Shown: in pieces, positions 1-64,000 of the stretch | Layout of the letters: each line of letters opens with the position of its first letter | Numbering within the stretch: the first letter of the stretch is position 1 | Assembly (NCBI GenBank): GCA_918797485.1 | Contig: CAKKNE010000001.1 | Span: 2,728,001 to 2,792,000, forward strand | Reading direction: 5' to 3' | Length of the DNA stretch: 64,000 bases | Source of the DNA: Pelagomonas calceolata | Taxonomy: Eukaryota | The notes under the pieces: generated by a model | Told to the model about the DNA's origin: nothing | Seen by the model: only the letters and a program-made list of their open reading frames with translations | Databases searched by the model: none | Made by a program: the position numbers and the translations under genes

Positions 1-249
1 GGGGAGGTCCATCAGGGGAGTTTAGCATTTAATCGACCTGTCGGAGCACCATTTGGCGCTCAGTTGGCCCAAGGTTTTTTTATTCCGGCTCAGCCTGTGG
101 TTCTTAGCTCAGTTGGGGAGGTCCATCAGCCGAAGCTAGCCTAATTACCCTCATCTAGTAGCTTTATCAAACATTTTATCGGCTCGCTGGGCCGGCCGGC
201 GGCGGCAAGGCTCCCATTTTTGTGCCAAAAAACGGCAATGCGCGCCCGC

Positions 250-410
250 CCCGCCCGCGCGCGGGAAGGGAGTCTATCGACGCTGACCAGCTAATGAGCG
301 TGAATTTGGCAGCATCGGCGACCGGGGCGGTCGATCCCGCCCCCGCTTTTTGACGTAAAATGCCACGATCCCAGCTTCTGCGCGCCCCCCAAGGACGCCG
401 AAGTCTCCTA
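250..410 (+). repeat. Dispersed repeat R1, copy 1 (inverted copy at about 11133-11290)
   Basis: CCGCCCGCGCGCGGGAAGGGAGTCTATCGACGCTGACCAG matches the reverse complement at 11251-11290, with similarity continuing for about 150 bp. Confidence 0.85.
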
Positions 411-1107
411 GGCTAGATCATTACGATACTTGCGGGCCCCGGCCGCGGCCCGGGCGGGCCGGGAAATCATCGGGACCGGGCCTACCCTAGCTCGCCCCTA
501 GGAAGTTCCCTTCCCCCTTATCCACATACTATCTACATTCAACAGCGCAATTATGACACTTCCTCGCATTACACCACATGAAGTGCTGATCCCTTACGGG
601 GACCCTCCTATGACCTCAGTCGCCAAACCCGCTGGGATGCCGGCAGTGCCATACTGCCGGCCTACCGTTTTCCACAATACTAGTATGGTCTGGGCACGTA
701 ACCTGAAACATGACTTCAACGTGAAGTGAAAGTCAACTTCAAAGGAGTTCAAGTTGATTGTTTTGATGGTTTCCGAACCTGCCAGTGGCCGCTGAGCTTA
801 AAACTCAGCAGCCCGAGGCAGTCGAGGTCACGGTGTAACGTTCCCCGAAATGACACAGGCACACACTTCGGTCCGCGGCACTGACAATCATGATGACTCG
901 GACTCGGAGGTGCACTGTCCGAGTCAACGTGACACCGGTCGTGCTCGGCTGCTTGCTGCCGCGCACGGCGGCGATGGTTCCCTTGGAACCATCTCGTTTA
1001 CCTAGTTAGCGCCTCGCTCGCCCGCTCCGCGAGCTCGGCGCCATCGGCTCACAAGCAAGATACGTCGCTGTATATCTTATATTGTTTTAATCAAAGCTGT
1101 TGTAAGC

Positions 1108-4100
1108 ATGTCCAAAGCCACGGATCCCCCAATAACTTCTGAGAGCAGTGACAACCGGACTCCTCTGCCTGCCCTGGGACAGGCGGAGTGTACCTCAAAT
1201 AAGCACGCCGGTCTCTGGCCGCGGGTGGCAGACGCTCTTTTGCCTAAATGGCCACATGAGCTTGAGGGCGAGAGATGGTTTAGCACAGATGATGCGTATG
1301 TGGACCAGGAGTTCGACCTTGAAGCTCTGCCGTTCTGGCTTCGGGATACAAGTGTGGGCTGGGTTCGAGCACCCAGTCTTAGCTCTCAGTCAGCGCAATC
1401 AGCGAGCTCTGAGATATTAGTCAAGACGAGCATAATAAGTAATGAGGAATTTGTGACAGATGACCAGTCAAATGTACGAAGTGCACAGGCCGTGGAAAAC
1501 ACTGCTCTTGCGGAGTGGAGTGAGACAGCTATTGATGCAATCACAAATGAGCCGCTCCCACAGGTTGTCGTTCTACCACCACAAACTGACAGGGGACCCC
1601 CCCCCCCGGATTCGTTGCCACTTGAGAGGGGTTTTGCTTTGGCGGACCAACCAAATGGGATCGCTACATCATCCAAAGAGCAAGATGAGATTGGAGCATC
1701 GCTGCTTCGGTTGGTGGCAATGTATGCACGTCAGTGCGATCAAAATCGGAATAAACCTTTTCTTTGGGAGGCCATATACCCTCAAGATAGATCAGGAAGG
1801 CCGTGCTATAACCCCGGTGGCAAATACGTCGTAAAAGTCTTTTTTTGTGGCTCATGGCGCAGAGTTCAGATTGATGATCGTGTGCCCATAAATGCACGTG
1901 GACAAGCGACCATCGTGTTCTCGCGCGAGAGGCGCGAGTTGTGGCCATTTATTCTGGCAAAGGCAGCATACAAAGTTGCCCATCTAGCTTATCGGGCGAT
2001 ACCATCAGTAGATGAATCATCTCCACAGGCACTATTTGACTTAGTTGCTATTGCTACGACGGCACTTACGGGCTGGGCCCCGTCTCCCATCCACATACCG
2101 TCGAAGCCAGGTCCTATTGATGCTTTCACAGCACGTCTTACTCAGCGCGGGACACCTGAATGTTCGTTGGCGGAGATTGATTTGGCAAGCACCAACTGTT
2201 TTCCAGGGTCCTCTTTGAATCGACACTCTAAGCCAAGCGGTCGTCGAAGAAGCGGTCAATCCCGTGAAGTGTCAAATGAGATGCTAAATCAAGCATCTAT
2301 GGCACGCAGCACAGCAGCAAGAATGACAAAGAACAAGTTGATGGCGGCACGCGAAGAACTTATTGTGCTCGTAGAAACGACGGAGACTGGTGTTTGTTTA
2401 CATCCTCTCCTTGGGGTTTTGACATATCCCGAAGCCAATTCCGTTAGAACAGATAAAAGAAATATTACGAATTGTTTTGATGCGATACTTGAATGGTCGT
2501 GCGCAAAGTCCGGACTGTCTGACTTTGAATCGGGTCCCCTGACTTTGCCACCTACTACCTTAAGGAAGCCAATTTGCCACATCACTGATCGTTTGAGCAC
2601 GAGTCGCTTGTTGTCCTTTTCAACGCAGTACGGGCTGCCATTCACTGCCGAGCTGCAGAGTTCCTGGGTTGAGTCAGCGAGCGGGGTAGGATTTGTTTCG
2701 CAACCTTTGCGTCAACCTGGAGTACTCCACATAAATACGAGCTGCAACTCCGCCACCTTAGTCGCCTGTATACAAACCAATATACTCACCACGGCACCAT
2801 TGTCGGACGATAGTACCACAGCGGGGCCCCGACCAACCTCAATTCACACCCTACAAACGCGAAGTGCGGTTTTGACTCTCGAGGAGCTGGTGTCTCCTGC
2901 ACAGACATCAGAAGAAGATGGGCGTTTCAAGCAAGAGAATTCGACATTTTGTTGCTCATCCACAGAAAGCCAATCCACAGGTGTGTCCTTGCGGCTCGTA
3001 CAAAAAATCACTGGGCCATATCCATCAAGAAGTGGAATACTTTACGCTCCGCTGGCACCCAAAGGCCGGGCGTATAGGGTCTGTCTAGACGCGCCATTTG
3101 GTGCAGATGTCACTTTTAATTGCACTGCGCCTGTGTCATACAAAACGTTACCACCAGTATGCGAGCAACTTGGTGGTTGGTCGACGTCAGCGAATGGCAC
3201 CTACGATGCTGTCCATACCGACTGCGAAATTGTCGTATTTCAACGTGTCGTTGAGCTGATAAACCCAGTCGTCGACGTTAATGCCCCCGCGGAGACCTCA
3301 AACACTGATGCAAATTGCAAAGAAGAGCAAGTCCCAAAAACTACATCACTGGGATGTTTCCCTGAGACACCTCAATTTATGGATATCGCTCTGGAGCTTT
3401 CGGTCTCGGACCCAACCGCAGCTAATAATATCACGCTCCATACGCTTGACATAGATGAGAATGTCTCGACAACGCACAGCTTGTTGCGGCTCCAAAAAGT
3501 ACGCCTCCGCGAAAGGGGCTTCATTGTTAGTGCCACCCTGCGGGCTCCTAGCAACACACCCATTTCAGCTGGTTCCTGGTCGCTTATTGCTTATTCCGCG
3601 ACTAGTCTCCCCAGGCCACAACTACTACACATAAAAGAGTTAGATGGAGCTGGCACACAAGAAGAAGGCATGACTTACCGCTTTGGGTCTATGTATTCAC
3701 CCAACAAGCACCTGCGGTTATTCCGTGACATCCTTGAGGTTCCACAAGCATGTTTTCCGCTGTCTATAAACCTGGATGTGATCCATACTGAAGATCTGCC
3801 AGTGCGCTTTGTCATTGGTGAATCTACAGAGGAAATAAATCCATCTTCAACTTCTTCGCTCGAAAGAAACAAGGAAACAAGCTTGCGTTCCGCTTCGTGC
3901 GCTTCCTCTATAGTCTTCCCCAGGAAATCTTTTTTGGGAATACGACGTGCGTGCGTGCCTTGTTTCTGGCCCAAGCAAGCTAAGCACGCACCTCGGGATT
4001 CCGGCACTGAAAGACCTGACAAATCACCGGCGAACCTTAACATTGTGCTAGAGGCCAAACTGGACACAAATTTCATTCGTGCGGATGATACTTTGTACTC

Positions 4101-4740
4101 TCCCCAGCCTTATGCTTCCCAAAGTTTATCGTCAAAGCAACTTCAGCTTTCAGATGCGCCATTCTCGCCTGCTCAACGTTTGACAGGAAAACATCTTGAG
4201 GCTAGTTGGATCCTAACGCTACATGCGTCCGCAGGGGGTCTGTTGCTTCGCCACAATGACGACCAAGAGCGGACCTACCAGGTAATACAAAATGAATGGG
4301 AAGCGCGAGAGTCTGGGAGGGGAGCGCGAGCCAAAGATGTCCAGAGCAAATTCGGAATAGGTAGAACTCGGTCCACTGAAAGAGAGCTCACCGAGGACTA
4401 TGCGCTGGGCTCCAGGTTTATCAATTCTGAAATTGAGCTAAAGCGCGAGAGACCACGATCAGCCTTGCGCAAAATCCTGATTGAGGCTGTTCGACCTGGG
4501 CACGAGTTTTTGCACGATTGTATGAAGTCCAAATCTGCCTTGTCAAAACCCTACGCATGGGATAAGAAGGCTGCCGAGGCATATGGAGTTCATAGCATCG
4601 AGTATGCGCAGAACTCCATGCTCCATAAATGGCGGCAGTGCCTTTTAAAGGGCACAACTGAGTCACTGTTGGCCCGTGAGCAACACCGGGTCAAAATGCA
4701 GCAAAAGGCGACCAGAAGATCAAAGTTTCAAAAGGTTTAG
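1108..4740 (+). CDS. Androglobin-like protein (N-terminal calpain-like domain, ADGB-type C-terminal motifs); apparently intronless
   Basis: 1210-aa ORF containing WEAIYP..GRPCYNPGGKYVVKVFFCGSWRRVQIDDRVP...ELWPFILAKAAYK, typical of the ADGB calpain-like domain. The C-terminal YSPNKHLRLFRD and WEARESGRGARAK motifs also resemble ADGB. Confidence 0.7.
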   Translation: MSKATDPPITSESSDNRTPLPALGQAECTSNKHAGLWPRVADALLPKWPHELEGERWFSTDDAYVDQEFDLEALPFWLRDTSVGWVRAPSLSSQSAQSASSEILVKTSIISNEEFVTDDQSNVRSAQAVENTALAEWSETAIDAITNEPLPQVVVLPPQTDRGPPPPDSLPLERGFALADQPNGIATSSKEQDEIGASLLRLVAMYARQCDQNRNKPFLWEAIYPQDRSGRPCYNPGGKYVVKVFFCGSWRRVQIDDRVPINARGQATIVFSRERRELWPFILAKAAYKVAHLAYRAIPSVDESSPQALFDLVAIATTALTGWAPSPIHIPSKPGPIDAFTARLTQRGTPECSLAEIDLASTNCFPGSSLNRHSKPSGRRRSGQSREVSNEMLNQASMARSTAARMTKNKLMAAREELIVLVETTETGVCLHPLLGVLTYPEANSVRTDKRNITNCFDAILEWSCAKSGLSDFESGPLTLPPTTLRKPICHITDRLSTSRLLSFSTQYGLPFTAELQSSWVESASGVGFVSQPLRQPGVLHINTSCNSATLVACIQTNILTTAPLSDDSTTAGPRPTSIHTLQTRSAVLTLEELVSPAQTSEEDGRFKQENSTFCCSSTESQSTGVSLRLVQKITGPYPSRSGILYAPLAPKGRAYRVCLDAPFGADVTFNCTAPVSYKTLPPVCEQLGGWSTSANGTYDAVHTDCEIVVFQRVVELINPVVDVNAPAETSNTDANCKEEQVPKTTSLGCFPETPQFMDIALELSVSDPTAANNITLHTLDIDENVSTTHSLLRLQKVRLRERGFIVSATLRAPSNTPISAGSWSLIAYSATSLPRPQLLHIKELDGAGTQEEGMTYRFGSMYSPNKHLRLFRDILEVPQACFPLSINLDVIHTEDLPVRFVIGESTEEINPSSTSSLERNKETSLRSASCASSIVFPRKSFLGIRRACVPCFWPKQAKHAPRDSGTERPDKSPANLNIVLEAKLDTNFIRADDTLYSPQPYASQSLSSKQLQLSDAPFSPAQRLTGKHLEASWILTLHASAGGLLLRHNDDQERTYQVIQNEWEARESGRGARAKDVQSKFGIGRTRSTERELTEDYALGSRFINSEIELKRERPRSALRKILIEAVRPGHEFLHDCMKSKSALSKPYAWDKKAAEAYGVHSIEYAQNSMLHKWRQCLLKGTTESLLAREQHRVKMQQKATRRSKFQKV

Positions 4741-5903
4741 CGAGATTTACCTTCATCACGAACACCATACACATCAACTCGGGCCTGCAACTCGCTAAAA
4801 TAGTCGAACAACTCGGGCCTGCAACACCATAAAGACTGGTTGTGCTTTGAGTCTATAAGTTTCTAGCCTTGGTTGAAGGCTGTTTGGCGTCGAGTCAAAG
4901 TCACTGGCACCGTAACTTGAACCGTTGCATCCAGCAAAGGTCGTCGGACCACCGGGGGCGTTGTGATTCTTCGCCGTCGCTTGCACGCTCACGTTTAGGC
5001 CTAGCAAAATCCCGGTAATTAGTATGGTTCAATTTATACGTCCAAGTCTGCAGGGCCCAGGGACTTGCCCAGGGCGGTCTTTGGTTCAAGTTAGGGCGCC
5101 GGGTTTATCTGAACAGGGTTGGGGGAGATGTTGGGGCTCCCCAATTCCAACTCCCATTTTGAGAAAACCCGTGCGCGTTGGCTCGAGATTACAAAAAGCG
5201 CGGGCGCGCACGCAAAGATTACAACCTTGGCATGTTGCGGATTGAAGATGACGCGCTGTGAAGCGGTACGCGGAGAGTTCTGAGCGCTCAAAGAGAGGTT
5301 ACGCCCCGTATTCGTCCGTTTCGGCACGTCGCGGCAAAGCAACGCGTCCAGTGGCGCGCGGCAGCACTGCGGGGGGCTACGCCCAGCCTTGAGTCGTGGA
5401 CTGGCAGCGCTGCGGCGGCCGAAAAAATCTCAAATGAGGCCAACGAGGTTACTTCACCACTGCTCGCATACGCAGCATGTGGTGCAAGCGTGCTGTACTG
5501 CGTGATGACTGAAGGTTGTTCTGAACCGTGTTCGTCGAGATCGGATGACAAAACAAGTCCAGGCGCGCCTGTGTGTCGCGTAGCCTATGGTATGCTGCAC
5601 TAAGTTGGGTCTACGACGCAGTTCAAAGTTCGGGAAACAGTCTAGGACCGACGCCCAGACGCTCCTCCTCACCGTGCGCCCTCAACGTGTGCTCTACGCG
5701 CCTGGTCTAGCGCGGCGACGTCCCACACACGCGCACTCCTCCACTCATGCAAGCCGCCTATACACGATCCTAGACCCCGTTTCGCTCGCGAACAGCCTCG
5801 TTAGATCTCGTTAGGCGCCGTCCCAACCCGTACGAGGGCAATTATCCTAGTAGGTTCTCCTCCTCGAATGCAGGGGTGACAGCACCGCAGCGACCTTGAC
5901 ACC

Positions 5904-7353
5904 ATGGCTATATCTTGCCTGTTCCTCACAGACGCGAAAGGAAAAGTAATCATTGGCCGAAACTATCGCGGTGACATTCCAACATCGACTTCAGAAAGGT
6001 ATACCTGCTTAGCTCTTTTTCAATATGCTATGCAAACTCAGATTTGCTCAATATATTCAAGATAAAGATGAGATGGATCAACGTCCAATATTCACAGAGG
6101 GTGGATGTACCTTTGCTTACATCAAGGTTTGAAACTGATACAAAACTGAGAATAATCTTTCCATACTTCACAGCACAACAACCTGTTCCTGACCTGTGTC
6201 ACCAGGAAGAATTCGAATGTGGCTCTAGCTTTGATGACGTTGTATCGCTTGATAAGTGTGAGGCCCACGTTACTGAGCATCGAAAAAATCCTGACGATCA
6301 GGTTTTCAAGGACTACTTTGGTGGGCTAGACGAGGAAAGCATTCGGGATAACTTTGTTGTCATCTATGAGCTCATGGATGAAACTTTGGATTTTGGCTAC
6401 CCCCAGTCACTTGATGCGAAAATTTTGCGAGAGTAGGTCATTAATGCCGCTCCCATATAAACCATTTTAGCAGGTTCATCACTCAAAAAAGTAATCGACA
6501 CGAGATTGCACCAAGACCTCCAATTGCCGTCACCAATGCCGTTTCCTGGCGCAGCGAGGGCATAAAGCACAGAAAAAATGAAATATTCCTCGATGTCATT
6601 GAAAAACTGAATCTTCTAGTTTCTGGCAATGGTGGCGTTCTCAATTCAGAGATAATCGGTGCAATAAGAATGAAATCATACCTCAGCGGCATGCCCGAGC
6701 TGAAGCTGGGTCTCAACGACAAGCTTATGTTCGAGGCTACCGGCAGGTCAATCGCACGGGGCAAAGCAGTCGAACTTGAGGACATCAAGTTTCATCAATG
6801 TGTGCGCCTTGCTCGTTTTGAGAATGATCGCACCATATCATTCATTCCACCTGATGGTGAATTTGATTTGATGACATACAGGCTGACCACTCAAGTTAAA
6901 CCGCTTATTTGGGTTGAGGCTGTAGTTGAGCCACACTCTCACAGTCGAATAGAGTACATGGTCAAAGCAAAAAGTCAGTTCAAGAGTCGTTCTGTCGCCA
7001 ATAGTGTGGATATTGTTATACCAGTCCCCCACGATGTGGATTCGCCTTCGTTTAAATCGAGTATTGGTTCAGTAAGCTATCTTCCAGATCGCAATGTCAT
7101 CATTTGGAGTATAAAGCAGTTCAATGGCGCAAGAGAGTACTTGATGCGTGCGCATTTTGGTCTACCTTCTGTCTCTGGTGAGAACCCAGATCGTTGGAAA
7201 GCTCCAATTGAAGTTAGATTCGAAATTCCTTATTTTACGGTTTCTGGCATTCAAGTTCGGTACCTCAAAATCATCGAAAAAAGCGGTTATCAAGCACTTC
7301 CGTGGGTCCGTTACATCACCCAAAACGGCGACTATCAGTTGCGCATGACATGA
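5904..7353 (+). CDS. AP1M: AP-1 adaptor complex mu subunit, 4 short introns (about 5999-6041, 6127-6173, 6257-6301, 6433-6473)
   Basis: Spliced model gives MAISCLFLTDAKGKVIIGRNYRGD...VFKDYFGGLDEESIRDNFVVIYEL...VSWRSEGIKHRKNEIFLDV...YQALPWVRYITQNGDYQLRMT, the canonical mu1 sequence, with GT-AG introns of 41-47 nt. Confidence 0.96.
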
Positions 7354-7642
7354 TCGGGTCCCGACGGAGGATTGTTTATTGCAAGCAAGCACGCCAGCCT
7401 GATTCAAGGCAAAGTGGCAACAAGTTCTACAATGCCTATAAAAGGAACAAGCTCCTAAGAGCCTTCTCCCTGCTCAAGGATACCCAACCGGAGCTTCGAA
7501 TCAGCAGTAAGATAACGGTACAACGGGTTTTCAATCTCCCGGGGTTTCCCCCATAACCAAACGAGAACGATATTCAGCAGTCATTGCCGTGCGATGGGGC
7601 GAACCGAGTATAATCTACGGGGCCGGACCCCGATTAAATCGG

Positions 7643-7884
7643 GGGCTGTAGCGCCTCCCCTTTAATAGCCCGAACGGGGAAACTTACTGCGAATGGGCCC
7701 CAGGGGGTGCTCCACATTCTGACCGAGTGTGGAGCCCTAAAAATGCGAGGGGTCGGAAGGGCCCCCACGCGAACGTCGCGCCAGTGGCGTTTCGTGCCGC
7801 GTCAGGCGACCTGGGACCCCAACGGGCGAAGGCGCCCCGTTCGGGCTATCAATTGAAAATCTCACCAATTTGGCGTCAGGCCCC
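7643..7884 (+). repeat. Dispersed repeat R2, short copy, with internal inverted repeat ATAGCCCGAAC...GTTCGGGCTAT
   Basis: Colinear with 62860-63317 at both ends (GCCTCCCCTTTAATAGCCCGAAC; CAATTGAAAATCTCACCAATTTGGCGTCAGGCCCC). Confidence 0.88.
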
Positions 7885-8793
7885 GTTGTAATCTCGAAAG
7901 AAATACTTCACGTTATTTCTCGAAGGCCTTGCATTCAAAGTTTCAAACAACATGTGTTAAATCGTCTCCGACTCGCGGGATTCGCAACAAGGGCCTTGCG
8001 TACACGCTGCATCCGGCAGCTCGAGCTCCGTGGATCGTGGCAGCCCAGACGCAACTTCGTCTTAAGCCTCCGCCCTTCCCGAACATGAAGAGACGAGGTG
8101 CACGTTCTGAGCAGATATTCCGGCAGGCCGAATCGTTCCGTCCGAACCCATTTGCTCATGTTATGGAGGGTCGACATGCCCTTGAAACCATCGGCGAACT
8201 CGGACACCCGGCGTGATGCTACAAACTTGAACACCCGGCGAACTCGGACACCCGGGCCGACTGCGATGCACTTGAACAGGGCGAAATACCCCCCCAATCC
8301 TATCCTATCATATGCCAGTCACGGTGATACCCTTCTATATACACTTACTACACACACAACCAGACTTACTAGAAAAGTCTCAAGGGACAGCTGAAATTAA
8401 GTTTAGAGAGTGCTTGAAAAAGAGGGGACAATCTTTCGCCGGTTTGTGGGCCCGGGATCATGATATCATCATCATCATGATATTTGGAATCTTCTCTTCC
8501 CTGGATACGGACTTTGACACCCATGATCTTTGGGATGAAATGAATGAAATTAAAGAGGCTCTAGCTAGAGAAGGACTCCGGGAGTACTCCTCGATAGTAA
8601 ACTGTCACATTCTGGTGAACCGACGGCAAGCTTCACACAACTGTTAAGCTCAAGCGGGCCCTGTACGGACTGAAACAAAGCCCACAGCTTTGGTCAAAAG
8701 CGCATGAAAAGAGGAACTTACTTTATGAGTAGAGAGGTCCCTTGCGCCGGTCCAACCCGCACGCATGGTGAGCGAAGATAGAGACAAACCCCG

Positions 8794-10558
8794 ATGACAG
8801 CTTTATGGGCGTCAGTTGGCGTTATTACAATTTTGTTGTTGTTGGTATATAGATACATATTTACAACAACATATGAGATCTCCAACGAAACTCTGTTCAG
8901 AGAGGAAGGCCCGAAAGCTCTGGCGGCAACTGCTAGCGATGGATTTGAAGCAGTGAAGGCATTGCCTTGGCCTCGGAGTTTGCCGGGCCTCAAGCAAATT
9001 GACAAATACAAAGCCCTGAAAAGACATGTTCTGGCGCAATGGAACGAAAACGAAGACATGAAAGCTGAGGTTCGCCAGCAACTACGACATGCACTGATGG
9101 ACCGTTGTCAAGTTCATATTACATGGCTACTGCGGGTGGAAAGAGAGCAGCAGTCAATCGAGCGAATGGCTCGTCGAGGAATGATGTCTGAATCCGACTT
9201 GAAAAAATTCGCACGGTTCTCTCAACTTTTAGACACGGAGGTTAACGATGTTCGACACGAAGCAGGGTGGCTTTGTGATGATTTGGAGCGCAGCCAACAG
9301 GCCTCAGAAGAAATTTGGTGCGCAAAAATCTTTTGTGTGCATGAAAATATCTATCTCTAGGCGGATTGCCGTGCAAATATGGAACCAAAGGCGGCAGGAG
9401 GATGCAGCTCGTGCACGTGCCTTAAAAGCAACGACTGAAGATGCAGCTCGGCGCCGTGATGCTGGCAGTGGTCTGAAGGGTTTGAAGGGAGGTTTTTTGG
9501 GTAAGGTGATAGATTCTAAGCCCAGCAGTTCAAGACAATTTGCTTCTACTCAGCCGGCATTCAAACCCATGACGTGGCCAGAGACTCATCCTAGAGAACG
9601 CGCTATCCAAGAGTATGAATTTATCAAGGCTGGTTTCCTCAACCAGGACCAGGACAAAGGCGAGGCTGTAGGGAGAGCTAGACAGCGTTTAAGAGATGCC
9701 CTCTTGCAGCGATGCCAACAGCAGATACCGTGGATTCTTAGCCTGCGGCAAGAGCAACAGCGGACACGTATTGCCACGGAGCGTGCAAGATGGCAGTCCA
9801 GTGAAATCCCAACAGCTGAATATTTGAGCACACTCCAAGTCTTCGAAACTAAGTGCAAGATGGAATCAGCCAGCATTCAGGAGGAGGCTGAATGGCTTGG
9901 GGAACAAGACGGCACTCCAGGAATGGGAGAAAAGATATGGTCAATGGCGTTTGAGCTTCACGCCAAGGCCAATGCCCAAAATACGAAACGCGAGAGATTA
10001 CTCCAACTACACCAAGAAAAGATTCTCCAGACTTATGCGGCAGGAACTGCAAAACCCTGGCCAGCTGACCTACCGGGCGTCAAACAGCGTTCAATCTATG
10101 ACCAGATGAAGTCGGCAGCATTACAGCAACTGTCTCAACCTGCTCAGGCCGCAATGCTTCAGGGTCATACCGCACCCCGGGTGGTTGGAGAACGGGCTGC
10201 TCGCCAGCTACGTGCTGCCCTGATGGCACGCTGCCAGCAGGTAATACCTCTTATTCAGCGCCTCCAGGCTGAAGGTTTTGTCTTCAACAAAGCTGTCGAG
10301 CTTGGTCATGTTAATGAAAAAGACATTGCTTGCTTCGAGGCAGTTGATACCAGTGTTAAGGCTGAGATCGAAGCAGTTAAGAGTGAAGCTAATTGGCTCT
10401 CTGATAATTCTGGAACTAACGTTGGCATGGGGGAGCAGATCTGGCCTGCCGCCTTTCAGATTTACACCAGGCGGCGCGCTGAGGTCACAAAGCAAATCCA
10501 AACTGCCCAGACGAATCCCCTCACTATAAACACTGTGTTTGCAGATGTGGTTGATTAA
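8794..10558 (+). CDS. N-terminal TM protein with three tandem ~130-aa repeats resembling the Sec66 domain; one intron 9318-9360
   Basis: Hydrophobic N-terminus. The repeat WP...Y...K...RQxLRxALxxRCQxxI...E..(V/I)..EAxWL....E.IW..A occurs three times. A 43-nt GT-AG intron joins the two ORFs in frame. Confidence 0.6.
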
Positions 10559-11132
10559 AGGTAGATCAATTTGGTTTTTTGGTTTGCTAGCTTTCCTATC
10601 GCAACAAAAGCAGAATATGTGGTTCTCCAGATGCGCGCAGATTTAACTGCGGCACATCAGGCTAGGTTCTGCGGACGCGAAATAGCCTCAACTCGCCAAC
10701 AACTTAGGTATTGGATTTCTATATTGGATTAGTTGAAGTAATTTACGGGGCCTATCCACCGCCGAAAAATAACCACGGGTGGACTGGCACTGGCCAGTTG
10801 GCCACTTCGCCGCCTAAATTGACCGTACCACTGGCAGGGCTACTAGACTCGGAGGTCGCGGCGGGGGCCCCCAACCCGAGCCGGACACCGGGTTCTTTTT
10901 TACAGTAAGATCCTGAGCGATCCTCCCCAAGGTAAATTCGTGCTGAATTACCCTGCGACACTTAATGCTCCGTGAGTACAGCTAAATTTGGCTGTTTTAC
11001 CCCCCCTTTCAGCGTGAACGGCGCGCTCAAACCTGATGGCCAGTGAATATTGCCACCGTTCGGCACCTTCCGATTCCCGAGGGGCGAAAGCAACCACACT
11101 TTGCCATATAATAATGGGGGCTCGCTTCACGT

Positions 11133-11290
11133 AGGTCCTGTCTGCATCCTTGGGGGCAGCGCAGAAGCTGAGATCGAAACTATTTGCGTGCTATGCGTCG
11201 GTGCGATCGACAGCACGGCCGCCGGATGCTGCCAAATTTACGCTCACTCGCTGGTCAGCGTCGATAGACTCCCTTCCCGCGCGCGGGCGG
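11133..11290 (-). repeat. Dispersed repeat R1, copy 2
   Basis: Reverse-complement match to 250-410. Confidence 0.85.
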
Positions 11291-11880
11291 AGGATGATCC
11301 ACCTTATTGAAATGTTAAACTTAAATGTTATCCTCCTTGCCGCGATTTCATGATTATCGCAATCTGATCACGATCACGACAATGGGGGAGTGCAATGGAA
11401 ATACACGTCTAGTAGGATCCCAAGGTTCAACTGAGACGTATCCAAGCACAACCCGTACTTGTATTACCCGCCTAGGCTACTTCCCATCCTAGGGTACTCC
11501 GATATCCCCTTAGTAGGGGGAAGTCGCCTCTCACTCCTAACTATTATCATCCTGAGTCACCTTTAATTGACGGACGTAATTCCCCGTCACAAACCCCATC
11601 AAACATGGGAGAAACTATTTCGTTAGACGACTACACTACGCTGCCGGTGAAGTCCGGAGCTACACACTCTATTTCCCTATGCATCGCACTATCTCAGCCG
11701 CCGTACTCCCAAGGGTGCGTACTCCTTTGGTCTTGCATCATTCGCAGTGCTAGTACAAGTATAGCGGTGGTGCAGGGAATGTCTTCCTTTGCATCGTCAA
11801 CCAACCTTGATTTGGGCGTTCGCCAGCCTGCTTGACGGCCATTCAACTAGCCAGGTGAATTCAATGGCTTGTCTCTGTTT

Positions 11881-12298
11881 CTAACATTTGGACGGTGTAT
11901 CACTGCAAAAGATGAGCACGTGTGCCTGGTCAAGCTGGAAGAAAAGCAAAGATGTTGTTTGGTGGGTTATTGAGCTCCCGTAGTTCGCACCAACCTATAC
12001 ATAAATAATGCCTTCATATTGATTCGCTGAATTTTGATCTTACCACGCAATGCCAGGTTCCACCGTACGCCACGTCGAAGATTCTTTTTAGATCCGTTGC
12101 CACATCCTAGGGCGAGGGAATACGTAGCGCAAACTTGCCTTTTGAAAGTGTAAATCGCACCTTTTCAGTACTATACTTGTCCATGGCCGCATCTGCGGCT
12201 AAGATTGCTGCATCCTTTATCGCAACAGGAACTTCAACTCGATGCAGGCAAACCTTGCGGGAAACTTCTTTTTCCTCCGATGTACTCTCTTCAGCCAT
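11881..12298 (-). CDS. Dynein light chain type 1 family (DNAL4/LC8-like); introns 12107-12160 and 11995-12043
   Basis: Spliced product ...AMDKYSTEK|DVATDLKRIFDVAYGGTWHCV|VGANYGSSITHQTTSLLFFQLD... carries the WHCVVG-x-YGS-x-ITH signature. Confidence 0.9.
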
Positions 12299-12645
12299 AG
12301 TTAGCGTGGCGCTGAAAATTCTAGCTGGAGATATATCTGGCTAGGAATGATTTTACTGCGCTACTGCGCGAATGATAGTGCCTCGCGCAGCCCAAGTGCT
12401 TAATCTGGTCACACGCACGCACATATTGGCGTCGTTGTATTTGTCGATGCGATAGCCGCAGGGTCCGAGTCGTGGTGGCAATCATACTAATTGCTTCAGC
12501 TTCTGCACTGGCAGTCACGGTGGACATGACTCGGAGCACTGGCGAAATTTGACGGTGGACAACTCCCGGGAGCAGAGAAGATAAGGCTGGGGTCGGGGAA
12601 GTCACGATGATTGCGCCCTTGCGACGGACGGGTTTTTAAGGAGCC

Positions 12646-15600
12646 ATGTTGCAATTGCCCCACAATGTCCAGGTGTGTGGTTTCTGTACCTGCTATCTTT
12701 CGAATAAATCATCTAGACGAGATGGAAAATCCTACCACATTTTTTGCGTCTCATGAAGCAGCATGTGACCTCTTTCGATTATTTTGTTCAAACCGAGATA
12801 AAGAAAGTGGTTGCTGCAGAGCGCCACGGCGCCTACAAATTCAATTCTAAACATTTTTCAACGATACCACTGACAGGCACCAAATCAGACCGTGCGATCA
12901 GAGGTCGATCCAAACTTTTATCTGTCGTACACAGACGTTTATGTTGGATCGCCATCAATTGAAGAAGATGCTTTTACAAGCACAGCTGCAACTCCACTTG
13001 AATGTCGGCTTCGTGACTGTACGTACAGCGCACCCATCTACGTAGACGTAAAGTACCGCCGCGGTCCACAGATTGTGACCACCTCAAAAGTTCCAATAGG
13101 GTGCATACCAATTATGTTGCATTCTTGTAAGTGCGTCTTGTACGAGAAATCGCGCTCTGAGCTAGAAGCTTTAAAAGAGTGCCCTCACGACCCGGGTGGC
13201 TACTTCATCGTGAAGGGTGTTGAAAAGGTCATACTTATGCAGGAGCAACTCTCAAAAAATCGAATGATAATTGAACGTGATGCAAAGGGGGTGTTCTGCG
13301 CAGCTATCACGAGTTCTACTCACGAACGCAAAAGCAGATGCTCCATTGTGGTCAAACCCACATCGCATGGGTATCGGGTGTACCTAAAGCACAACACGTT
13401 GGGCGACGACATTCCAGTTGCGGTTATACTGAAGGCAATGGGGATGGAATGTGACCAGGAAATTGCTGAGTTGGTAGGTTCTGGGGACTGTCGAATTGCC
13501 AGCATCTTCGTGAATTCCATGGAGGAACCTAGTGCAGCTCGCGTGAAAACACAGAAACAGGCACTCGCGTACATTGGTGAAGCGATTCGAGCAAAATATA
13601 AGGCACAATCTGTTGATGGTGTACGGTTTTTACAATATGCCCCACATGGTCGAAGATCTATCTCTGCAGATGAAGAGGCGCGGGATGTCTTGGCTCATGT
13701 CGTACTATCCCATGTGCCTGTAGTAAACTACGATTTTGTTGCGAAGCGTACATACGTTGGCCACGTCACAAAACGTGTAATTGCTGCATTACTTGATAAC
13801 TCACTACTGGACGACAAGGACTACTACGGTAACAAGAGGCTCGAGCTTGCTGGTCAACTACTAAGCCTTTTATTTGAAGATCTTTTTAAGCGATTCAATT
13901 CAGATTTAAAGCGATCAGCTGACCTTGTTTTGCAAAAGCAAAACAGAACGGCTGTATTCGACATTGTGAAATCAACCATTTGGCGTACTGATACACTGGC
14001 CCAGGGGTTTGTGCATGCCATATCAACAGGAAATTGGGTTCTGAAGCGTTTCAAGATGGATCGTGCTGGTGTCACACAGGTCCTCTCGAGGCTGTCATAC
14101 ATATCAGCTATAGGGATGATGACTCGTGTCAACTCCCAGTTCGAAAAAACAAGGAAGACATCGGGTCCACGCGCTTTGCAGCCCTCTCAATGGGGGATGC
14201 TTTGTCCAGCAGACACGCCGGAGGGCGAAACATGCGGCCTAGTTAAAAATTTGGCACTTCTTGCTCATGTTACTACAGATGCTGAAATTGAAACAACAAA
14301 ACGATCCTGCTATGACCTTGGTGTTGAACAACTAGGACACCTAAATGGGACAGCCCTAAACTCACATGCCACTGCTTACCTGGTTTTCCTCAATGGGTTG
14401 GTGATTGGTGCGTGCTCCAGGCCGCACAAATTAGCACACGCGCTGCGTCGGATGCGCCGCTCAAAACGAATTGGCGAACACATCTCAGTCTATACCCATT
14501 CTGTGCATCGAGCAATATATATAGCTTGCGACGGTGGACGTGTCTGTCGTCCATTGATCATCGCTTCTCGCGGCCGTTCCCGGTTGTTGCCCCAAATCCT
14601 CGAACACAAGACACTAAATGTACACATCTTCAGATTAGCTCTCGGTCAGCTGACAGCATCAGGTGTCGTGGAGTACGTCGATGTTAATGAAGAAAACAAT
14701 TGTTTCATAGCACTGGATGAAAATCAGCTCACCCACTGCCATACACATCTAGAGGTCGACCCAGCAACCGTTCTCGGTGTGGTATGTGGTCTTGTTGCAT
14801 TTCCCCATCACAATCAATCGCCAAGAAATACATATCAATGTGCAATGGGCAAACAATCAATGGGATCAGTGGCAACAAACCAGTTCGAACGTATGGACTC
14901 TCTCTTGTATTCTCTCGTTTACCCACAAAAGGCAATAGTCAAGAGTCGCATTCTAGACCTAGTTCACTTCGATGATCTCCCTGGTGGTTGCAACGCAACG
15001 CTAGCTGTTATGTCGTGCTCCGGTTATGACATTGAAGACGCAATAATCCTCAATAAAAACTCGCTTGATAGAGGGTTTTTGCGTTGCCTTGTACTTAAGA
15101 AGCACCAGGCATCTATTCGACGGTCCGTTCATGCCTTACACCCCACGAGGCAGGTAGTTGCATTGATACAGGTATGCTAATGGTACATTTGACCGAACAA
15201 TTGGTCCGCCTCCACTATCTTCGTTTATACAAGGTTATGTCGAGTTGGCTAACTAGATCATACGATTGGAATAGGGATACATGACACCCGATACCAACGT
15301 TATTCCGCACTCGACGATGATGGGATTTGTCTTGTTGGCGAAAGACTCAATGACCAATCAATAATTATCAACCGCGAAGTGCCGATTGAATCTCCTGATG
15401 TTGTTTATTCTTCTGCGAGAGAGAGTCATGCCCAGTGTTGCTGCTTAGTGCCGGCCTTGCACATAAATATCACTGTCAGGGAGTCAAAGTGGCGGATGGC
15501 GGATGTCCACAACTCCAGGATCGCCCGCAAAATTCAAGTCCCAGTCGTGCTCGCATGGAATCTGAGCACTGTTTGATGGTGAGATATGATCTAGACCACA

Positions 15601-17110
15601 GGTACAAAGCACCAGCACCGAGTGTAGTGGACCGTGTGCTCCTCACTGCAAACGAAACTGATCAGTTTTTGGTTAAAGTCATGGTGCGACAGTCTCGTCG
15701 TCCTGAAATTGGAGACAAGCTGGCTACCGGCGTAAGAGAGACAAACAAAATCGGGTTGAGCTAATCAACATTACCCAGGTTTGCAAGCCGCCACGGACAG
15801 AAAGGTGTCTGTGGCGCAATTATATCACAGGTTTCAAAGATTTTTGTGTTATTTTTGTATTTAACATTATGTAATTATTATTATACAGGAGGATATGCCG
15901 TTTACGGATGTGGGAATATGCCCTGATGTAATTATGAATCCTCATGGCTTTCCTAGTCGCATGACAGTAGGAAAAATAATTGAACTTGTTCAGAGAGTGT
16001 GGACGACAATATGGCCGTTGTAATAATGCTTTCCAATAAACACGTAGGTTGCTGGGAAGGCTGGAGTATGTCACGGGCGGCAAGCATTTGGCACAGCATT
16101 TGGCGAGTCTCGCGGTTCTGCAGATCACTCAAAGTAACAATATCCGTGCCTTGCTTACATGGATATCTTTGCTACTACAGGGAAGCATCAAGAGAACTCC
16201 TCGCATATGGGTATTCCTATATTGGAAAAGATTTGCTCTATTCAGGAACCTCCGGCGACCTTTTGAGGGCGTTTGTTTTCATGGGGCCTGTGTTCTACCA
16301 GAAATTAAAACACATGGTCATGGACAAAATGCATTCACGCGCGTACCTTCCCTGTGTGTTTGTCAAACTAAGTCCATTAAACATTAACAGGACTCCACAG
16401 GCGCGGTTCGATTCTGAGTTATATATTGTATATTGTGCTTGTAGATATACAGTTCTTAATCCTTGCTCTTATGTTTATCTAGGTCCGAGAGCACAGTGCG
16501 TCTGCGCAGTCTTGTTCAACGTAATTCATGATTCACTCTTTGATCTAGGCTCACGCGCCAGCCCACCGAAGGGTAATAACACCGCCCTGCGAATGGCCTT
16601 GATTTTTGGCACCTGATTCTCTTCTTTGTAGGCGGTCGCGTGACGGTGGTTTGCGACTCGGTGACGAGACTGCTTTCATGTACATATTTGAGAAGACTTG
16701 CCTTAGGCGAAATGGAGCGTGATTGCCTTATATCATATGGCGCAGCCAACTTAATTACCGAACGACTGATGATCTCATCGGATCAATTTGATGTTCATGT
16801 ATGTGAGTATTGTGGCCTCCTTGGATATTCAACAGTCAGCCTTCACCGAGTGCCAATACTCTCTTCAAGATATATCTCGTTCGGTACAATGCGCACGCAG
16901 GCATCAAGCACTGAGCGCTCTATCTGTACGCGAAGTAGTTGGTGTCAAAAGTGCCGCTCGGATAGTCGCATGGCACAGATTCGCATTCCTTATGCTTGCA
17001 AACTTCTTTTCCAAGGTACGCTGCTTCTAAGCCATGTGTCGGGTAACCTTTGTGTGTCAGAACTCCAATGCATGAATGTTACGCCGCGGTTAAAGTTGGT
17101 GGACATGTAG
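12646..17110 (+). CDS. RPC2: DNA-directed RNA polymerase III second-largest subunit (RPC2), about 15-17 introns
   Basis: Motifs [95 protein letters not shown] and [21 protein letters not shown]. The start codon is approximate. Confidence 0.96.
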
Positions 17111-17595
17111 CCAAACATGTTAGATCATCTTGCATATAGAAATGCGCCATTTTCAGTACAAGACATTGCGTGGGGACTCATAAGCTTAGGAGGGAGGTCA
17201 CGATGCAAGTTCCCCGGGCACTTCCCACCAGTCTTCCCACTAGGGCGAGTACTCAGGGGGTTATCCGCTATGTGAATTCAAGTTTATTATTTATTAATTC
17301 TCGTCCCGAGTCGGCGACTTAAGTGGCGACTTGGAGCATTTCCGACATGGGCCAGGTCAGCGGCGGCCCGGAAGGTCACGATTTAAGTGAGCTAAACCTG
17401 TCTGTTCGCGACACATTTTAGTAAGACCTGCATTTAAAATGCGCGTTTATCTCGGCCGGATCGTTGAGTTAGACCGCGAGCCCACTTACGAAGTTGGCCC
17501 GAAGCTCGCGATCTATCGAAGTGCCGCGGGGTGCGACGAGCGTAGAGGCCGTCGCGGCGAGCTAGGGATGCCAGAGTACAGAATCGACATTCGAT

Positions 17596-17690
17596 AATCC
17601 CTCTCCGCCGCGACTTCGGTTGCTGTGGGGCCTCGCAGCGTTGGATATCGTAGAGCGTCTGCGGCTGCTCGTGGGACAGTTTGCACAAGA
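17596..17690 (+). repeat. Dispersed repeat R5 (second copy about 28484-28575; weaker fragment about 48790-48830)
   Basis: TTCGGTTGCTGTGGG....GCAGCGT.GGATATCGTAGA...TCTGC is shared. Confidence 0.75.
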
Positions 17691-19075
17691 CGCATGCGGC
17701 GTCTTTGTGTGTATCTCTCCTCTGGACGCAGCACATATGTCGGGCGCCCACGGCTGGCCCGCGTCGCCGACGCCGAAAAAAAATTGTTATTTTTCGAGCG
17801 CGCCAGACCAGGGGGACCATCCAGGAACAGGGGACGGCACAAACGCGCGTCCCGAGAGGGAGCGTGTTCCCCCTTTTGGGGCAATTAGGGATGAGGCGCA
17901 GAAGCAAATAGTGATATACTGCAAAGAAGGCCGCGGCCAAGAAATAGAAGCCAACTCCCCCGTTTTGAGCGCTGCGCTCCTCCCCCGTAGCCGCGCGCTC
18001 CCATGCAATAATGGTTTACCTATCGTACCTAACTACTAGTTACATCCTACTTTTTCTACTAGCAAAAATTTTTACCTTACCTTAGCTAGCTACAAAAAGC
18101 CATAGGCACAGTATACTATAATAACCTTTGGGGACCTTTGCTAGTAGGTTTTGGTTGGATTAGCGAATTTACCCTGAGTGGGGCACGCGCGTGTCCCATA
18201 CTCCCCCAGACACGTGGGGCGCGCGGATCCTGGGACACGGCGAGTCCAATGCACGGGTTGGTTCCACGTGTAAGTGGAATGACTAATACCCCCCCTATGA
18301 TATGTACCCCTACCTTACTCATATACCCCGGGTCCTAGGACCTACTCCTAATGGATCTTTAAAGATCCATTAGGATACTTCTAGTAAAATAAAAGAAAGA
18401 AGAACTTGAAGAAGAAGGGCCTACTTGTTATAATAATAAGAGTAATAACAAATTAAGGGAACAAGCTCCTCAGATACTTTTTTTTTTTTGTGCTTGGTGC
18501 AGTGTTTGGGAGTGGGGGTGGTTTCTCTCCTCCCGGGTCCCTTGCTTTCTTCCACCGTACCTTATTCTCTCCGGCCGTAGCTCCGAGTCGCGAGGACCCA
18601 TCGCCAGCCCGGGCGGCCTGGGCGGGACGCTGTCGAGGATCTACGGTTCCATGATGGGGGTGCAGAGCGAGATGTATGAATCTTGCTGTCGTCCGTGCTC
18701 ACCAATCATATGGGGAGACATGCCCCAGACTCATCGAGATAAACCCATCGCCGAGAAATGCCGAGAACTCAGGCTTCCGAGTCGGCCTCTCGCGACGCTA
18801 AGATGGTCACTATGGACGTACCAGGGCAGCACACTTGGACGTACCAGGGCAGCAGCGGTGCGGTCACAGCGTTCGCATTTCAGCAGCTCACGCCGAGATT
18901 CCGTGACATGCGCCGCGTTTCACACGGTGACCGACCGAGTCGGCAAGGCGCCTCTACGGACATGCAGAGTTCGCACCCGTGCAGGTGCGTGATAAGCCGC
19001 CGTGCGCCAGGGATTTGTTGGTCTTCTATGGCCATCCGATGCCTTTGCGAGCATGCGGATTCCACACCGTCCTCA

Positions 19076-21317
19076 TCATTTCAAATCCTCAAATTGATAC
19101 GGCTTTTCACGGTGCAGCTTGTCTTGCCAAGCACGAGCTTTTGTGTAATCATTCTTCAGCAGTAGAGCCTTGCCAAAATGATGGAATGCTAGTTGATATT
19201 GTGACAAGGAGTAATAACAAAGTCCCATATTATGAAAGGTTACGTGATGCTCGCCACTGCATTCAATTGAGGTTTGATAAAATCGAATCGCCTTTTGGTA
19301 CATCCTCAATCCATAATACAAACGACCAACCTATGGAAGGGCAACTGAACACAGCCAACGTCCGGCTCTATGCCTCAAAAGCCACGTCTTTGTTTTTATC
19401 CAACATGAAATGCTGACGCCACAATTGAGGTAAATTACGGCAAAGATCATTTCGCAATTTAATTGTACAAGCGGAGACCTGTTGTAGTATCGGATCACGA
19501 AATTTGTAAAACACGTCCGGATCCCAATTGCTGAGCCTATGAAAAGGTAGCTGAGTATTTTTTGGAACAGTCCAAGCATACTTAAGCAAAGCAACAATTG
19601 CCTTCAGTGTGGGACGCTCAGTGTCGTCCTTCATGCTCTTTTGAACAACAAAAAAGTCGTTAGGACCAAATGAAGTAATAGAATCAGAGAAAGCTCGACA
19701 AAGATTAGGAAATGCGAGTGAGCGCGCCTATAATTGTGAAGTAAGAATTTACCTGACTTTGGCTTGCTACTGTACGGCTGAAAGGCGCTCCACATCACTC
19801 CCAACCCAATTATGGATTTGAACACGCCCTAAATCATAGAATGGTGAGCTTTGATGACCCATGGTTGATGGCTGGAATGTAGCCAGCACGGCGTCTTCTT
19901 GGTTTGTAAATACTAAAACAGAGACTTTCAGTGACGCTTCCTCCTGAGGATCGTGCAGAACAAAGCCTGAACGGCTTGTGCAATATAGTCCGATCGCATG
20001 ATAGTTGACCATCACCGAAAATGATCCATGCACAGCCACGTGAGGGTCGTTTAGCCCTCGAAACCTAATAAAGAACAAGATAAAAAACAATACAGTTTGC
20101 GCGCTGCGCATGCTGTTCGTGATTATTATTTCCTTTGTCTCCGGAAAGGACAAGGGCACGACCACCTGCGAGGTAACTTACGCCATACACCAGAAATGCT
20201 CACAAGAGAAGGAGGTCAGTCGCCTAAGGGCTCTCAAGGCGCCTATGGGCAGGAGTATCGATGCTTCATCTGAAGCATCTCCAAAGAAATCTCTATACCA
20301 CCTAAAACATCCAAGATGCACGCATACCGATTTAGCTTTACTATTACCGCAAAATCCGTCGTAAATGACAAGAATCCTCTGGTTCACTCTCCGCGTAGTA
20401 ATTTTCATTGATAACCCGGTACGTAAAGTGATTGTCGAATCGCTTGATTATTTCAGGGTCCAATGCATCTGTTTCGAATAGATTGCGCGACCCGACAGAT
20501 ATCAGCCCTTCTTTAAGTTGACCAGCTTCAATCTATGTTTCCAGGCATAGTGGTTTGTAAATAATGAGATAATATAGGCACTTGCTTGAAAAATGTCATG
20601 ACAAAGGGTGTCAAAAAGATAATTTGCAATAACACAAATAGGATTCTTTAGCGTGCTACGACCAATTACCACATTTGAATGGTGGAGCCTAAAGAAGCGC
20701 GAGATAATTGTGCAGAAGACCATACAATAAACCTGATGGTTTCATCATGTACTGCATCAAATATAGCGATGTCAAGCTGACCACAATCTAAATATGGACG
20801 GAAGCTTTCATGGTCATTCCAAAATTTCAAATTGTTCCACGTGAAATCAGTCATAACATACACGACTTTCTCTGCAGGAAACTCAAACACCTCCGGAAGT
20901 TCTTTGATTGCCTATTCATGCCCACACAATGAAGAATGGTCACTGTGAATACTTACCTGGAGTATAAAAAAAGAGAATTTGCCGGAACCCGCCCCCAGCT
21001 CAATTATGTAGAGCGGTTCTGTTTTATTTAGTGGAATTTTGCTGTTTGCACATGTGCAATCATGAAGAAACCCAAGGAGTACTTTTGCATATGCGCCTAA
21101 TTTAGCAAGTTGAAATAAAATTTTCGCATTATCGCCGTTCCAAACGTCCAATGAACGCATTGCAGGTAATGAAATGAGGCACAATTCCCTGACTCCATGA
21201 TTCAACGCCATTCCGGTCATAGAATGACATCATCAGCTTCCAAAGGAGACTGTCCGAGCATCGCGTGAACTCTTCAAGACGGCAACGATCCCCGGTCGGG
21301 GGTGTAAGTCCAGGCAT
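19076..21317 (-). CDS. SAM-dependent methyltransferase-like (MidA/NDUFAF7-like fold) protein with C-terminal TPR; multi-exon
   Basis: Exons read SLLWKLMMSFYDRNGVESWSQGIVPHFITCNAFIG, YIIELGAGSGKFSF (SAM motif I), YVMTDFT, IANYLFDTLCHDIF and the TPR-like AIRFYQTSIE..HHVTFHNMGLCYYSLSQYQLAFHHFGKAL. Confidence 0.75.
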
Positions 21318-22530
21318 GACGCTAGGAAATGAAACACACTAGAAATGTAATGTGTACGTTACTTCGCGCGCGTCTCGGATTTGTGATATATCGCGCGAGA
21401 AGCCTTTTTTGCAGTGGAAAGCTCTCCGAGTCGAACTTGAACCAAGCAGCGGCACCGTGACCGTGACCCCTCTCTCACCCCCTAGGTCAACTTGAAGTGG
21501 TAGGGCGGCTTCGTTGCGGCGCACGCGGCACTTTGGCGCGATATATATAGACAGTAGGCCCTGCCGATCTGGCGAATGATAGCTCACGACTGCAAATACA
21601 GCCTGAGGCCGGGCCTCCTGAGGTTTTTGTCACCGTGAACCAGGGCCACTTATCCGATCATGATGGGTTATTAACCCCTGGCGCGGCCCGGGGTCATTAA
21701 CCCAGGTAAATACCCGTCAGTGCCGTCAGGAGCTCCAGTTATAGAGGGGCCTGGGCCACGCCGCGCCGTCGGCGGCGCCATGCCTTGGTGCTTGCCTTCA
21801 AGTTGGCGTACCTGCCAGTGCACGGCACGTAATAGTATGCCAAGGGGCTACTTGCGCGCCTCCGCTCGACCCCGTTTAGTGATTAAAGTACCGGGTGGTA
21901 AATAAATGAAAAATAAATAATTAGAAATCGAGGACGGAGGAGGCAGAGCTCCACCTCACGCCGCTTGGCGGCTTTCGCTCCGCGCCTCCAAGGGATAATA
22001 ATAGGTTAATAACGGGCAATTTACAGGCCCTGTCAGCGGGAACCTAGAACCAGGGAAGCGGGGAGGAAGCGGGCAGCTACTAATAGCTTGAGGAACCGCG
22101 GCGGCCGGAAATCAGCGAGTGGCATTTTCACTGTAGTGCCTACCCAATTAATAATTTACGCCTGGGGGATGCCTGACATTCTGCCGGAACATGGGCCCCT
22201 GAAGAAGCGAGGGCCCGGAAGGGCCGCCCATCAGTCTCAGGCCTGCGGCGGCTACAGTGAGTAGGATAGTAAGCACAATACCGTAGATTCCGAGTCGGCG
22301 TAGAATCAACTACTAGGCTTGGTCACGGTGTATGCCCGCTGTGGGCCTCGGATATTCCTCCTTGAGTTATTCAAGTTTGTCTATTTCAAGTTATTATTTA
22401 TTACTACTAGTAATTCGGAGTGACATATCATTTTGGGTGCCCACAATACCCGGGGCCCGCAAAAGCGAAGTAGTATATTGCCCAGGTAAGGTAAAGTGAT
22501 AGTCGCGGTAAGTATCTCCATGAAGGTGAG

Positions 22531-24371
22531 TTAAAAGAAGCTCGTGCCAACCCTGGAAGTTGTGACCATGTGGTTTGCATCGACGACAGTTGATTGCTCC
22601 ATGCGGTCCATTAGGGTGGTTTGTGGTGGTGCTTTTACTTTTCCATTGACTATTAAGAGTGGGTTAGAAGCTTGCATCACGCTATCGTTGACCGACACAC
22701 CGTCGAAATACTGCTTAAGAATAGCCTGAAGTTCTGTGTTTTCCTGCTCGAGACCCTTCCGCTCGCTCTCGATTGCCAGTTTGTCAAGTAGCACCTTGTT
22801 GTATTTCTGGAGAAATTGGTCTAGGTGACTCCATTTTGGTACAGGGCCTCCATCATGCATCCACGTCGATGTCTGTAAAGCCAGTGCGTTGTGATGCACT
22901 TCAGCCTTACCGCCACTCTCAAAATATGCATGGTCTAGCAGACCAGAGGTATCAGTAGCACGTTTTGCACTCGATATGGCAGCTGTTGGGTTGCTTGGAT
23001 CTATGGTGTTTTGGAAAGGGACGATTTTTTCTTGCTCTGTCTCCATCCTACGGGCCATTTCTGCCAGTACAATAATTCTCTCTGCAAGAACGACTCGTTT
23101 AGATATCTTCTGCTTGCATGTATGTGCATCTTGGGTCAATTCAGCAAGCCGGCAAATCTGGACTCGACGGAACATGTTCATTCGCACCTTGAGCTGTTGA
23201 AAATAGTACAAAACTTTATTTTTTTCGAGCAAGAGAACCTCATTCCGTTGTGCACTCTCTCTTGTGTTCTGCGTGAGCTTGGTGCGCCAGTGATGTAGAT
23301 TTGCCTGTAGACGTTCAATCTTCCTTATCTTGATTTCAATCTCTTTTGATAGCTCCTGGTCCTTCTTTGTATAGTACTTGAAGTCATGAGTTCGTTGATC
23401 TGTGGTTTGGAGATAATTAAGATGAGCAGTTTCAAAATGTTGTTCAAGATCCTCGATCTCTGAATCAAGGCCAATACGGAGCATGTTTATCTCCTCCAGG
23501 TTCCTATTTCGTATCTCCTCGCCCAATTGGTCGTGCTCTTGCTTTGTATCTGCACCGTGCTCTTGTTCCTCTCTATCAATAGCAGCAATGACGTCATGTA
23601 ATTCTCTTTCATTTGCCACATGTTGCTTCACAATGGCCCCCTTTTCTGCTTGGAACTCCACTTCTAAGGTACAAAGCTCGTGTTCGAATTCCTGTTCCGA
23701 CTTCAGTAGTCGAGTATCCTGCAAGTCAATAAGATGGTCTACGTTCTGGAGATGAGATCGCAGCGACATGTGAAACTGCCCTTCAGCTTCTTCCAGGTCC
23801 CGGTCCAGCATCTGAATGATTGCGTCCTTTCGATCAACGTCACGTTCGTGGTTTTGCGAGAGAATTTCAATGCCTTTGCGAAGCGACTCCACCTTCGCCA
23901 GACGCATGATCTTGCGCCACTGATTCTGGATTTTAAGCTGATTTATTTGTGCGTTCGCTCTCTCTTGCTCCATTCGCCGATTCAACTCATTTCGAGCTAC
24001 CTGATATTTTTGGTTCTGCGCGTCATACTCACGCTGCCGCATGAACTTTTCCTCAAGGTCAAGTCCCGGGGTCCGGCCCTTGAGAGACTTCCCCAACAGT
24101 GCTCCTCCAAGCATTCGCGGCAGCAATAATAGAACCGAGCCGTCGGACAGCAGCTCCTCTAGATTGAGTCGCCTTGGACCTCCCAACATCTTTCGAGATG
24201 ATTTGAGTATGTAGTCGAATGTGTTGATCCGTGAAGCCACCATGTCAAGTAAATTGCCCAACGTAGCATTTGGCCCCGTCCGCACAACAAGGTCCTAAGC
24301 GACATTACTCTGAGAGGACTATCGAAATTAGGTTATCTAACCTGCTCACCAAGCTGAACAATCAGCTGCAT
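22531..24371 (-). CDS. DRC2: Dynein regulatory complex subunit 2 (CCDC65/DRC2) with an N-terminal 74-aa ubiquitin-like domain; intron 24295-24341
   Basis: KIQNQWRKIMRLAKVESLRKGIEILSQNHERDVDRKDAIIQMLDRDLEEAE and FLQKYNKVLLDKLAI...LKQYFDGVSVND..NPLLIVN are CCDC65 motifs. A 30-nt first exon (MQLIVQLGEQ) splices in frame. Confidence 0.9.
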
Positions 24372-25175
24372 TCTTTTGCCTCCGCAAACACCGCACGCGT
24401 TGTGCCGCGCAGACGTGTAAGATACACGCGTAAGTAAGGGCATACTGCGGTAAGTAGTGAGCCTGAGAGGTTACCAGAAACCAGTACAATGACAGCAGAG
24501 TAATTAATTGGGGGATCTTTGTTCTTTGCTCAGTTGTAGCCCATACATAAGGCGTGGCCTGGCTTGACTTGAAGGCCGGCCACTTTGGAAGAGCTAGAAG
24601 GTCACGGTCACGGCCCGGGTTAGCCTCAGGCTCCGAGTCAGGCTGAGGAGCCAGCTTGAGCCCGGGCCAGAACTTGAACAGTTACCGTGACCCGAATGGT
24701 ACTGTGCTACTGGCCTCTAGGCTCCCCTCGAGATTGTGACCGGCCACTGAACCTTCCGAGTCAGCGATATTAGCTTTGGTATGTGCGTGCTTGAATCTAA
24801 TGAGCTGGGTGCAGCAACTTGAAGTGCACAATGCAGCTGTTGTAGCTAGGTCTCTCGGGTGTCAATGTGACACGGAGATACCAACAGGAAGGACTCTCAC
24901 TGAAACGTGAGAGTGTCACGGTGGGAACCCCCTCAACTCTGATAAGACAGAATTAGGGGACACCCCCCGTCTCCCTCCCGGCCCTCCCTTTTTGGTGGCG
25001 GGGCTCTTAGGCCTCCCTTTTTGGTTTCGCCCTTTGGGCGACAACAGAGCAAAAGAATAAAATCCCAACTACTAGTCTGTTGCTATTCCACTATTCCACT
25101 ATTCCACATGCTACTAGACCCTACCAGCTGTAGGACTAGGTAGCATGCTACTACTCGCCACCATCCTTTCCTGCC

Positions 25176-28100
25176 ATGCATGTTGATGAAGTATGTAGAG
25201 CACTCTGTGCGACGGTTTCGCCAGACTTGACGCAGCGTTGCGACGCCGAGACGTACTTGAATAATTGCAGACAGACAGTTGGATTTCCGCTTTTACTACT
25301 TCAGCTGGTGCTAGCCGCGTCGGTCTGGGACACCTTGAAACACAAAATCTAGCGGTAGGTGCAGGAGCATTGCAGCGTGAGCGCGAATGAGCAGTCGGCT
25401 GTGATTAGATCATCGGCATAGTCCAGCGTGCGCCCCTGGCTTGTATCTAATTCTTGTCGTAAGAGAGCCTCTGCATGTAGGCAGCAATTTACTTCAAAAA
25501 TTTGATTGAAAAAAGTTGGGAGGCGGATCCAAAGGGAGCAAACGAGATTTTGATGGCTGACGGTGACCGAAATGCGATCAAAGCGCACATAGTAAAACTA
25601 TTGTGTGAATGTGGTTCCTTTGAAGATATACGCCAGCAACTATCTCAAGCCCTGTCTCTGATGGCCGCATCCGATTTCCCAGGAAAATGGGAAAGTTTAT
25701 TGCCAGAAATTGTCAAAAACTTGGAGGGAGGTGATAGAGAGACAACCTCTGGGATGCTCTTAGCAGCGAACTCCATTCTCAAGCGATTTCGGTTTACGTA
25801 TAAATCTGATGCGCTATACAGTGAGCTTAAGTATGTCCTAGGAATTCTGGCGGCTCCACTGACAGCTCTCCTCATGCGACTTGGGCAGGCGTTAGATGTA
25901 GCGGATGACGATCAGAAGTGCTGCAAGGAGGTCTTAGAATCACTCAGGCTTGCTTGCCGCATCTTCTACAGTCTGAACTGGCAGGATTTGCCAGAGTTCT
26001 TTGAAGATCACATGGCAGAATGGATGGGCCAGTTTGAGAAATATCTTGGCTACAAAAGCAAAGCGCCACAGAATGAAGGCGATGATGAGTGCATAGTGCG
26101 CCTTCAATCTGCAATTATGGACAATATATCACTTTATGCCCAGAAGTATGAAGAGGAGTTTACCCCTTTTCTCCCACGCTTTGTTTCTGCGACCTGGCAA
26201 CGCCTTATCAAGTTGGGTTTGTTACCTAAGCATGACCGCCTTGCAGCAGCATCTATTCGTTTTCTTGCAGAAGTCGCTAGTAAGCAGATGCATACGACCA
26301 TGTTCATGGAAGGAAACGCACTAAGCCAGGTAATTGAAGCTATTGTACTCCCCAACATGAGTATTCAGGACTCAGATATTGAACTTTTTGAGGATAGCCC
26401 CCTTGAATATATCTCTCGAGACTTCGAAAGTGCAGACGCCGAAACGCGGCGGCGAGGTGCTTGCGATTTAATTGCTGCCTTATGTAAGCATCACAATGCT
26501 ACAACCACGCGTGTCTGTGTTGATTACATTGCTGCTATGCTCCAGAAGTATGCCGAATCACCATCTGAACATTGGCGTAGCAAGGACACCGCACTTCATC
26601 TCGTTATTTCTCTAACAGGTCGTGCCGAGTCCCCAGCGCGCGGTTCGGACAAATTCCCAGACCAAATAAACTTCATGGAAATGTATTCGTTGCACATTGT
26701 GGGGGAAATTGCAGCTCAAGCTAGCTCCCACCCAATCATTCTTGCTGACGCAATCAAATTTGTTTGTACTTTTCGAAATCATATTCCACCCGAAGAACTT
26801 GTTAAGCTTCTTCCGCTGCTTGGTTGGCGTCTTTGTAATACTGAAGTTGTCATTCGAAGCTATGCTGCTGCCTGCATTGAAAGGATTTTAGCAGCCCCTG
26901 GCAAAATTGCCAAGGATCAAATCGAGCCAATGCTCACACAACTTTTCGAGGCCCTCTTGGTAGTCCCTGAAGTTGCGCTTACTGGAAGTCCTTCGTATTC
27001 AGATAGCATGCCATGGGAGAATGAATATGCCATGAAAGCAGTAATGCGCCTCCTAGTAGCCAGCCAAGAAAGTGTGATTCCCATAGTCAAGAGTATCACA
27101 GAAAAACTCTGCAATTCCCTCACGCGAGCATGCGTTAACCCTGGCAATCCAAGATTTATTCACTATCTCTTTGAATCTCTTGCTATTCTAGTGCGGGTTG
27201 CCTGCAAGGCCGACAGCAGTGGTACCTTGACGAATCAATTTGAGCAGACGTTTTTCCCTCAATTCCAAGTAATTCTCCAGATGGACATTGTCGAGTTTGC
27301 TCCTTACGTTTTTCAGATTCTTGCCCTCATTCTCCGGTATAAGCATGCACTTTCAGATGCCTATGCTTCCCTGCTACCTGCACTTCTGCATCCGGCTCTA
27401 TGGGAGCGCTGTGGCAATGTGCCAGCACTATCTGCTCTTCTAGAGGCCTATCTTGCGGTTGGTGCTGATCAACTTGTTGCGAGTAATCAGCTCGAGCCTA
27501 TACTTGGCGTCTTTCAAAAGCTTCTTGCCTCGAAGTTATCTGAGGCTCACGCGTTTGATCTCTTGAAATCAATCATTCTGCATGTTGATTCAATCGTCGT
27601 TGATCGTTATATCATGACCATTCTGCAGTTGCTTCTGACCCGTCTTCAGCAAGATAGAGATCGCTGTGATTTATGTCACAAAACATTGTCTTTTCTTGGC
27701 CTTCTTGCTGGTAAGCACGGCGGGAAAAGCCTCGCAAATAGTATAGAAAATCAGCAAACCGGCCTTCTCGCTAATCTTATCTTACATGTCTTCGCACCTA
27801 AAATTGCACAGTCAGATATTGCAAATCCGTTCGATGCCAAAGCTATTGTTATTGGAGCCACACGAATTCTTTGTGAGGCACCTGACGTTCTTGTTAATCA
27901 GGGCGACCCCGCTTCCTGGAGAGCCCTAGGTGCCATACTCGTAAAGCTTCTCCGTCAGATTCGTGGGCAGTCCTACACCCCGAATGAAAGCTTTGAGTGT
28001 GCAAAAGAGATTCCAGATGGTCCCATGGCCAGCTACGATGCTACTTTTTCCAAGCTGCACTTTGGCTCAAAGAAGGTCGAGGATGCCTTTTCAGACATCC

Positions 28101-28195
28101 ATGACGTTAAAGAGTTTGCTTCATTCCATCTTCATCAACTTGCCACCCAAAGGCCCCATTTCCAACCACTTGTTTCCACAATTCAGGAACAATAA
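25176..28195 (+). CDS. CSE1: Exportin-2 / CSE1, two 5' introns
   Basis: Importin-beta N-terminal motif AAIYFKN, then KRFRFTYKSDALYSELKYVL, FYSLNWQDLPEFFEDHM, DIELFEDSPLEYISRDFE..TRRRGACDL and NPRFIHYLFES. Confidence 0.95.
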
Positions 28196-28755
28196 AGTAG
28201 TATAGGTCGGTATCTCAAGTGTGCGGAAGCGCAGGCAGGGGTTTACATTGCCCAGCGGCAGCATGCATAAGTATAATATTAGTGTGGTGACCCGCCTAAA
28301 TACTACCCCGTCCCGGCCTAGAACTTTGGCGCAACTTCCGAGTGAGTTAGAGGCGCACCTTGAACAGAGCAGGAAGTCCTTGGCACCAGCGGGTGACTCG
28401 GATGATTGAGGGAAGAGGCCAGACCCTGAGTGATCTTAATCACCACGAAGCCACTGGCACCAGGAAAGAAGTCATCCGACAGCCGCTCTCGCCCCGATTC
28501 GGTTGCTGTGGGCTTAGCAGCGTCGGATATCGTAGAACATCTGCAGCCATCCGTGCCAGAGGTTTGCACGCGCCCACAGCCCCAAAATTTATGGAGATAA
28601 CCCTGTCGCCGAAAAACGGGAGACCATCGAATCTGGTACACGAAGTTGACCAGAGCTCCACTCGGTCGTGACCGGGGCAGCGGCGATGCGGGCTTAACGC
28701 GCGATGCGCCGCTTGGTGCATACTACCTGAGTCTAACTAGTCTACTACTTGTAGT

Positions 28756-29135
28756 CTAGGTTGGCATTAACTGGTTAATAACCGGTAATTTACCCATTAT
28801 CACTCCTCGGAGGGGATCTGGGGTAAATAATCCGGTAAATAACCCGACGGGTTTTCGACTAAACCCGTTTAGTGCGATTAGCGAAAGACCCCTCCGGGCG
28901 AGCGGATGGGCGCAAGCAGCCCGTTGAGCTTTTGGATACGTACAGGTGCGCCAAGGCAAGTACCGAGTCATGTGGCCCGGCGCGGCCCAGGCCCGCGCCA
29001 GTGGCCCGTGAGGCCCCCTCCCCTACCCCTCTATAAGATCTTGAGGTAAATAACCCGCACTAAGCCGCAATTACCCGGGTTATTAACCCCGGGCGGCGCC
29101 AGGGGGAATAACCCCTCAGGTAAATGCCAACCTAG
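28756..29135. mobile_element. hAT-like MITE (380 bp)
   Basis: TIR CTAGGTTGGCATT / AATGCCAACCTAG. Flanking 8-bp TSD is CTTGTAGT (28748-28755) vs CTTGCAGT (29136-29143). Internal subterminal GGTAAATAACCCG-type repeats are present, with a related fragment at 21663-21713. Confidence 0.8.
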
Positions 29136-29205
29136 CTTGCAGTAGTATAAGTCTAGTCTCCAACTTAGTCTCCACTATCCTATGGCGTCCCGATTGCAAA
29201 TTGAT

Positions 29206-32171
29206 TTATGCTACGAGAAAAGTCTCCTGGAGTCCGGTTTGAACAGAGTCTCTGGATAACGAAGCTGTGATCGCATCAAGATGTGGTAAAAAAATGGATG
29301 CCGAAGGAAATTTTTTCAGAAGCATATTAGTGCGAATAAATACACCAACTGCAGCGGACGTTGACACATAGCAACCATGGAAAATGATTGTGCAAGCACC
29401 TGCTTTGTTTAGCCCATAGCGAAAGACAGGGATAGCACCATGATCTGGAAAATTAAATCCTTGGTCAATAGAGGTAGTTGTTGGCCCCTTGATGTCCATT
29501 TCGATAAGTCCATTTTCAGTTGGGATGTAAAAGAATGTAAGTTCATCTATGCCATGTACTGAGGCAGAACGAAATAAATGATGCAGGTGCGCTACGGTGT
29601 AGTCGCAGAGAATGGCAAATTTAATTATTGCGCCACAAGGTACTGATTTGATGAGAACCTCTGCACTATCATGTCGAATGCGTCTATCATGGTCCAAGGC
29701 CGCTCGGGTGGTAAGGTCGGTATGCATCATTCGTAGAGCATGCTCAGCGCATTTGTGCGTGGCATCGCCTGGCGTATAAGAGTAGTCGTTGAGCTTCAAT
29801 CCCTCCGGAAGCTCGAAACAAAATGGACAGCCATGCTGACCACTGAGGCAAATTTGACAAGGGGATTCAACCTTAACTTGATGTTGAAATCGGATTGATG
29901 ATTGGGATTTATTCAAAACTCGCAGTTGTTCCTGTGAGTTTAGAACATACCCAATATATGCTGGGCAAGTCATCATAGAATCATTAAAGACACTTTTTTG
30001 TGCCACAAAACTACCCCAAATCGCCGGATGAACAATTTCAGAACGATCATACTTATGTGCAAAAGCAGGGTGGCACTGACGAACTCGGCCTCGATAAAAT
30101 GGCGGGGAATGGAATGCACGCCATGCTTTCTGATGATAGACTTGATTTCGTAGTTTTAGATTCACTATCACAAAGTGCAACTCAGTGGCATTTAAAGGAC
30201 TTCGTGTGCATATTGGAGCCCAAATGAGGTCACAGAATACAGGGTGTTTTACATTAAGGCGCATATCTGGTTGAAGTGACTGACGCACAAATCTTCGCCC
30301 AGAAAACGAGGGATGTGGTAAGCTCTGTCTCTCAAGGAATGCGGACAGGGGGCTTTCCGAGTACTTGCCGGCTGGGGGACTTTCTGAGTTCTTTCCTTGG
30401 AGTATGCCTGGACTGTGTTTTGTTCCGCATTCCACCGTCATATCTGTCATTTGTCTCGTGCGCAATACTCTGCGACGTATCCGTCGTGAGTCTGCCTTAC
30501 CACCAGTGCAACGACTTTCCTTCGCCTGAGATGCTGAGTTAGATGTGTATCTGACCTGGCGTAGATTCCCGTCACAGTCACGGTAGCAACACGCTTTCAT
30601 ACGCTTCCTTTGGCGTCGTCTGATGATATGATTGATTTCACGGCGAGCCTCAAGCTCCAGTTTTAGTTTTGCTCGACGCTGCAGCACTGCACGTTCTTCG
30701 GCCAGCGCTCTAAGCTCAGCTTTGCTCCTGAATCGAATCCTTATACGATCTCGTAATTTATTGAGAGCGTCCTCGTCACCAAGATGAGTTACAAACAATC
30801 TTCTGAATTCATCAAATTCTATCCACCTACATCAGCCTTGTTGTGCTTACGGACTGACTTGGCCACTAACGCATTGTCATTTCCGTCGAATTCCTGGAGT
30901 AGCTCTGATGTGAAGGTGCGCACCTGGTCGCTGCCTAGATTTTTGTTTTTGCCTTGTAATAAAGGGTAAGATGACACGGATGCCATACTCTGAAAGCCCA
31001 ACCGGAGTGAAAGCAGGCTTCGCGCCTAACAAGCAATTGATTCCCCTGCAGTTTTGTTCATTCACCTTGCTATCTATTGAGTAGCTATGAGCTTTGAATG
31101 GCGTGTTGCCAAAGCCAAGATGGCGATGCAGCGATGTGTTGCACCTATACTCTCAAATTAATCATTTCATTACATGTGGACTGTGAGTGTGCGCGTGGGG
31201 CCATCCATCATCAGAAGTCGGAAAGGTGAACGTTCGCTCCGGATGCTCAATGTACCTGCGCAACTCAAATTATACTCGTCTTGTAGGATTGAAGCCATGC
31301 GTCAACCTATAAGTTCGTTGGCTGATACAGCAGATTCCAGCTTAAAATGCTGCGGGGCTGCAACAAATAGCGCATCTCCAAGTGCGTCAACAACATCTGA
31401 CGCAAAAGCATAAGCCCGCATGTTCAGTTTGGCCTGGACTTTGGATGGCAAAACTAAAAGGTGTCTGAGAACGCGGGATACGCACAGTCACAACAATAAG
31501 CTGTCGTTTTTGTGAAGATGATTCCGATATCTGTCCAAAACGCGGACTTGATAGGTTGATCCATGCATTAAGCTTGGACCAGAGGCTTGACCATCGTCCA
31601 TGTAGTGTCGCTTCTGGACCACTTGCAGGTGATTTTTTATGGGCATGCTTCTTGCGCGACGTGTCGATTTCCAGATCAAATGTATAAGCAAAATCATGTG
31701 CAATAATGAATGGTTCGTAGAACCTATCAAGGTTGTCAATGTCACGTAAGACTAAGAACTTCGCCGGCATGAGAACTCCAGGGTTATATGTGCTTCTGGG
31801 AGAAGCGCGCGCCATGCCTTCCTCAATGTATGTGCTCCGCCAGGTGGAAGCAGTGCTCCATTTACTGATGCGAGTGCAAGACCAACAACAACATCATCAT
31901 CATCAAATGCTGGGGAACCGGGTTCGATCGTGCCAATCACAACCTAAAATCGCTTTCCCTCATGCGAGTAGCAAAGAAATAATGCGCTAAAAAGGACACT
32001 ACCATTGGCTCCATCAACCCACGTGATACCAATGTCAGCTGTTTTGAAAACAACAACGAACGTATGTTGGATATCACCTCCTGCTAAATAACGTTCAAGC
32101 TCGCGCTTGCTTACCTGTTTGCCACGTAATCTGAGAATCATGGGCGAGCCCTCTAACCTTCCCGGATGCAT
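29206..32171 (-). CDS. Hypothetical multi-exon protein with a possible N-terminal PDZ-like segment
   Basis: Chain of minus-strand ORFs ending in a 530-aa exon. The N-terminal VVFKTADIGITW...IGTIEPGSPA...VGLALASVNG resembles PDZ. Exon joins were not fully resolved. Confidence 0.5.
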
Positions 32172-32362
32172 CAACGTCTATTTCCTGAAAGCTGTCAAAG
32201 ATCTCATCGATTGAGACCTATGACCGTGGTCCTCGACGATAGCTAAAAATAGACCACCTGGTGCTGTGGCCCCTCAGCGGACATAACACGAATCTCGACA
32301 AAAGATATGTTGAGTCTGTGCATATATGTATCTAAATTGCACGTGGGCTTCTGATTGCGTAC

Positions 32363-33906
32363 ATGCAAAAGCTCATAAACGTAGAGGTCACTCTGCATAA
32401 CTAGATCAGGTTCACAACTATTATCTTTAGGCGCAACGAGTGATTGCGGCTCTTGAAGATACTCTGGAGCGGCTCTCGCTTCTCTCGTGCATACCAGCAG
32501 CTCCCGATCCCTCCTTTTTGAGCCAGATTGACGACCTCGGACTGACGGACACGGTAAAACAGTTGTGGCAAATCGAGGAAAGTCTTCGGCTGACGGTATC
32601 AGACCATTACAGCGAAGCAATTGATGATGACCCGGGGTCTGATAATATTTTGGGTCGCCTAAACACCACCACCCATAAGTTATGCCGGTATCTCAAAGTC
32701 AGGGAGAACTCGCGTTGGTCGCCGACTCCGCCCTCGAAAGAAAATTGTTCCTTACTCAGTTTTCAACAGTCAAAATGCACTGAGCAGAGTTTTTGGCAAT
32801 CAATCCAACAAGATTAATAGGTATCTAGCTAATTTTACAGAAATAGCATCCCGCCAACTCTCGACAACGGTACGGAGCCCGAGGGGTTACAGGACTCAGC
32901 TGTATCCTTCTCAGGTGGAAGAAAACGCAGCAGATAAACAAATGTGGTGAAATGACCGATCGTTGGGCCATTAGGCATTGTATAGTTGGGTCTTAGGCAA
33001 GAACTCACTCAAAAGGAGCTTATTCTAACGCAAGGTGCAAAAGTGCTATCGTCAGCGCCAGTTACCGCCTCTCTCACTGCGTGCATTTCAGAGATAGGCC
33101 TTGCAACAAAAATTAGAGATACAGAGGAGAGAGCAGGACAAAGAGGTTTTAGCACATCAGCAGACATTATTGAAGATTCGTGCCGAGTTACAGGACATGG
33201 TACAACACAATGAGACAAAGATGGCTATGGTTAATTCACGGATGGAAGATCAAATTACTAGGTCTGTACTAGCGTGATTCACTCGAGACTTACAAGAGTA
33301 TCTTCAGGTCTGCGGAACGTCACGCTGGATCCTATGAGCAACTGGCAGCAAAAATTGGGTCACTCGAGTCACAAATCGAAGCTGAACATCAATCCTATCG
33401 AGACACTGAGGTAGCAGATACTAATGTTTTCTTACGCATCGGTGTGCAACAGGCAAATTTTCGCAAGAAGAAAGAAAGAGTGGAAGTTGACCTGGCTGCA
33501 CACGTAAGCTCAATTATCACCTACAGGCTTATGCTTGAATGTAGATTGCCAAATATGATGAGGATATGTGTTCCCTGCTGAATCAGACCAAAAAAATAGA
33601 GAACGAAAAAAACCTTGAACGCGACCAACTAATTGAATTAGAAACTCATTTTTTAAAGATAGATACTAATCATAAGTTTCAAAGCGAAGAGATCGCAGTG
33701 CTTTCGACCCTCCAACAGCGCCGCTTCTTTGCCAAGGGGAAACTCCATGGCACAATTACGAATATTCAAAGAGTAGTAATCCTCTGAGCAGCGTTCATTT
33801 TCTCATGAGGCCCTTGATTGGCACATTAATATATAAGGCCCGTGGCGAGCAAGCAAGGACATTCACACAACAGCTTAGAAATAAAAAGAGTAAAAAAGGG
33901 AAATAA
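32363..33906 (+). CDS. DRC10: Dynein regulatory complex subunit 10 (IQCD/DRC10), many short introns
   Basis: Spliced start MQKLINVE|AQRVIAALEDTLERLSLLS. Near the C-terminus are FRKKKERVE...IAKYDEDM, the IQ motif IQRV|ARGEQAR and a KKSKKGK tail. Confidence 0.8.
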
Positions 33907-34685
33907 GAAGAGCAAAAAGGTTAGATTCAGAGTCTTCAGCCGCAATATTCATACCTTGTGAGTCTAGGTCCCAGACCATGACAGGGAATCTTATTGAGAA
34001 ATTCGTGTGTTTGCATTGCAACACGTGCTGCTCGAGCTCAGCTAATTAAACTATTTGATGAGATCGATCCGGGCCGGGTGTTTTTCTCCAAGGAAAACCC
34101 TAGACGACCCACCCTAAGGTGAATTTATGATCTATTGTAGACTCGAAGATCTATTGCGAGCTTCAAGTTCAAGTTCCCGAAACCAGGGTGTGATCGCCTA
34201 CTTGATCGCCTAATCCCGAAACCAGGCTACCGTGACTTCATCAGCCTGAGATTAGAGAAGCCTCCGGCCTAATTTGAACCTCGCGCGGTGATACTTATTG
34301 CTCTTCTCTCTTCGGCAACGTCCAAATTCCAACGCCTTCAAGTCGTGCCACCTTTTTGACCGTGACTAATTGAAACTTGAATTCCAAATTCGAGTCTTCA
34401 CCTACCGTGGCAGCTGGGCCGGTCTCAGGCTGTCTAGTGCGCTAGCATTCAAGTTCCAAGGGCCCGAGTGACGGCGAGTCGTCCGGAGCCTGAGTCCCCC
34501 CGGGTGCGAATGTACTTGGGCTGGTCCAATGAGCCCGCGATCATCGTAAAAAGCGCACTAGCCGGGGGGGGGGGGGAACTACCGTAACAGGTACTCAACA
34601 CTGGCACGGTACTCAACTGTTAGGCCCCGCGGCCCCCGCCCCTCAGGCTTGCCGTAAATTTTCAAGTTTTTCGAATAAGGAAATA

Positions 34686-34961
34686 GACCCATTCTCCATG
34701 AGTCCTAATTAAGATGAATTGCCCTGCGAATCTTAATACTGCGTGGAGACTTCGAAATTCACAGGGGGGTCAAGCGAATCATCATCATCATCATGATAGT
34801 CGACGTTGATTTTCAAGTTGATTTGGCGCGCAATGAGCGTCACGGTAATGCCACGCGCCGACCGAATGGCGGGAAACTTTTGCTGAGGCGCAGGTTCCGT
34901 ATGCTAAAATAATGGGCTGTGCAAAGTTTGGTACCATGCGGGCAGCCTGAGCGACGCGGTG
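34686..34961 (+). repeat. Dispersed repeat R3, copy 1 (inverted copy 56672-56935; partial copy about 58815-59000)
   Basis: About 270 bp of colinear similarity, e.g. ATGAGTCCTAATTAAGAT, GGAGACTTCGAA and GGCGGGAAACTT.TGCTGAGGCGCAGGTTCC. Confidence 0.9.
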
Positions 34962-35393
34962 ATGCCGCATGATGCCAGTGGTCCGAGCCTGAGATAAAAA
35001 CCTGCCCCAAAACCCACTGGCAAACTGGAAAATCGCCCGCCGAGCCTGAGACGTATAAATTGAGCCATAATTACGGAAAATTTTCCTAGCGTTCCATATC
35101 AGTGTATGTTGGTTTTTTTCGCCTTGTAGATCATATCCAGGAGCATCTCAAGATTTGTTGAATCGCCGGTCGATTTTAGCGTGGCCCGGGCGCGCAGCGG
35201 ATATCGTCGTCGCGGCTCCTCAGCGCGGACCTTACTAGGCGCCCCCCCCCTCGGAAGAAGTCTGAGCAGCTTTGTTTTTACATAATTTTAATCCATTCCT
35301 GATGCGCTGGGAGCCCACGGAGAAAGTAGCCCAGTGGAGTCTCCCTTCATTCGGTAATAACGTGGTACACGTAACAATACAACAGGATTGATT

Positions 35394-36894
35394 ATGAACG
35401 CAACGAATTTGCAGCCTTCATTACTCGATAAGCGTTCTGCCATTGCCAGTGGTATTCAAGCGCAAGCAAGACGTTGGCTAGCCGGGGGCTCCAAACGGTA
35501 CCTCCGTGCACGAGAAGAAATATGCAAAACTAATTTTGGCATGCTGACGCGCCAGACCATGTTAAGAGTACGAATCAAGATATTTAAGTCTATCGCGAGG
35601 AAAGCCATACATCGATTGGCAGCCCTCAGGGCTGAAGAAGTCTCCAAAATCAGCAGCAATGCGGCCATGAAAGCGATTGACTTTGCTAACAAGACGCTTA
35701 AAGTCACAAAAAGTAGATACGCAGAATTCCTTCGAGTAGAGGCGGGCGCACAATGGATTTCTGACTACCTTTGCGAGCGGATGTCCAAACCGATCTCGAC
35801 TCACATGCGGAAGCTCCTCGCACTCAAACAGAGTGACCAAAATCACAAAATATGTACTCGCCAGTGCCTTGTTTTTTTCGCATAAATAGCAGTGCTTTTC
35901 TTAAGGTCCAACATTACGGGCTGTGCGTGGCCAATCCGGCATGGTTTGTGAGAACTGTGGAGCAGTGGGCGTATTCCAGTTTAGTTGTCTTCCCTGCAAT
36001 GGTTACATAGATGCACCCTCAGGAAAAGTGAATTCGCTTCGATTGCAATGCGCTAGCGCTCTACGCGTCGAAACAATAGGTAGTTCTTTCAAAGCCCCCC
36101 CCCAGGGTGAGCCCCATGCACCTAGATCTCAGGGAGAAGCAAACTTGCACGCAGTTCTCCACAATGCTATTGAGATACTCAGGAGGAGGCTTAAGACTGT
36201 AGTTCCTGAATTCGCTTCATCCATTCTTGCACTTATCAAAACCAAAGGATCTTGGCTTCATTCAAAACGAATATGTGATGACGATCGGATTTACTTCAAG
36301 CAGCGGCTTGAGCAACCTTCATCAGCACGGCGTGCACATCGGCATCGTGGTTTTTTACGTGCCCTTGATGGTGACGTTAAAAACCTCGACAAGGTGACAA
36401 AATGCGGTCTGGCGTACTGCTTTGATCGCTCTTCCGCATGCGACGAACAGCGAGCAAAGGAAGTTTTGCTTAACTATTGCATGGACCCAAGGGCAGGCAA
36501 GCGCAATATTCATAGCCACAAAGGATGGGTTGATATTACCTCCACCTATAAAATGTGGTCAACAACTGGCCTTCATGCTGCAAGGGAAAGTATTCGGCTA
36601 GAACACTGTTTGAAACTACAGGCTAGCTGGAGCAAGTTTCAAGGGAAATCCATGAGGCATCAACGTGAGAGTTGTGCCCATTTCCTGTCAATTATCATGC
36701 GTGAGCTAAAGAATGAAGCTGAACGTGAGTTTTTATGCATCGATAATGCCCAAGATAGCTCTTACCAGAAGCATGTTAAAATGGTGGAGATAGAGAAAGC
36801 ACGCTTTGAAGCGGCTGATCGGATCATGCGATTGCTTGCCGAGTACAGGGCAATAAGTTCATTGGAACAATTCAAATATCTTCATATTTCGTGA
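35394..36894 (+). CDS. Hypothetical protein (IQ-like motif, Cys cluster), at least one intron
   Basis: Two long adjacent plus-strand ORFs (165 and 323 aa) separated by an intron-sized gap. Contains IQAQARRW and CENC motifs. Start uncertain. Confidence 0.55.
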
Positions 36895-37989
36895 TGACAC
36901 TGGTGGAGAAAAGCATGACTATTTTAGGTTCAAGTTATCAAACCCGAGCTTGGTGTTTTTCCTTCCTAGATTGAACATCGAGGTATTAGTTAGCTGGATA
37001 CCAAGAATGCCCTCAAGATGCGCCTAGATGTCCCAGTCTCGTCGGGTGATGGCAGTCAATACGCACTAGTGCTGACCTAGTTCGTAAATCGTGGGTTTGT
37101 CAATTAAGCAATCTCAGACCCCGCGCCGAGGAAAGCAGTTTGCCACTAGCATTCGGAGGCTTGTACGGTGAAAGATCAGAAAAATTTCCGCCGTGACTAG
37201 ATTAATCTGCTCATTTAAAATTACTAGTGTCGTATGAATAGTAATCATAAACTGAAGCAGGAGAGAGGGCGGATTAAACTGAAGCCTGACCCTGACTCGG
37301 AGCCCGAGGGTCTCGAGTCTGTGCCGAATTCGCTTTAGGCCGTGACCGTGACCGTGACCGTGACTAGTAGATCGCGTTCCGAGTCTGCTGCAGCGGCGGC
37401 GATTGAAAAAGTAACCCCTGCCTGCCAGTCCAGTCTCGGACAGGGCAGAGTACTTCTCGATGGCACTCTACAAACGACTCGGCCAGCGGCCAAGTGGCCG
37501 GGAACACGAATCTGCGAATTATCACGCACCACTCCTCTCGGTCTGTGCGCGCACCGCGCGCACCGAATTGGCAGGGCGCAGATATTACTTGTAGCGACGT
37601 CCCTGCCAGGCTTTTGGGCTGCCCACGGCGTTGCGGTCGCGCAGTCCGGCCTAAATAAAGCCTCGTTTCGGTCACCCACGCAGTCGCCCCATTAGGGCTC
37701 GCCCGACCCACCCACCCAAAACGTTGTACTGCAGGGGAAGGGGTACGCGGCCGCTCAAAACACGTGCGACGGATCAAGGAGTAGAGGAACAACACACCAC
37801 CTGACCGAGGTCGCGGATCGCCGTGATTCCATGCGCGGACGGTTTATTTCGCTACAGTGCCTATCGTGCCCTCGGCGGGGCTTCAAGGTTTTCAAGTTTG
37901 TAGTCCGCGAGAATCAGACAGCCATGCGCCCGCGGTGTGAAAGGGTGGTTCGAGGGGCGCGTCGCGATAGGAGATACGCCCAACGCCGG

Positions 37990-39154
37990 ATGGCGACTGG
38001 TCCTTGGGCCAAATGTGCGCGACGCGAGTTGATCTGTTTACTCCTGTCAAAAGCACTAGGAATCCCTAGGCTACAACAGCTCGCCAAGCTTTGATGGCGT
38101 GGGCTCACGCGGGCGTCCGCTCTATGGTAAAAATTATATTGTCTGTGATTAAAAAACGATTTTCGCAGATAAACGCTCAGCGCAGAGTTGAAGAAGTACA
38201 AATAGATGGCCTTGCTCTGCTTAAACTTGTTAGATAGGAACTCAAAAATATTGTGACGTCTAACCGTAGGTAAAGCATTGTCGTGATGCATTGCCCAAGA
38301 TGGTCGCAGGATCGCTACTGGGGCTCGACAAGGGTTCAATTCTTGAGGTGACGCACTGCTTTCCATTCCTGGCCCCCAGGTCTCAGGATGATTACGAAGA
38401 TATCGGAGGCACAGAAGAGGATGTGGACGGCGAAGAATATCAGATGGAGATGATGAAAATGCTCAGGGAAGTGAATGTAGATAACAACTGTGTGGGATGG
38501 TACAAGTCTATTTATGCGGGGTCATTCTGCCAGACACCTTTAGTGGAGACTCAGTTCAGCTACCAAGATAACCTATGTAATAATTGCGTTGTTCTGCTTT
38601 ACGATCCTAGTGCAATATGCAATGGGAAATTGAGTGTCAAGGCGTACCAGCTTTCTGAGCAATTCATCACATCTTACAGGGCGAAGTCAAACTCATTTGT
38701 GTCGCCCTCCTCCATTTTGGTGCAGCTTCCACTTAAAGTCCGCAACTCTAGCCTTATCACCGCGTTGCTTCACGACATAAATGAATCCAGACAGCTCAAA
38801 ATGTGGCTCAATCTTGTAGATCAAAACACCGAATGTGCAAATCCCCTGGAACGCCACCTTGAACACTGTTGTCAGTGGGTTGACGACTTGATTGAAGAGC
38901 AGGCCAAGTTCCAATACTATCTCCGCAATATTGAGCGTTTCAAAGATCATGCGCGTTGGCTTTCGCAACGTCGAGTTGATATTAATGATGAAGAAGATGA
39001 TGCGCCCATGTGGAAAAATGCTACGAGCCCACCTCGTCTAGATTCACTTCTCATTGCCAATCAGCTAAAGCAATATTGCCTCGAAATTAACCGATACTCA
39101 GCTTTTGTTCTCTCCAAGCTCCAGCTTGAAGTAACTTGCTGCAAAAGGGCATAG
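37990..39154 (+). CDS. EIF3H: Eukaryotic translation initiation factor 3 subunit H
   Basis: VEEVQIDGLALLKL|VKHC...VAGSLLGLD...LEVTHCFPF...YQMEMMKMLREVNVDNNCVGWY (MPN domain) and PPRLDSLLIANQ. The 5' exons are approximate. Confidence 0.92.
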
Positions 39155-39699
39155 TTCTCATACATACCTGATGGTCATTGGACTGATGTACATTCTCGAC
39201 TTCTCCCTTTGTCTGCAATGAAATAAAAGAATGCCAGCTATTTTGGACTGCAGGAGTCTTTTTCCGCGACCTAAATCTGGATGCGCGAGAAGAGCTTTTC
39301 GAGAGTCCGAGAAGAGCTTTTTTCGAGAGCAGCGCAATCATGATGGTGGTCTTAGGTGGCCAAGGCCAAGGACAGGGCAGGCAGGCCCGTTTTCAATTAA
39401 TGCCTACTAGTAGAATAAACTTGAAAACATTTTTTGGGGGTGTGGTGGTGTGGGGGTTCTGTGGGGGTGTCGACTACTAATATTGGGGAGATTATCGGGA
39501 AAATTACCCCGGGGGGAAATAGGTCACCGTCACCGTGCACTGGCAGTGTGTAATTCCACTGGCCCAGGACCCCCCGGCGGGCACGCGGACCCGCGTAGTC
39601 TAGCGAAATAGGGCGTCCCATGTTTCAGAGCGTCTGCGACGGGAGATGATCCCGTAATTGCAGTGGCTCATCGATGTCTGTCCTCGGGCCTCAGGCTCT

Positions 39700-39752
39700 T
39701 ATCATCATCATCATATTTATCGCAATCATCATCATCATCATCATCATCATCA
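39700..39752. repeat. (ATC)n microsatellite
   Basis: Two ATC runs. Confidence 0.9.
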
Positions 39753-40230
39753 TTCACACTATATTTGAGTGTCCAAAATTGGACGACGTCAGAGGAGATT
39801 TCCTCCAGAAACTAGAAACGATCTTCCTCCAGAAACTTCAAGTTGAACTAGAAACGAACGCCGCGACGGATTGTTTGGCTTTATTAATGGGAGATGACCC
39901 GCCCCAGGAGATTGAGAATTCGCTCTATCGTTTCTTGACGTCTCTTTTCAAGCGCCGACTGGGTATCCTAGCCGCGCAGGGAGAAGGCCTCTAGAGATCT
40001 CCGAGTCTCTAGAGGCTCGGTGCTCCGCCGAGTCCTTCAAGTTCAAGTTTTCCTTTAGGATATTCCTTCCTTAATTATATATTAGAAATAGTTGTTAGTT
40101 CTCTGATTGTTGTTGGAAGTACTATAGTGTGTTCCCAGGGGTCTTTTGCTTTTGGCCGGTTTAAATTTTTTCAAGGTTGGCGCGTAGGCTATTGCGCGCC
40201 AGCTCCGCTCGGTGTAGGAATACATTGAGC

Positions 40231-43200
40231 ATGAGAGCGGATCCCATTCCCAAGCCTCCACCAAAACTCGGGATTTCGCATGCAACACGCGAAGAGCGTG
40301 AGTGTTTTACCTTGTTCCAGCAGCACGATGGCAGGAAACGCAAGACTAAGGATATCCCGGGTTGGTCTCCTATTCCGCCGATAGAGTGCCGCGATGGACC
40401 TGATGAAGCATGTAACGAGACAAGCGAGACTAAACAAGGTGAGAAACCCAAGCAGAATGCGTTTGACAGGATCATGACAGCAGACCAAAGGCGACGCTCT
40501 AAAAAGCGAAGCTCAAAGGCAGTAGGTAACCAGGATGCCGAATTTGATCAAACAGAATTCGCATCCAGATATTGGCTAGACGAATCCTTGCCTGTGCTAT
40601 CTCGACCAGAGGAAATATTTGGAGATATTGTCCGGCGCTTCCCCGAGATAAGTGACTTAGCGAGCAAAATGGAAAGACCGTTGCGAGTTGCAACTATGTG
40701 CAGTGGCACAGAAGCCCCACTCTTAGCCTTGGAACTTGTATCGCGTGCCTGTGAAGTTCAAAAAGAGAGCCCCCTCGCAGTTACACACGTCTTTTCAAGT
40801 GAAGTTGAACCTTTCAAGCAGGCTTATATCGAACGTAATTTCGCACCGCCTCTTCTATTTCGGGACGTTCGGGAACTTGGCAGCAGGCAAGCACACACGG
40901 CCTTTGGTTCACTTGAAAATGTGCCGCGTCAACGTGGTGACGTGGATATTCTAGTTGCCGGCACGTCATGTGTTGACTACTCTAATCTTAACACTTGTAA
41001 GAAGACATTAGAGCAGTTAGGGGAATCTGGTCAGACGTTCTATGGCATGTTCGAGTGGGTGCAAAGAGCACGGCCGCCTCTAGTACTTCTAGAGAACGTA
41101 TGTGGCGCACCGTGGAAAGGAATGATTCGAAACTTTGAAGCAATCAACTACCGTGCTCAAGCAGTTCGTCTTGATACCAAGAATTACTACCTCCCTCAAA
41201 CTCGCACTCGAGGCTACCTTCTGGCCATTGCAGACGAAGTGGCATTGCCTGATGTAATTCATCGCTGGGAAAGACAACTCCGCGCTATGGAACGCAATGC
41301 ATCCGCAAGCCTTGAAGCTTTTATGCTTGACGCCCACGATCCACGTGTTCAGGCAGCGCGGGAAGACCTCAGCTACAAAAAGAAAGATAAGGAAGATACG
41401 CCCTGGGACAAGTGTGAGGCGCGACATGCTCGAGTTCGTATTGAGGAAAAACTTGGACAAAAGCGCCCGCTAACTAACTGGGTGCATGGCGTGAATGCTG
41501 CATCTCTGCCGGACTTCGCTTGGCGCGACTGGGCGGGTGCTCAAACAGAGCGGGTTCTCGACAGTATGGATATAGACTACATGCGCCTCGTCAAGCGCCG
41601 CGAAGATGCAAACTTCAAGACAAGTGTGTGGGATTTATCTCAAAATGTAGATCGATCTGACCCGACCAAAGCTAAGCTGGGAATATGTCCATGTCTCACG
41701 CCTTCCTTGTGTGCCTACGTCACTAATCAGGGCCGGCCCGTCGTCGGTGTCGAGACCCTCGCTCTGCAAGGTATCCCAATTGATGACCTCTTGCTCACTC
41801 GTGAGACCGAAGAGAATCTCACCTCGCTCTCCGGGAACGCTATGTCTACGACGGTTGTTGGATCTGCTCTTCTTGCTGCGCTTCTTTCACTTCCCATGGG
41901 CGTCCTTGGGCGCATAGGAATTGTTGATTCAAAAGCCTGCGCAAGACATTTGGACACTAATTATCCAGTCCAACACCATAGCACGCGAGGTAGCGATCGA
42001 CATGCAAATGTTGTAAGATCGCAAGTTCTGGTTCGGGAGCCGCTGGAATTGGGTGCAACAATTCCAAAGTACTTTCAAGGTGCTGGGTCATTCGCGGAAC
42101 GTGTCCTTCACGCCGCTTCCCAGAGCGCCAAGCGGTGCGTCTGCGAGGCTCAGCGGACTAATTCTTCGTCCAGGGTTCTCTACTGCACTGCCTGTGGTCA
42201 CAGCGCTTGCGAGGCATGCGCAGGCAAACCAGAACACACTCAGTACAAAGTGGATTGTCGGGGTCGGGTATCTCCTGAGGAATTTGAGGTTGCTCTTGGG
42301 TTGGCACTCCCAACAATTGTCACTCTTTCTGGCTTGTCGACAGCTTCTCTCTGCAAATTACGCCCAGAAACTGCTGGCCTCTCTCGTAATCTGCCTGCAA
42401 GCAAGAAACGCAAGTCAGAAATGGGTGCTATCGCACAAACTGCCCTCGACGATGAGGTCTGGAGGAGATGGGTTGAAATTGTGTCTCATCTTGACAGAGC
42501 AAGTTTTCGTCTAGTTGAGATGAGACGATGTGTTGAATGTTGGAAAGTACGATACACAGATGCGTCAAGCGCCCTTGTTCTTGAACTGACATTAGGAGGT
42601 GTATATGGAATTGTATGGCATGCATTTGTTGAGCCACCTCGGGGGCGAGGTCCACTGCGAGACCGGCTTGAAGGTTTCGCAGTTCTTCGCGGTTTCGTTG
42701 AGAGTACGGGGGACAGCCTCTTGGATGCCAACTGGAGTTTGCGGCTGCCAATTGATGATGATATTGACCTTGAGCTGAGCTACGATGGGCCTGTGGTAGA
42801 ATCGTTTGCATCATCCTTTGGAATGGAAGATGAGAATATGATCGGCAAACAACGCTATTCACATATCAATGTGAAAGTGCTGAAGGGTGCCTCGTATCTT
42901 GATGAAGATGTATCTGGACGTCGACAACAGCGTCTATGTTTCCCCTTAACCTGCCCCACCACTAGTGCCCCCCTCTCCCTTCATTCAATACACAGCGACG
43001 GCCTTGTCTCACCGGCAATAACCCTGTGTTGTGCAGGTTATGTGCTACTGCATAAATGTGCCGCGCCTTTGGGCTCCCTCCATAAGAGGTTGGGAAACGA
43101 CAGACCAGAACTTTATCTCTTTCTTGAATCCAAGCCTGTTGGTCCTGCAGCATTGGATACCTACGTCTTTGCGCGTGACTGGCGACGTCTTGCTCTGCGC

Positions 43201-46200
43201 GAAGCACGGTCATCACTCGTGTGCTCACTCCAGAGAGGTTGGCACCCACTTGAGTGTACTAAAGATAAGGCCAATGTTACAGAGATTAAGACATCAACTA
43301 TTTTGGGGCGTTGGGTGCCTATTAGTGCTGATATTTCCCAGGTTAATGCGGCCGCATATACAGAGCAAGTTCAAACAGCCATTTCCGTGAACGTTTCCTC
43401 TCCCTGGAACGCAAGTTCCATTCTTGAGATCGCAGTCGATCTCGGGGATCTCTGTGCGACGTCAGTATCGCCTGTCTGGGGGGGGGCATCGACAGTACAT
43501 CCTGAACAGTGGAAGTCGCTCACTCTGAGGGTGGTAGGCGCGTGTGGTGCTGTCGCATCGGCGTCAAAGATGGCCTTAGGGTTTCTGGTACCTCGACTGA
43601 AATTACCAGTGGCACTCTCTGTCTGGCAGACAGTACAAGGGGGGTCCAGACTTGCAGCCAAAGTCCGGGCCGGACTGCCATGTTGCACGACATGTGCTCC
43701 CCTAGCACCAACACTAAGCTGGGTTAAAGTAGCGGGGAAATCGAATCAATTCACCGCCATTGAAGACCCATACCTCGCAGGTGAGTACGAGCGAGCGCTA
43801 AAAAACCGACCCGCCGCCTTCGAACTAGATTCTAAACGCGAAAAACAGCAGAATGCTGATATCGGCTTTCTACGTATCGCCATTAATCCCGTTGCCATTG
43901 CTGTGCGGGCGTTCTCTGCGCTCCCGCGGTTCCTTCAGGCACGAGCTGACGGCGAAGGGAAGGTCCAACTTGACTTTCGGATTGTTAGTAGTAATTTTGG
44001 CAGGACAATGCTGCCCGCTCGCTCATTTTCTCTTTGTAGCAATCGTGTTGACGAACAGGCTCCCCAGACTCCTGGTTTTGGCAATGCAGCATCGGCACTG
44101 CGGCCTGAACAACTTCGGTCATTAACTTGGATGCAGCGCATGGAGGCAACATGTGAGCCCTTTATTGAGGAAGAAGTTGTAGATGAAGCTCTTTCTGTTC
44201 TTGGCTGGCGAGCAGAAGCTCGTGTGCAAATTCCTGTTGTGGTCCGAGGGGGTGTGCTTGCAGATGCGGTTGGCTATGGAAAAACTGCAATTACGCTTGC
44301 ATTGATTGACGCGCAGTGGCGAGACCAAGCCCCAGAGCTCCCTCCACACCTCTTGGGCAAGGCTATTCCCTGTAAGGCCACTCTCGTTATCGTACCTAAG
44401 CACCTCATGGCACAGTGGCCAAGTGAGCTAAGAAAATTCCTCGGTGATCGCTACAAGTGCCTTACGATTATGAGTGTCGGTGATCTAATGCGGCTTACAA
44501 TCCCAAAAGTTCTCGATGCGGAAATCATTATCATGTCGGTGCAGACTTTCAGATCAAAGGCGTATTTTGATCATCTTGCTGAATTTGCCGCGGTCCATGC
44601 TTTCCCGAGCAAGGGTGGGCGGTACTTTGAGGAGGTTCATAGTCGGGCTCTCCAAAACATAGAAAAGTATGTTTCCGCGTTTCAAGCTTCTGGCCAAGCA
44701 GGTCTTGATTCCATGCGAAAGGCTGATAAAAAATCCCTGAGGGTGACACTAGCTGTGAATACTAGTAAGAAGCAAGCCTACGAGAGCGGGGTGCCCCTGC
44801 GGGGGGCGCGTGAATCCAAGGTTGCGCAGAGAAAAAAGTCATCGCCCAGTGTTGTGGAATACTTTTCGTCGGATGATAGTGAACAAGAAGAAAAGGCCTT
44901 TGTCAAACCGAGGGTGGAGTCGGTACGCACTAAGCGCCCTGGTCCAAAGGCACCACCTCTTGAAATGTTTTATTTTGCCCGAAAAGTCGTGGATGAGTAT
45001 ACATACTTGGACCATCGTGATGTTCCAACTGTACAAGCCATCAAGGCACGTTGCTCGTGGGTTCTATCTGGCACCCCACCACTCGAGTCCTTCGATGACG
45101 TTAAGGGCATAGCAGCATACTTGGGAGTGCATCTTGGGGCGAGCAATCCTGTGGTACTCACCAAAAAAGGTGATCGTCCAACTGATTCGCGTAAGGAACT
45201 GTCCAAGTCAGAGCTGTTTCAGGAGTTCTTGGAAGCGAAGTCCCAGTCGTGGCATGCGCGTCGCCAGGATGTTGCACAGAGATTTTTGGACAGATTTGTA
45301 AGACAAAATGTAGCTGAAATAGATGAGATTCGCTTTCAAGCAACAATACAACGGGTAGTTATGCCTGCACCGGACCGTGCTGTGTATTTAGAGCTTGAGC
45401 ATCATCTCCATGCACTCGAAATGCAGAAGGTAAAGGCCGCAGCACGTGGTAAGAAGAAATTCCGTGATAAGAGTGATCGGGAGACCAGACTTTCAGAGGC
45501 TCTGGAAGGGAGCGCCGATGCTGAGGAGGCGCTCCTGAAACGATGTGCACGCCCAGCCTCGGCCCCCAATACGATAATGAATGGTAGTAGTGGCGACGGC
45601 AGCGATGTTACAGCCTGTTCTAACGTTGTGTCTAAGCGCGCTGCGGAGCTGGAGAATTGTGCAACTCAAATTGTCAGGGAGGTTGCTGCAGCACATCGCG
45701 TTGAGGAGGAGATTCGGCGTTGGGCTGCAGTGAGTATGTCCAGGCCTCTCAATGGAGACCGAGGGTGTGATAATATTTTCAAAAAGCACGGGAACAGCAT
45801 GTGGCAAGTTGATGGAGAAAAGAATGCTCGCGGACGGACCAAAAAAAAAGATAAACCTGGCAAACCATTCGATAAATTTACGGGTCACCAACATATGCGC
45901 GAGTGGTGGAACGAGCTAAATCAGGGAATTGGTGACAGTGATGCATCGGCCCAGTTGCTTGCGCTGGCTGCCGAAGGCCTAGCCATTGCAAGTCATAGTC
46001 TTAAAGGCGAGTCACATGAATTTGCATCTGGTATCGTACGTAGTCCCGAAGTAAGAAGAAGATTAGACGCACAGACCCGTCCTGAGATCATCAAGGCAAC
46101 CCGTTGTGTAGATCTTGTCTTTCCTGAACCAATTATTGAGGGCGAATCTGCTCCCGTGAGAAAACAACGGGATGACACTCTCAAAGAGCTTTTCTGGGCT

Positions 46201-47091
46201 CTGCGAAACCAAGTGTATGAACTACGAGCCTTGAACAAAGAGTACGTGGGCAGGACACGTTCCCTCCGATTCTTTCGGGCCATCGAGCAAGCTCAAAGAG
46301 AGTTTGTTGCTTCACAGCCGTTTTCATCATCTGATCAGGCGACTAACGTACAGATTCCACTCACCAATCGAGCCATCTTTTCATGCTGCGGTCATGTTGG
46401 CGAAACCTCAAAGATGCGTGCAGCAGCAGCCCGAGAGGAATGTCCAGCAGCTGGATGCCACGCAAATGTGCGCTCTCATTCTGTTGTGGAATGCGCATCG
46501 CTTTGCCTTAATGAAAGCAACTCAAATGCCAAGGCGGTCACTCATCATGGTGCCAAGCTTGCAGAAATCATAGATCTCGTGAGTGGTTTCCCAAAGGATG
46601 AGCGGGTCCTCATATTTGTTCAATTTGAGGATCTCCTGACCCAAGTACATGCTGTCCTCACTAAGGAGGGTTTCCCAGCGCTGAAGCTAAAAGGTACAGC
46701 TCATCAAATGTCGGCCATAATGTCAAAATTTCAAAAAGCGAAGTTGGGAAAGAATGATGAGCGCATACTTCTTCTAGAACTCCACAACGAGTCTGCATCT
46801 GGTGCGAACCTAACTGCTGCAAATCATGTGATCTTTGTGCACCCACTTCACGTAAGATGCACAGTCTTCCCCTAGTCTCATTTTTATCTTGATTCTTCTC
46901 CCTCTGAAAGTTGATTTACACAGGTCAAGACCTTACAGAATTACGTCATGTGTGAGACTCAGGCCATAGGGCGTGTTCGTCGTTATGGACAGCGGAAAAT
47001 TGTCCATCTTTACCGGTTCCTCGTCGATGACTCGATTGACATCAAAATATACAAACGTCGATGTGATGAGCAGGCAAAGCGTTTTCGTTGA
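40231..47091 (+). CDS. DNMT5: DNMT5-type C5 cytosine DNA methyltransferase fused to an SNF2 ATPase; introns 46852-46923 and probably 42920-43036
   Basis: MTase motifs LRVATMCSGTEAP, AGTSCVDYS, LENV, YYLPQTRTRGY and GNAMSTTVVG. SNF2 motifs GGVLADAVGYGKT, VVDEYTY, WVLSGTP, SGANLTAANHVIFVHP and QAIGRVRRYGQ. Confidence 0.95.
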
Positions 47092-47548
47092 ACCAGCTTG
47101 GATTTTCCGGCTACCGGCGGACCACTGTGCTCGTAATGCGTAGACAAGCAAGCAAGAGCATCCTGTCCGCTGCGTCTAGTTTCGCTATTATTATGGTGAG
47201 TACCTTAGAGGGACCATCGCTAGCTACTCCGAGGTCGGAATTCAACTCCGCGAGGTGCCCCTTTTTTAGTCGCGTCGACGTCGAGTCGGCAAGTCCCGGG
47301 TCATTGGCGGGCCATTCAACATCGGAAATCCCAAGTTGCCTTTTGGGAAAATCCGAGCTGCCTTTTCGTAATTGGAGACAGCACCCCCCCCCCCTCCCCC
47401 CATCGTCGAGACGCCGAGTTGAGCAACTTCCAACCCTAATATTCGGTGTCATCATATGACCTAAATAGGATGGTACTTGTGGTAATCAGGCTAACGACGA
47501 CGACGAGGGCTGGGTAGAGGAGTAGCATTATCTAGCTAGTACTGAGTG

Positions 47549-47757
47549 GAGATGATGATATAAGTTGAGTCGGTTTTTACACCACTTTTTCGATGCTTAG
47601 AGGTCAATTAAGCCCTATTCGCTGCGCTCATAGGACAATTGACCTCTAATCAAAAAAGTGATGCAAAAACCGACATCAACTTATTTTTAGGGTTCCCCCT
47701 CCCCCGACCTTACCAAATGTAGATTTTAGAATTTTAAGATTTATATTTAATTTATGA
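47549..47757 (+). repeat. Dispersed repeat R4 containing a ~125-nt hairpin (inverted copy 53585-53813)
   Basis: Shared core TAGAGGTC.ATTAAGCCCTATT.GCTGCGCTCATAGGACAAT.GACCTCTA and shared flanks. Confidence 0.88.
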
Positions 47758-49713
47758 TATTGTTATGACGAAAATGATTTATGCTTTTTGAGTGTGTGTG
47801 TTCAACTTGCTTCAAGCCTGAGATATACACCAATTTGCCTGGTCGTTCCCAATTTGAGTCCATGCTTATTACGGGCCAGTGCTATTCTATTAGTCTTTTT
47901 TCTTTGTTTTGGTACTGTGGCTGTTGTAGCAACAAGTTTCGAAATACATGGTGACAATCTTCCACAATCGAGCATCGAAACTCGCTTGACTTGAGGTCCG
48001 TTAGTTTTTTTTTCAGACGCGGCATTTTGCAATGAGAACGGGACGTTGCTAGCTATTTGCCGTTCTAGCGCGTCTGGAAACCTGGCAGAATATTTCCCTG
48101 CGATCTTTTGTCGGCGTGTCGTACGAGCAATGTCAGACTTGGGAAGAATCATCTCAGCCCTAACCTCGAAGTCATTTGTCATTGGCCAAGTCGCTTTGTT
48201 TCAAGTTGTCCTGCATGTCAGTCTCTATGTCACTCATATTCTATCTTCACCCACCTCGACTTGATCAACCATTGGCGCCGCAGACAGTTTGCACCGTGCC
48301 CCGCCGCTTGATTCTTCATTTCAAAGATTTTCATTTCATGCACCAAACTGCGGTACTAGCACGTTCTGCGGTACCTACGGTACCGTACCGCAGTAGGTCT
48401 GTGGCTTACCAGCTTGTACTTGTACTGCGGCATGTACCCGGGCCCGATACTATTTATCGTCACGTTCCTTCCTTTGGGACGCCAGCCACTCTGTCCGACC
48501 GTGACTGAGTCGCAGGCCCGGGCGTTTTGACCCCCCCCTCCAAACGTTGTCTAGGCAGTTTCATTACATTACAGGTAGTCAGCGGAAGATGAACAGCTTG
48601 TAATCCGTCACGGTGTGTACGTCAGCGCGCGGGCATCCTCGTGCAAAACACTTAGTCTACGTCGTGGTCGCGGGCAGCCGGGCGACGCAATGCCGAAAAC
48701 GCGGCAGCAAACGAATCCCTTCTCGCCGAGAAACGGCCAAAAACCATGAAAAAAGACTTGCGATCGCCTTTTTTGGCGCAGTTTCGAGCCGATCGGGCCA
48801 CCGCAGTGTCGGATATCATCGTCCGTGTGACCGCCGACGATCTGAGACAAAAAGCAGGGCGAATATCGCGCTGAATGTCTAGGACTTTTTGTTGTATGCC
48901 TTCCCAGCCACCACGGCGGGCATATGCGGGGATTCGGCAGCTGGCGCTCCAACAGCTGCTGAAGTCAATTCCCCTTCAATATTATTATTTTTAGAGGCAG
49001 CCTGAGCCAAACTCCCCAGTCATCAGGCAGCCTCGCAGCCCGCTGTGGTGCACCACAGAGCCACTTTCCGGGCATTCGAGCAGCTGAGTGATGCAACCCT
49101 GCTTCGAGTATAAAAAGGCCCAAACGCACGCGACCGCGGCGGCCGCCACTGGCATCCTCAATTACTTTTGTGCGGGTGCCAGACAATATATTCGACCTCT
49201 TCTCTTTGGTTCGAAGTGGCAGTGCCAGTGGTCACGCTTAGGGCCTCAGGCTCGGGCGCGTCGCCACTACGTGGGTTCCGAGCCTGAGTCCGCCGAGTCG
49301 ACGGTGACTCGGACTCGGACGACTGGCACTTTTAAGTTGACCCCGTTTCATTGCTGCGAGCTCGTACGCTCGTGCATCTTTACGCGAGATTTCAGTACGT
49401 TTATGCGCGTGATTTATACCGCAGTAATAAACTAGGTAAACTACCTACGGTACCTACGGTACCTACGAGTAGAAGGTACAAGCCGCCCCCGTTGTAGACG
49501 CAAAAATCTAACGCGTAGACTTTGCTTTACCGTGCGTACTTCGCGCCGGCCGCCAGTGCATCGCCCTAACCAAACAAAAAGCGTGTCGTTGCTGTGGGCG
49601 AACGCATCGCTGTTTGGAGCAGCCTGATGAGCACATAAAGGCCGTAGAGCTAAGACAAGAAAAATCAATAGGCGATTGAGCCCCGAGCCTCCAGAGCGTT
49701 TAGCGCTAGTTGT

Positions 49714-52676
49714 ATGAGTACCGAGGGTTGCCGACGAGAGAAATGGCACCTACTTCGACAGCTGCTATCAATCCGGCCTTCAACTTCGCATCCAGGGAGT
49801 TGCATAGAGAACATTTTCTGGGAGGTGGCGGCAACAGTGGAGGGAGATTACCATACTATTAAACCTGGTTTATTTGTTTTGAACAGCGTATCAGAGTTGA
49901 CTCATAAGTGTATATAGAAAAGTCGTAGGTAAGCGCGATTTCAAATAGCCTAGGCTGTCAGCGCCAACCAGAAATTCGCAATTGCTTGACACGGCTATAT
50001 CATTGTCTCAGTATAACAACTGGTCAGCTCGACTTGAGGGAGCTGCTATGCTCGCTCTATGCACTTGAAAACACCAGGCATGTGTATGAAAATCCAAGCA
50101 GATTGCTTTTCTCATTCTTTAAGCTGTATGCAGCGCCGGGAGGAAGCGCTGTTCGGAGTGATGTGGTGCGCATTATTTCTATAGCAGCTGTGACTCGCGC
50201 AGAAATCTCGCGCATGCTGATGGTTACTCACCACTTACCTCGATTTGTTAAGCTGTCTAGATTTCAGAGCTTCTTGGCGGTTCACCCGAATATCATTGAT
50301 GCATTTAGACTGCAATTATGGAACCAGCTTCCAGACTCTTCAAAGTTGGGATATTTGCAGTCGCGGGAGGATGCGTCAGCCAGGTGGTTTTGCCAATATG
50401 CACATGAAATAAATGTCAAATCTGCCACGACTTTTAGAGATCTGTCTTCATTGCGCTGTAGTTTTGGTGCATGGTGCAAGTTCCATCAAGGGGTGACTCG
50501 CATACAACTCCAGCAGAGGACGGTGTCTCTCCGCAAGTGCAAGACCTCTATCCTGTGGTGGCACTCTTATACTACCCAGCAACGTATATCACACGCACGG
50601 AGGCATATTGCGGCTGTCCTTGGTGAACGTGCAATTATGCGCCGTGTATTTAGGACTAAATGGCATCGATACAGTTGCAGCAAGGGGCGTCTTCGCCAAA
50701 TTTCAGATAATTTTGAAAGTCATTCTGTGGAGATTGCGCATGGTGCCTTCATTCTCCGTCATACCATGATATCCACCTTTCGCCGTAAAGCAATGATTCG
50801 GTGGCTAAGTTGGATTGCAAATGTCATGAAATGGGAAAAAGCCGGGCTACTAATGCATAGATACCTCAGGAGGCGGATCTTCAAGCAATGGATTGCTCAC
50901 TTTCGAGCCGTTAGGGGTTTTAGGGTTGGAGAGGAGGAATCTATCAACAAGCAGATCTGGTTGGCATCCGTGATCAAGCAAGCGGAGAAAGCAAATATGT
51001 TTGTCATGCAAGCAGCAAAGAATACGCGGCTGACTGCTATAGCAGATAAAAAACAAAAAGCAGCTTCAGTAAAAATGAACTTGCTGGCCTGGAATCAACG
51101 TAGGCGACAGGCAGAGCGTGCCGCAGATGATCGCATAAAGTTGGCTACGCAACAAGACATGAGAGCGAAACGCATAGCGAAAGAGAAAGAAGATCGTGCA
51201 GCAGCTTTCAAGGCCGCATGGGAGGCGCTAGAAAACTCGTACATCAAAGAACATCAACGAGCAACTTTATCATGGTTAGACTCCAGCTCCTCCAAGAGTC
51301 ACGTGTCGAAGGCATTCAAACGTATCAAGCGAGAGTTCTACCAACCGCCCACGCCGAGAAGTATAAATCGCGAAGCCCAACTGAAATCTTTAACTTCGAT
51401 TGTGCTTATTAAGATGGAATCAGTGCTCTTCCAAAAAGGAATCGTAATGGGGCATTTGATTCAGCAGTATGCTGAAAGTTCATGCGGTTTTCTTTCTCAT
51501 GATGAATTCAGATCGCTAGTTCGAGACTTGCCAATTGACCTGTCTCCAGAGCAAATTCGTGTGGTCGTTGGTACTTTGGATGCTGACAATGATGGTTATT
51601 TGGGTGTCGAAGAGCTTGAAAATGCACTACACCAAGTTCATAAATATAATGGTGTTTCTGCGTCGCCATGGCGAATGTACATTGACCCAGCCCAGGATGT
51701 TATGTGTTACCACAACCTAGCAACGAGTGAATTAGTATTCGAGCATCGTATGCATGATGCGAAGCTAATGGAGATTACAAAATCAAATTTCATCGCTGAA
51801 ACGGAGCTAGAGGCCATCAATCACATTCGGCGAGAACGCGCCCTCGTAATTTTGCCTACTGGGCTAGCAGCGTGTTGCAACTTTTAAAAATCATGAATTC
51901 TTGTTAGGCCTGGACTCGTGTTAAAGAGGACTATGCTAGCGTGGTCATGACACGAATGTATCGAAGTTTCAGATCAAGGAGAGAACAGGGAAGGTTGATG
52001 TGGAAGATCCAAGCACGGCGGCAAAAGCGAAATGCAGCACGCCATGCCATTGTTGCAACGAAACTTCAGTGCTGGTGGCGAGTGGTAAGCGCCAGGCTAT
52101 TATTCATCGCAAAAGTACGGCACCATGTGGAGGTCATCCCAAATCTTGTAGAGAGAAAACTGTCGCTCAGCAGCGCGCCAAGTACTCTCCAACCAACAAA
52201 TGATTTAATTTCTTCTTAGGTACTATTGCAACCACAATACTGGTGAGTGCACCTGGACCCCCCCCCGACACGGGTCGAATGTGCTTCATGCTCCGCAAGA
52301 CTATATTGTTGTAAATGAGAATAATCGCGTGTACTTTGTGAAGTGGAGCATGTCCCCTAATGAAGCGCATCTCCGTATGTGGAACAAGCCTTCAGGATAC
52401 CGTCGATGCACCAAATGTCTTCAAAATATTGCGCTTTTGGAATGCATTGATGTACCTGGCTTTTTCTGTTTTCGTTGCTTTCGCGCTTCCTTTGATGATC
52501 ATGATTTCGCCCGCGGAACTAAACAACAGAGGCGGGTCAGTCCTGTTTCTTGCACCCTTTGTTCACAGGGAAGAACAGCTAGTTGGCACTGCTTATCGAA
52601 TGGTCCAGGGCTTGCCGCCTGTTCCCTCTGCTTCACACGGATAGAAAATGTAGATATGAAGTGGTTAAGAATATGA
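49714..52676 (+). CDS. Hypothetical protein with EF-hands, WW-like segments, IQ motifs and C-terminal Cys-rich (B-box-like) region
   Basis: DADNDGYLGVEE (EF-hand), WRMYIDPAQDVMCYHNLATSE (WW-like), LQCWWRVVSAR (IQ) and CxxC clusters. Intron-sized gaps separate the ORFs. Confidence 0.7.
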
Positions 52677-53164
52677 TGAATAGCCGAAAAGTGGATGACT
52701 TTCGGCATCCGGAGCGCTCGAGCGCTCGAGCTGGGTGCTGGGGGCGGCAGATGGTGCAGGATATGGTGGCAGAGGTAAGACGGGAAAACGACGTGGATAC
52801 GGCCCCGTGGAAGCCGAGGCCCCTCCAAAGACCACACGGCGGTTTACTTCGGGTTGACGCCCTTGCTCGTCTCCATTGGCGTCTCTCTGATCTCTATTGT
52901 TGGCTCGTCCTCATCCGACTCAGAATCATCGAAGGCCTGTGAAATGAATCAGGAATATGACAGTCTGCACCTTGACACATCCAGGACCTGCCACTGAGTG
53001 GGGGAGCGTGAGAAAGATACCTCTTACCCCGCCTCCCTATTCCCCCTTAGACTAAGAACACGCGTATGGGGGCATTTCTTCACGCAATTAAATCCTAATA
53101 CCAACGGGGTAGACCACTGGGAGACCTGGCAGCACGGGACTCGTAAATCCGAGGCTGAATCAGT

Positions 53165-53360
53165 GTGCGATAAACAGGGCGAAATACCCCCCCTTATCCT
53201 ATACCCTTCCTATACACTTACATCACCCTTCAACACGCAAGGCGTAATAAACACAGTTAAACCAAAACTACTTAGTGTATTTTAAGGTAGCTCCGCGGCA
53301 GACTATCTCAGCCGCCGTACTCCCAAAGGCGCGTACTCCTTTGGTCTTGCATTATTCGCA
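53165..53360 (+). repeat. Dispersed repeat R7 (5' part also at about 8261-8350; 3' part also at 11688-11747)
   Basis: AACAGGGCGAAATACCCCCCC is shared with 8275. ACTATCTCAGCCGCCGTACTCCCAA.GG.GCGTACTCCTTTGGTCTTGCAT.ATTCGCAG is shared with 11688-11747. Confidence 0.8.
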
Positions 53361-53584
53361 GGTTATGGGCCCACGGTCCTAAGAGATACTCCGCCGTATT
53401 GCCTTTTGAAATCCTACACATTCGCGAGTGTCCACACTTCACTCGTTGGGATAGAAAGCCCACTGGCAGCCGTTTGTTAGCATTTTAATAAAATGAGCGA
53501 CCAAGCAACTGCTGGCTCCGAGACCGAAGAGTCAGCGCAAGTCCCCTCCGATCATCAGGGGACTCACACATATATAGTCATACG

Positions 53585-53813
53585 TCATAAATATAAATCT
53601 TAAGATTCTAAAATCAACATATGGTAAGGTCGGGGGAGGCCCGGGGAACGTCGTAATGAAAATCATGATTACTACACCACCCTTTTTTTATAAAATTACA
53701 CTACCCTTTTTTTATTAGAGGTCGATTGTCCTATGAGCGCAGCAAATAGGGCTTAATCGACCTCTAAAATCGAAAAACTGGTGTAATTTTCATTACAACT
53801 TATATCATCATCT
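53585..53813 (-). repeat. Dispersed repeat R4, copy 2
   Basis: Reverse-complement match to 47549-47757. Confidence 0.88.
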
Positions 53814-53902
53814 CAGGCTAAAATGCGACAAGCTCTTTCTACAAGCTCTAAGCGCCTGAGGCATATTTTTCCTTAATCTTCTAACTTGCAGACGATGGAG
53901 CT

Positions 53903-55942
53903 TCAAAGGGCGTCGACACAAGCCGTGAGCCCAGGGCCGTTGGCGATTGTACCGCAGCGGCGAAGAATTTCAGCAGCCTCTGCCCAGCATGTGGAGGCGA
54001 GTCGGGCGTATTGTGTACGCGCGGTGTCTGCGCGGTCCACGACTGCAGCATCTGCAGCGGCGGCCGCTACCTCCGCCGCCGCAACCGCGCATCCATTGTA
54101 AAAAACTGCCGCGGCCGAAAGACGCCGCGCTGCCTCGTGCCGACGAGATGGATAACGACGGAGAATGCGAGCAAGTCGCACATTCGTGGCTGCGCGAGGT
54201 GCGGGGGCACCTGCAGCTCCAAGACGCACCTCTGCTCGGGCGAAAGTATCACATGCAGCCTTATCATCACCAGTTGCCGCAGCTAATGCACCTCGCGCAG
54301 CCAGCACGAGCGCAGCGGCGAAATTACTTGTAACACGGCCGTAGACTACCTCGGAGGCAGCCTCGGCACGCTCTAGATGTGAAGCAGCGGCAGTGGCGGC
54401 CGGATCACGAGCTGCACCAGGGCTGCCGGAGCACGTCGGGCGCACGGTGACCGAAGCCTTTGCGCGTACGTCGGGCGTCCACTCTGCATCAGCCTTTGCG
54501 TCCGCAGTAGTGCCATTGGCGTGGTGGCGTCTAGACTCGCAAGTAGCCGCGAATTCTTCTGCCTCTGAGTCAATCCACTGCAAAGCCACATCTCCGCGGC
54601 GACGTGAGACTGCGCACGCAGCGACCTGCGCAGGAGACTTGCCGAAATACGTGTGGATGTGAAAGACGCGGATCCACGCTGCAACATCGGCGAGCGCCGC
54701 GTGTGCATCAGCAGCGACCGCTCCCGAGGGCCGGTCCGCATTTTTGCTCGCATGAAGTGCGGAGCGGAGCACATGTGCAGCCGCAGCGAGCTCTCCGCGG
54801 CGCGCGTGTGCTCGACCGCACAACACGTGTGCGCGTGCGCGGAGGTTGGCCACGCGCTGTACGGCTGCACGAGGTGACAGAGAGGTAGTACCACCTACAG
54901 AGACGGGAAAAGGGCAGGCGACAAGAGCAGCAACGCATTCCTCCCAGGTGACAGGTGCAGCTGCAGCTCCTCGCGCGGCATCAGCATCCACTCGCGCGCA
55001 GAGCCACACGGCCAAGCCTGAGCCGGCCAGGGCAGCTGCCGCAGATGATGATGCGATGACAGCATCTCGAAGTGGGGCGGCAAACGCTGCACCTGCGCCC
55101 GGCGTGACCACCGCTGCACGGAAAGCATGATCTAGTGCAGCCGTATCGTGCGTGGGTGCAACAGCCTCTAGGCGCCGCGTCACCGCTGCAAAACCACCAT
55201 GCGCTACGCGGAGAAATGAAACCACGCCAGCCCAGCTTAGGTCGCCACCTGGCACGTCTGGGCGCCGTGCGAAGCCGTCCGCACCCTCGAGTACGCCCCA
55301 GGGCTGCTCGGCGAGGCGCGGCTCGCCGGCGTTGGCCAGTATGGTGACCAATGCATGCCATGGCACGCGGCTCTGATGCGCTGCTGCTGCTGCTATTGAT
55401 GCTAATCGCGAGAACAGTCCAAGAACCGAGGTGGCAGCGGCTTCATCTGCCATGGACACCACATCATTGCCATCATCTACGCGAGCCGGCGTCTCAGTGA
55501 GCAGCGAGACCACTCGCTTTGCGTGTGCTTCCGCCTGTAACCAAAGTCCGGACGCGGCGTATGCGCGCGCAAGGTCAAGGAGTGCCTCGAGCGTATCGGG
55601 TGCTGCCGTTCCGTGGCAGAGGCGACAGAGGGCAACTGCACGCATACGGAGCCGAATAAGCACGTCAAGGAGCGGAGGTGCGTCAGAGGTTGAGTCGCGG
55701 GCATCCGCAACCCATGAAAAACTCGGGCTGATCCCCCCCGATCTCCAGGCCTCACCCTTTAGTTCATGCGCACGGCGTGTCGCCTCGAGCGCGTGACACC
55801 TGGCAAGGACAAGAGCAAGCCGAGCACTCGGTGGTGCTGCGGCGCATGCAGTGGGGTCCTTCGCGAGCCGTGCCGCGATTGCATGCCGCGCAGCTGGCGT
55901 CTCAGGCGCCCATGCTATTCCGTCTGTGCGAATCACGGGCAT
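53903..55942 (-). CDS. Ala-rich TPR-like protein, TTC23-like N-terminal motif
   Basis: 679-aa ORF. RMRAVALCRLCHG...LLDLARAYAASGLWLQAEAHA resembles TTC23/TTC23L. A probable in-frame intron lies near 54630-54680. Confidence 0.5.
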   Translation of the reverse strand: MPVIRTDGIAWAPETPAARHAIAARLAKDPTACAAAPPSARLALVLARCHALEATRRAHELKGEAWRSGGISPSFSWVADARDSTSDAPPLLDVLIRLRMRAVALCRLCHGTAAPDTLEALLDLARAYAASGLWLQAEAHAKRVVSLLTETPARVDDGNDVVSMADEAAATSVLGLFSRLASIAAAAAHQSRVPWHALVTILANAGEPRLAEQPWGVLEGADGFARRPDVPGGDLSWAGVVSFLRVAHGGFAAVTRRLEAVAPTHDTAALDHAFRAAVVTPGAGAAFAAPLRDAVIASSSAAAALAGSGLAVWLCARVDADAARGAAAAPVTWEECVAALVACPFPVSVGGTTSLSPRAAVQRVANLRARAHVLCGRAHARRGELAAAAHVLRSALHASKNADRPSGAVAADAHAALADVAAWIRVFHIHTYFGKSPAQVAACAVSRRRGDVALQWIDSEAEEFAATCESRRHHANGTTADAKADAEWTPDVRAKASVTVRPTCSGSPGAARDPAATAAASHLERAEAASEVVYGRVTSNFAAALVLAARGALAAATGDDKAACDTFARAEVRLGAAGAPAPRAATNVRLARILRRYPSRRHEAARRLSAAAVFYNGCAVAAAEVAAAAADAAVVDRADTARTQYARLASTCWAEAAEILRRCGTIANGPGLTACVDAL

Positions 55943-56671
55943 GGGTCCGCCCCACGCGAGCCCCAGGTGTTAGTATAGCGCAATGCTGCTGTGGGTGGCG
56001 ATGACATCTGTGCACGGGCATACGTCCTGTGTCAATACGCACCGTATAGTACGATGCTCACTCAGCGACTTCATCATCTGTTGCCATCTCCTCTGTCCCA
56101 GCCATGGCAGATATATATCCGAGTCGCATACGAGCTGTATCTAACACCACAGAGCCCGCACGCGGATTTTAGGACCGATCCGCATTACCTCTCAAAAATC
56201 ATGATCCACATAATGATGATGACTTCGGTAACCCGCCGGCGGCCGTGAAGGATGAATCCCCTCCCTCAGGCTCTCTGCCCGCCCCCGATCATTTTGCCAA
56301 GTTGGTTTCTTTGCCGCCGCGGGTTGATACGTAGTACAGCACCGCCGATTGTGCCGATTGTGGCTTCTGGCGGGTTGCACTTGTCCTTAGTCCGTAACAC
56401 CTGATGAATCGAGTGACCAACAAAGTGCGATTTTTGTAGAGTGTTTGATGACGTAGCCTCCTCCTCCTACCAAACAAAACACTGGCGTTGCTAGCAGGCA
56501 GTACTAGTATGTTCCTGCCTGATTTGGAGAAAATTCTGGTTCCACCCAATCCCCGGCTTAGCAACGGAATTCCTCTTTGAGCCCTATATAGATAGGCAAC
56601 GTTAGGCAATAACGTAATTATGGTTCAATTTGTACGTGGCGATGTTGGGTCGGGTTTATCCGGGACCCTCG

Positions 56672-56935
56672 CACCGCGTCGCAGCTGCTTTCTCAGCGCG
56701 AGGCTGCCCGCATGGTACCGAACTTTTGCAGCCTATTATTCTTAGCATATGGAACCTGCGCCTCAGCACAAGTTTCCCGCCATTTGGCCGGCGCGTGGCT
56801 GCACGCGCAATGCGCGCCACAAAATCAAAATCAAAGTCGACTATTTGCTTGACCCCCTATAAAATTCGAAGTCTCCAAGGAGTCTTAAGATTAGCAGGGT
56901 AATTTATCTTAATTAGGACTCATGGCGGATGGGTC
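56672..56935 (-). repeat. Dispersed repeat R3, copy 2
   Basis: Reverse-complement match to 34686-34961. Confidence 0.9.
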
Positions 56936-59900
56936 AACCCGGGGTGGGGTGGGGTCTACCCTAATCCAATTGGCTTGCCACAGCGGCCTTCGGATTCCGA
57001 TTACGACCGCCGTTGCGGGCAATGCGAAGTTCGTGGTGTACCAGGCGATGTACACATAGACGAGTTTATATCTCCGAAGCCCGTTTGGACGCTAGGTATT
57101 TTTACGCTGCAGCCCTTCAGTCTGATGCCTCCTGTCGCCGCGCCGGATCTATCCTCCCGCCCCGGTCCGCGCGCGCGGTTCACCCTGGTTCGACCGGGCG
57201 AGGCTACGGTCATCTTGAAGTGCCCGGGCCGTAGGTATCATAGCGTCGAGAGAGTAGCCGACTCAATGTTTTTCGGCGTTTCGACGTGGACCTTTCGCTT
57301 CTTGAATTTTTTATTGGCAGTTAGTTGGCTTTTCCCTCGCATCGTACCTCATGCTTCAAAAAGCAGCGGTTCTGGATAATAATGCAGCATGCAATCCTGC
57401 TAAGTGGTAGAGTCGACTCCCACGGGGATGAGTAAATTGCCAGAATCCACTGAATCCACTAACATACTTAGCAGAGATGCAGAGGCGGGCACGCGGCGCG
57501 GTGCAAGATCGGTTGTCTATTCCGTCCGCGTCTCGATTAGTATCTTTTAAAGGTTTGCTGCGATTAGTAACACGTAAGGGCAACCTTGATTGCCGGGTCT
57601 TCTAATGTCCTGTTTACCTTTTTTAATTGACAAAATGACCACCCCTTCTATTAAGCAACACTTTTGCTCATGGGAAAGCCATCTAAACTGGCGACTTCCT
57701 AAACCCGTCTACTATATAGCCTACTGCAGCATGGAATGAAGACGAATTCGGTGACCGAAAAAAAAACCGCAGCGGGGGGGGGGCGTATTGATCCACAAAT
57801 CCTTTGTTTGATCAACAGTAAGCTAGCTGGCCTGGTAATCCCATTGTCACCTCGGGAGGCTGCCCTGGCGTAGGAAGCGCTCTGTGCCAGAAATCCCCAA
57901 CAGGCGTCGATGGCGAGCTAGGACCAACCAAGGATCCAGCCACGAGCTCTTAGAAATATTTCCCCCCTTAAATTTTTTTTTGTTGGGTCTGGCAAGTCGC
58001 CCGAGCGGTCTTGGAGCGTGTGCAATGGCTGATTCACCTGGGCCGCGTCGAAATCATTACTTCGTCTGCTGGATCGCCTGCTAGATCTCTCTCTATATTA
58101 AATTTCCACATCAAGCCGCGTCATAATTCCTTATCAAGTCGCTGAGCGCCGAAAGTCGAATCTGCCGGCCGCCCGTCTCGTGAGTGGGAGGAAACGTGAG
58201 TGGGCTTACCTCGCCATCGCCTGCAGTCGTATATGTGGGAAGAAAAATTAGCGACAAGATCAGAAACGGTCGTCAGAGAGGTTGAGCAAGTAGTCCTAAC
58301 GGCGACGATGCAGATCCGTGAACGGTTCAAAATCTAATGATAGGTTTTAAAAGCTCGCGATGGCCGCGGAAGATTGATTGACCGGGCTTCCCAAAACAGA
58401 AGATTCATTGACTGGGCTTCCCAAAACAAAGCGGCTAGCTTTTTCCGACATCGGGAGTCACAAGACTACACGGTCACTTTGCTATGGCTCCAAGTACACT
58501 TTTTTTTTTAATTAGTAGCTCATGAATTACCGATTTTCCGCATTCTTAAATATAACTTGACCCCCCAAAGAAACGTCGAACCCAGCAGCAGAGCGCGTTT
58601 GTGGAAGTCTGTGGGGTTTTGGCTGTCTGTCGTCTATAACTAGTCAATGACTACCTCTACCTTGACGCGTGAGGGCCAGCGAGCACGATGGGGGTGGTGC
58701 AATGCCCCCCCCCCACCCCACCCCCGCCCGTTCTGGTATTATTAGTAGGGCCTGGCCTGGGATAGTACAACTCAGGCGGCTAGCGTAGACAGCCGGCCCC
58801 CTCGGAGTACATTCTCAGGCTTTTTTCGAATATGAAACTGGGTTCGTTCGTCTTGAATTAGGACTCACTGGCATGACCCCCTGTGAATATATATACTACG
58901 TGGGGACTTCGAAATTGATAGAAGGAGAATAGTAATTGCAGAGTCCGTCGTTTGGCGTTATGATTCGGAGGGGCAGGTTCCGAATGATAAAAACCTGCTT
59001 TCTGATGAGTGAGTACAAGGGCATAACAATATATATATAATCAATATTAGTTGGCCGGGTTTTATTTCAAGTTACTATACCTCCCAAGAAACTGGCTATA
59101 TAAACCGTAAAAACCCCGCCCAAAACCAAGGAGCCCTTGTAGATGTGTAAATAAACCAAGGGGCACTTACGAAAGAATTATTTCCTATCGTCCCACTGGG
59201 CCATATCTATATATGGCTCAAAGCCTGAGGGAATCCCCTCGTCTGTCTAAGCCTCAGGCTGAGCCGACAACTAACGTCCTGAGCCATGTCTTGGCTTGCA
59301 TGTGGCGACGGGAAATTGGTGGTCTGTTTGAGGTGCGTTGCTGTGTTAGGTGGTCGGGCGCTTCTCTACTAGTACTAGTAACAATTTGCAGATCTGTGTT
59401 TGCGGTCGTGCACCGATTTAGGGCCTCGCAGAGAGCAGCATCTCTCGGGCACTCGCAGACTGCCTAAGCAGACTGCCGAGATGGCTGCCTTTCGGCGCAC
59501 GCGTCTTAAGCATGGCGCAGACGAGTACCTAGAACCTCCACGCGCGCCCGGTTGCTGCCCCGTGCCGTACGCGAGCATGGGGAACGCGATAAAAACTGGG
59601 CGGTCGCGTAGAGGAATTTCCAAGGTTATGATTTTTTTGCACCATTCCGGGGCTTCAGAAGAGTCTCTGGGTCGAATGAAGTCCGATTTTTTCGCTTGAG
59701 CTTTACTCAGTGCTGTAGATAGAAATCGAATGACCTGTGCGCGTAGCAAGTACAGGTCGTGTTTACAAAAAAAAAAACGGCTACGACTAGTCCGGTCGCT
59801 CGTCACCGTGATTCAGACGAGAACAACTCGCGAGCAGGTGCGCCCGCATCGCCGGACAAAGTCCAAGGAGGCGAATTCATGCCTTTCGCTCGGGGTCCTC

Positions 59901-60013
59901 GCACTTTTCTTGTACAGTCCGCTCAAAATTCGTGAGTTCAACCCTGACCATGGGTATCGATAATTGTCGCTCTGTGCAGTTAGCCCGTGCGGACAGGCAC
60001 CGAGAGTGTCGTT

Positions 60014-61920
60014 TTATTTAAAGGTGGTTGCGCTAACCACATGAAAAAAAATGCAGCTGTACACACAGATAATACGTCGCCAGTGGAATTGCCGCACGAA
60101 TCCACGAGAGTACTGAACATGTTGACCTAAACAAAACAAATTGCAATCAGCATAGAATTTAAGCACCATGGGCACCCACCGCCAAATTTGGTGCACCGTA
60201 CTTGAGTGCAGAAAGCACAATTTCCGCTGCAGAATTGCAATTCCCCCCACTATTGGAGAACATAGTCAAATACGCATGTCTCGGTAAACAAAAGTGATGG
60301 CAACATGCAATACTAAGAGCATCAAGCACTAAATTCGGCGAGAGCCTATGATTCACGATGCACACATCAAGGTGACAAATTAACGCAGTTAATGATTGAT
60401 TCGCACGTTTGGAGTCTGTTTATTGTTTCTCGAGCGTCTTTTAGCTCAAGAGGGCAGGAAGCAAGGGAAATTAAACATTCCCAGCTTTCATAATTTCCCC
60501 AGAGAACTGAAACCTCACCTTGGCTGAGGTAAGTGCCTTTTAGAATAGATGGAATATCTAAATCAAACTTTTCCAGTAGCTTTGATGGTGGTATCATCAT
60601 CTTGGTATCTCGCTGGACAGTTCGGATAAGCACTGTCAGGCTATTCAATTGCGGTCTAGGTACATCCACATTTAGATTGTTTGAGAATTGCGGGAGAATC
60701 ACTAACAATCTGCAAAGAACACGGATAACCTGTACATCACTAGAGAGGCTGTTCGACAACTGTCTAAGTGTGTCGAGCAACACCGGCGTGCTAGAAGATA
60801 TCAATAATAAAGTCAGGGCGATATTTGTGTTTTTGCATGACCATTTTGTCGCCTGTGAATCAAATTGGACAATCTTTGTGCAAACAAAAAGTCTGCTTAC
60901 CTGCTCCCTTTGGAACATGAAATGTGGGTGTTTTCTGCCATTCAGCGTGCATTGGAGGCAATCTAGAATTTGTGATACTAATGATCTTGGGGAGCAACAG
61001 CGATAGTATCCGGTAGGGTCGTCGGTAGGGTCATGTCTCGCCATCCACAGGATTGGCACCCCCCCCCCACTTATGAGGTCAGGTACAGTACTCCTGTGAG
61101 TCAAATCGACTAGTGTATCAAGCAGGGCTTTTATGCTCGTCGCAACCATTTTCACAACTAGTTGATCTGAATGAAACAACATCCATATAAGTGGCACCAA
61201 GACTCTGCTATCAATGGCCGTGTAACTTGTGCTTGTATGACATATTTCGCCAAGAGCTAGTCTGATTGCAAACGCCTGTCTGAAATGAGTCTGGGACAAG
61301 AGAAGTTTCAAAACGGATGACGATTGGCACTTGCATATTCCAATATTATTACTACCACGCAGAGCGGACACGAGTCCAATAGCTACTCGAGGGTAGCAAT
61401 CACACTGTACTGTGTCCTCGCAAAATACCATAGTTAAGAAGTCATTGAGTTCCTTTTTTAGCGTCCCTGTGGTAATTACTGCGCACTTAACAAATGCAAC
61501 CAGTGTTTGATGCGCTGCTTCGAGGAGAGCTGATTTATTGCGCATAGACTTTAAAATACACAGAATTATGCCAAGAGAGTAGCTGTGGCACAGCAGCTTA
61601 GGACTCAGGATAGACATTTCGCATACCAAACAATAAGTGGCGCGTAATGAAAGCAAGTCTCGATTTGGCAAAGCTAACAGATCGCGTATACTTTGCCACA
61701 GCAAGGTAGATTGTTGAAGTCGGGTGGTCAGCATTGTATGCAACCTAGAGGCGCCACATCCGTTGGCAGCCGAAATCAGGAGGATTAATGTGCCCATGCA
61801 ACGTGGAACTTGGGTAGGGTTGGCAAGATCCTCAATAAGATGATCAACTAGTTTATGATTAAGGAGGAAGGCAGCCAAAATCTCCTGTCTCCCCTGGTTT
61901 CTCCCCTGTTTTCTCCTCAT
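60014..61920 (-). CDS. Hypothetical Leu-rich helical (ARM/HEAT-like) protein; 3' exons uncertain
   Basis: 517-aa ORF 60367-61920 followed by plausible downstream exons after GT-AG introns. No family was recognised. Confidence 0.5.
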
Positions 61921-62135
61921 TAAATATTTAGAGAGGCCAAGGATCCGTACGGTGATGCCTCCGGGCCCAAGCCTAGTCCTAGTCCGCCAGGAGCGGCTTT
62001 TGATGGGCGAAGTTCACGCGGGCTCCAAGCACATCCCACGGAGTCGTATCATAATATGGTGGCCCTACTGCGGTAATTCGGTATGGAATTAATACCAGGA
62101 TTATATGATTATGATTAACGTGACCTGCCAGAGTC

Positions 62136-62197
62136 GGTCCAGAGAATGCTCAGTGACATACTGCGTGGTCCAGAGAATGCTCAGTGACATACTGCGT
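62136..62197. repeat. Tandem duplication of a ~31-bp unit
   Basis: GGTCCAGAGAATGCTCAGTGACATACTGCGT x2. A similar 30-bp x2 duplication sits at about 58368-58428. Confidence 0.85.
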
Positions 62198-62738
62198 GTT
62201 CACCTCGCTCTCGGTGGGCTCGTGGCCCACCACGAACGGCTCGCCGGCGGGTCCGACTCGGAGTCCCCCTAATTTCAAGTGAGCCTGAGCCTCTGAGATC
62301 ATTCGAGTTCCCTGCCACTTGGTGGCGGCGATTTTCTGGCTACGGGGTCCCAAAGGGTCCCTTTCTATGGCGCCGGGACCGGGGGGAAGGGGCCACCTTG
62401 AAAAATAACTATAGTCAATTCGGGTTTTGGGGTTACGGCCTCGGCCTAGCTAGCTTTGGTTCCTGCGGTTGCGTAGGTCAGTAGGATAGGATAGCCAGGA
62501 TCTGGCCTGGGGAGGGTTTTCGGGGGAGTCCCCCGCGAGCGTGTACGTGAGCTTGCTGCCGGTCGTAGAAGCGTGCGTCGTCGTCGCCGTGCCCGGGCCG
62601 CCGACGAGCCGGAGGCCGTCGATCTTGATCCGGGCGTACTCGCGCGCCGTCTAAGGGGCTTTGCCATCAGATTCTGGTGCTAACGTGCGGGTATTTCAGG
62701 CGCCTCTAGAGATCTCTAGAGGGCCAGCTCAATAAGCG

Positions 62739-62815
62739 TCTCTCTCTCCCTCTCTCTCTCCCTCCCTCTCTCCCTCTCCCTCTCCCTCTCTCTCTCTCTC
62801 CCTCTCTCTCTCTCG
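62739..62815. repeat. CT-rich microsatellite
   Basis: Imperfect (CT)n/(CCCTCT)n run. Confidence 0.9.
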
Positions 62816-62859
62816 CCTCTGGGCGGAACTTCTGAAAAAGAAAACTCACTTTTATGTAC

Positions 62860-63317
62860 GGGGCTGTGGTGCCTCCCCTTTAATAGCCCGAACCCCGCAA
62901 CTTACTACGAATGGGCCTCAGGGGGTGCCTCACATTCTGGCAGAGTGTGGGGCCCTGAAAATGCGAGGGGCCGGAAGGGCCCCCGCGCGAACCGTTGCGG
63001 CGAACGTCTCGCCAGTGGCGTTTCGCGCCGCGCTAGGCGACTGTTTGGGCAGTTCTCACTAAGAGCTGCCGTGTTTGCGCATCCTACCGACGCCGCGGGT
63101 GCCATGGTGGGCTTCGACGGGGAAATCACCAGCATAGAAGCAAGCGAGTTTTCACCACCTGAAAACCCGCGAGTTAAGCTAAATACCCGCACCCCATCTC
63201 GGGGGGGCTCGTGGCAAGCTAGTATCGCCGTGTGCTTAGGATGCCCCTGGGACCAAACGAGCAAGTTGCTGGTTCGGGCTATCAATTGAAAATCTCACCA
63301 ATTTGGCGTCAGGCCCC
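62860..63317 (+). repeat. Dispersed repeat R2, long copy (about 190-210 bp extra internally)
   Basis: Matches 7643-7884 at both ends. Confidence 0.88.
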
Positions 63318-64000
63318 TTTTCTATGCTGGTAATTTGGTCTCCCAGGGGCCCTCGGGTACCTATGGCGTGGGGCGGATGCGCAAGCGCGGCCGGGTACCC
63401 GATAGGCTGCCAGATAGGTAGCCTGGCGCGGCACGAAACGCCGCTGCGCTGGCGCCACGTCCGTAAGCCACCAAAATTTCGAGACCAAATCGTTCCGCTT
63501 GCCCGTTTCAGTCACGTCCTGGAGAGGTAAGCAGGCCCCTTAGGCTCGAATTACCCGCGGCCAAGACGTCTAGTTATAGGATACGGCAGTCACCACGGGT
63601 GCCGCAGGATTATGCCAATGTTCTTGTAGCAACTAGGACGGTTGCGGCTGCGACTGAAAAGGGGCAGGACTAAGAGTTCCTGCAAAAAGGGCAAGATTAT
63701 AGACAAGATTATAGATCCTTCACTTCGCCAGGCTGATTCACCTACTGATCATCTGGGCCTTCTAGCGGAGTATGCGATCAGCTCCTGGTTAAGTCTTTTG
63801 GGGGTATAATCATGCAAACTTATCTGTGGCATGCCAGTTGGACCATCATTCTAATACTATCATGTCCAAATCAATTACTCGTAGGCGATCATGTACAGGT
63901 CTTTCTACATCGGGCAGCTAGTTCAATCAATCAGATTTAACGTACTCTACGAGTGTGTTTGCGTCACCATGTCGGCTTCACTTGTGTGTGGCTGTGTCTT

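What the first reader, a model, noticed from the sequence alone, without database searches (positions are those of the whole stretch)
442..62289. Window-wide insertion grammar: any dinucleotide XY is expanded to XY-C-revcomp(XY)-G-XY (candidate stereotyped transposon-excision/repair footprint)
SEEN: the over-represented intergenic words all follow one rule. They are AT-CATG-AT (887, 21657, 34790, 53662), TT-CAAG-TT/AA-CTTG-AA (748, 24671, 34162, 34812, 40036), GT-CACG-GT/AC-CGTG-AC (827, 12513, 21454, 24601, 34839), AG-CCTG-AG/CT-CAGG-CT (21600, 24460, 34242, 49245, 59222), GA-CTCG-GA/TC-CGAG-TC (895, 10846, 12528, 37295, 49306), CA-CTGG-CA/TG-CCAG-TG (12507, 34600, 53461, 58866), TA-CTAG-TA (678, 22405, 59367), GG-CCCG-GG (447, 24612, 53638), GC-CGCG-GC and CG-CCGG-CG (62242). 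All 10 strand-symmetric dinucleotide classes occur. My rough by-eye tally is over 100 hits, nearly all non-coding, against about 16 expected for 16 octamers in 64 kb at uniform composition. Independent TF motifs would not share such a rule. ESTABLISHED: hAT and CACTA/EnSpm transposases form hairpins on flanking DNA whose opening leaves short inverted (P-like) nucleotides, and some CMC/EnSpm elements make 2-bp TSDs. INFERENCE: an element inserted as XY[C...G]XY excises leaving XY-C-rc(XY) on the left and rc(XY)-G-XY on the right, and these join through the 2-nt microhomology to give a fixed 6-nt scar. An alternative is a 2-nt-stagger nuclease (Spo11/TopoVI-like) with templated repair, but that does not explain the invariant C and G. 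I do not know of a description of this pattern at such density.
Basis: partly seen in the sequence, partly recalled or inferred. Interest (0 to 1): 0.95.

Follow-up and report, generated by a model that had tools for sequence, protein, structure and literature searches.

The report
Rule-based six-base scars in Pelagomonas
The DNA between genes of this abundant marine alga (Pelagomonas calceolata) is peppered with one rule-bound six-base insertion that can hit any two-base site and differs between wild strains; it is likely the scar that a cut-and-paste jumping gene leaves when it departs, though that jumping gene was not found.

Summary
The 16 octamers XY-C-rc(XY)-G-XY occur 140 times in 64 kb. 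Markov models predict 16-18, and the 15 control rules with other centre letters give 14-49. All 16 dinucleotides occur, and 123 of 140 hits lie outside long ORFs.

Among ten metagenome contigs of the same species, 12 of 14 six-base indels (11 of 13 distinct sites) are exactly XY versus XY-C-rc(XY)-G-XY. None fits any other centre letters. Four insert alleles are singletons and no 'absent' allele is, so these are insertions. A second region showed the same at 48999. Nine nested events appear in the window against 0-1 in controls. A repeat copy carries three such insertions that its paralogue lacks.

The organism is Pelagomonas calceolata, and the window's 50% GC fits its low-GC, putatively centromeric regions. 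The papers I searched do not mention the pattern.

The mechanism is inferred. A transposon with 2-bp target duplication and 5'-C...G-3' ends, excised through flank hairpins capped by one transposon C, gives exactly this product. No such element was found in the window or the loci, and the whole genome was not available. The product is also unusually uniform for end joining.

The parts
442..62599 (.). Field of 140 octamers XY-C-rc(XY)-G-XY. They are strand-symmetric and clustered in intergenic DNA.
34162..35451 (.). Densest cluster, with 22 octamers in 1.3 kb upstream of the gene that starts near 35388.
21425..22412 (.). Cluster of 15 octamers downstream of the minus-strand DRC (NYD-SP28) gene.
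24460..24922 (.). Cluster of 11 octamers between divergent genes (DRC gene and Cse1/exportin-2).
47815..49319 (.). Cluster of 13 octamers. The one at 48999 (AGCCTGAG) is polymorphic.
34812..34819 (.). TTCAAGTT. The 6-nt insert is present in the window only and absent from 10 of 10 loci. It is also absent from the paralogous repeat copy at 56701-56935.
34944..34951 (.). AGCCTGAG. The insert is in the window, L001 and L002, and absent from L003-L010.
34973..34980 (.). TGCCAGTG. The insert is in the window and L004-L008, and absent from 5 loci.
35015..35022 (.). CACTGGCA. The insert is in the window and 5 loci, and absent from L004-L008.
37294..37301 (.). GACTCGGA. The insert is in the window, L001 and L002, and absent from 7 loci.
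39405..39412 (.). TACTAGTA. The insert is in the window, L002 and L009, and absent from 4 loci.
39837..39844 (.). TTCAAGTT. The insert is in the window only and absent from the 2 loci that cover the site.
48999..49006 (.). AGCCTGAG. Six letters are left out here in contigs of 3 of 4 metagenome runs.
   Evidence: table 4
37345..37364 (.). Three units in tandem, (ACCGTG)3AC. This is one of 8 in-phase adjacent pairs in the window.
34686..34948 (-). Repeat copy paralogous to 56701-56935. It carries rule-conforming insertions at AT (34790), TT/AA (34812) and GT/AC (34839) that the other copy lacks.

Best explanation
The octamers are 6-bp insertions at plain dinucleotides (shown), and they are most likely scars left by excision of a not yet identified cut-and-paste DNA transposon that would make 2-bp target-site duplications and have 5'-C...G-3' ends (inferred). 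The inferred steps are as follows. The element inserts at any dinucleotide, giving XY[C.....G]XY. On excision the transposase nicks the non-transferred strand one base inside the element. The flank 3'-OH then attacks the opposite strand at the element border, so each flank is sealed as a hairpin whose tip is the single element base C (XY-C-Y'X'). A host nuclease opens each hairpin two bases 3' of the tip. This leaves 3' tails that end in Y'X' on one side and XY on the other. Because the duplication is 2 bp, these tails always pair. A one-base fill-in opposite each C and ligation then give XY-C-Y'X'-G-XY. The following points are shown by calls: the insertion nature, the rule, the lack of target preference, the near-restriction to DNA outside long ORFs, and the presence of singleton insert alleles in wild populations. 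The element, the hairpin and the opening position are all inferred.
For: (1) The events are insertions. Of 14 six-nt indels between the window and ten same-species metagenome loci, 12 are XY versus XY-C-rc(XY)-G-XY. That is 11 of 13 distinct sites. None fits any of the other 15 centre-letter rules. (2) Polarity. Four insert alleles are singletons (29149 in L001, 34748 in L009, 34812 and 39837 in the window). No 'absent' allele is a singleton. A second region gave a 6-letter omission at the octamer at 48999 in 3 of 4 runs. (3) A repeat copy has three such insertions that its paralogue lacks. (4) Iterative removal uncovers 9 nested events against 0-1 for the 15 control rules. The process therefore acts on any dinucleotide, including ones it created itself. 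(5) XY use follows the background, with ratios of 0.31-1.41 across all 10 strand-symmetric classes. This means no target sequence is needed. (6) The invariant C and G are absent from the short allele, and the flanks carry no conserved base, so these letters must be brought in. The first and last base of a transposon is the simplest source. The middle dinucleotide is the inverted flank, with only one base between the direct and inverted copies. I argue from established chemistry, not from a call, that a turn this tight fits a covalent hairpin better than polymerase fold-back. (7) Flank hairpins are documented for hAT, Transib, RAG and MULE transposases, with host opening and end joining (passages of PMC5499845). 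(8) An active CMC-supergroup element with a 2-bp TSD and TIRs starting CACGG exists in a fungus (passages). (9) One clean 3-base variant, CTG to CTG-C-CAG-G-CTG, is seen in L006 and L007. This would fit a family whose duplication is occasionally 3 bp.
Against: No donor element was seen. A scan for inverted repeats gave a TSD-length distribution of 861, 399, 78, 27, 4 ... for lengths 0, 1, 2, 3, 4 ..., falling by roughly 2- to 7-fold per added base, which I read as about what chance gives, though no control was run. Its one C...G, 2-bp candidate (39755-40131) has only a 9-nt TIR. None of the large polymorphic insertions has a 2-bp TSD with C...G ends. One is a MITE with an 8-bp TSD and one is a 3-kb element with a 4-bp TSD. 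Of 45 indels of 7 nt or more, only one can be written XY[C..G]XY, and it looks like two nested scars. The genome paper reports few repeats, with 8% masked and no accumulation of transposons in the low-GC regions. The stored part of its annotation table shows only one DDE transposase under the terms I searched, a Tc1-like one (the file was cut when stored). The product is strictly uniform. Variants with no inverted copy, one inverted base, two inverted copies or a 2-base loop are not enriched. That is unusual for end-joining scars. Eight in-phase tandem pairs are more than my rough estimate of about 2 for random re-insertion.
Confidence: 0.55

Rival explanations
1. A transposon-independent break-and-repair pathway. 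A sequence-independent nuclease would cut at any dinucleotide with a 2-nt stagger. Candidates are a domesticated hairpin-forming transposase or a Spo11/TopoVI-like enzyme acting in the low-GC, putatively centromeric regions. Each 3' end would gain one fixed C, for example from a Rev1-like dCMP transferase, before hairpin sealing and joining.
For: No donor element was found. The genome is repeat-poor. The product is fully uniform. The window's 50% GC fits the special low-GC regions of this genome.
Against: No known pathway adds exactly one C to each strand and then inverts exactly two flank bases. A Spo11-type fill-in would give XY-XY or XY-CG-XY, and those forms are not enriched (XY-CG-XY gives 247 hits and ranks 13th of 16). 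This rival needs more untested steps than the transposon model.
Confidence: 0.2
2. A polymerase template-switch mutation, either Pol-theta-type templated insertion or intra-fork strand switching. It would copy the dinucleotide backwards and then forwards.
For: Templated insertions that include reverse-complement copies of flanks are a known outcome of such repair. This is recalled knowledge, not from a call. The events are small and occur in non-coding DNA.
Against: It does not explain the invariant C and G, which are not in the short allele or the flanks. XY-rc(XY)-XY without the two letters is not enriched (300 hits against a mean of 279). Such processes give variable lengths, whereas only the 2-base form is enriched.
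Confidence: 0.08
3. Hexanucleotide microsatellites of self-complementary units, (XY-C-Y'X'-G)n, that grow and shrink by slippage. The octamers would be 1.33-copy remnants.
For: Eight in-phase tandem pairs and one triple are present. The microsatellites (ATC)n and (GAT)n sit next to ATCATGAT.
Against: By my reading of the allele contexts printed, at all 11 distinct polymorphic sites the short allele has a single XY and no unit. One site (34671) lies next to an existing octamer but out of phase. Slippage cannot create the first unit, nor can it explain one rule holding across 16 different units.
Confidence: 0.04
4. Selected regulatory or structural motifs, such as protein-binding sites or nucleosome-positioning words, kept in intergenic DNA.
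For: The hits are concentrated next to genes.
Against: Sixteen different words sharing only an abstract rule cannot be one binding site. The flanks are not conserved. Seven of the 43 window octamers in the compared region are present or absent among strains by a clean 6-nt indel. One-mismatch derivatives are only about 1.5-fold over expectation, which fits neutral decay.
Confidence: 0.03

Closest known systems
Excision footprints of flank-hairpin transposons (hAT such as Ac/Ds and Hermes, Transib, MULE) and P nucleotides of V(D)J coding joints
   Same: In both cases an inverted copy of the flanking bases lies directly next to the flank and is framed by the duplicated target. The accepted origin is a covalent hairpin on the flanking DNA that is opened off-centre and then joined by end joining (passages of PMC5499845). 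Opening 2 nt 3' of the tip by Artemis is recalled knowledge, not from a call.
   Different: Here the duplication is only 2 bp. One fixed base (C) sits at the turn. The outcome is a single product rather than a spectrum. The scars reach about 4 per kb of non-coding DNA. No element was found. In Hermes the first nick is recalled to lie one base into the flank, whereas this model needs it one base inside the element.
Canonical Tc1/mariner footprints (TA-CAG/CTG-TA of Sleeping Beauty; TACATGTA of Tc1)
   Same: Both involve a 2-bp duplication, a short stereotyped scar of fixed length, C...G outer letters, and accumulation of identical scars in non-coding DNA. Other windows of this scan noted such accumulation (unchecked AI notes).
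   Different: The target here is any dinucleotide. TA accounts for 7 of 140 hits, a ratio of 0.92 to background. The inner two bases are copied from the flank, not from the transposon end. For TA the scar is TACTAGTA, not TACATGTA.
CMC supergroup (CACTA/EnSpm, Mirage, Chapaev, CNEST)
   Same: These elements have 2-3-bp target duplications and termini of the form 5'-CAC...GTG-3'. CNEST of Cryptococcus makes 2-bp duplications and has TIRs beginning CACGG (passages). One 3-base variant of the scar was seen here.
   Different: CNEST duplicates TA only. No CMC excision chemistry or scar was described in what I read. No CMC transposase or TIR was seen in this window or in the loci.
7-bp palindromic scars at TNA sites in a fungal window of this scan (note e1-7835225)
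   Same: That note describes a rule-based insertion that is half direct copy and half inverted copy of the neighbouring bases, at high density in non-coding DNA, with the donor element not found (an unchecked AI note).
   Different: I did not test it.

Membership tests
Excision footprint of a cut-and-paste DNA transposon (flank-hairpin type) | The scar is extra DNA relative to an empty allele at the same site. | tested here: met
   11 distinct polymorphic sites show XY against the octamer, plus 48999 and a paralogue comparison.
Excision footprint of a cut-and-paste DNA transposon (flank-hairpin type) | The scar is framed by a direct duplication of the target. | tested here: met
   XY is present on both sides in all 140 octamers by definition. 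At the polymorphic sites the short allele holds a single XY.
Excision footprint of a cut-and-paste DNA transposon (flank-hairpin type) | Palindromic (P-type) bases are present: an inverted copy of the flank. | tested here: met
   Only rc(XY) in the middle is enriched. The count is 140, against 20 per 16 words for other NN.
Excision footprint of a cut-and-paste DNA transposon (flank-hairpin type) | A donor element exists with the same duplication length and matching end bases. | tested here: not met
   None was found in the 64-kb window, in 13 loci or among the polymorphic insertions. The whole genome could not be searched.
Excision footprint of a cut-and-paste DNA transposon (flank-hairpin type) | End joining gives a spectrum of related scars. 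| tested here: not met
   Shorter, longer and 2-base-loop variants are not enriched. Only one product is seen.
Tc1/mariner footprint | The target and duplication are TA. | tested here: not met
   All 16 dinucleotides are used, and TA accounts for 7 of 140.
Tc1/mariner footprint | The scar interior is made of transposon-end bases and is the same at every site. | tested here: not met
   The inner dinucleotide varies with the flank.
CMC supergroup transposon (CACTA/Mirage/Chapaev) | The target duplication is 2-3 bp. | tested here: inconclusive
   It is inferred from the scar (2 bases; one 3-base case). No inserted element was seen.
CMC supergroup transposon (CACTA/Mirage/Chapaev) | The termini are 5'-CAC...GTG-3' and the element has a CMC-type DDE transposase. 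| not testable with these tools
   Only the first and last letters (C, G) can be read from the scar. No genome is held.
Hexanucleotide microsatellite | Alleles differ by the gain or loss of units within an existing array. | tested here: not met
   By my reading of the allele contexts printed, the short allele has no unit at all 11 distinct polymorphic sites.

The most novel reading that the evidence does not exclude
These are not transposon scars at all. They come from an undescribed, sequence-independent insertional mutation pathway: a hairpin-forming nuclease with a fixed one-C addition on each strand. It writes a deterministic 6-bp palindromic insertion at any dinucleotide, is active today in wild Pelagomonas, and continually adds new DNA to the low-GC, centromere-linked regions.
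Probability: 0.2. Interest if true: 0.95.

Novelty: new variant of a known kind. Interest (0 to 1): 0.8.

Why it matters
If these are transposon scars, they are a dense natural record of thousands of insert-and-leave events by an element with no target preference. The host is one of the most abundant eukaryotes in the ocean, and its genome looks repeat-poor. Repeat content would then greatly understate transposon activity there. The scar's exactness would also report how a stramenopile opens and joins DNA hairpins, predicted here as 2 bases from the tip with 2-base pairing.

Intact scars already make up about 3% of the window's non-coding DNA: 148 events of 6 bp in 28.4 kb. They create new short palindromes. 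Searches suggest that they seed ATC/GAT microsatellites. The presence or absence of individual scars gives clean markers for population genomics of this alga.

If no transposon exists, this is a new mutational mechanism.

Tried and rejected
- **Whole genome.** It is not held. I therefore could not count scars in the GC-rich arms or search genome-wide for the element.
- **Literature.** A word search for the octamers themselves gave only chance hits in primer and sequence lists. Searches on excision footprints, hairpins and 2-bp target sites, and on genome-wide over-represented palindromic footprints, gave no description of this rule. The Pelagomonas genome paper has no occurrence of 'palindrom' in its main text, and none of 'palindrom', 'motif' or 'insertion' in its supplementary notes, files 1 and 2. 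File 4 was cut when stored and file 5 is unreadable.
- **Other word lengths.** W = 1, 3 and 4 show no enrichment in window counts.
- **Alternative products.** XY-CG-XY, scars with one inverted base, scars with two inverted copies, 2-base loops and XY-rc-XY are not enriched.
- **Inverted-repeat scan for elements with a 2-bp TSD and C...G ends.** It returned only what looked like chance-level matches, though I ran no control. The best candidate, 39755-40131, has a 9-nt TIR and was rejected.
- **345-bp block at 35100-35139 in L004-L008.** It can be written AT[C...G]AT but has no TIR and sits in a complex multi-allele region, so I rejected it.
- **Indels of 7 nt or more.** One of 45 fits XY[C..G]XY, and it looks like a nested double scar with one C replaced by T.
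- **Locus at 28730-28755.** I tried to derive the window allele from the L006 allele by two rule-conforming insertions. This failed.
- **Divergent-clade loci L011-L013** (about 86% nucleotide identity). They hold 1-4 octamers, which is not above controls. I suspect they are mostly transcribed sequence. They say nothing either way.
- **Introner-type MITEs with 8-bp duplications.** One is at 28756-29135, and the Aureococcus introner shown in PMC9860276 adds 8 bp from its TSD (passages). They cannot give this scar, because the two hairpin tails would not pair.
- **The 28-nt palindrome of the L007 element.** It has no match in viral contigs.
Full report
**Observation**

I counted the 16 octamers of the form XY-C-rc(XY)-G-XY in the window. 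There are 140, with 3-19 per dinucleotide.

- The same template with the other 15 pairs of centre letters gives 14-49 hits. The highest, C/C with 49, owes 22 hits to the ATC microsatellite word ATCATCAT.
- Keeping C and G but replacing the middle by any dinucleotide other than rc(XY) gives 303 hits over 240 words, or 20 per 16 words.
- Markov simulations of order 1 and order 3, 40 each, give 16.2 +/- 4.4 and 17.9 +/- 4.0 with a maximum of 28.
- The rule holds only for two-base words. One-, three- and four-base versions are not enriched in window counts.
- No base outside the octamer is conserved. There is only a mild G/C preference at the two adjoining positions by my own tally of the counts. 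The hits are therefore not copies of a larger repeat.
- 123 of 140 hits lie outside ORFs of 150 codons or more. The density is 4.33 per kb there against 0.48 per kb inside, and control rules give 6-42 in the same non-coding part.
- The hits cluster in intergenic stretches of every kind: upstream, downstream, divergent and convergent.

**What the window is**

The ORFs encode eukaryotic proteins. They include Rpb2 in pieces, exportin-2/Cse1, eIF3h, an AP-complex mu subunit, a flagellar DRC protein, and a DNMT5-like C5-methylase joined to an SNF2 domain. No tRNA was found.

Exact look-up of several predicted proteins placed them in clusters that include a protein named as Pelagomonas calceolata, on a contig of 6,277,007 bases. 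The stretch is held by many marine metagenome runs.

The genome paper describes one region of 52% GC, about 259 kb long, in each chromosome of a 63% GC genome. It takes these regions as centromeric. It says that no accumulation of repeats or transposons was seen there, and that genes there are longer and intergenic DNA more extensive (passages and Supplementary Note 4). The window has 50% GC and therefore fits such a region. That is my inference from composition. I have no coordinates.

**The decisive test: are they 6-nt indels?**

A protein of the window brought in 13 metagenome loci. Ten are the same species at 93-99% nucleotide identity and together cover window positions 25.8-47.5 kb. Alignments summed to 133,176 columns with 1,360 mismatches.

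I parsed every alignment gap and found 167 indel events.

| Indel length | Events |
|---|---|
| 1 nt | 58 |
| 2 nt | 15 |
| 3 nt | 14 |
| 4 nt | 12 |
| 5 nt | 9 |
| 6 nt | 14 |
| 7 nt or more | 45 |

- Of the 14 six-nt events, 12 are exactly XY in the short allele against XY-C-rc(XY)-G-XY in the long allele.
- The other two are a TAGAAA tandem duplication and one unclassified event.
- None of the 14 fits any other centre-letter rule.
- Two of the 12 are one site aligned in two ways (34944 and 34947), so 11 of 13 distinct sites follow the rule.
- No 2-nt or 4-nt indel was assigned the C/G form of the zero- or one-base version of the rule.

The long allele is sometimes in the window (7 sites) and sometimes in a locus (4 sites). 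In four cases the insert is in a single sequence: 29149 in L001, 34748 in L009, and 34812 and 39837 in the window. In no case is the absence a singleton. I read this as insertions, some of them likely recent.

Of the 43 window octamers in the compared region, 7 are polymorphic in this clean way. All ten loci show the same excess of octamers, with 26-43 hits against control medians of 3-8.

In a second region not covered by the loci, contigs of three of four metagenome runs leave out six letters at 48999, where the window has AGCCTGAG. Several other contigs there differ from the window by exactly six gap letters. Their positions were not listed in the truncated table.

**Further internal evidence**

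- A 265-bp repeat has two copies in the window. The copy at 34686-34948 carries insertions at AT (34790), TT/AA (34812) and GT/AC (34839) that the copy at 56701-56935 lacks. The first of these was extended by a GAT run.
- Removing all octamer inserts and scanning again uncovers 8 and then 1 further conforming octamers. The 15 control rules give 0-1. The process therefore also hits dinucleotides inside earlier scars.
- There are eight in-phase tandem pairs.
- Dinucleotide use follows the non-coding background. Ratios run from 0.90 to 1.41 for eight classes. They are lower for CC/GG (0.67), CG (0.35) and GC (0.31).
- One-mismatch relatives of the octamers are about 1.5-fold over expectation. This suggests that older scars decay.

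**How it most likely works**

Four facts constrain the mechanism.

- The short allele has only XY.
- The long allele adds an inverted copy and a second direct copy of XY.
- One C separates XY from its inverted copy, and one G separates the inverted copy from the second XY. By symmetry that is one C on each strand.
- Neither letter is present in the flanks.

A direct copy and an inverted copy separated by a single base fit a covalent hairpin better than polymerase fold-back. This is my argument from established chemistry, not from a call. Flank hairpins are the documented excision intermediate of hAT, Transib, MULE and RAG enzymes, and host factors open and join them (passages).

I worked the geometry through as follows.

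1. An element inserts as XY[C...G]XY.
2. The non-transferred strand is nicked one base inside the element.
3. The flank 3'-OH attacks the other strand at the element border. This gives the hairpins XY-C-Y'X' on the left and, on the other strand, Y'X'-C-XY on the right.
4. Opening two bases 3' of the tip gives 3' tails ending in Y'X' and XY. (This is the position I recall for Artemis, not from a call.)
5. With a 2-bp duplication these tails always pair.
6. One-base fill-in opposite each C, followed by ligation, yields XY-C-Y'X'-G-XY and nothing else.

It explains the rule, the fixed length, the fixed letters and the strand symmetry.

Most eukaryotic cut-and-paste families have 5'-C...G-3' ends (recalled knowledge). 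An active CMC-supergroup element with 2-bp duplications and TIRs beginning CACGG has been described in Cryptococcus (passages). One clean three-base version, CTG to CTG-C-CAG-G-CTG in L006 and L007, would fit an element whose duplication is sometimes 3 bp.

**What speaks against it**

- I found no such element. An inverted-repeat scan of the window gave a duplication-length distribution that I read as roughly chance-like, though I ran no control. Its one C...G, 2-bp candidate has only a 9-nt inverted repeat.
- The large polymorphic insertions are of other kinds. They are a 380-bp MITE with an 8-bp duplication, a 3-kb element with a 4-bp duplication and 28-nt palindromic ends, and several indels without transposon features.
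- Of 45 indels of 7 nt or more, only one can be written XY[C..G]XY, and it looks like two nested scars.
- The genome is described as repeat-poor, with 8% masked in one paper and about 6% in another. The stored part of the annotation table shows a single DDE transposase, Tc1-like, under the terms I searched (the file was cut when stored).
- The product is strictly uniform. Variants expected from sloppier opening or joining are not enriched.

I therefore hold the transposon model at about 0.55. A transposon-free nuclease-and-repair pathway is at about 0.2. The remaining rivals (polymerase template switching, slippage, selected motifs) are low, for the reasons given under Rival explanations.

**Comparison with what is known**

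The scars work like flank-hairpin footprints and V(D)J P nucleotides, and in their stereotypy they resemble Tc1/mariner canonical footprints.

- They are not Tc1/mariner scars. The target is any dinucleotide and the interior comes from the flank.
- Membership in the hAT/Transib/MULE type of footprint is met for three defining features: insertion, framing duplication and inverted flank bases. It is not met for two: a donor element in view, and a spectrum of products.
- Membership in the CMC supergroup cannot be tested without the genome.

Earlier notes of this scan describe TACATGTA scars at TA sites in animals and a 7-bp half-direct, half-inverted scar at TNA sites in a fungus. These are unchecked AI notes. 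They show the general theme but not this rule.

I found no description of this rule in my literature searches or in the Pelagomonas papers as far as I could read them. Some supplements were cut, unreadable or closed.

**Verdict**

It is shown here to be an insertion process, and singleton insert alleles suggest it is still active in natural populations of a globally abundant alga. The mechanism is a well-fitting inference that lacks its key witness, the element itself. I rate it a new variant of a known kind, with a real chance of being something new.

Noticed in passing
window 28756-29135: This is a polymorphic 380-bp MITE with 13-nt inverted ends (CTAGGTTGGCATT) and an 8-bp target duplication (CTTGTAGT/CTTGCAGT). 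It is absent from L006, L007 and from contigs of two metagenome runs. Its contig depth is about 23 times the single-copy level. It is probably of the introner or hAT-like kind known from pelagophytes.
   Followed up: partly
L007 11158-14171 (inserted at window 37076-37079); also L007 8374-8401 (window 34625): A 3-kb insertion has a 4-bp duplication (CCTA). Both of its ends are the same perfect 28-nt palindrome. It carries a DUF285 leucine-rich-repeat gene and a 193-aa ORF with a weak ADP-ribosyltransferase-like hit. The same 28-nt palindrome occurs alone in that strain, with a CCCC duplication. It has no match in viral contigs.
   Followed up: partly
window 18346-18375; 62703-62722; 39988-40015: These are small perfect palindromes. 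One of 30 nt is flanked by TAC on both sides. One of 20 nt reads CCTCTAGAGATCTCTAGAGG. A related copy carries the scar TCCGAGTC in its centre and is polymorphic by 18 nt. They may be minimal TIR-TIR elements.
   Followed up: no
window 28727-28729 versus L006 2948-2958 and L007 2927-2937: A three-base version of the rule appears as a clean polymorphism: CTG in the window against CTG-C-CAG-G-CTG in two loci. The window also holds four three-base-rule 11-mers, which is not above the controls.
   Followed up: partly
window 34778-34797, 39703-39755 and elsewhere: ATC/GAT microsatellites abut ATCATGAT scars. ATCATCAT is the most frequent 8-mer of the window, with 22 copies. In the paralogue comparison a GAT run grew out of a new ATCATGAT. 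The scars may therefore seed trinucleotide repeats.
   Followed up: partly
window 40177-46875 (+): A 2,232-codon ORF joins a C5 cytosine methyltransferase domain to an SNF2 helicase domain, which is a DNMT5-like architecture. It lies inside the scar-rich region.
   Followed up: no
window 48388-49441: A segment of about 1.05 kb is skipped by some metagenome contigs. It is bounded by CTACGGTACC-type direct repeats, so it is likely a deletion or insertion through those repeats rather than a transposon.
   Followed up: partly
window 37414-37912; 35101-35138; 34062-34154: These are further structural differences between strains. A 499-bp segment is absent from L005-L008. A 38-bp stretch is replaced by about 345 bp in L004-L008, and that block itself holds five scars. 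A 93-bp segment is absent from L009 and L010.
   Followed up: partly
whole window: The GC content is 50%. This fits the 52% GC, putatively centromeric region that the Pelagomonas genome paper reports once per chromosome. Whether the scars are confined to these regions could not be tested.
   Followed up: no

Follow-up and report, generated by a model that had tools for sequence, protein, structure and literature searches.

Results

One exact six-base insertion recurs throughout the intergenic DNA

One exact six-base insertion occurs again and again in the intergenic spacers of the 64,000-nt stretch of DNA analysed here (hereafter the window), and some places consist almost entirely of it. A preliminary description of the DNA had singled out strings that collapse to a single dinucleotide when conforming hexamers are repeatedly removed. 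These reductions imply the rule XY → XY-C-rc(XY)-G-XY, a 6-nt insertion into any dinucleotide, where rc(XY) is the inverted complement of XY. The motif is strand-symmetric and reads identically on either strand. The window contains 140 8-mers that obey the rule, compared to 14-49 for each of the 15 other pairs of centre letters. XY flanks both sides in 140 of 140 rule 8-mers, and a central dinucleotide that is the inverted complement of the flank at the junction is the sole enriched arrangement. Versions of the rule built on words of 1, 3, or 4 nt, or on other spacers, remain at background level in the window. A scan of the family XY-C-N(0-8)-G-XY for longer or shorter footprints shows enrichment at an inner length of 2 alone (717 vs ~500), with inner lengths 0, 1, and 3-8 at background. 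All 16 dinucleotides serve as targets; AA/TT, AC/GT, and AG/CT are favored, CG and GC are avoided, and the bases immediately outside XY are enriched in C/G. The CC, GG, and GC classes are slightly raised, and we considered whether they represent a second rule; this was rejected, as they are triplet microsatellites or by-products of tandem scars.

Comparison of nesting depth with shuffled DNA, proposed in the preliminary description as the way to judge its nests, bears them out. A parser that iteratively deletes rule-conforming hexamers recovers 148 events in the window (139, 8, and 1 in successive rounds), while 100 dinucleotide shuffles yield a mean of 15.6 (sd 4.0, maximum 28). Nine of these events are exposed only after the first deletion, compared to a shuffle mean of 0.01 and a maximum of 1. 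The excess of rule strings is therefore real and well beyond what chance would give.

The window is eukaryotic nuclear DNA of ~49% GC, and its sequence is matched in contigs of cultured ‘organism A’ and in marine metagenomes from several studies. It encodes eIF3h, an AP-complex mu subunit, and a calpain-like protein, together with the following:

12892-17110: Rpb2, split by introns into at least four ORF pieces
22531-24285, minus strand: dynein-regulatory-complex type protein (domain scan)
25502-28195, plus strand: Cse1/CAS exportin (domain scan)
40177-46875, plus strand: C-5 cytosine methyltransferase and SNF2-type ATPase fusion, a 2232-aa intron-free ORF

The exportin’s nearest named homologues are from Aureococcus (50%) and Chrysophaeum (47%), which places the source among pelagophyte-like stramenopiles. 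The methyltransferase fusion has what we take to be a DNMT5-like architecture. tRNA and Rfam scans of the window returned no match. A single island of 64% GC, at 54001-56000, matches the position of a TPR-containing ORF (679 aa, minus strand).

Nested insertions build a 47-nt string from a five-base core

The stretch flagged in the preliminary description lies in a 1.2-kb gap between the divergently oriented ORFs at 22531-24285 (minus strand) and 25502-28195 (plus strand). Its elements, and two smaller nests elsewhere, are as follows (no strand assigned):

24601-24620: left nest, GT plus three rule insertions (two GT steps in tandem and one GG step inside the second unit)
24622-24647: right nest, AG plus four rule insertions (AG, CT twice, and TC nested)
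24653-24660: decayed scar AGCTTGAG, one C>T change from AGCCTGAG
24661-24691: three single scars, CCCGGGCC, AACTTGAA, and ACCGTGAC, starting at 24661, 24671, and 24684
62252-62265: two-step nest TCC[GACTCGGA]GTC, reducing to TC
442-455: two-step nest GCCGC[GGCCCGGG]C, reducing to GC, with an outcome that varies with the order of removal

Every string quoted in the preliminary description is present where it had been placed, including the three single scars downstream of the nests. Reduction traces collapse the left nest to GT in three steps, the right nest to AG in four steps (CTCAGGCT, TCCGAGTC, CTCAGGCT, AGCCTGAG), and 62252-62265 to TC in two. The claimed reduction of 442-455 to GC holds in part: it succeeds if the inner GGCCCGGG is deleted first, but a left-first parser stops at GCCCGGGC.

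To compare alleles, we used metagenome contigs bearing the same exportin. These comprise nine same-species contigs (96-99.5% identical), a 92% sister, a clade at 56-57% (the identity figure here being that of the exportin protein), and many distant relatives. The flagged nest exists in five allelic forms (window, L003-type, L006, L011, and X15), each of which reduces to GT-T-AG. The X15 form carries one extra GGCCCG within the nest. In the L003-type form, the first GT unit has a TC step inside it, TT has been inserted, and an AG scar has decayed; these alleles also have an intact AGCCTGAG at the position of the window’s decayed scar. The L006 form combines GT ×3 and AG ×2 with nested CT and TG, and the L011 form combines GT ×3 and a nested CA with AG ×2 and TG. 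The corresponding right-nest strings are AGCCTGAGCCTCAGGCTGCCAGTGAG (L006), AGCCTGAGCCTGCCAGTGAG (L011), and AGTCTGAG (L003 type).

Since the 47-nt nest of the window reduces to GT-T-AG, 42 of its 47 nt are inserted material, in agreement with the earlier proposal that the process builds new sequence de novo. The differing routes by which the alleles arrive at one core imply at least 13-15 separate events on ~14 bp of core, and the five forms around that core substantiate the earlier claim that the same few base pairs are hit repeatedly. Haplotypes bearing different nest forms differ by a few percent in their flanks. The window’s nest allele is unchanged in six contigs (X3, X4, X6, X9, X13, and L012; X10 does not span the nest), so the nest is not hypervariable on short time scales. 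Nests are stable haplotypes that differ between populations.

Two further observations concern this locus. L006 alone carries a ~190-nt MITE inside ACCGTGAC (L006 8110-8303; window 24686-24691) with TGCGA(T/A)AAT inverted ends and a 5-bp duplication, CCGTG; we rejected this element as a donor of the scars, as it is unrelated and its duplication is 5 bp long. Short contigs in X9 and X10 match only window 24600-24641 (42 nt, 8 differences) and have unrelated flanks. They come from elsewhere or from another organism, and scar-built sequence can look alike at unrelated places.

Alleles differ by clean, recent six-base insertions

Clean pairwise alignments of the same-species contigs to the window contain six-nucleotide gaps in 18 rows, corresponding to 17 unique events. 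Twelve follow the rule strictly and three follow it with a neighboring difference; the remaining two are a one-mismatch variant (AGCCCGAG) and an unrelated event. An orthologous allele with a single XY exists at 15 of the 17 polymorphic sites, and the short alleles lack the C and G of the rule. Insertion of 6 nt, and not substitution, therefore gave rise to the strings. Alignment of orthologous spacers had been suggested beforehand as a means to find shorter intermediate alleles; these were found, and an origin by substitutions is contradicted.

The window differs from L011 by 11 rule events per 151 SNPs, from L002 by 3 per 23, and from L012 by 1 per 8, a rate of approximately one rule event per 8-14 SNPs. 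Scars are present both ways, with some sites scarred only in the window and others only in another allele; the scar at 21797, for example, is missing in X6 and X15. The remaining small indels consist of slippage in homopolymers or microsatellites and of various complex events, and the same-species alignments reveal no second recurrent class among them. In a multiple alignment of ten alleles, which is noisy in spacers, the strict rule accounts for 8 of 654 gap blocks, a figure that understates the signal because complex nests are split over many blocks. The insertion process is real, precise, ongoing or recent, and recurrent at the same spots between populations.

These alleles bear directly on the proposal that the motifs are functional sites under selection, such as factor-binding palindromes, or an artifact of composition or assembly. 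Their intergenic location near gene ends would suit such a reading. However, 16 different words share nothing more than an abstract rule, the motifs arise as clean 6-nt insertions, block-wise dinucleotide shuffles fail to yield them, and identical alleles occur in independent assemblies from several studies. We therefore regard selection or artifact as scarcely credible, and the allele data contradict it.

Insertions concentrate in short patches outside coding DNA

Domain-supported coding DNA is at chance level, with 7 rule matches in 25.6 kb where the 15 other classes average 8.1, and the remaining 38.4 kb contains 133. The Rpb2 inter-exon gaps (918 nt) hold no rule matches, although the spacers on either side do carry scars. 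Seventeen patches of 48-1029 nt, totaling 5.6 kb, hold 115 of the 140 matches at a density of ~20 per kb, compared to 0.24 per kb by chance. Almost every intergenic spacer has such a patch, and patches occur 5′ as well as 3′ of genes. Examples include (no strand assigned):

21425-22412: two adjoining patches, 15 scars combined, several polymorphic
24460-24922: hot patch around the flagged nest, 11 perfect scars in 463 nt
34162-35190: largest patch, 21 scars
37345-37364: triple tandem AC(CGTGAC)×3, with rule matches at 37345, 37351, and 37357

In the first of these, 6-nt presence/absence differences occur at 21656, 21797, 21813, and 22289, and a scar at 22120 exists only in alleles other than the window’s. 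The hot patch has polymorphic scars at 24463, 24755, 24816, and 24915, and the largest patch at 34671, 34748, 34812, 34944, and 34973. A self-BLAST of the window finds few repeats, and 24674-25007 is single-copy within it. This stretch and 21668-22168 reach 5-25 times the surrounding contig depth in four runs, indicating that both belong to dispersed repeat families; other copies lack the scars at 24816 and 24915.

We re-placed events around the observed sites in 60 simulations per setting. The nine hidden nested events compare with 1.0 when placement extends over ±2 kb (0 of 60 simulations reach nine) and with 4.2 at ±150 nt (3 of 60); their number is reproduced only when placement is confined to ±25-50 nt. 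The eight tandem re-hits compare with 0.4, 2.1, and 3.1 over three placement ranges (reached in 0, 0, and 1 of 60) and are still in excess at ±50 nt. The preliminary description had proposed extreme local hotspots or a process that re-targets its own scars, and the observed clustering is indeed too tight for random placement except where events are restricted to ~25-50 nt. These data cannot separate a hot patch from genuine re-targeting of scars, and slippage during replication could have contributed some tandem steps.

Slippage of a 6-nt unit, as in a microsatellite, would account for arrays: the window contains eight tandem pairs and one triple, the tandem steps exceed random re-hits, and alleles differ as GT ×2 vs GT ×3. 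It cannot give rise to a first copy, given that the short alleles consist of a single XY with no C or G, and it explains neither the nested insertions of a different dinucleotide type nor the ~120 singletons, which span all 16 types. As a sole cause, slippage is refuted by the singleton and nested alleles. It is thus a very improbable source of the signal, though it may add some tandem steps.

The distances separating mini-clusters of scars (window, L018, and L010) tend weakly towards 70, 150, and 215 nt, with troughs near 100 and 180; these tentative peaks (~20 vs ~9 pairs) may reflect chromatin spacing. Relative to five other alleles, the window has 12 extra nt in an (ATC)n microsatellite at 34778-34789, which adjoins a ATCATGAT scar. 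At 24954, the window lacks ~846 nt present in L012 (3259-4103), X3, and X15, the last two with loose ends. AATT lies on both sides of this break and there are no inverted ends, while L006, L011, and L003-type alleles have other lengths; a microhomology deletion in the window is a more likely cause than a mobile element.

The same rule operates in divergent lineages

Using z scores from block-wise dinucleotide shuffles, we find the rule strings at z = 33 in the same species and 12 in the 92% sister. Within the 56-57% clade, z is 18-31 in L013, L014, and L018 and 4.7 in L015. It falls to 2-5 in a few intermediate lineages and to ~0 in distant relatives. The 56-57% clade is polymorphic too, with two of two six-nucleotide allele differences obeying the rule, and its target spectrum matches that of the window (Spearman 0.79, p = 0.006). 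The shared rule and target spectrum indicate that one agent, or one kind of agent, has been active in both lineages. Persistence of the rule across this distance is as readily explained by a host enzyme as by a transposon family, if not more so.

Discussion

A proposed hairpin-based excision footprint as the best-supported mechanism

We tentatively interpret the scars as excision footprints of a low-copy cut-and-paste transposon that has C...G ends, duplicates 2 bp of target, and leaves by way of a hairpin on the flanking DNA. We give this mechanism, the best supported of those considered, a probability of roughly 40%. An element with 5′-C...G-3′ ends would insert by a 2-bp staggered cut, thereby duplicating XY. 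During excision, a nick in the non-transferred strand, one base inward from each end of the element, would leave the flanks with ...XY-C. The 3′-OH of the flank would then attack the opposite strand, closing a hairpin with the C at its tip, and off-center opening of this hairpin would leave ...XY-C-Y′X′ tails on both flanks. The tails would share only 2 nt of complementarity, derived from the target duplication, and their annealing and fill-in would generate XY-C-Y′X′-G-XY. Nests and tandems would build up as the element repeatedly inserted into accessible 25-50-nt patches, or into the scars, which are themselves rich in palindromes.

Each part of the rule has a counterpart in transposition: the bracketing XY...XY would be the target duplication, the C and G would each be a terminal base of the element left behind on one side, and the central dinucleotide would be the hairpin-derived inverted copy. 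The hairpin model accounts for an inverted copy exactly as long as the duplication, a unique product, and a strand-symmetric motif. The nick exactly one base inside the element is an assumption of the model, and it is known for none of the families that we checked.

Several observations count against the footprint model. The product is uniform, a single form with no spectrum of variants, and footprints produced by ordinary end joining are usually heterogeneous. No donor element with C...G ends and a 2-bp duplication was found in ~0.3 Mb. Among inverted repeats of at least 10 nt that start with C, 20 of 391 (5.1%) have a matching 2-bp flank, compared to 6.25% by chance, and none of 18 large presence/absence polymorphisms combines C...G ends with a 2-bp duplication. 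At the 17 polymorphic 6-nt sites, only empty and scar alleles were seen and no occupied allele, in a sample of few alleles and of contigs that drop rare variants. A Pfam search of 66 ORFs in the window identified no transposase domain. The GGTTATTAACC repeat family was considered as a donor candidate and rejected, as it shows no clear duplication. Taken together, the uniform product and the lack of an element, an occupied allele, or a transposase in the DNA surveyed constitute real evidence against the model. The negative search for an element is in itself weak evidence: approximately one scar per 10 SNPs would arise from a handful of copies excising at ~1e-4 per generation, and if a few copies per genome suffice, no copy is expected in ~0.3 Mb.

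A possible host-encoded break-and-repair process

A break-and-repair process run by the host or by a domesticated transposase, with no mobile element involved, is the main rival, possible but doubtful. Accessible hot spots in intergenic DNA would be cut by a nuclease with a 2-nt stagger, and an untemplated C would be added to each 3′ end, for instance by a Rev1-like deoxycytidyl transferase; the ends would then fold back or close as a hairpin, copy XY, and pair through those two nucleotides. Such a process would give a unique product and would account for the element, occupied allele, and transposase all being unseen (in ~0.3 Mb, 17 sites, and 66 ORFs, respectively). It would also suit a rule and target spectrum common to lineages that are 56-57% identical and a patch in nearly every intergenic spacer, 5′ and 3′ of genes, and the strand symmetry would fit equal addition at both 3′ ends. 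Against it, the constant C and G have no recognized source, and we know of no repair pathway that adds a constant C and then copies exactly two nucleotides in reverse. A fold-back with a 1-nt turn is probably an unlikely substrate for a polymerase, known templated insertions are variable in length and without constant bases, and our analysis did not identify a candidate enzyme. If this reading is nonetheless correct, which we consider unlikely, the scars would record a previously undescribed enzyme-driven process. In it, a host or domesticated hairpin-forming nuclease would open accessible intergenic DNA at any dinucleotide and reseal it with a fixed six-base ‘zig-zag’. The process would be deeply conserved in pelagophyte-like lineages, would run at about a tenth of the point-mutation rate, and would continually create intergenic sequence from nothing.

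Whichever agent is responsible, the scars constitute a mutational signature of unusual precision and rate in a marine algal lineage, the DNA of which is also found in metagenome contigs of eight further studies (runs X4-X15). One exact 6-bp product makes up nearly all 6-nt indels and, in some patches, most of the sequence, providing an allele-by-allele view of how non-coding DNA near gene ends is built de novo by stacked scars. A transposon as agent would be a very active one that has escaped notice and whose visits can be counted from its scars; a host enzyme would carry out a new kind of DNA break and repair reaction. Nests that are stable within populations and different between them could serve as sharp strain markers for ocean metagenomes.

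Comparison with known transposition and repair systems

P nucleotides of V(D)J coding joints are palindromic. According to the available portions of a published account (PMC5499845), the transposases of hAT, Transib, RAG, and MULE close the flanking DNA into hairpins that host enzymes open, and joining leaves footprints. The footprints of these hairpin formers resemble the scars described here in that a duplication brackets a few residual bases (PMC5499845, same portions), an inverted copy of the flank lies beside the break as from a hairpin opened off-center, and the scar marks a site that was hit and then left. They differ in that the duplication is 5-9 bp there and 2 bp here. The scars described here also have one constant base per side and one product instead of a spectrum, and they reach ~20 per kb in patches with no element seen.

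CACTA/Mirage/Chapaev (CMC) elements have CAC...GTG ends and target duplications of 2-4 bp (2-3 bp in CACTA/Mirage). To our knowledge, no other superfamily satisfies both constants of the rule, namely a first base of C with a last base of G and the duplication length. However, no CMC element or transposase was found in the sequence scanned (inverted repeats and 66 ORFs), and our literature searches turned up no CMC footprints of this kind.

Tc1/mariner elements leave a rather uniform footprint of TA, end bases, and TA, with a 2-bp duplication. The scars share with these a 2-bp duplication and a uniform footprint with retained end bases, but any dinucleotide is targeted (TA in 7 of the 140 rule 8-mers) and the inner two bases follow the flank and not the element. 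A Tc1-like DDE transposase is the only DNA transposase among the genes listed for a sequenced pelagophyte in the accessible part of a supplement (PMC9481584, supplement 4).

Introner elements and MITEs are non-autonomous DNA transposons of pelagophytes and other algae that insert into accessible DNA; the portions of the introner paper at hand give element sizes from tens to hundreds of bp with duplications of 3-9 bp, and the words ‘excision’ and ‘footprint’ do not occur in them (PMC9860276). The scars differ in their 2-bp duplication and 6-nt insertion. A description of the rule was not found in full-text literature searches or in the supplements, as far as these could be accessed. The available portions of the Pelagomonas genome paper report troughs of 52% GC, interpreted as centromeres, in a genome with 63% GC and contain no mention of a short motif (PMC9481584).

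Insertions templated by polymerase theta are likewise short and copied from the adjacent flank, sometimes as the reverse complement. They are variable in length and source and have no constant bases, in contrast to the fixed 6-nt length and fixed C and G found here. One insertion in the window has another shape: at 17313-17324, a 12-nt insertion gives GGCGACTT-AAGT-GGCGACTT, compared to GGCGACTT in L003 and L008. Here two direct copies enclose an inverted one and C/G spacers are lacking, so that the insertion resembles a templated one of the snap-back type.

Follow-up and report, generated by a model that had tools for sequence, protein, structure and literature searches.

Octamers of the form XY-C-rc(XY)-G-XY, in which a dinucleotide XY stands on either side of its own reverse complement and is separated from it by a fixed C and a fixed G, occur with all 16 XY targets in the window, the 64,000-nucleotide stretch of Pelagomonas calceolata DNA analyzed here. 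They are insertions with a net gain of 6 nt, on which we have very little doubt. Judging from their sequence, they are probably scars, left where a cut-and-paste DNA transposon that has C...G ends and duplicates 2 bases of target was excised by way of hairpins on the flanking DNA.

R3, a dispersed repeat of ~450 bp, has three copies in the window (c1, c2 and c3). These copies and the gains in and beside them are given here by window position, other loci being designated by L numbers.

34686 to 35100, + strand: R3 copy c1, ends approximate.
56570 to 56935, - strand: R3 copy c2, lacking the c1 gains.
58800 to 59240, + strand: R3 copy c3, diverged, with rule gains at 58866-58873 (CA target) and 59222-59229 (AG target).
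59193-59203: 3-bp-target version of the putative scar, in c3.
34661 to 34668: octamer with TT target on the upstream border of c1; common to all orthologues examined.
34780 to 34791, + strand: (CAT)4 expansion out of an octamer; not in L086, L106, L029, L052, L083 or L100.
34790 to 34797: 6-nt rule gain, AT target; old, common to the lineage of 93-95% identity.
34812 to 34819: 6-nt rule gain, TT target; only in the window's strain.
34839 to 34846: 6-nt rule gain, GT target; old, limited to the c1 locus.
34944 to 34951: 6-nt rule gain, AG target; not in L086, L106, L029 or L052.
34962 to 34980: 9-nt gain in the window's strain only, made up of a putative 3-nt half scar (GC target) and, at 34973-34980, a 6-nt rule gain with TG target.
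34986, 35015 and 35043 (within 34986 to 35050): three further c1 octamers, also in close orthologues.

The first-pass annotation of this DNA had compared the R3 copies and read four stretches (34780-34797, 34812-34819, 34839-34846 and 58866-58873) as gains that follow the rule and duplicate a 2-nt target. All four are found at the positions claimed, and c2 indeed lacks the three c1 gains. The converse case, in which the octamers would belong to the R3 consensus and the other copies would carry deletions, was checked: the consensus, from 44 clusters of 93 copies among the matches listed, is without the octamers, as are orthologous wild alleles, and on that basis the octamers are insertions that duplicate their 2-nt target. 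The copies come from a metagenome scan for R3 that gave at least 120 loci, 91 of them R3-like and 29 discarded as chance matches; the 91 listed loci together with c1 and c2 make up the 93, and one representative of each cluster was scored.

Among the matches listed, the GT gain (34839) is carried by two of 29 scorable representatives (15 of the 44 were unscorable), the AT gain (34790) by two of 15, and the TT gain, CAAGTT at 34812, by one of the 93 R3 copies and by none of the orthologous wild alleles. The carriers of both the GT and the AT gain are c1 and L029, orthologues of one locus whose lineages are 93-95% identical; L029 and L052 had been taken for paralogues, a reading replaced when the comparison showed orthologues. 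The gains at 34812 and 34839 are both of 6 nt, obey the rule and have a duplicated 2-nt target. The stretch beginning at 34780 also holds a 6-nt rule gain (34790-34797), but it is not an 18-nt rule event, since the remaining 12 nt are a later (CAT)4 expansion. The six orthologues that lack this expansion have a plain octamer at the 34790 site, and by this comparison the microsatellite appears to have grown from a scar. At the site of the c3 gain (58866-58873), 10 of 14 scorable representatives have a plain TG and none has the gain, c3 itself lying outside the 93-copy set; the stretch is inverted relative to the remainder of c3 and matches the + strand of c2. The c1 octamer at 34986 is a rule gain relative to the R3 consensus, and in a tally of insertions against that consensus 12 of 25 six-nt insertions obey the rule, with no flank filter applied. 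A reading of the gain at 34962 as one scar with a 4-bp target was dropped, the orthologues showing a composite of two events. The same comparison gives the order of events in c1: first the old AT and GT gains, then the AG gain (34944) and (CAT)4, and then the TT gain at 34812 and double gain of 9 nt at 34962-34980, which only the window's strain has.

Gains of this kind segregate between alleles elsewhere as well. In a set of 222 clean, de-duplicated indels between orthologous alleles, 11 of the 16 6-nt indels follow the rule and five do not, compared with 0.9% of random 6-nt deletions; unfiltered and with overlapping pairs included, 20 of 35 follow it. Relative to its closest alleles, the window shows three rule events per 23 substitutions (L009) and three per 33 (L037), and several other pairs show none. 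At 24816, six bases are skipped in most of the read depth in four metagenome runs.

By count, the window has 140 octamers, whereas Markov models of orders 1-3 predict 16-17 and one of order 4 predicts 29, and each of the 15 alternative pairs of fixed apex bases gives 14-49 words. The 12 octamers that are not made up of G and C only number 619 against 63 expected in 317 kb, a set that consists of the window and 25 loci partly orthologous to each other. Eight higher-GC loci, all adjacent to R3, are also enriched (37 versus 3.8), as are loci of more distant pelagophyte lineages with 66-69% nucleotide identity in shared genes; 13 unrelated loci (156 kb) have 24 octamers against 23 expected. Density is 3.97/kb outside long ORFs and 0.28/kb, near chance, inside them. 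Besides R3, other repeat families have such gains, as does non-coding DNA throughout. None of the bases flanking the octamers is fixed, so the C and G are not derived from a longer target, and a fixed target of the form C-XY-G is ruled out by this flank composition. CG and GC targets are rare in the 317-kb set (10 and 22, compared with 40-73 for other targets), perhaps due to CpG decay or target avoidance.

The octamers are also clustered, 340 of 753 lying 20 bp or less from another, and nested, since removal of the presumed scars exposes 93 more as compared with 1-20 in control classes. At window 39830-39846, and in L052 relative to the window, a second putative scar interrupts the middle pair of an older one; L037 lacks the inner of the two, at 39837. 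Clustering in non-coding DNA, tandem repetition of 54 of 618 octamers and the likely position of the window in a putative centromere could each be expected if the octamers were selected centromere or protein-binding motifs, or plain slippage products lost by deletion between 2-bp repeats. We consider this highly improbable, as the octamers are 16 different words under a copy rule with no common motif, each is private to one locus and missing from the family consensus, and slippage cannot make a reverse complement between a fixed C and G; polarity already largely refutes it.

As the middle pair depends on the target, it would have been copied from the flank as a reverse complement. Under flank-hairpin excision, an element would insert at XY and duplicate it. 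When the element leaves, the non-transferred strand would be nicked one base inside each end, such that the element's 5' C stays on each flank, and the freed 3'-OH would attack the other strand precisely at the border, which would close each flank into a hairpin tipped by C. A host nuclease would open the hairpins 2 nt beyond the tip to give the 3' tails XY-C-rc(XY) and rc(XY)-C-XY, whose last two bases could pair, and filling of the gaps would yield XY-C-rc(XY)-G-XY. Repeated local re-insertion would produce nested and clustered scars, some of which may then seed microsatellites. In 16 of 16 words the middle dinucleotide is common to both predicted tails, which fits a microhomology junction as far as the products tell. 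The octamers have the marks of a footprint, namely net gain with target duplication and palindromic, flank-copied nucleotides about a tip base.

Shorter indels bear on the hairpin step. Among the 28 clean 3-nt indels, 13 have a C/G tip and two an A/T tip. Both non-palindromic C/G-tip cases show the polarity predicted by the hairpin model, and one-sided 3-nt variants would fit hairpin products; the other 11 of the 13 are at palindromic targets, and most of these are also explicable as tandem slippage. Gains of XY-C-XY or XY-G-XY at palindromic targets are, in addition, what a 1-nt overhang should give. This raises the possibility of transposon scars formed with no hairpin, where a mariner-like double cut would leave one terminal base per flank and a templated insertion of the polymerase-theta type would add the reverse-complement pair, and these loci do have TA-flanked elements and a TA-specific 9-nt unit. 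Such a route predicts XY-C-XY at any target, whereas the 3-nt C/G cases are palindromic targets or one-sided palindromes, and it predicts variable inserts, whereas the 6-nt product is uniform over 16 targets; we give it only a slim chance. Two 3-bp-target versions were seen, a class not enriched by count (13 versus 4-27), and odd palindromes outside the octamers show a slight C/G-tip excess.

In form, the scars appear to work like the footprints of flank-hairpin excision in known systems, and what is unusual in them is the fixed C/G tip, the uniform product and the density. Flank hairpins on the donor are known for hAT, Transib, RAG and Muta1, where host enzymes open them and end-joining leaves footprints, a likeness to the scheme above; an element-derived tip base or a 2-bp duplication is not described for these in the available text of the source, and Muta1 differs in that its excision is mostly precise (PMC5499845). 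Ac/Ds, a hAT system, forms its footprints through hairpins, P-nucleotides and microhomology, and resembles our case in its palindromic P-nucleotide insertions on a tip base and in microhomology joining after the flank hairpins open (PMC5873905). However, in Ac/Ds the tip base complements the flank base (PMC5873905), whereas here it is always C on the left and G on the right, and Ac/Ds duplications are usually 8 bp (PMC12730594) with variable footprints, whereas here they are 2 bp and one product dominates. With a fixed C/G tip, no fixed flank base and a 2-bp duplication, the scars are not footprints of the Ac/Ds type.

Tc1/mariner footprints consist of a 2-bp duplication with element-derived bases in between. 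These elements, whose cleavage mode is given in PMC5499845, differ in being TA-specific and in forming no hairpin, and a target-dependent reverse complement is impossible for them. The scars use all 16 dinucleotides, TA in 40 of 753, and a Tc1/mariner footprint was rejected.

Several CMC/CMCT elements (EnSpm/CACTA, PlavakaB, ESTA, CNEST) share with the scars C...G termini (CAC..GTG, CATCA..TGATG, CACGG) and duplications of 2-3 bp (PMC12730594; 10.1101/2025.05.19.654958). EnSpm ends are CAC..GTG, PlavakaB combines C...G ends with duplications of 2-3 bp (PMC12730594), and CNEST makes a TA duplication (10.1101/2025.05.19.654958). CMC/CMCT elements also have motifs in common with Transib and RAG1 (PMC12730594; 10.1101/2025.05.19.654958). 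They differ in that the duplications of the cited EnSpm families are 3 bp and ESTA and CNEST are TA-specific, whereas the scars here use any dinucleotide, and in that their transposase was not found in the ORFs checked here. A nick one base inside the element with a flank hairpin was not found documented for CMC elements in the available text of the literature examined, and the word "footprint" is absent from the main texts of PMC12730594 and 10.1101/2025.05.19.654958. The assignment of the scars to CMC is putative. No description of these octamers was found in the literature, covered mostly at the level of abstracts, and none is present in the available text of PMC12130899, PMC11282704, PMC9860276 and PMC4455052.

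The donor type is likely CACTA/EnSpm-like (CMC). One candidate element and a relative are as follows.

L031:10291-10863: candidate donor, 573 bp, CAC...GTG ends, 22/24 terminal match, 2-bp duplication.
Window 48523 to 49218: degenerate relative of the L031 element, with a CACTT-type end at 49218 and no matching target duplication.

That the L031 element is the donor itself is a tentative proposal, and the chances are somewhat against it. CAC-type ends recur in relatives in L001, L024, L025 and window 48523-49218, none with a clean duplication; a matching 2-bp duplication is present in one of five family copies, the intact one in L031 (chance 1 in 16), the other four being degenerate or partial. 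In culture runs X1 and X2 the family has multiple copies. For the L031 element, a parse with more internal ends (CG...CG) and an AA duplication was dropped, since other copies also have the outer CAC/GTG bases. A CMC transposase would be a DDE enzyme with C(2)C and H(3-4)H motifs; the element has no ORF near transposase length, and no transposase was found in the 103 ORFs checked of 137 from 36 loci or in 16 window ORFs. The published gene table has, among the entries listed, one Tc1-like transposase only; the published assembly is repeat-masked, so transposases may be hidden. No C...G insertion with a 2-bp duplication was seen among large indels between orthologues, a search of the window alone for terminal inverted repeats plus duplication gave no C...G element with a 2-bp duplication, and other repeat families have no clear donor ends. 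An element-filled and an octamer allele of one site were not seen in the metagenome runs or among large ortholog indels, where reads left the L031 flanks uncovered and assemblies break at repeats. R3 and the end of the candidate element have 0 matches in the viral contigs scanned, and a genome-contig match, L121, was a chance bacterial one.

Other elements in these loci were considered. R3 copies are often in inverted pairs (window 56570-59240, enclosing a 1.8-kb interior; L003:9576-10095; L051:4035-5267), which suggests that R3 forms the long terminal repeats of some larger, possibly Mutator-like element; R3 was set aside as donor, given the inverted pairs and no C...G ends with a 2-bp duplication seen. 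A hAT-like MITE of ~380 bp with CTAGG ends and 8-bp duplications is found at window 28756-29135 and L051:7620-8011, is missing from alleles of runs X15 and X18, and has a related copy near window 21640-22050. It was rejected as donor because its duplications are 8 bp, although its ends are C...G. Further small elements are at L079:10286-10650, L030:2968-3113 and L069:1478-1662, two with 8-bp duplications and one TA-flanked.

With no transposase in the ORFs checked and no filled allele seen, the octamers might also have formed with no transposon. A host enzyme would make 2-nt staggered breaks, of the type made by Spo11 and topoisomerase VI, and after fill-in one untemplated C, an addition of the Rev1-like kind, would be placed on each 3' end before hairpins close, reopen and join. 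This requires a fixed untemplated C on both ends and ligation into a 1-nt loop, a combination for which we know of no precedent. SPO11 is present, and recombination in centromeres is believed to be suppressed (PMC9481584); target preference is nil beyond the low CG and GC counts. Given the existence of a CAC...GTG family with a 2-bp duplication, we regard a transposon-free origin as unlikely and retain excision of a transposon via flank hairpins as the probable one.

The window has a GC content of ~50%. In P. calceolata, whose mean GC content is 63%, each chromosome has one region of ~259 kb with 52% GC, read as a centromere, and these putative centromeres show no transposon accumulation (PMC9481584); a second assembly shows low sequence conservation in the low-GC regions (10.1101/2024.10.30.620910). 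The window probably lies within such a putative centromere. A wider proposal, doubtful as yet, is that pelagophyte centromeres may be under continuous in-and-out traffic of a nearly invisible CACTA-like transposon, or of a domesticated RAG-like hairpin nuclease, whose first base would remain at the tip of the hairpin. Uniform scars of 6 bases, about one new per 10 substitutions between the closest alleles, would then make up a considerable share of the intergenic DNA, give rise to microsatellites and partly account for fast centromere divergence with few intact transposons. If true, the scar rule would read CMC transposase cleavage chemistry straight from genomes, and the model predicts precisely where a C...G transposase with a 2-bp duplication nicks. 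Excision footprints are normally studied at single engineered or mutant sites, and here a k-mer rule is enough to count a uniform scar that occurs at ~4/kb in the non-coding DNA of an alga abundant in the ocean and of its relatives. The scars would thereby document earlier transposon movement in regions described as transposon-poor and poorly conserved (PMC9481584; 10.1101/2024.10.30.620910). The (CAT)4 case illustrates one route of microsatellite birth.

The window has other features of its own. It encodes an AP-1 mu ORF, 100% identical to a protein cluster with a UniRef entry for Pelagomonas calceolata among its members, and, at 40165-46875 on the + strand, a 2236-aa ORF that combines C-5 cytosine methyltransferase and SNF2 domains, a layout that we take to be that of DNMT5. 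About 497 bp at 37413-37910 are present in the window and L037 and missing from the diverged orthologue L052, with no terminal repeats seen. Arrays of a 9-nt TA-anchored unit are found at L057:3960-4460, L079:16770-17700, L003:11770-11890, L014:7410-7530 and window ~48370-48390. Single 9-nt gains at TA differ among alleles, and the unit is possibly the product of a second, TA-specific footprint system.
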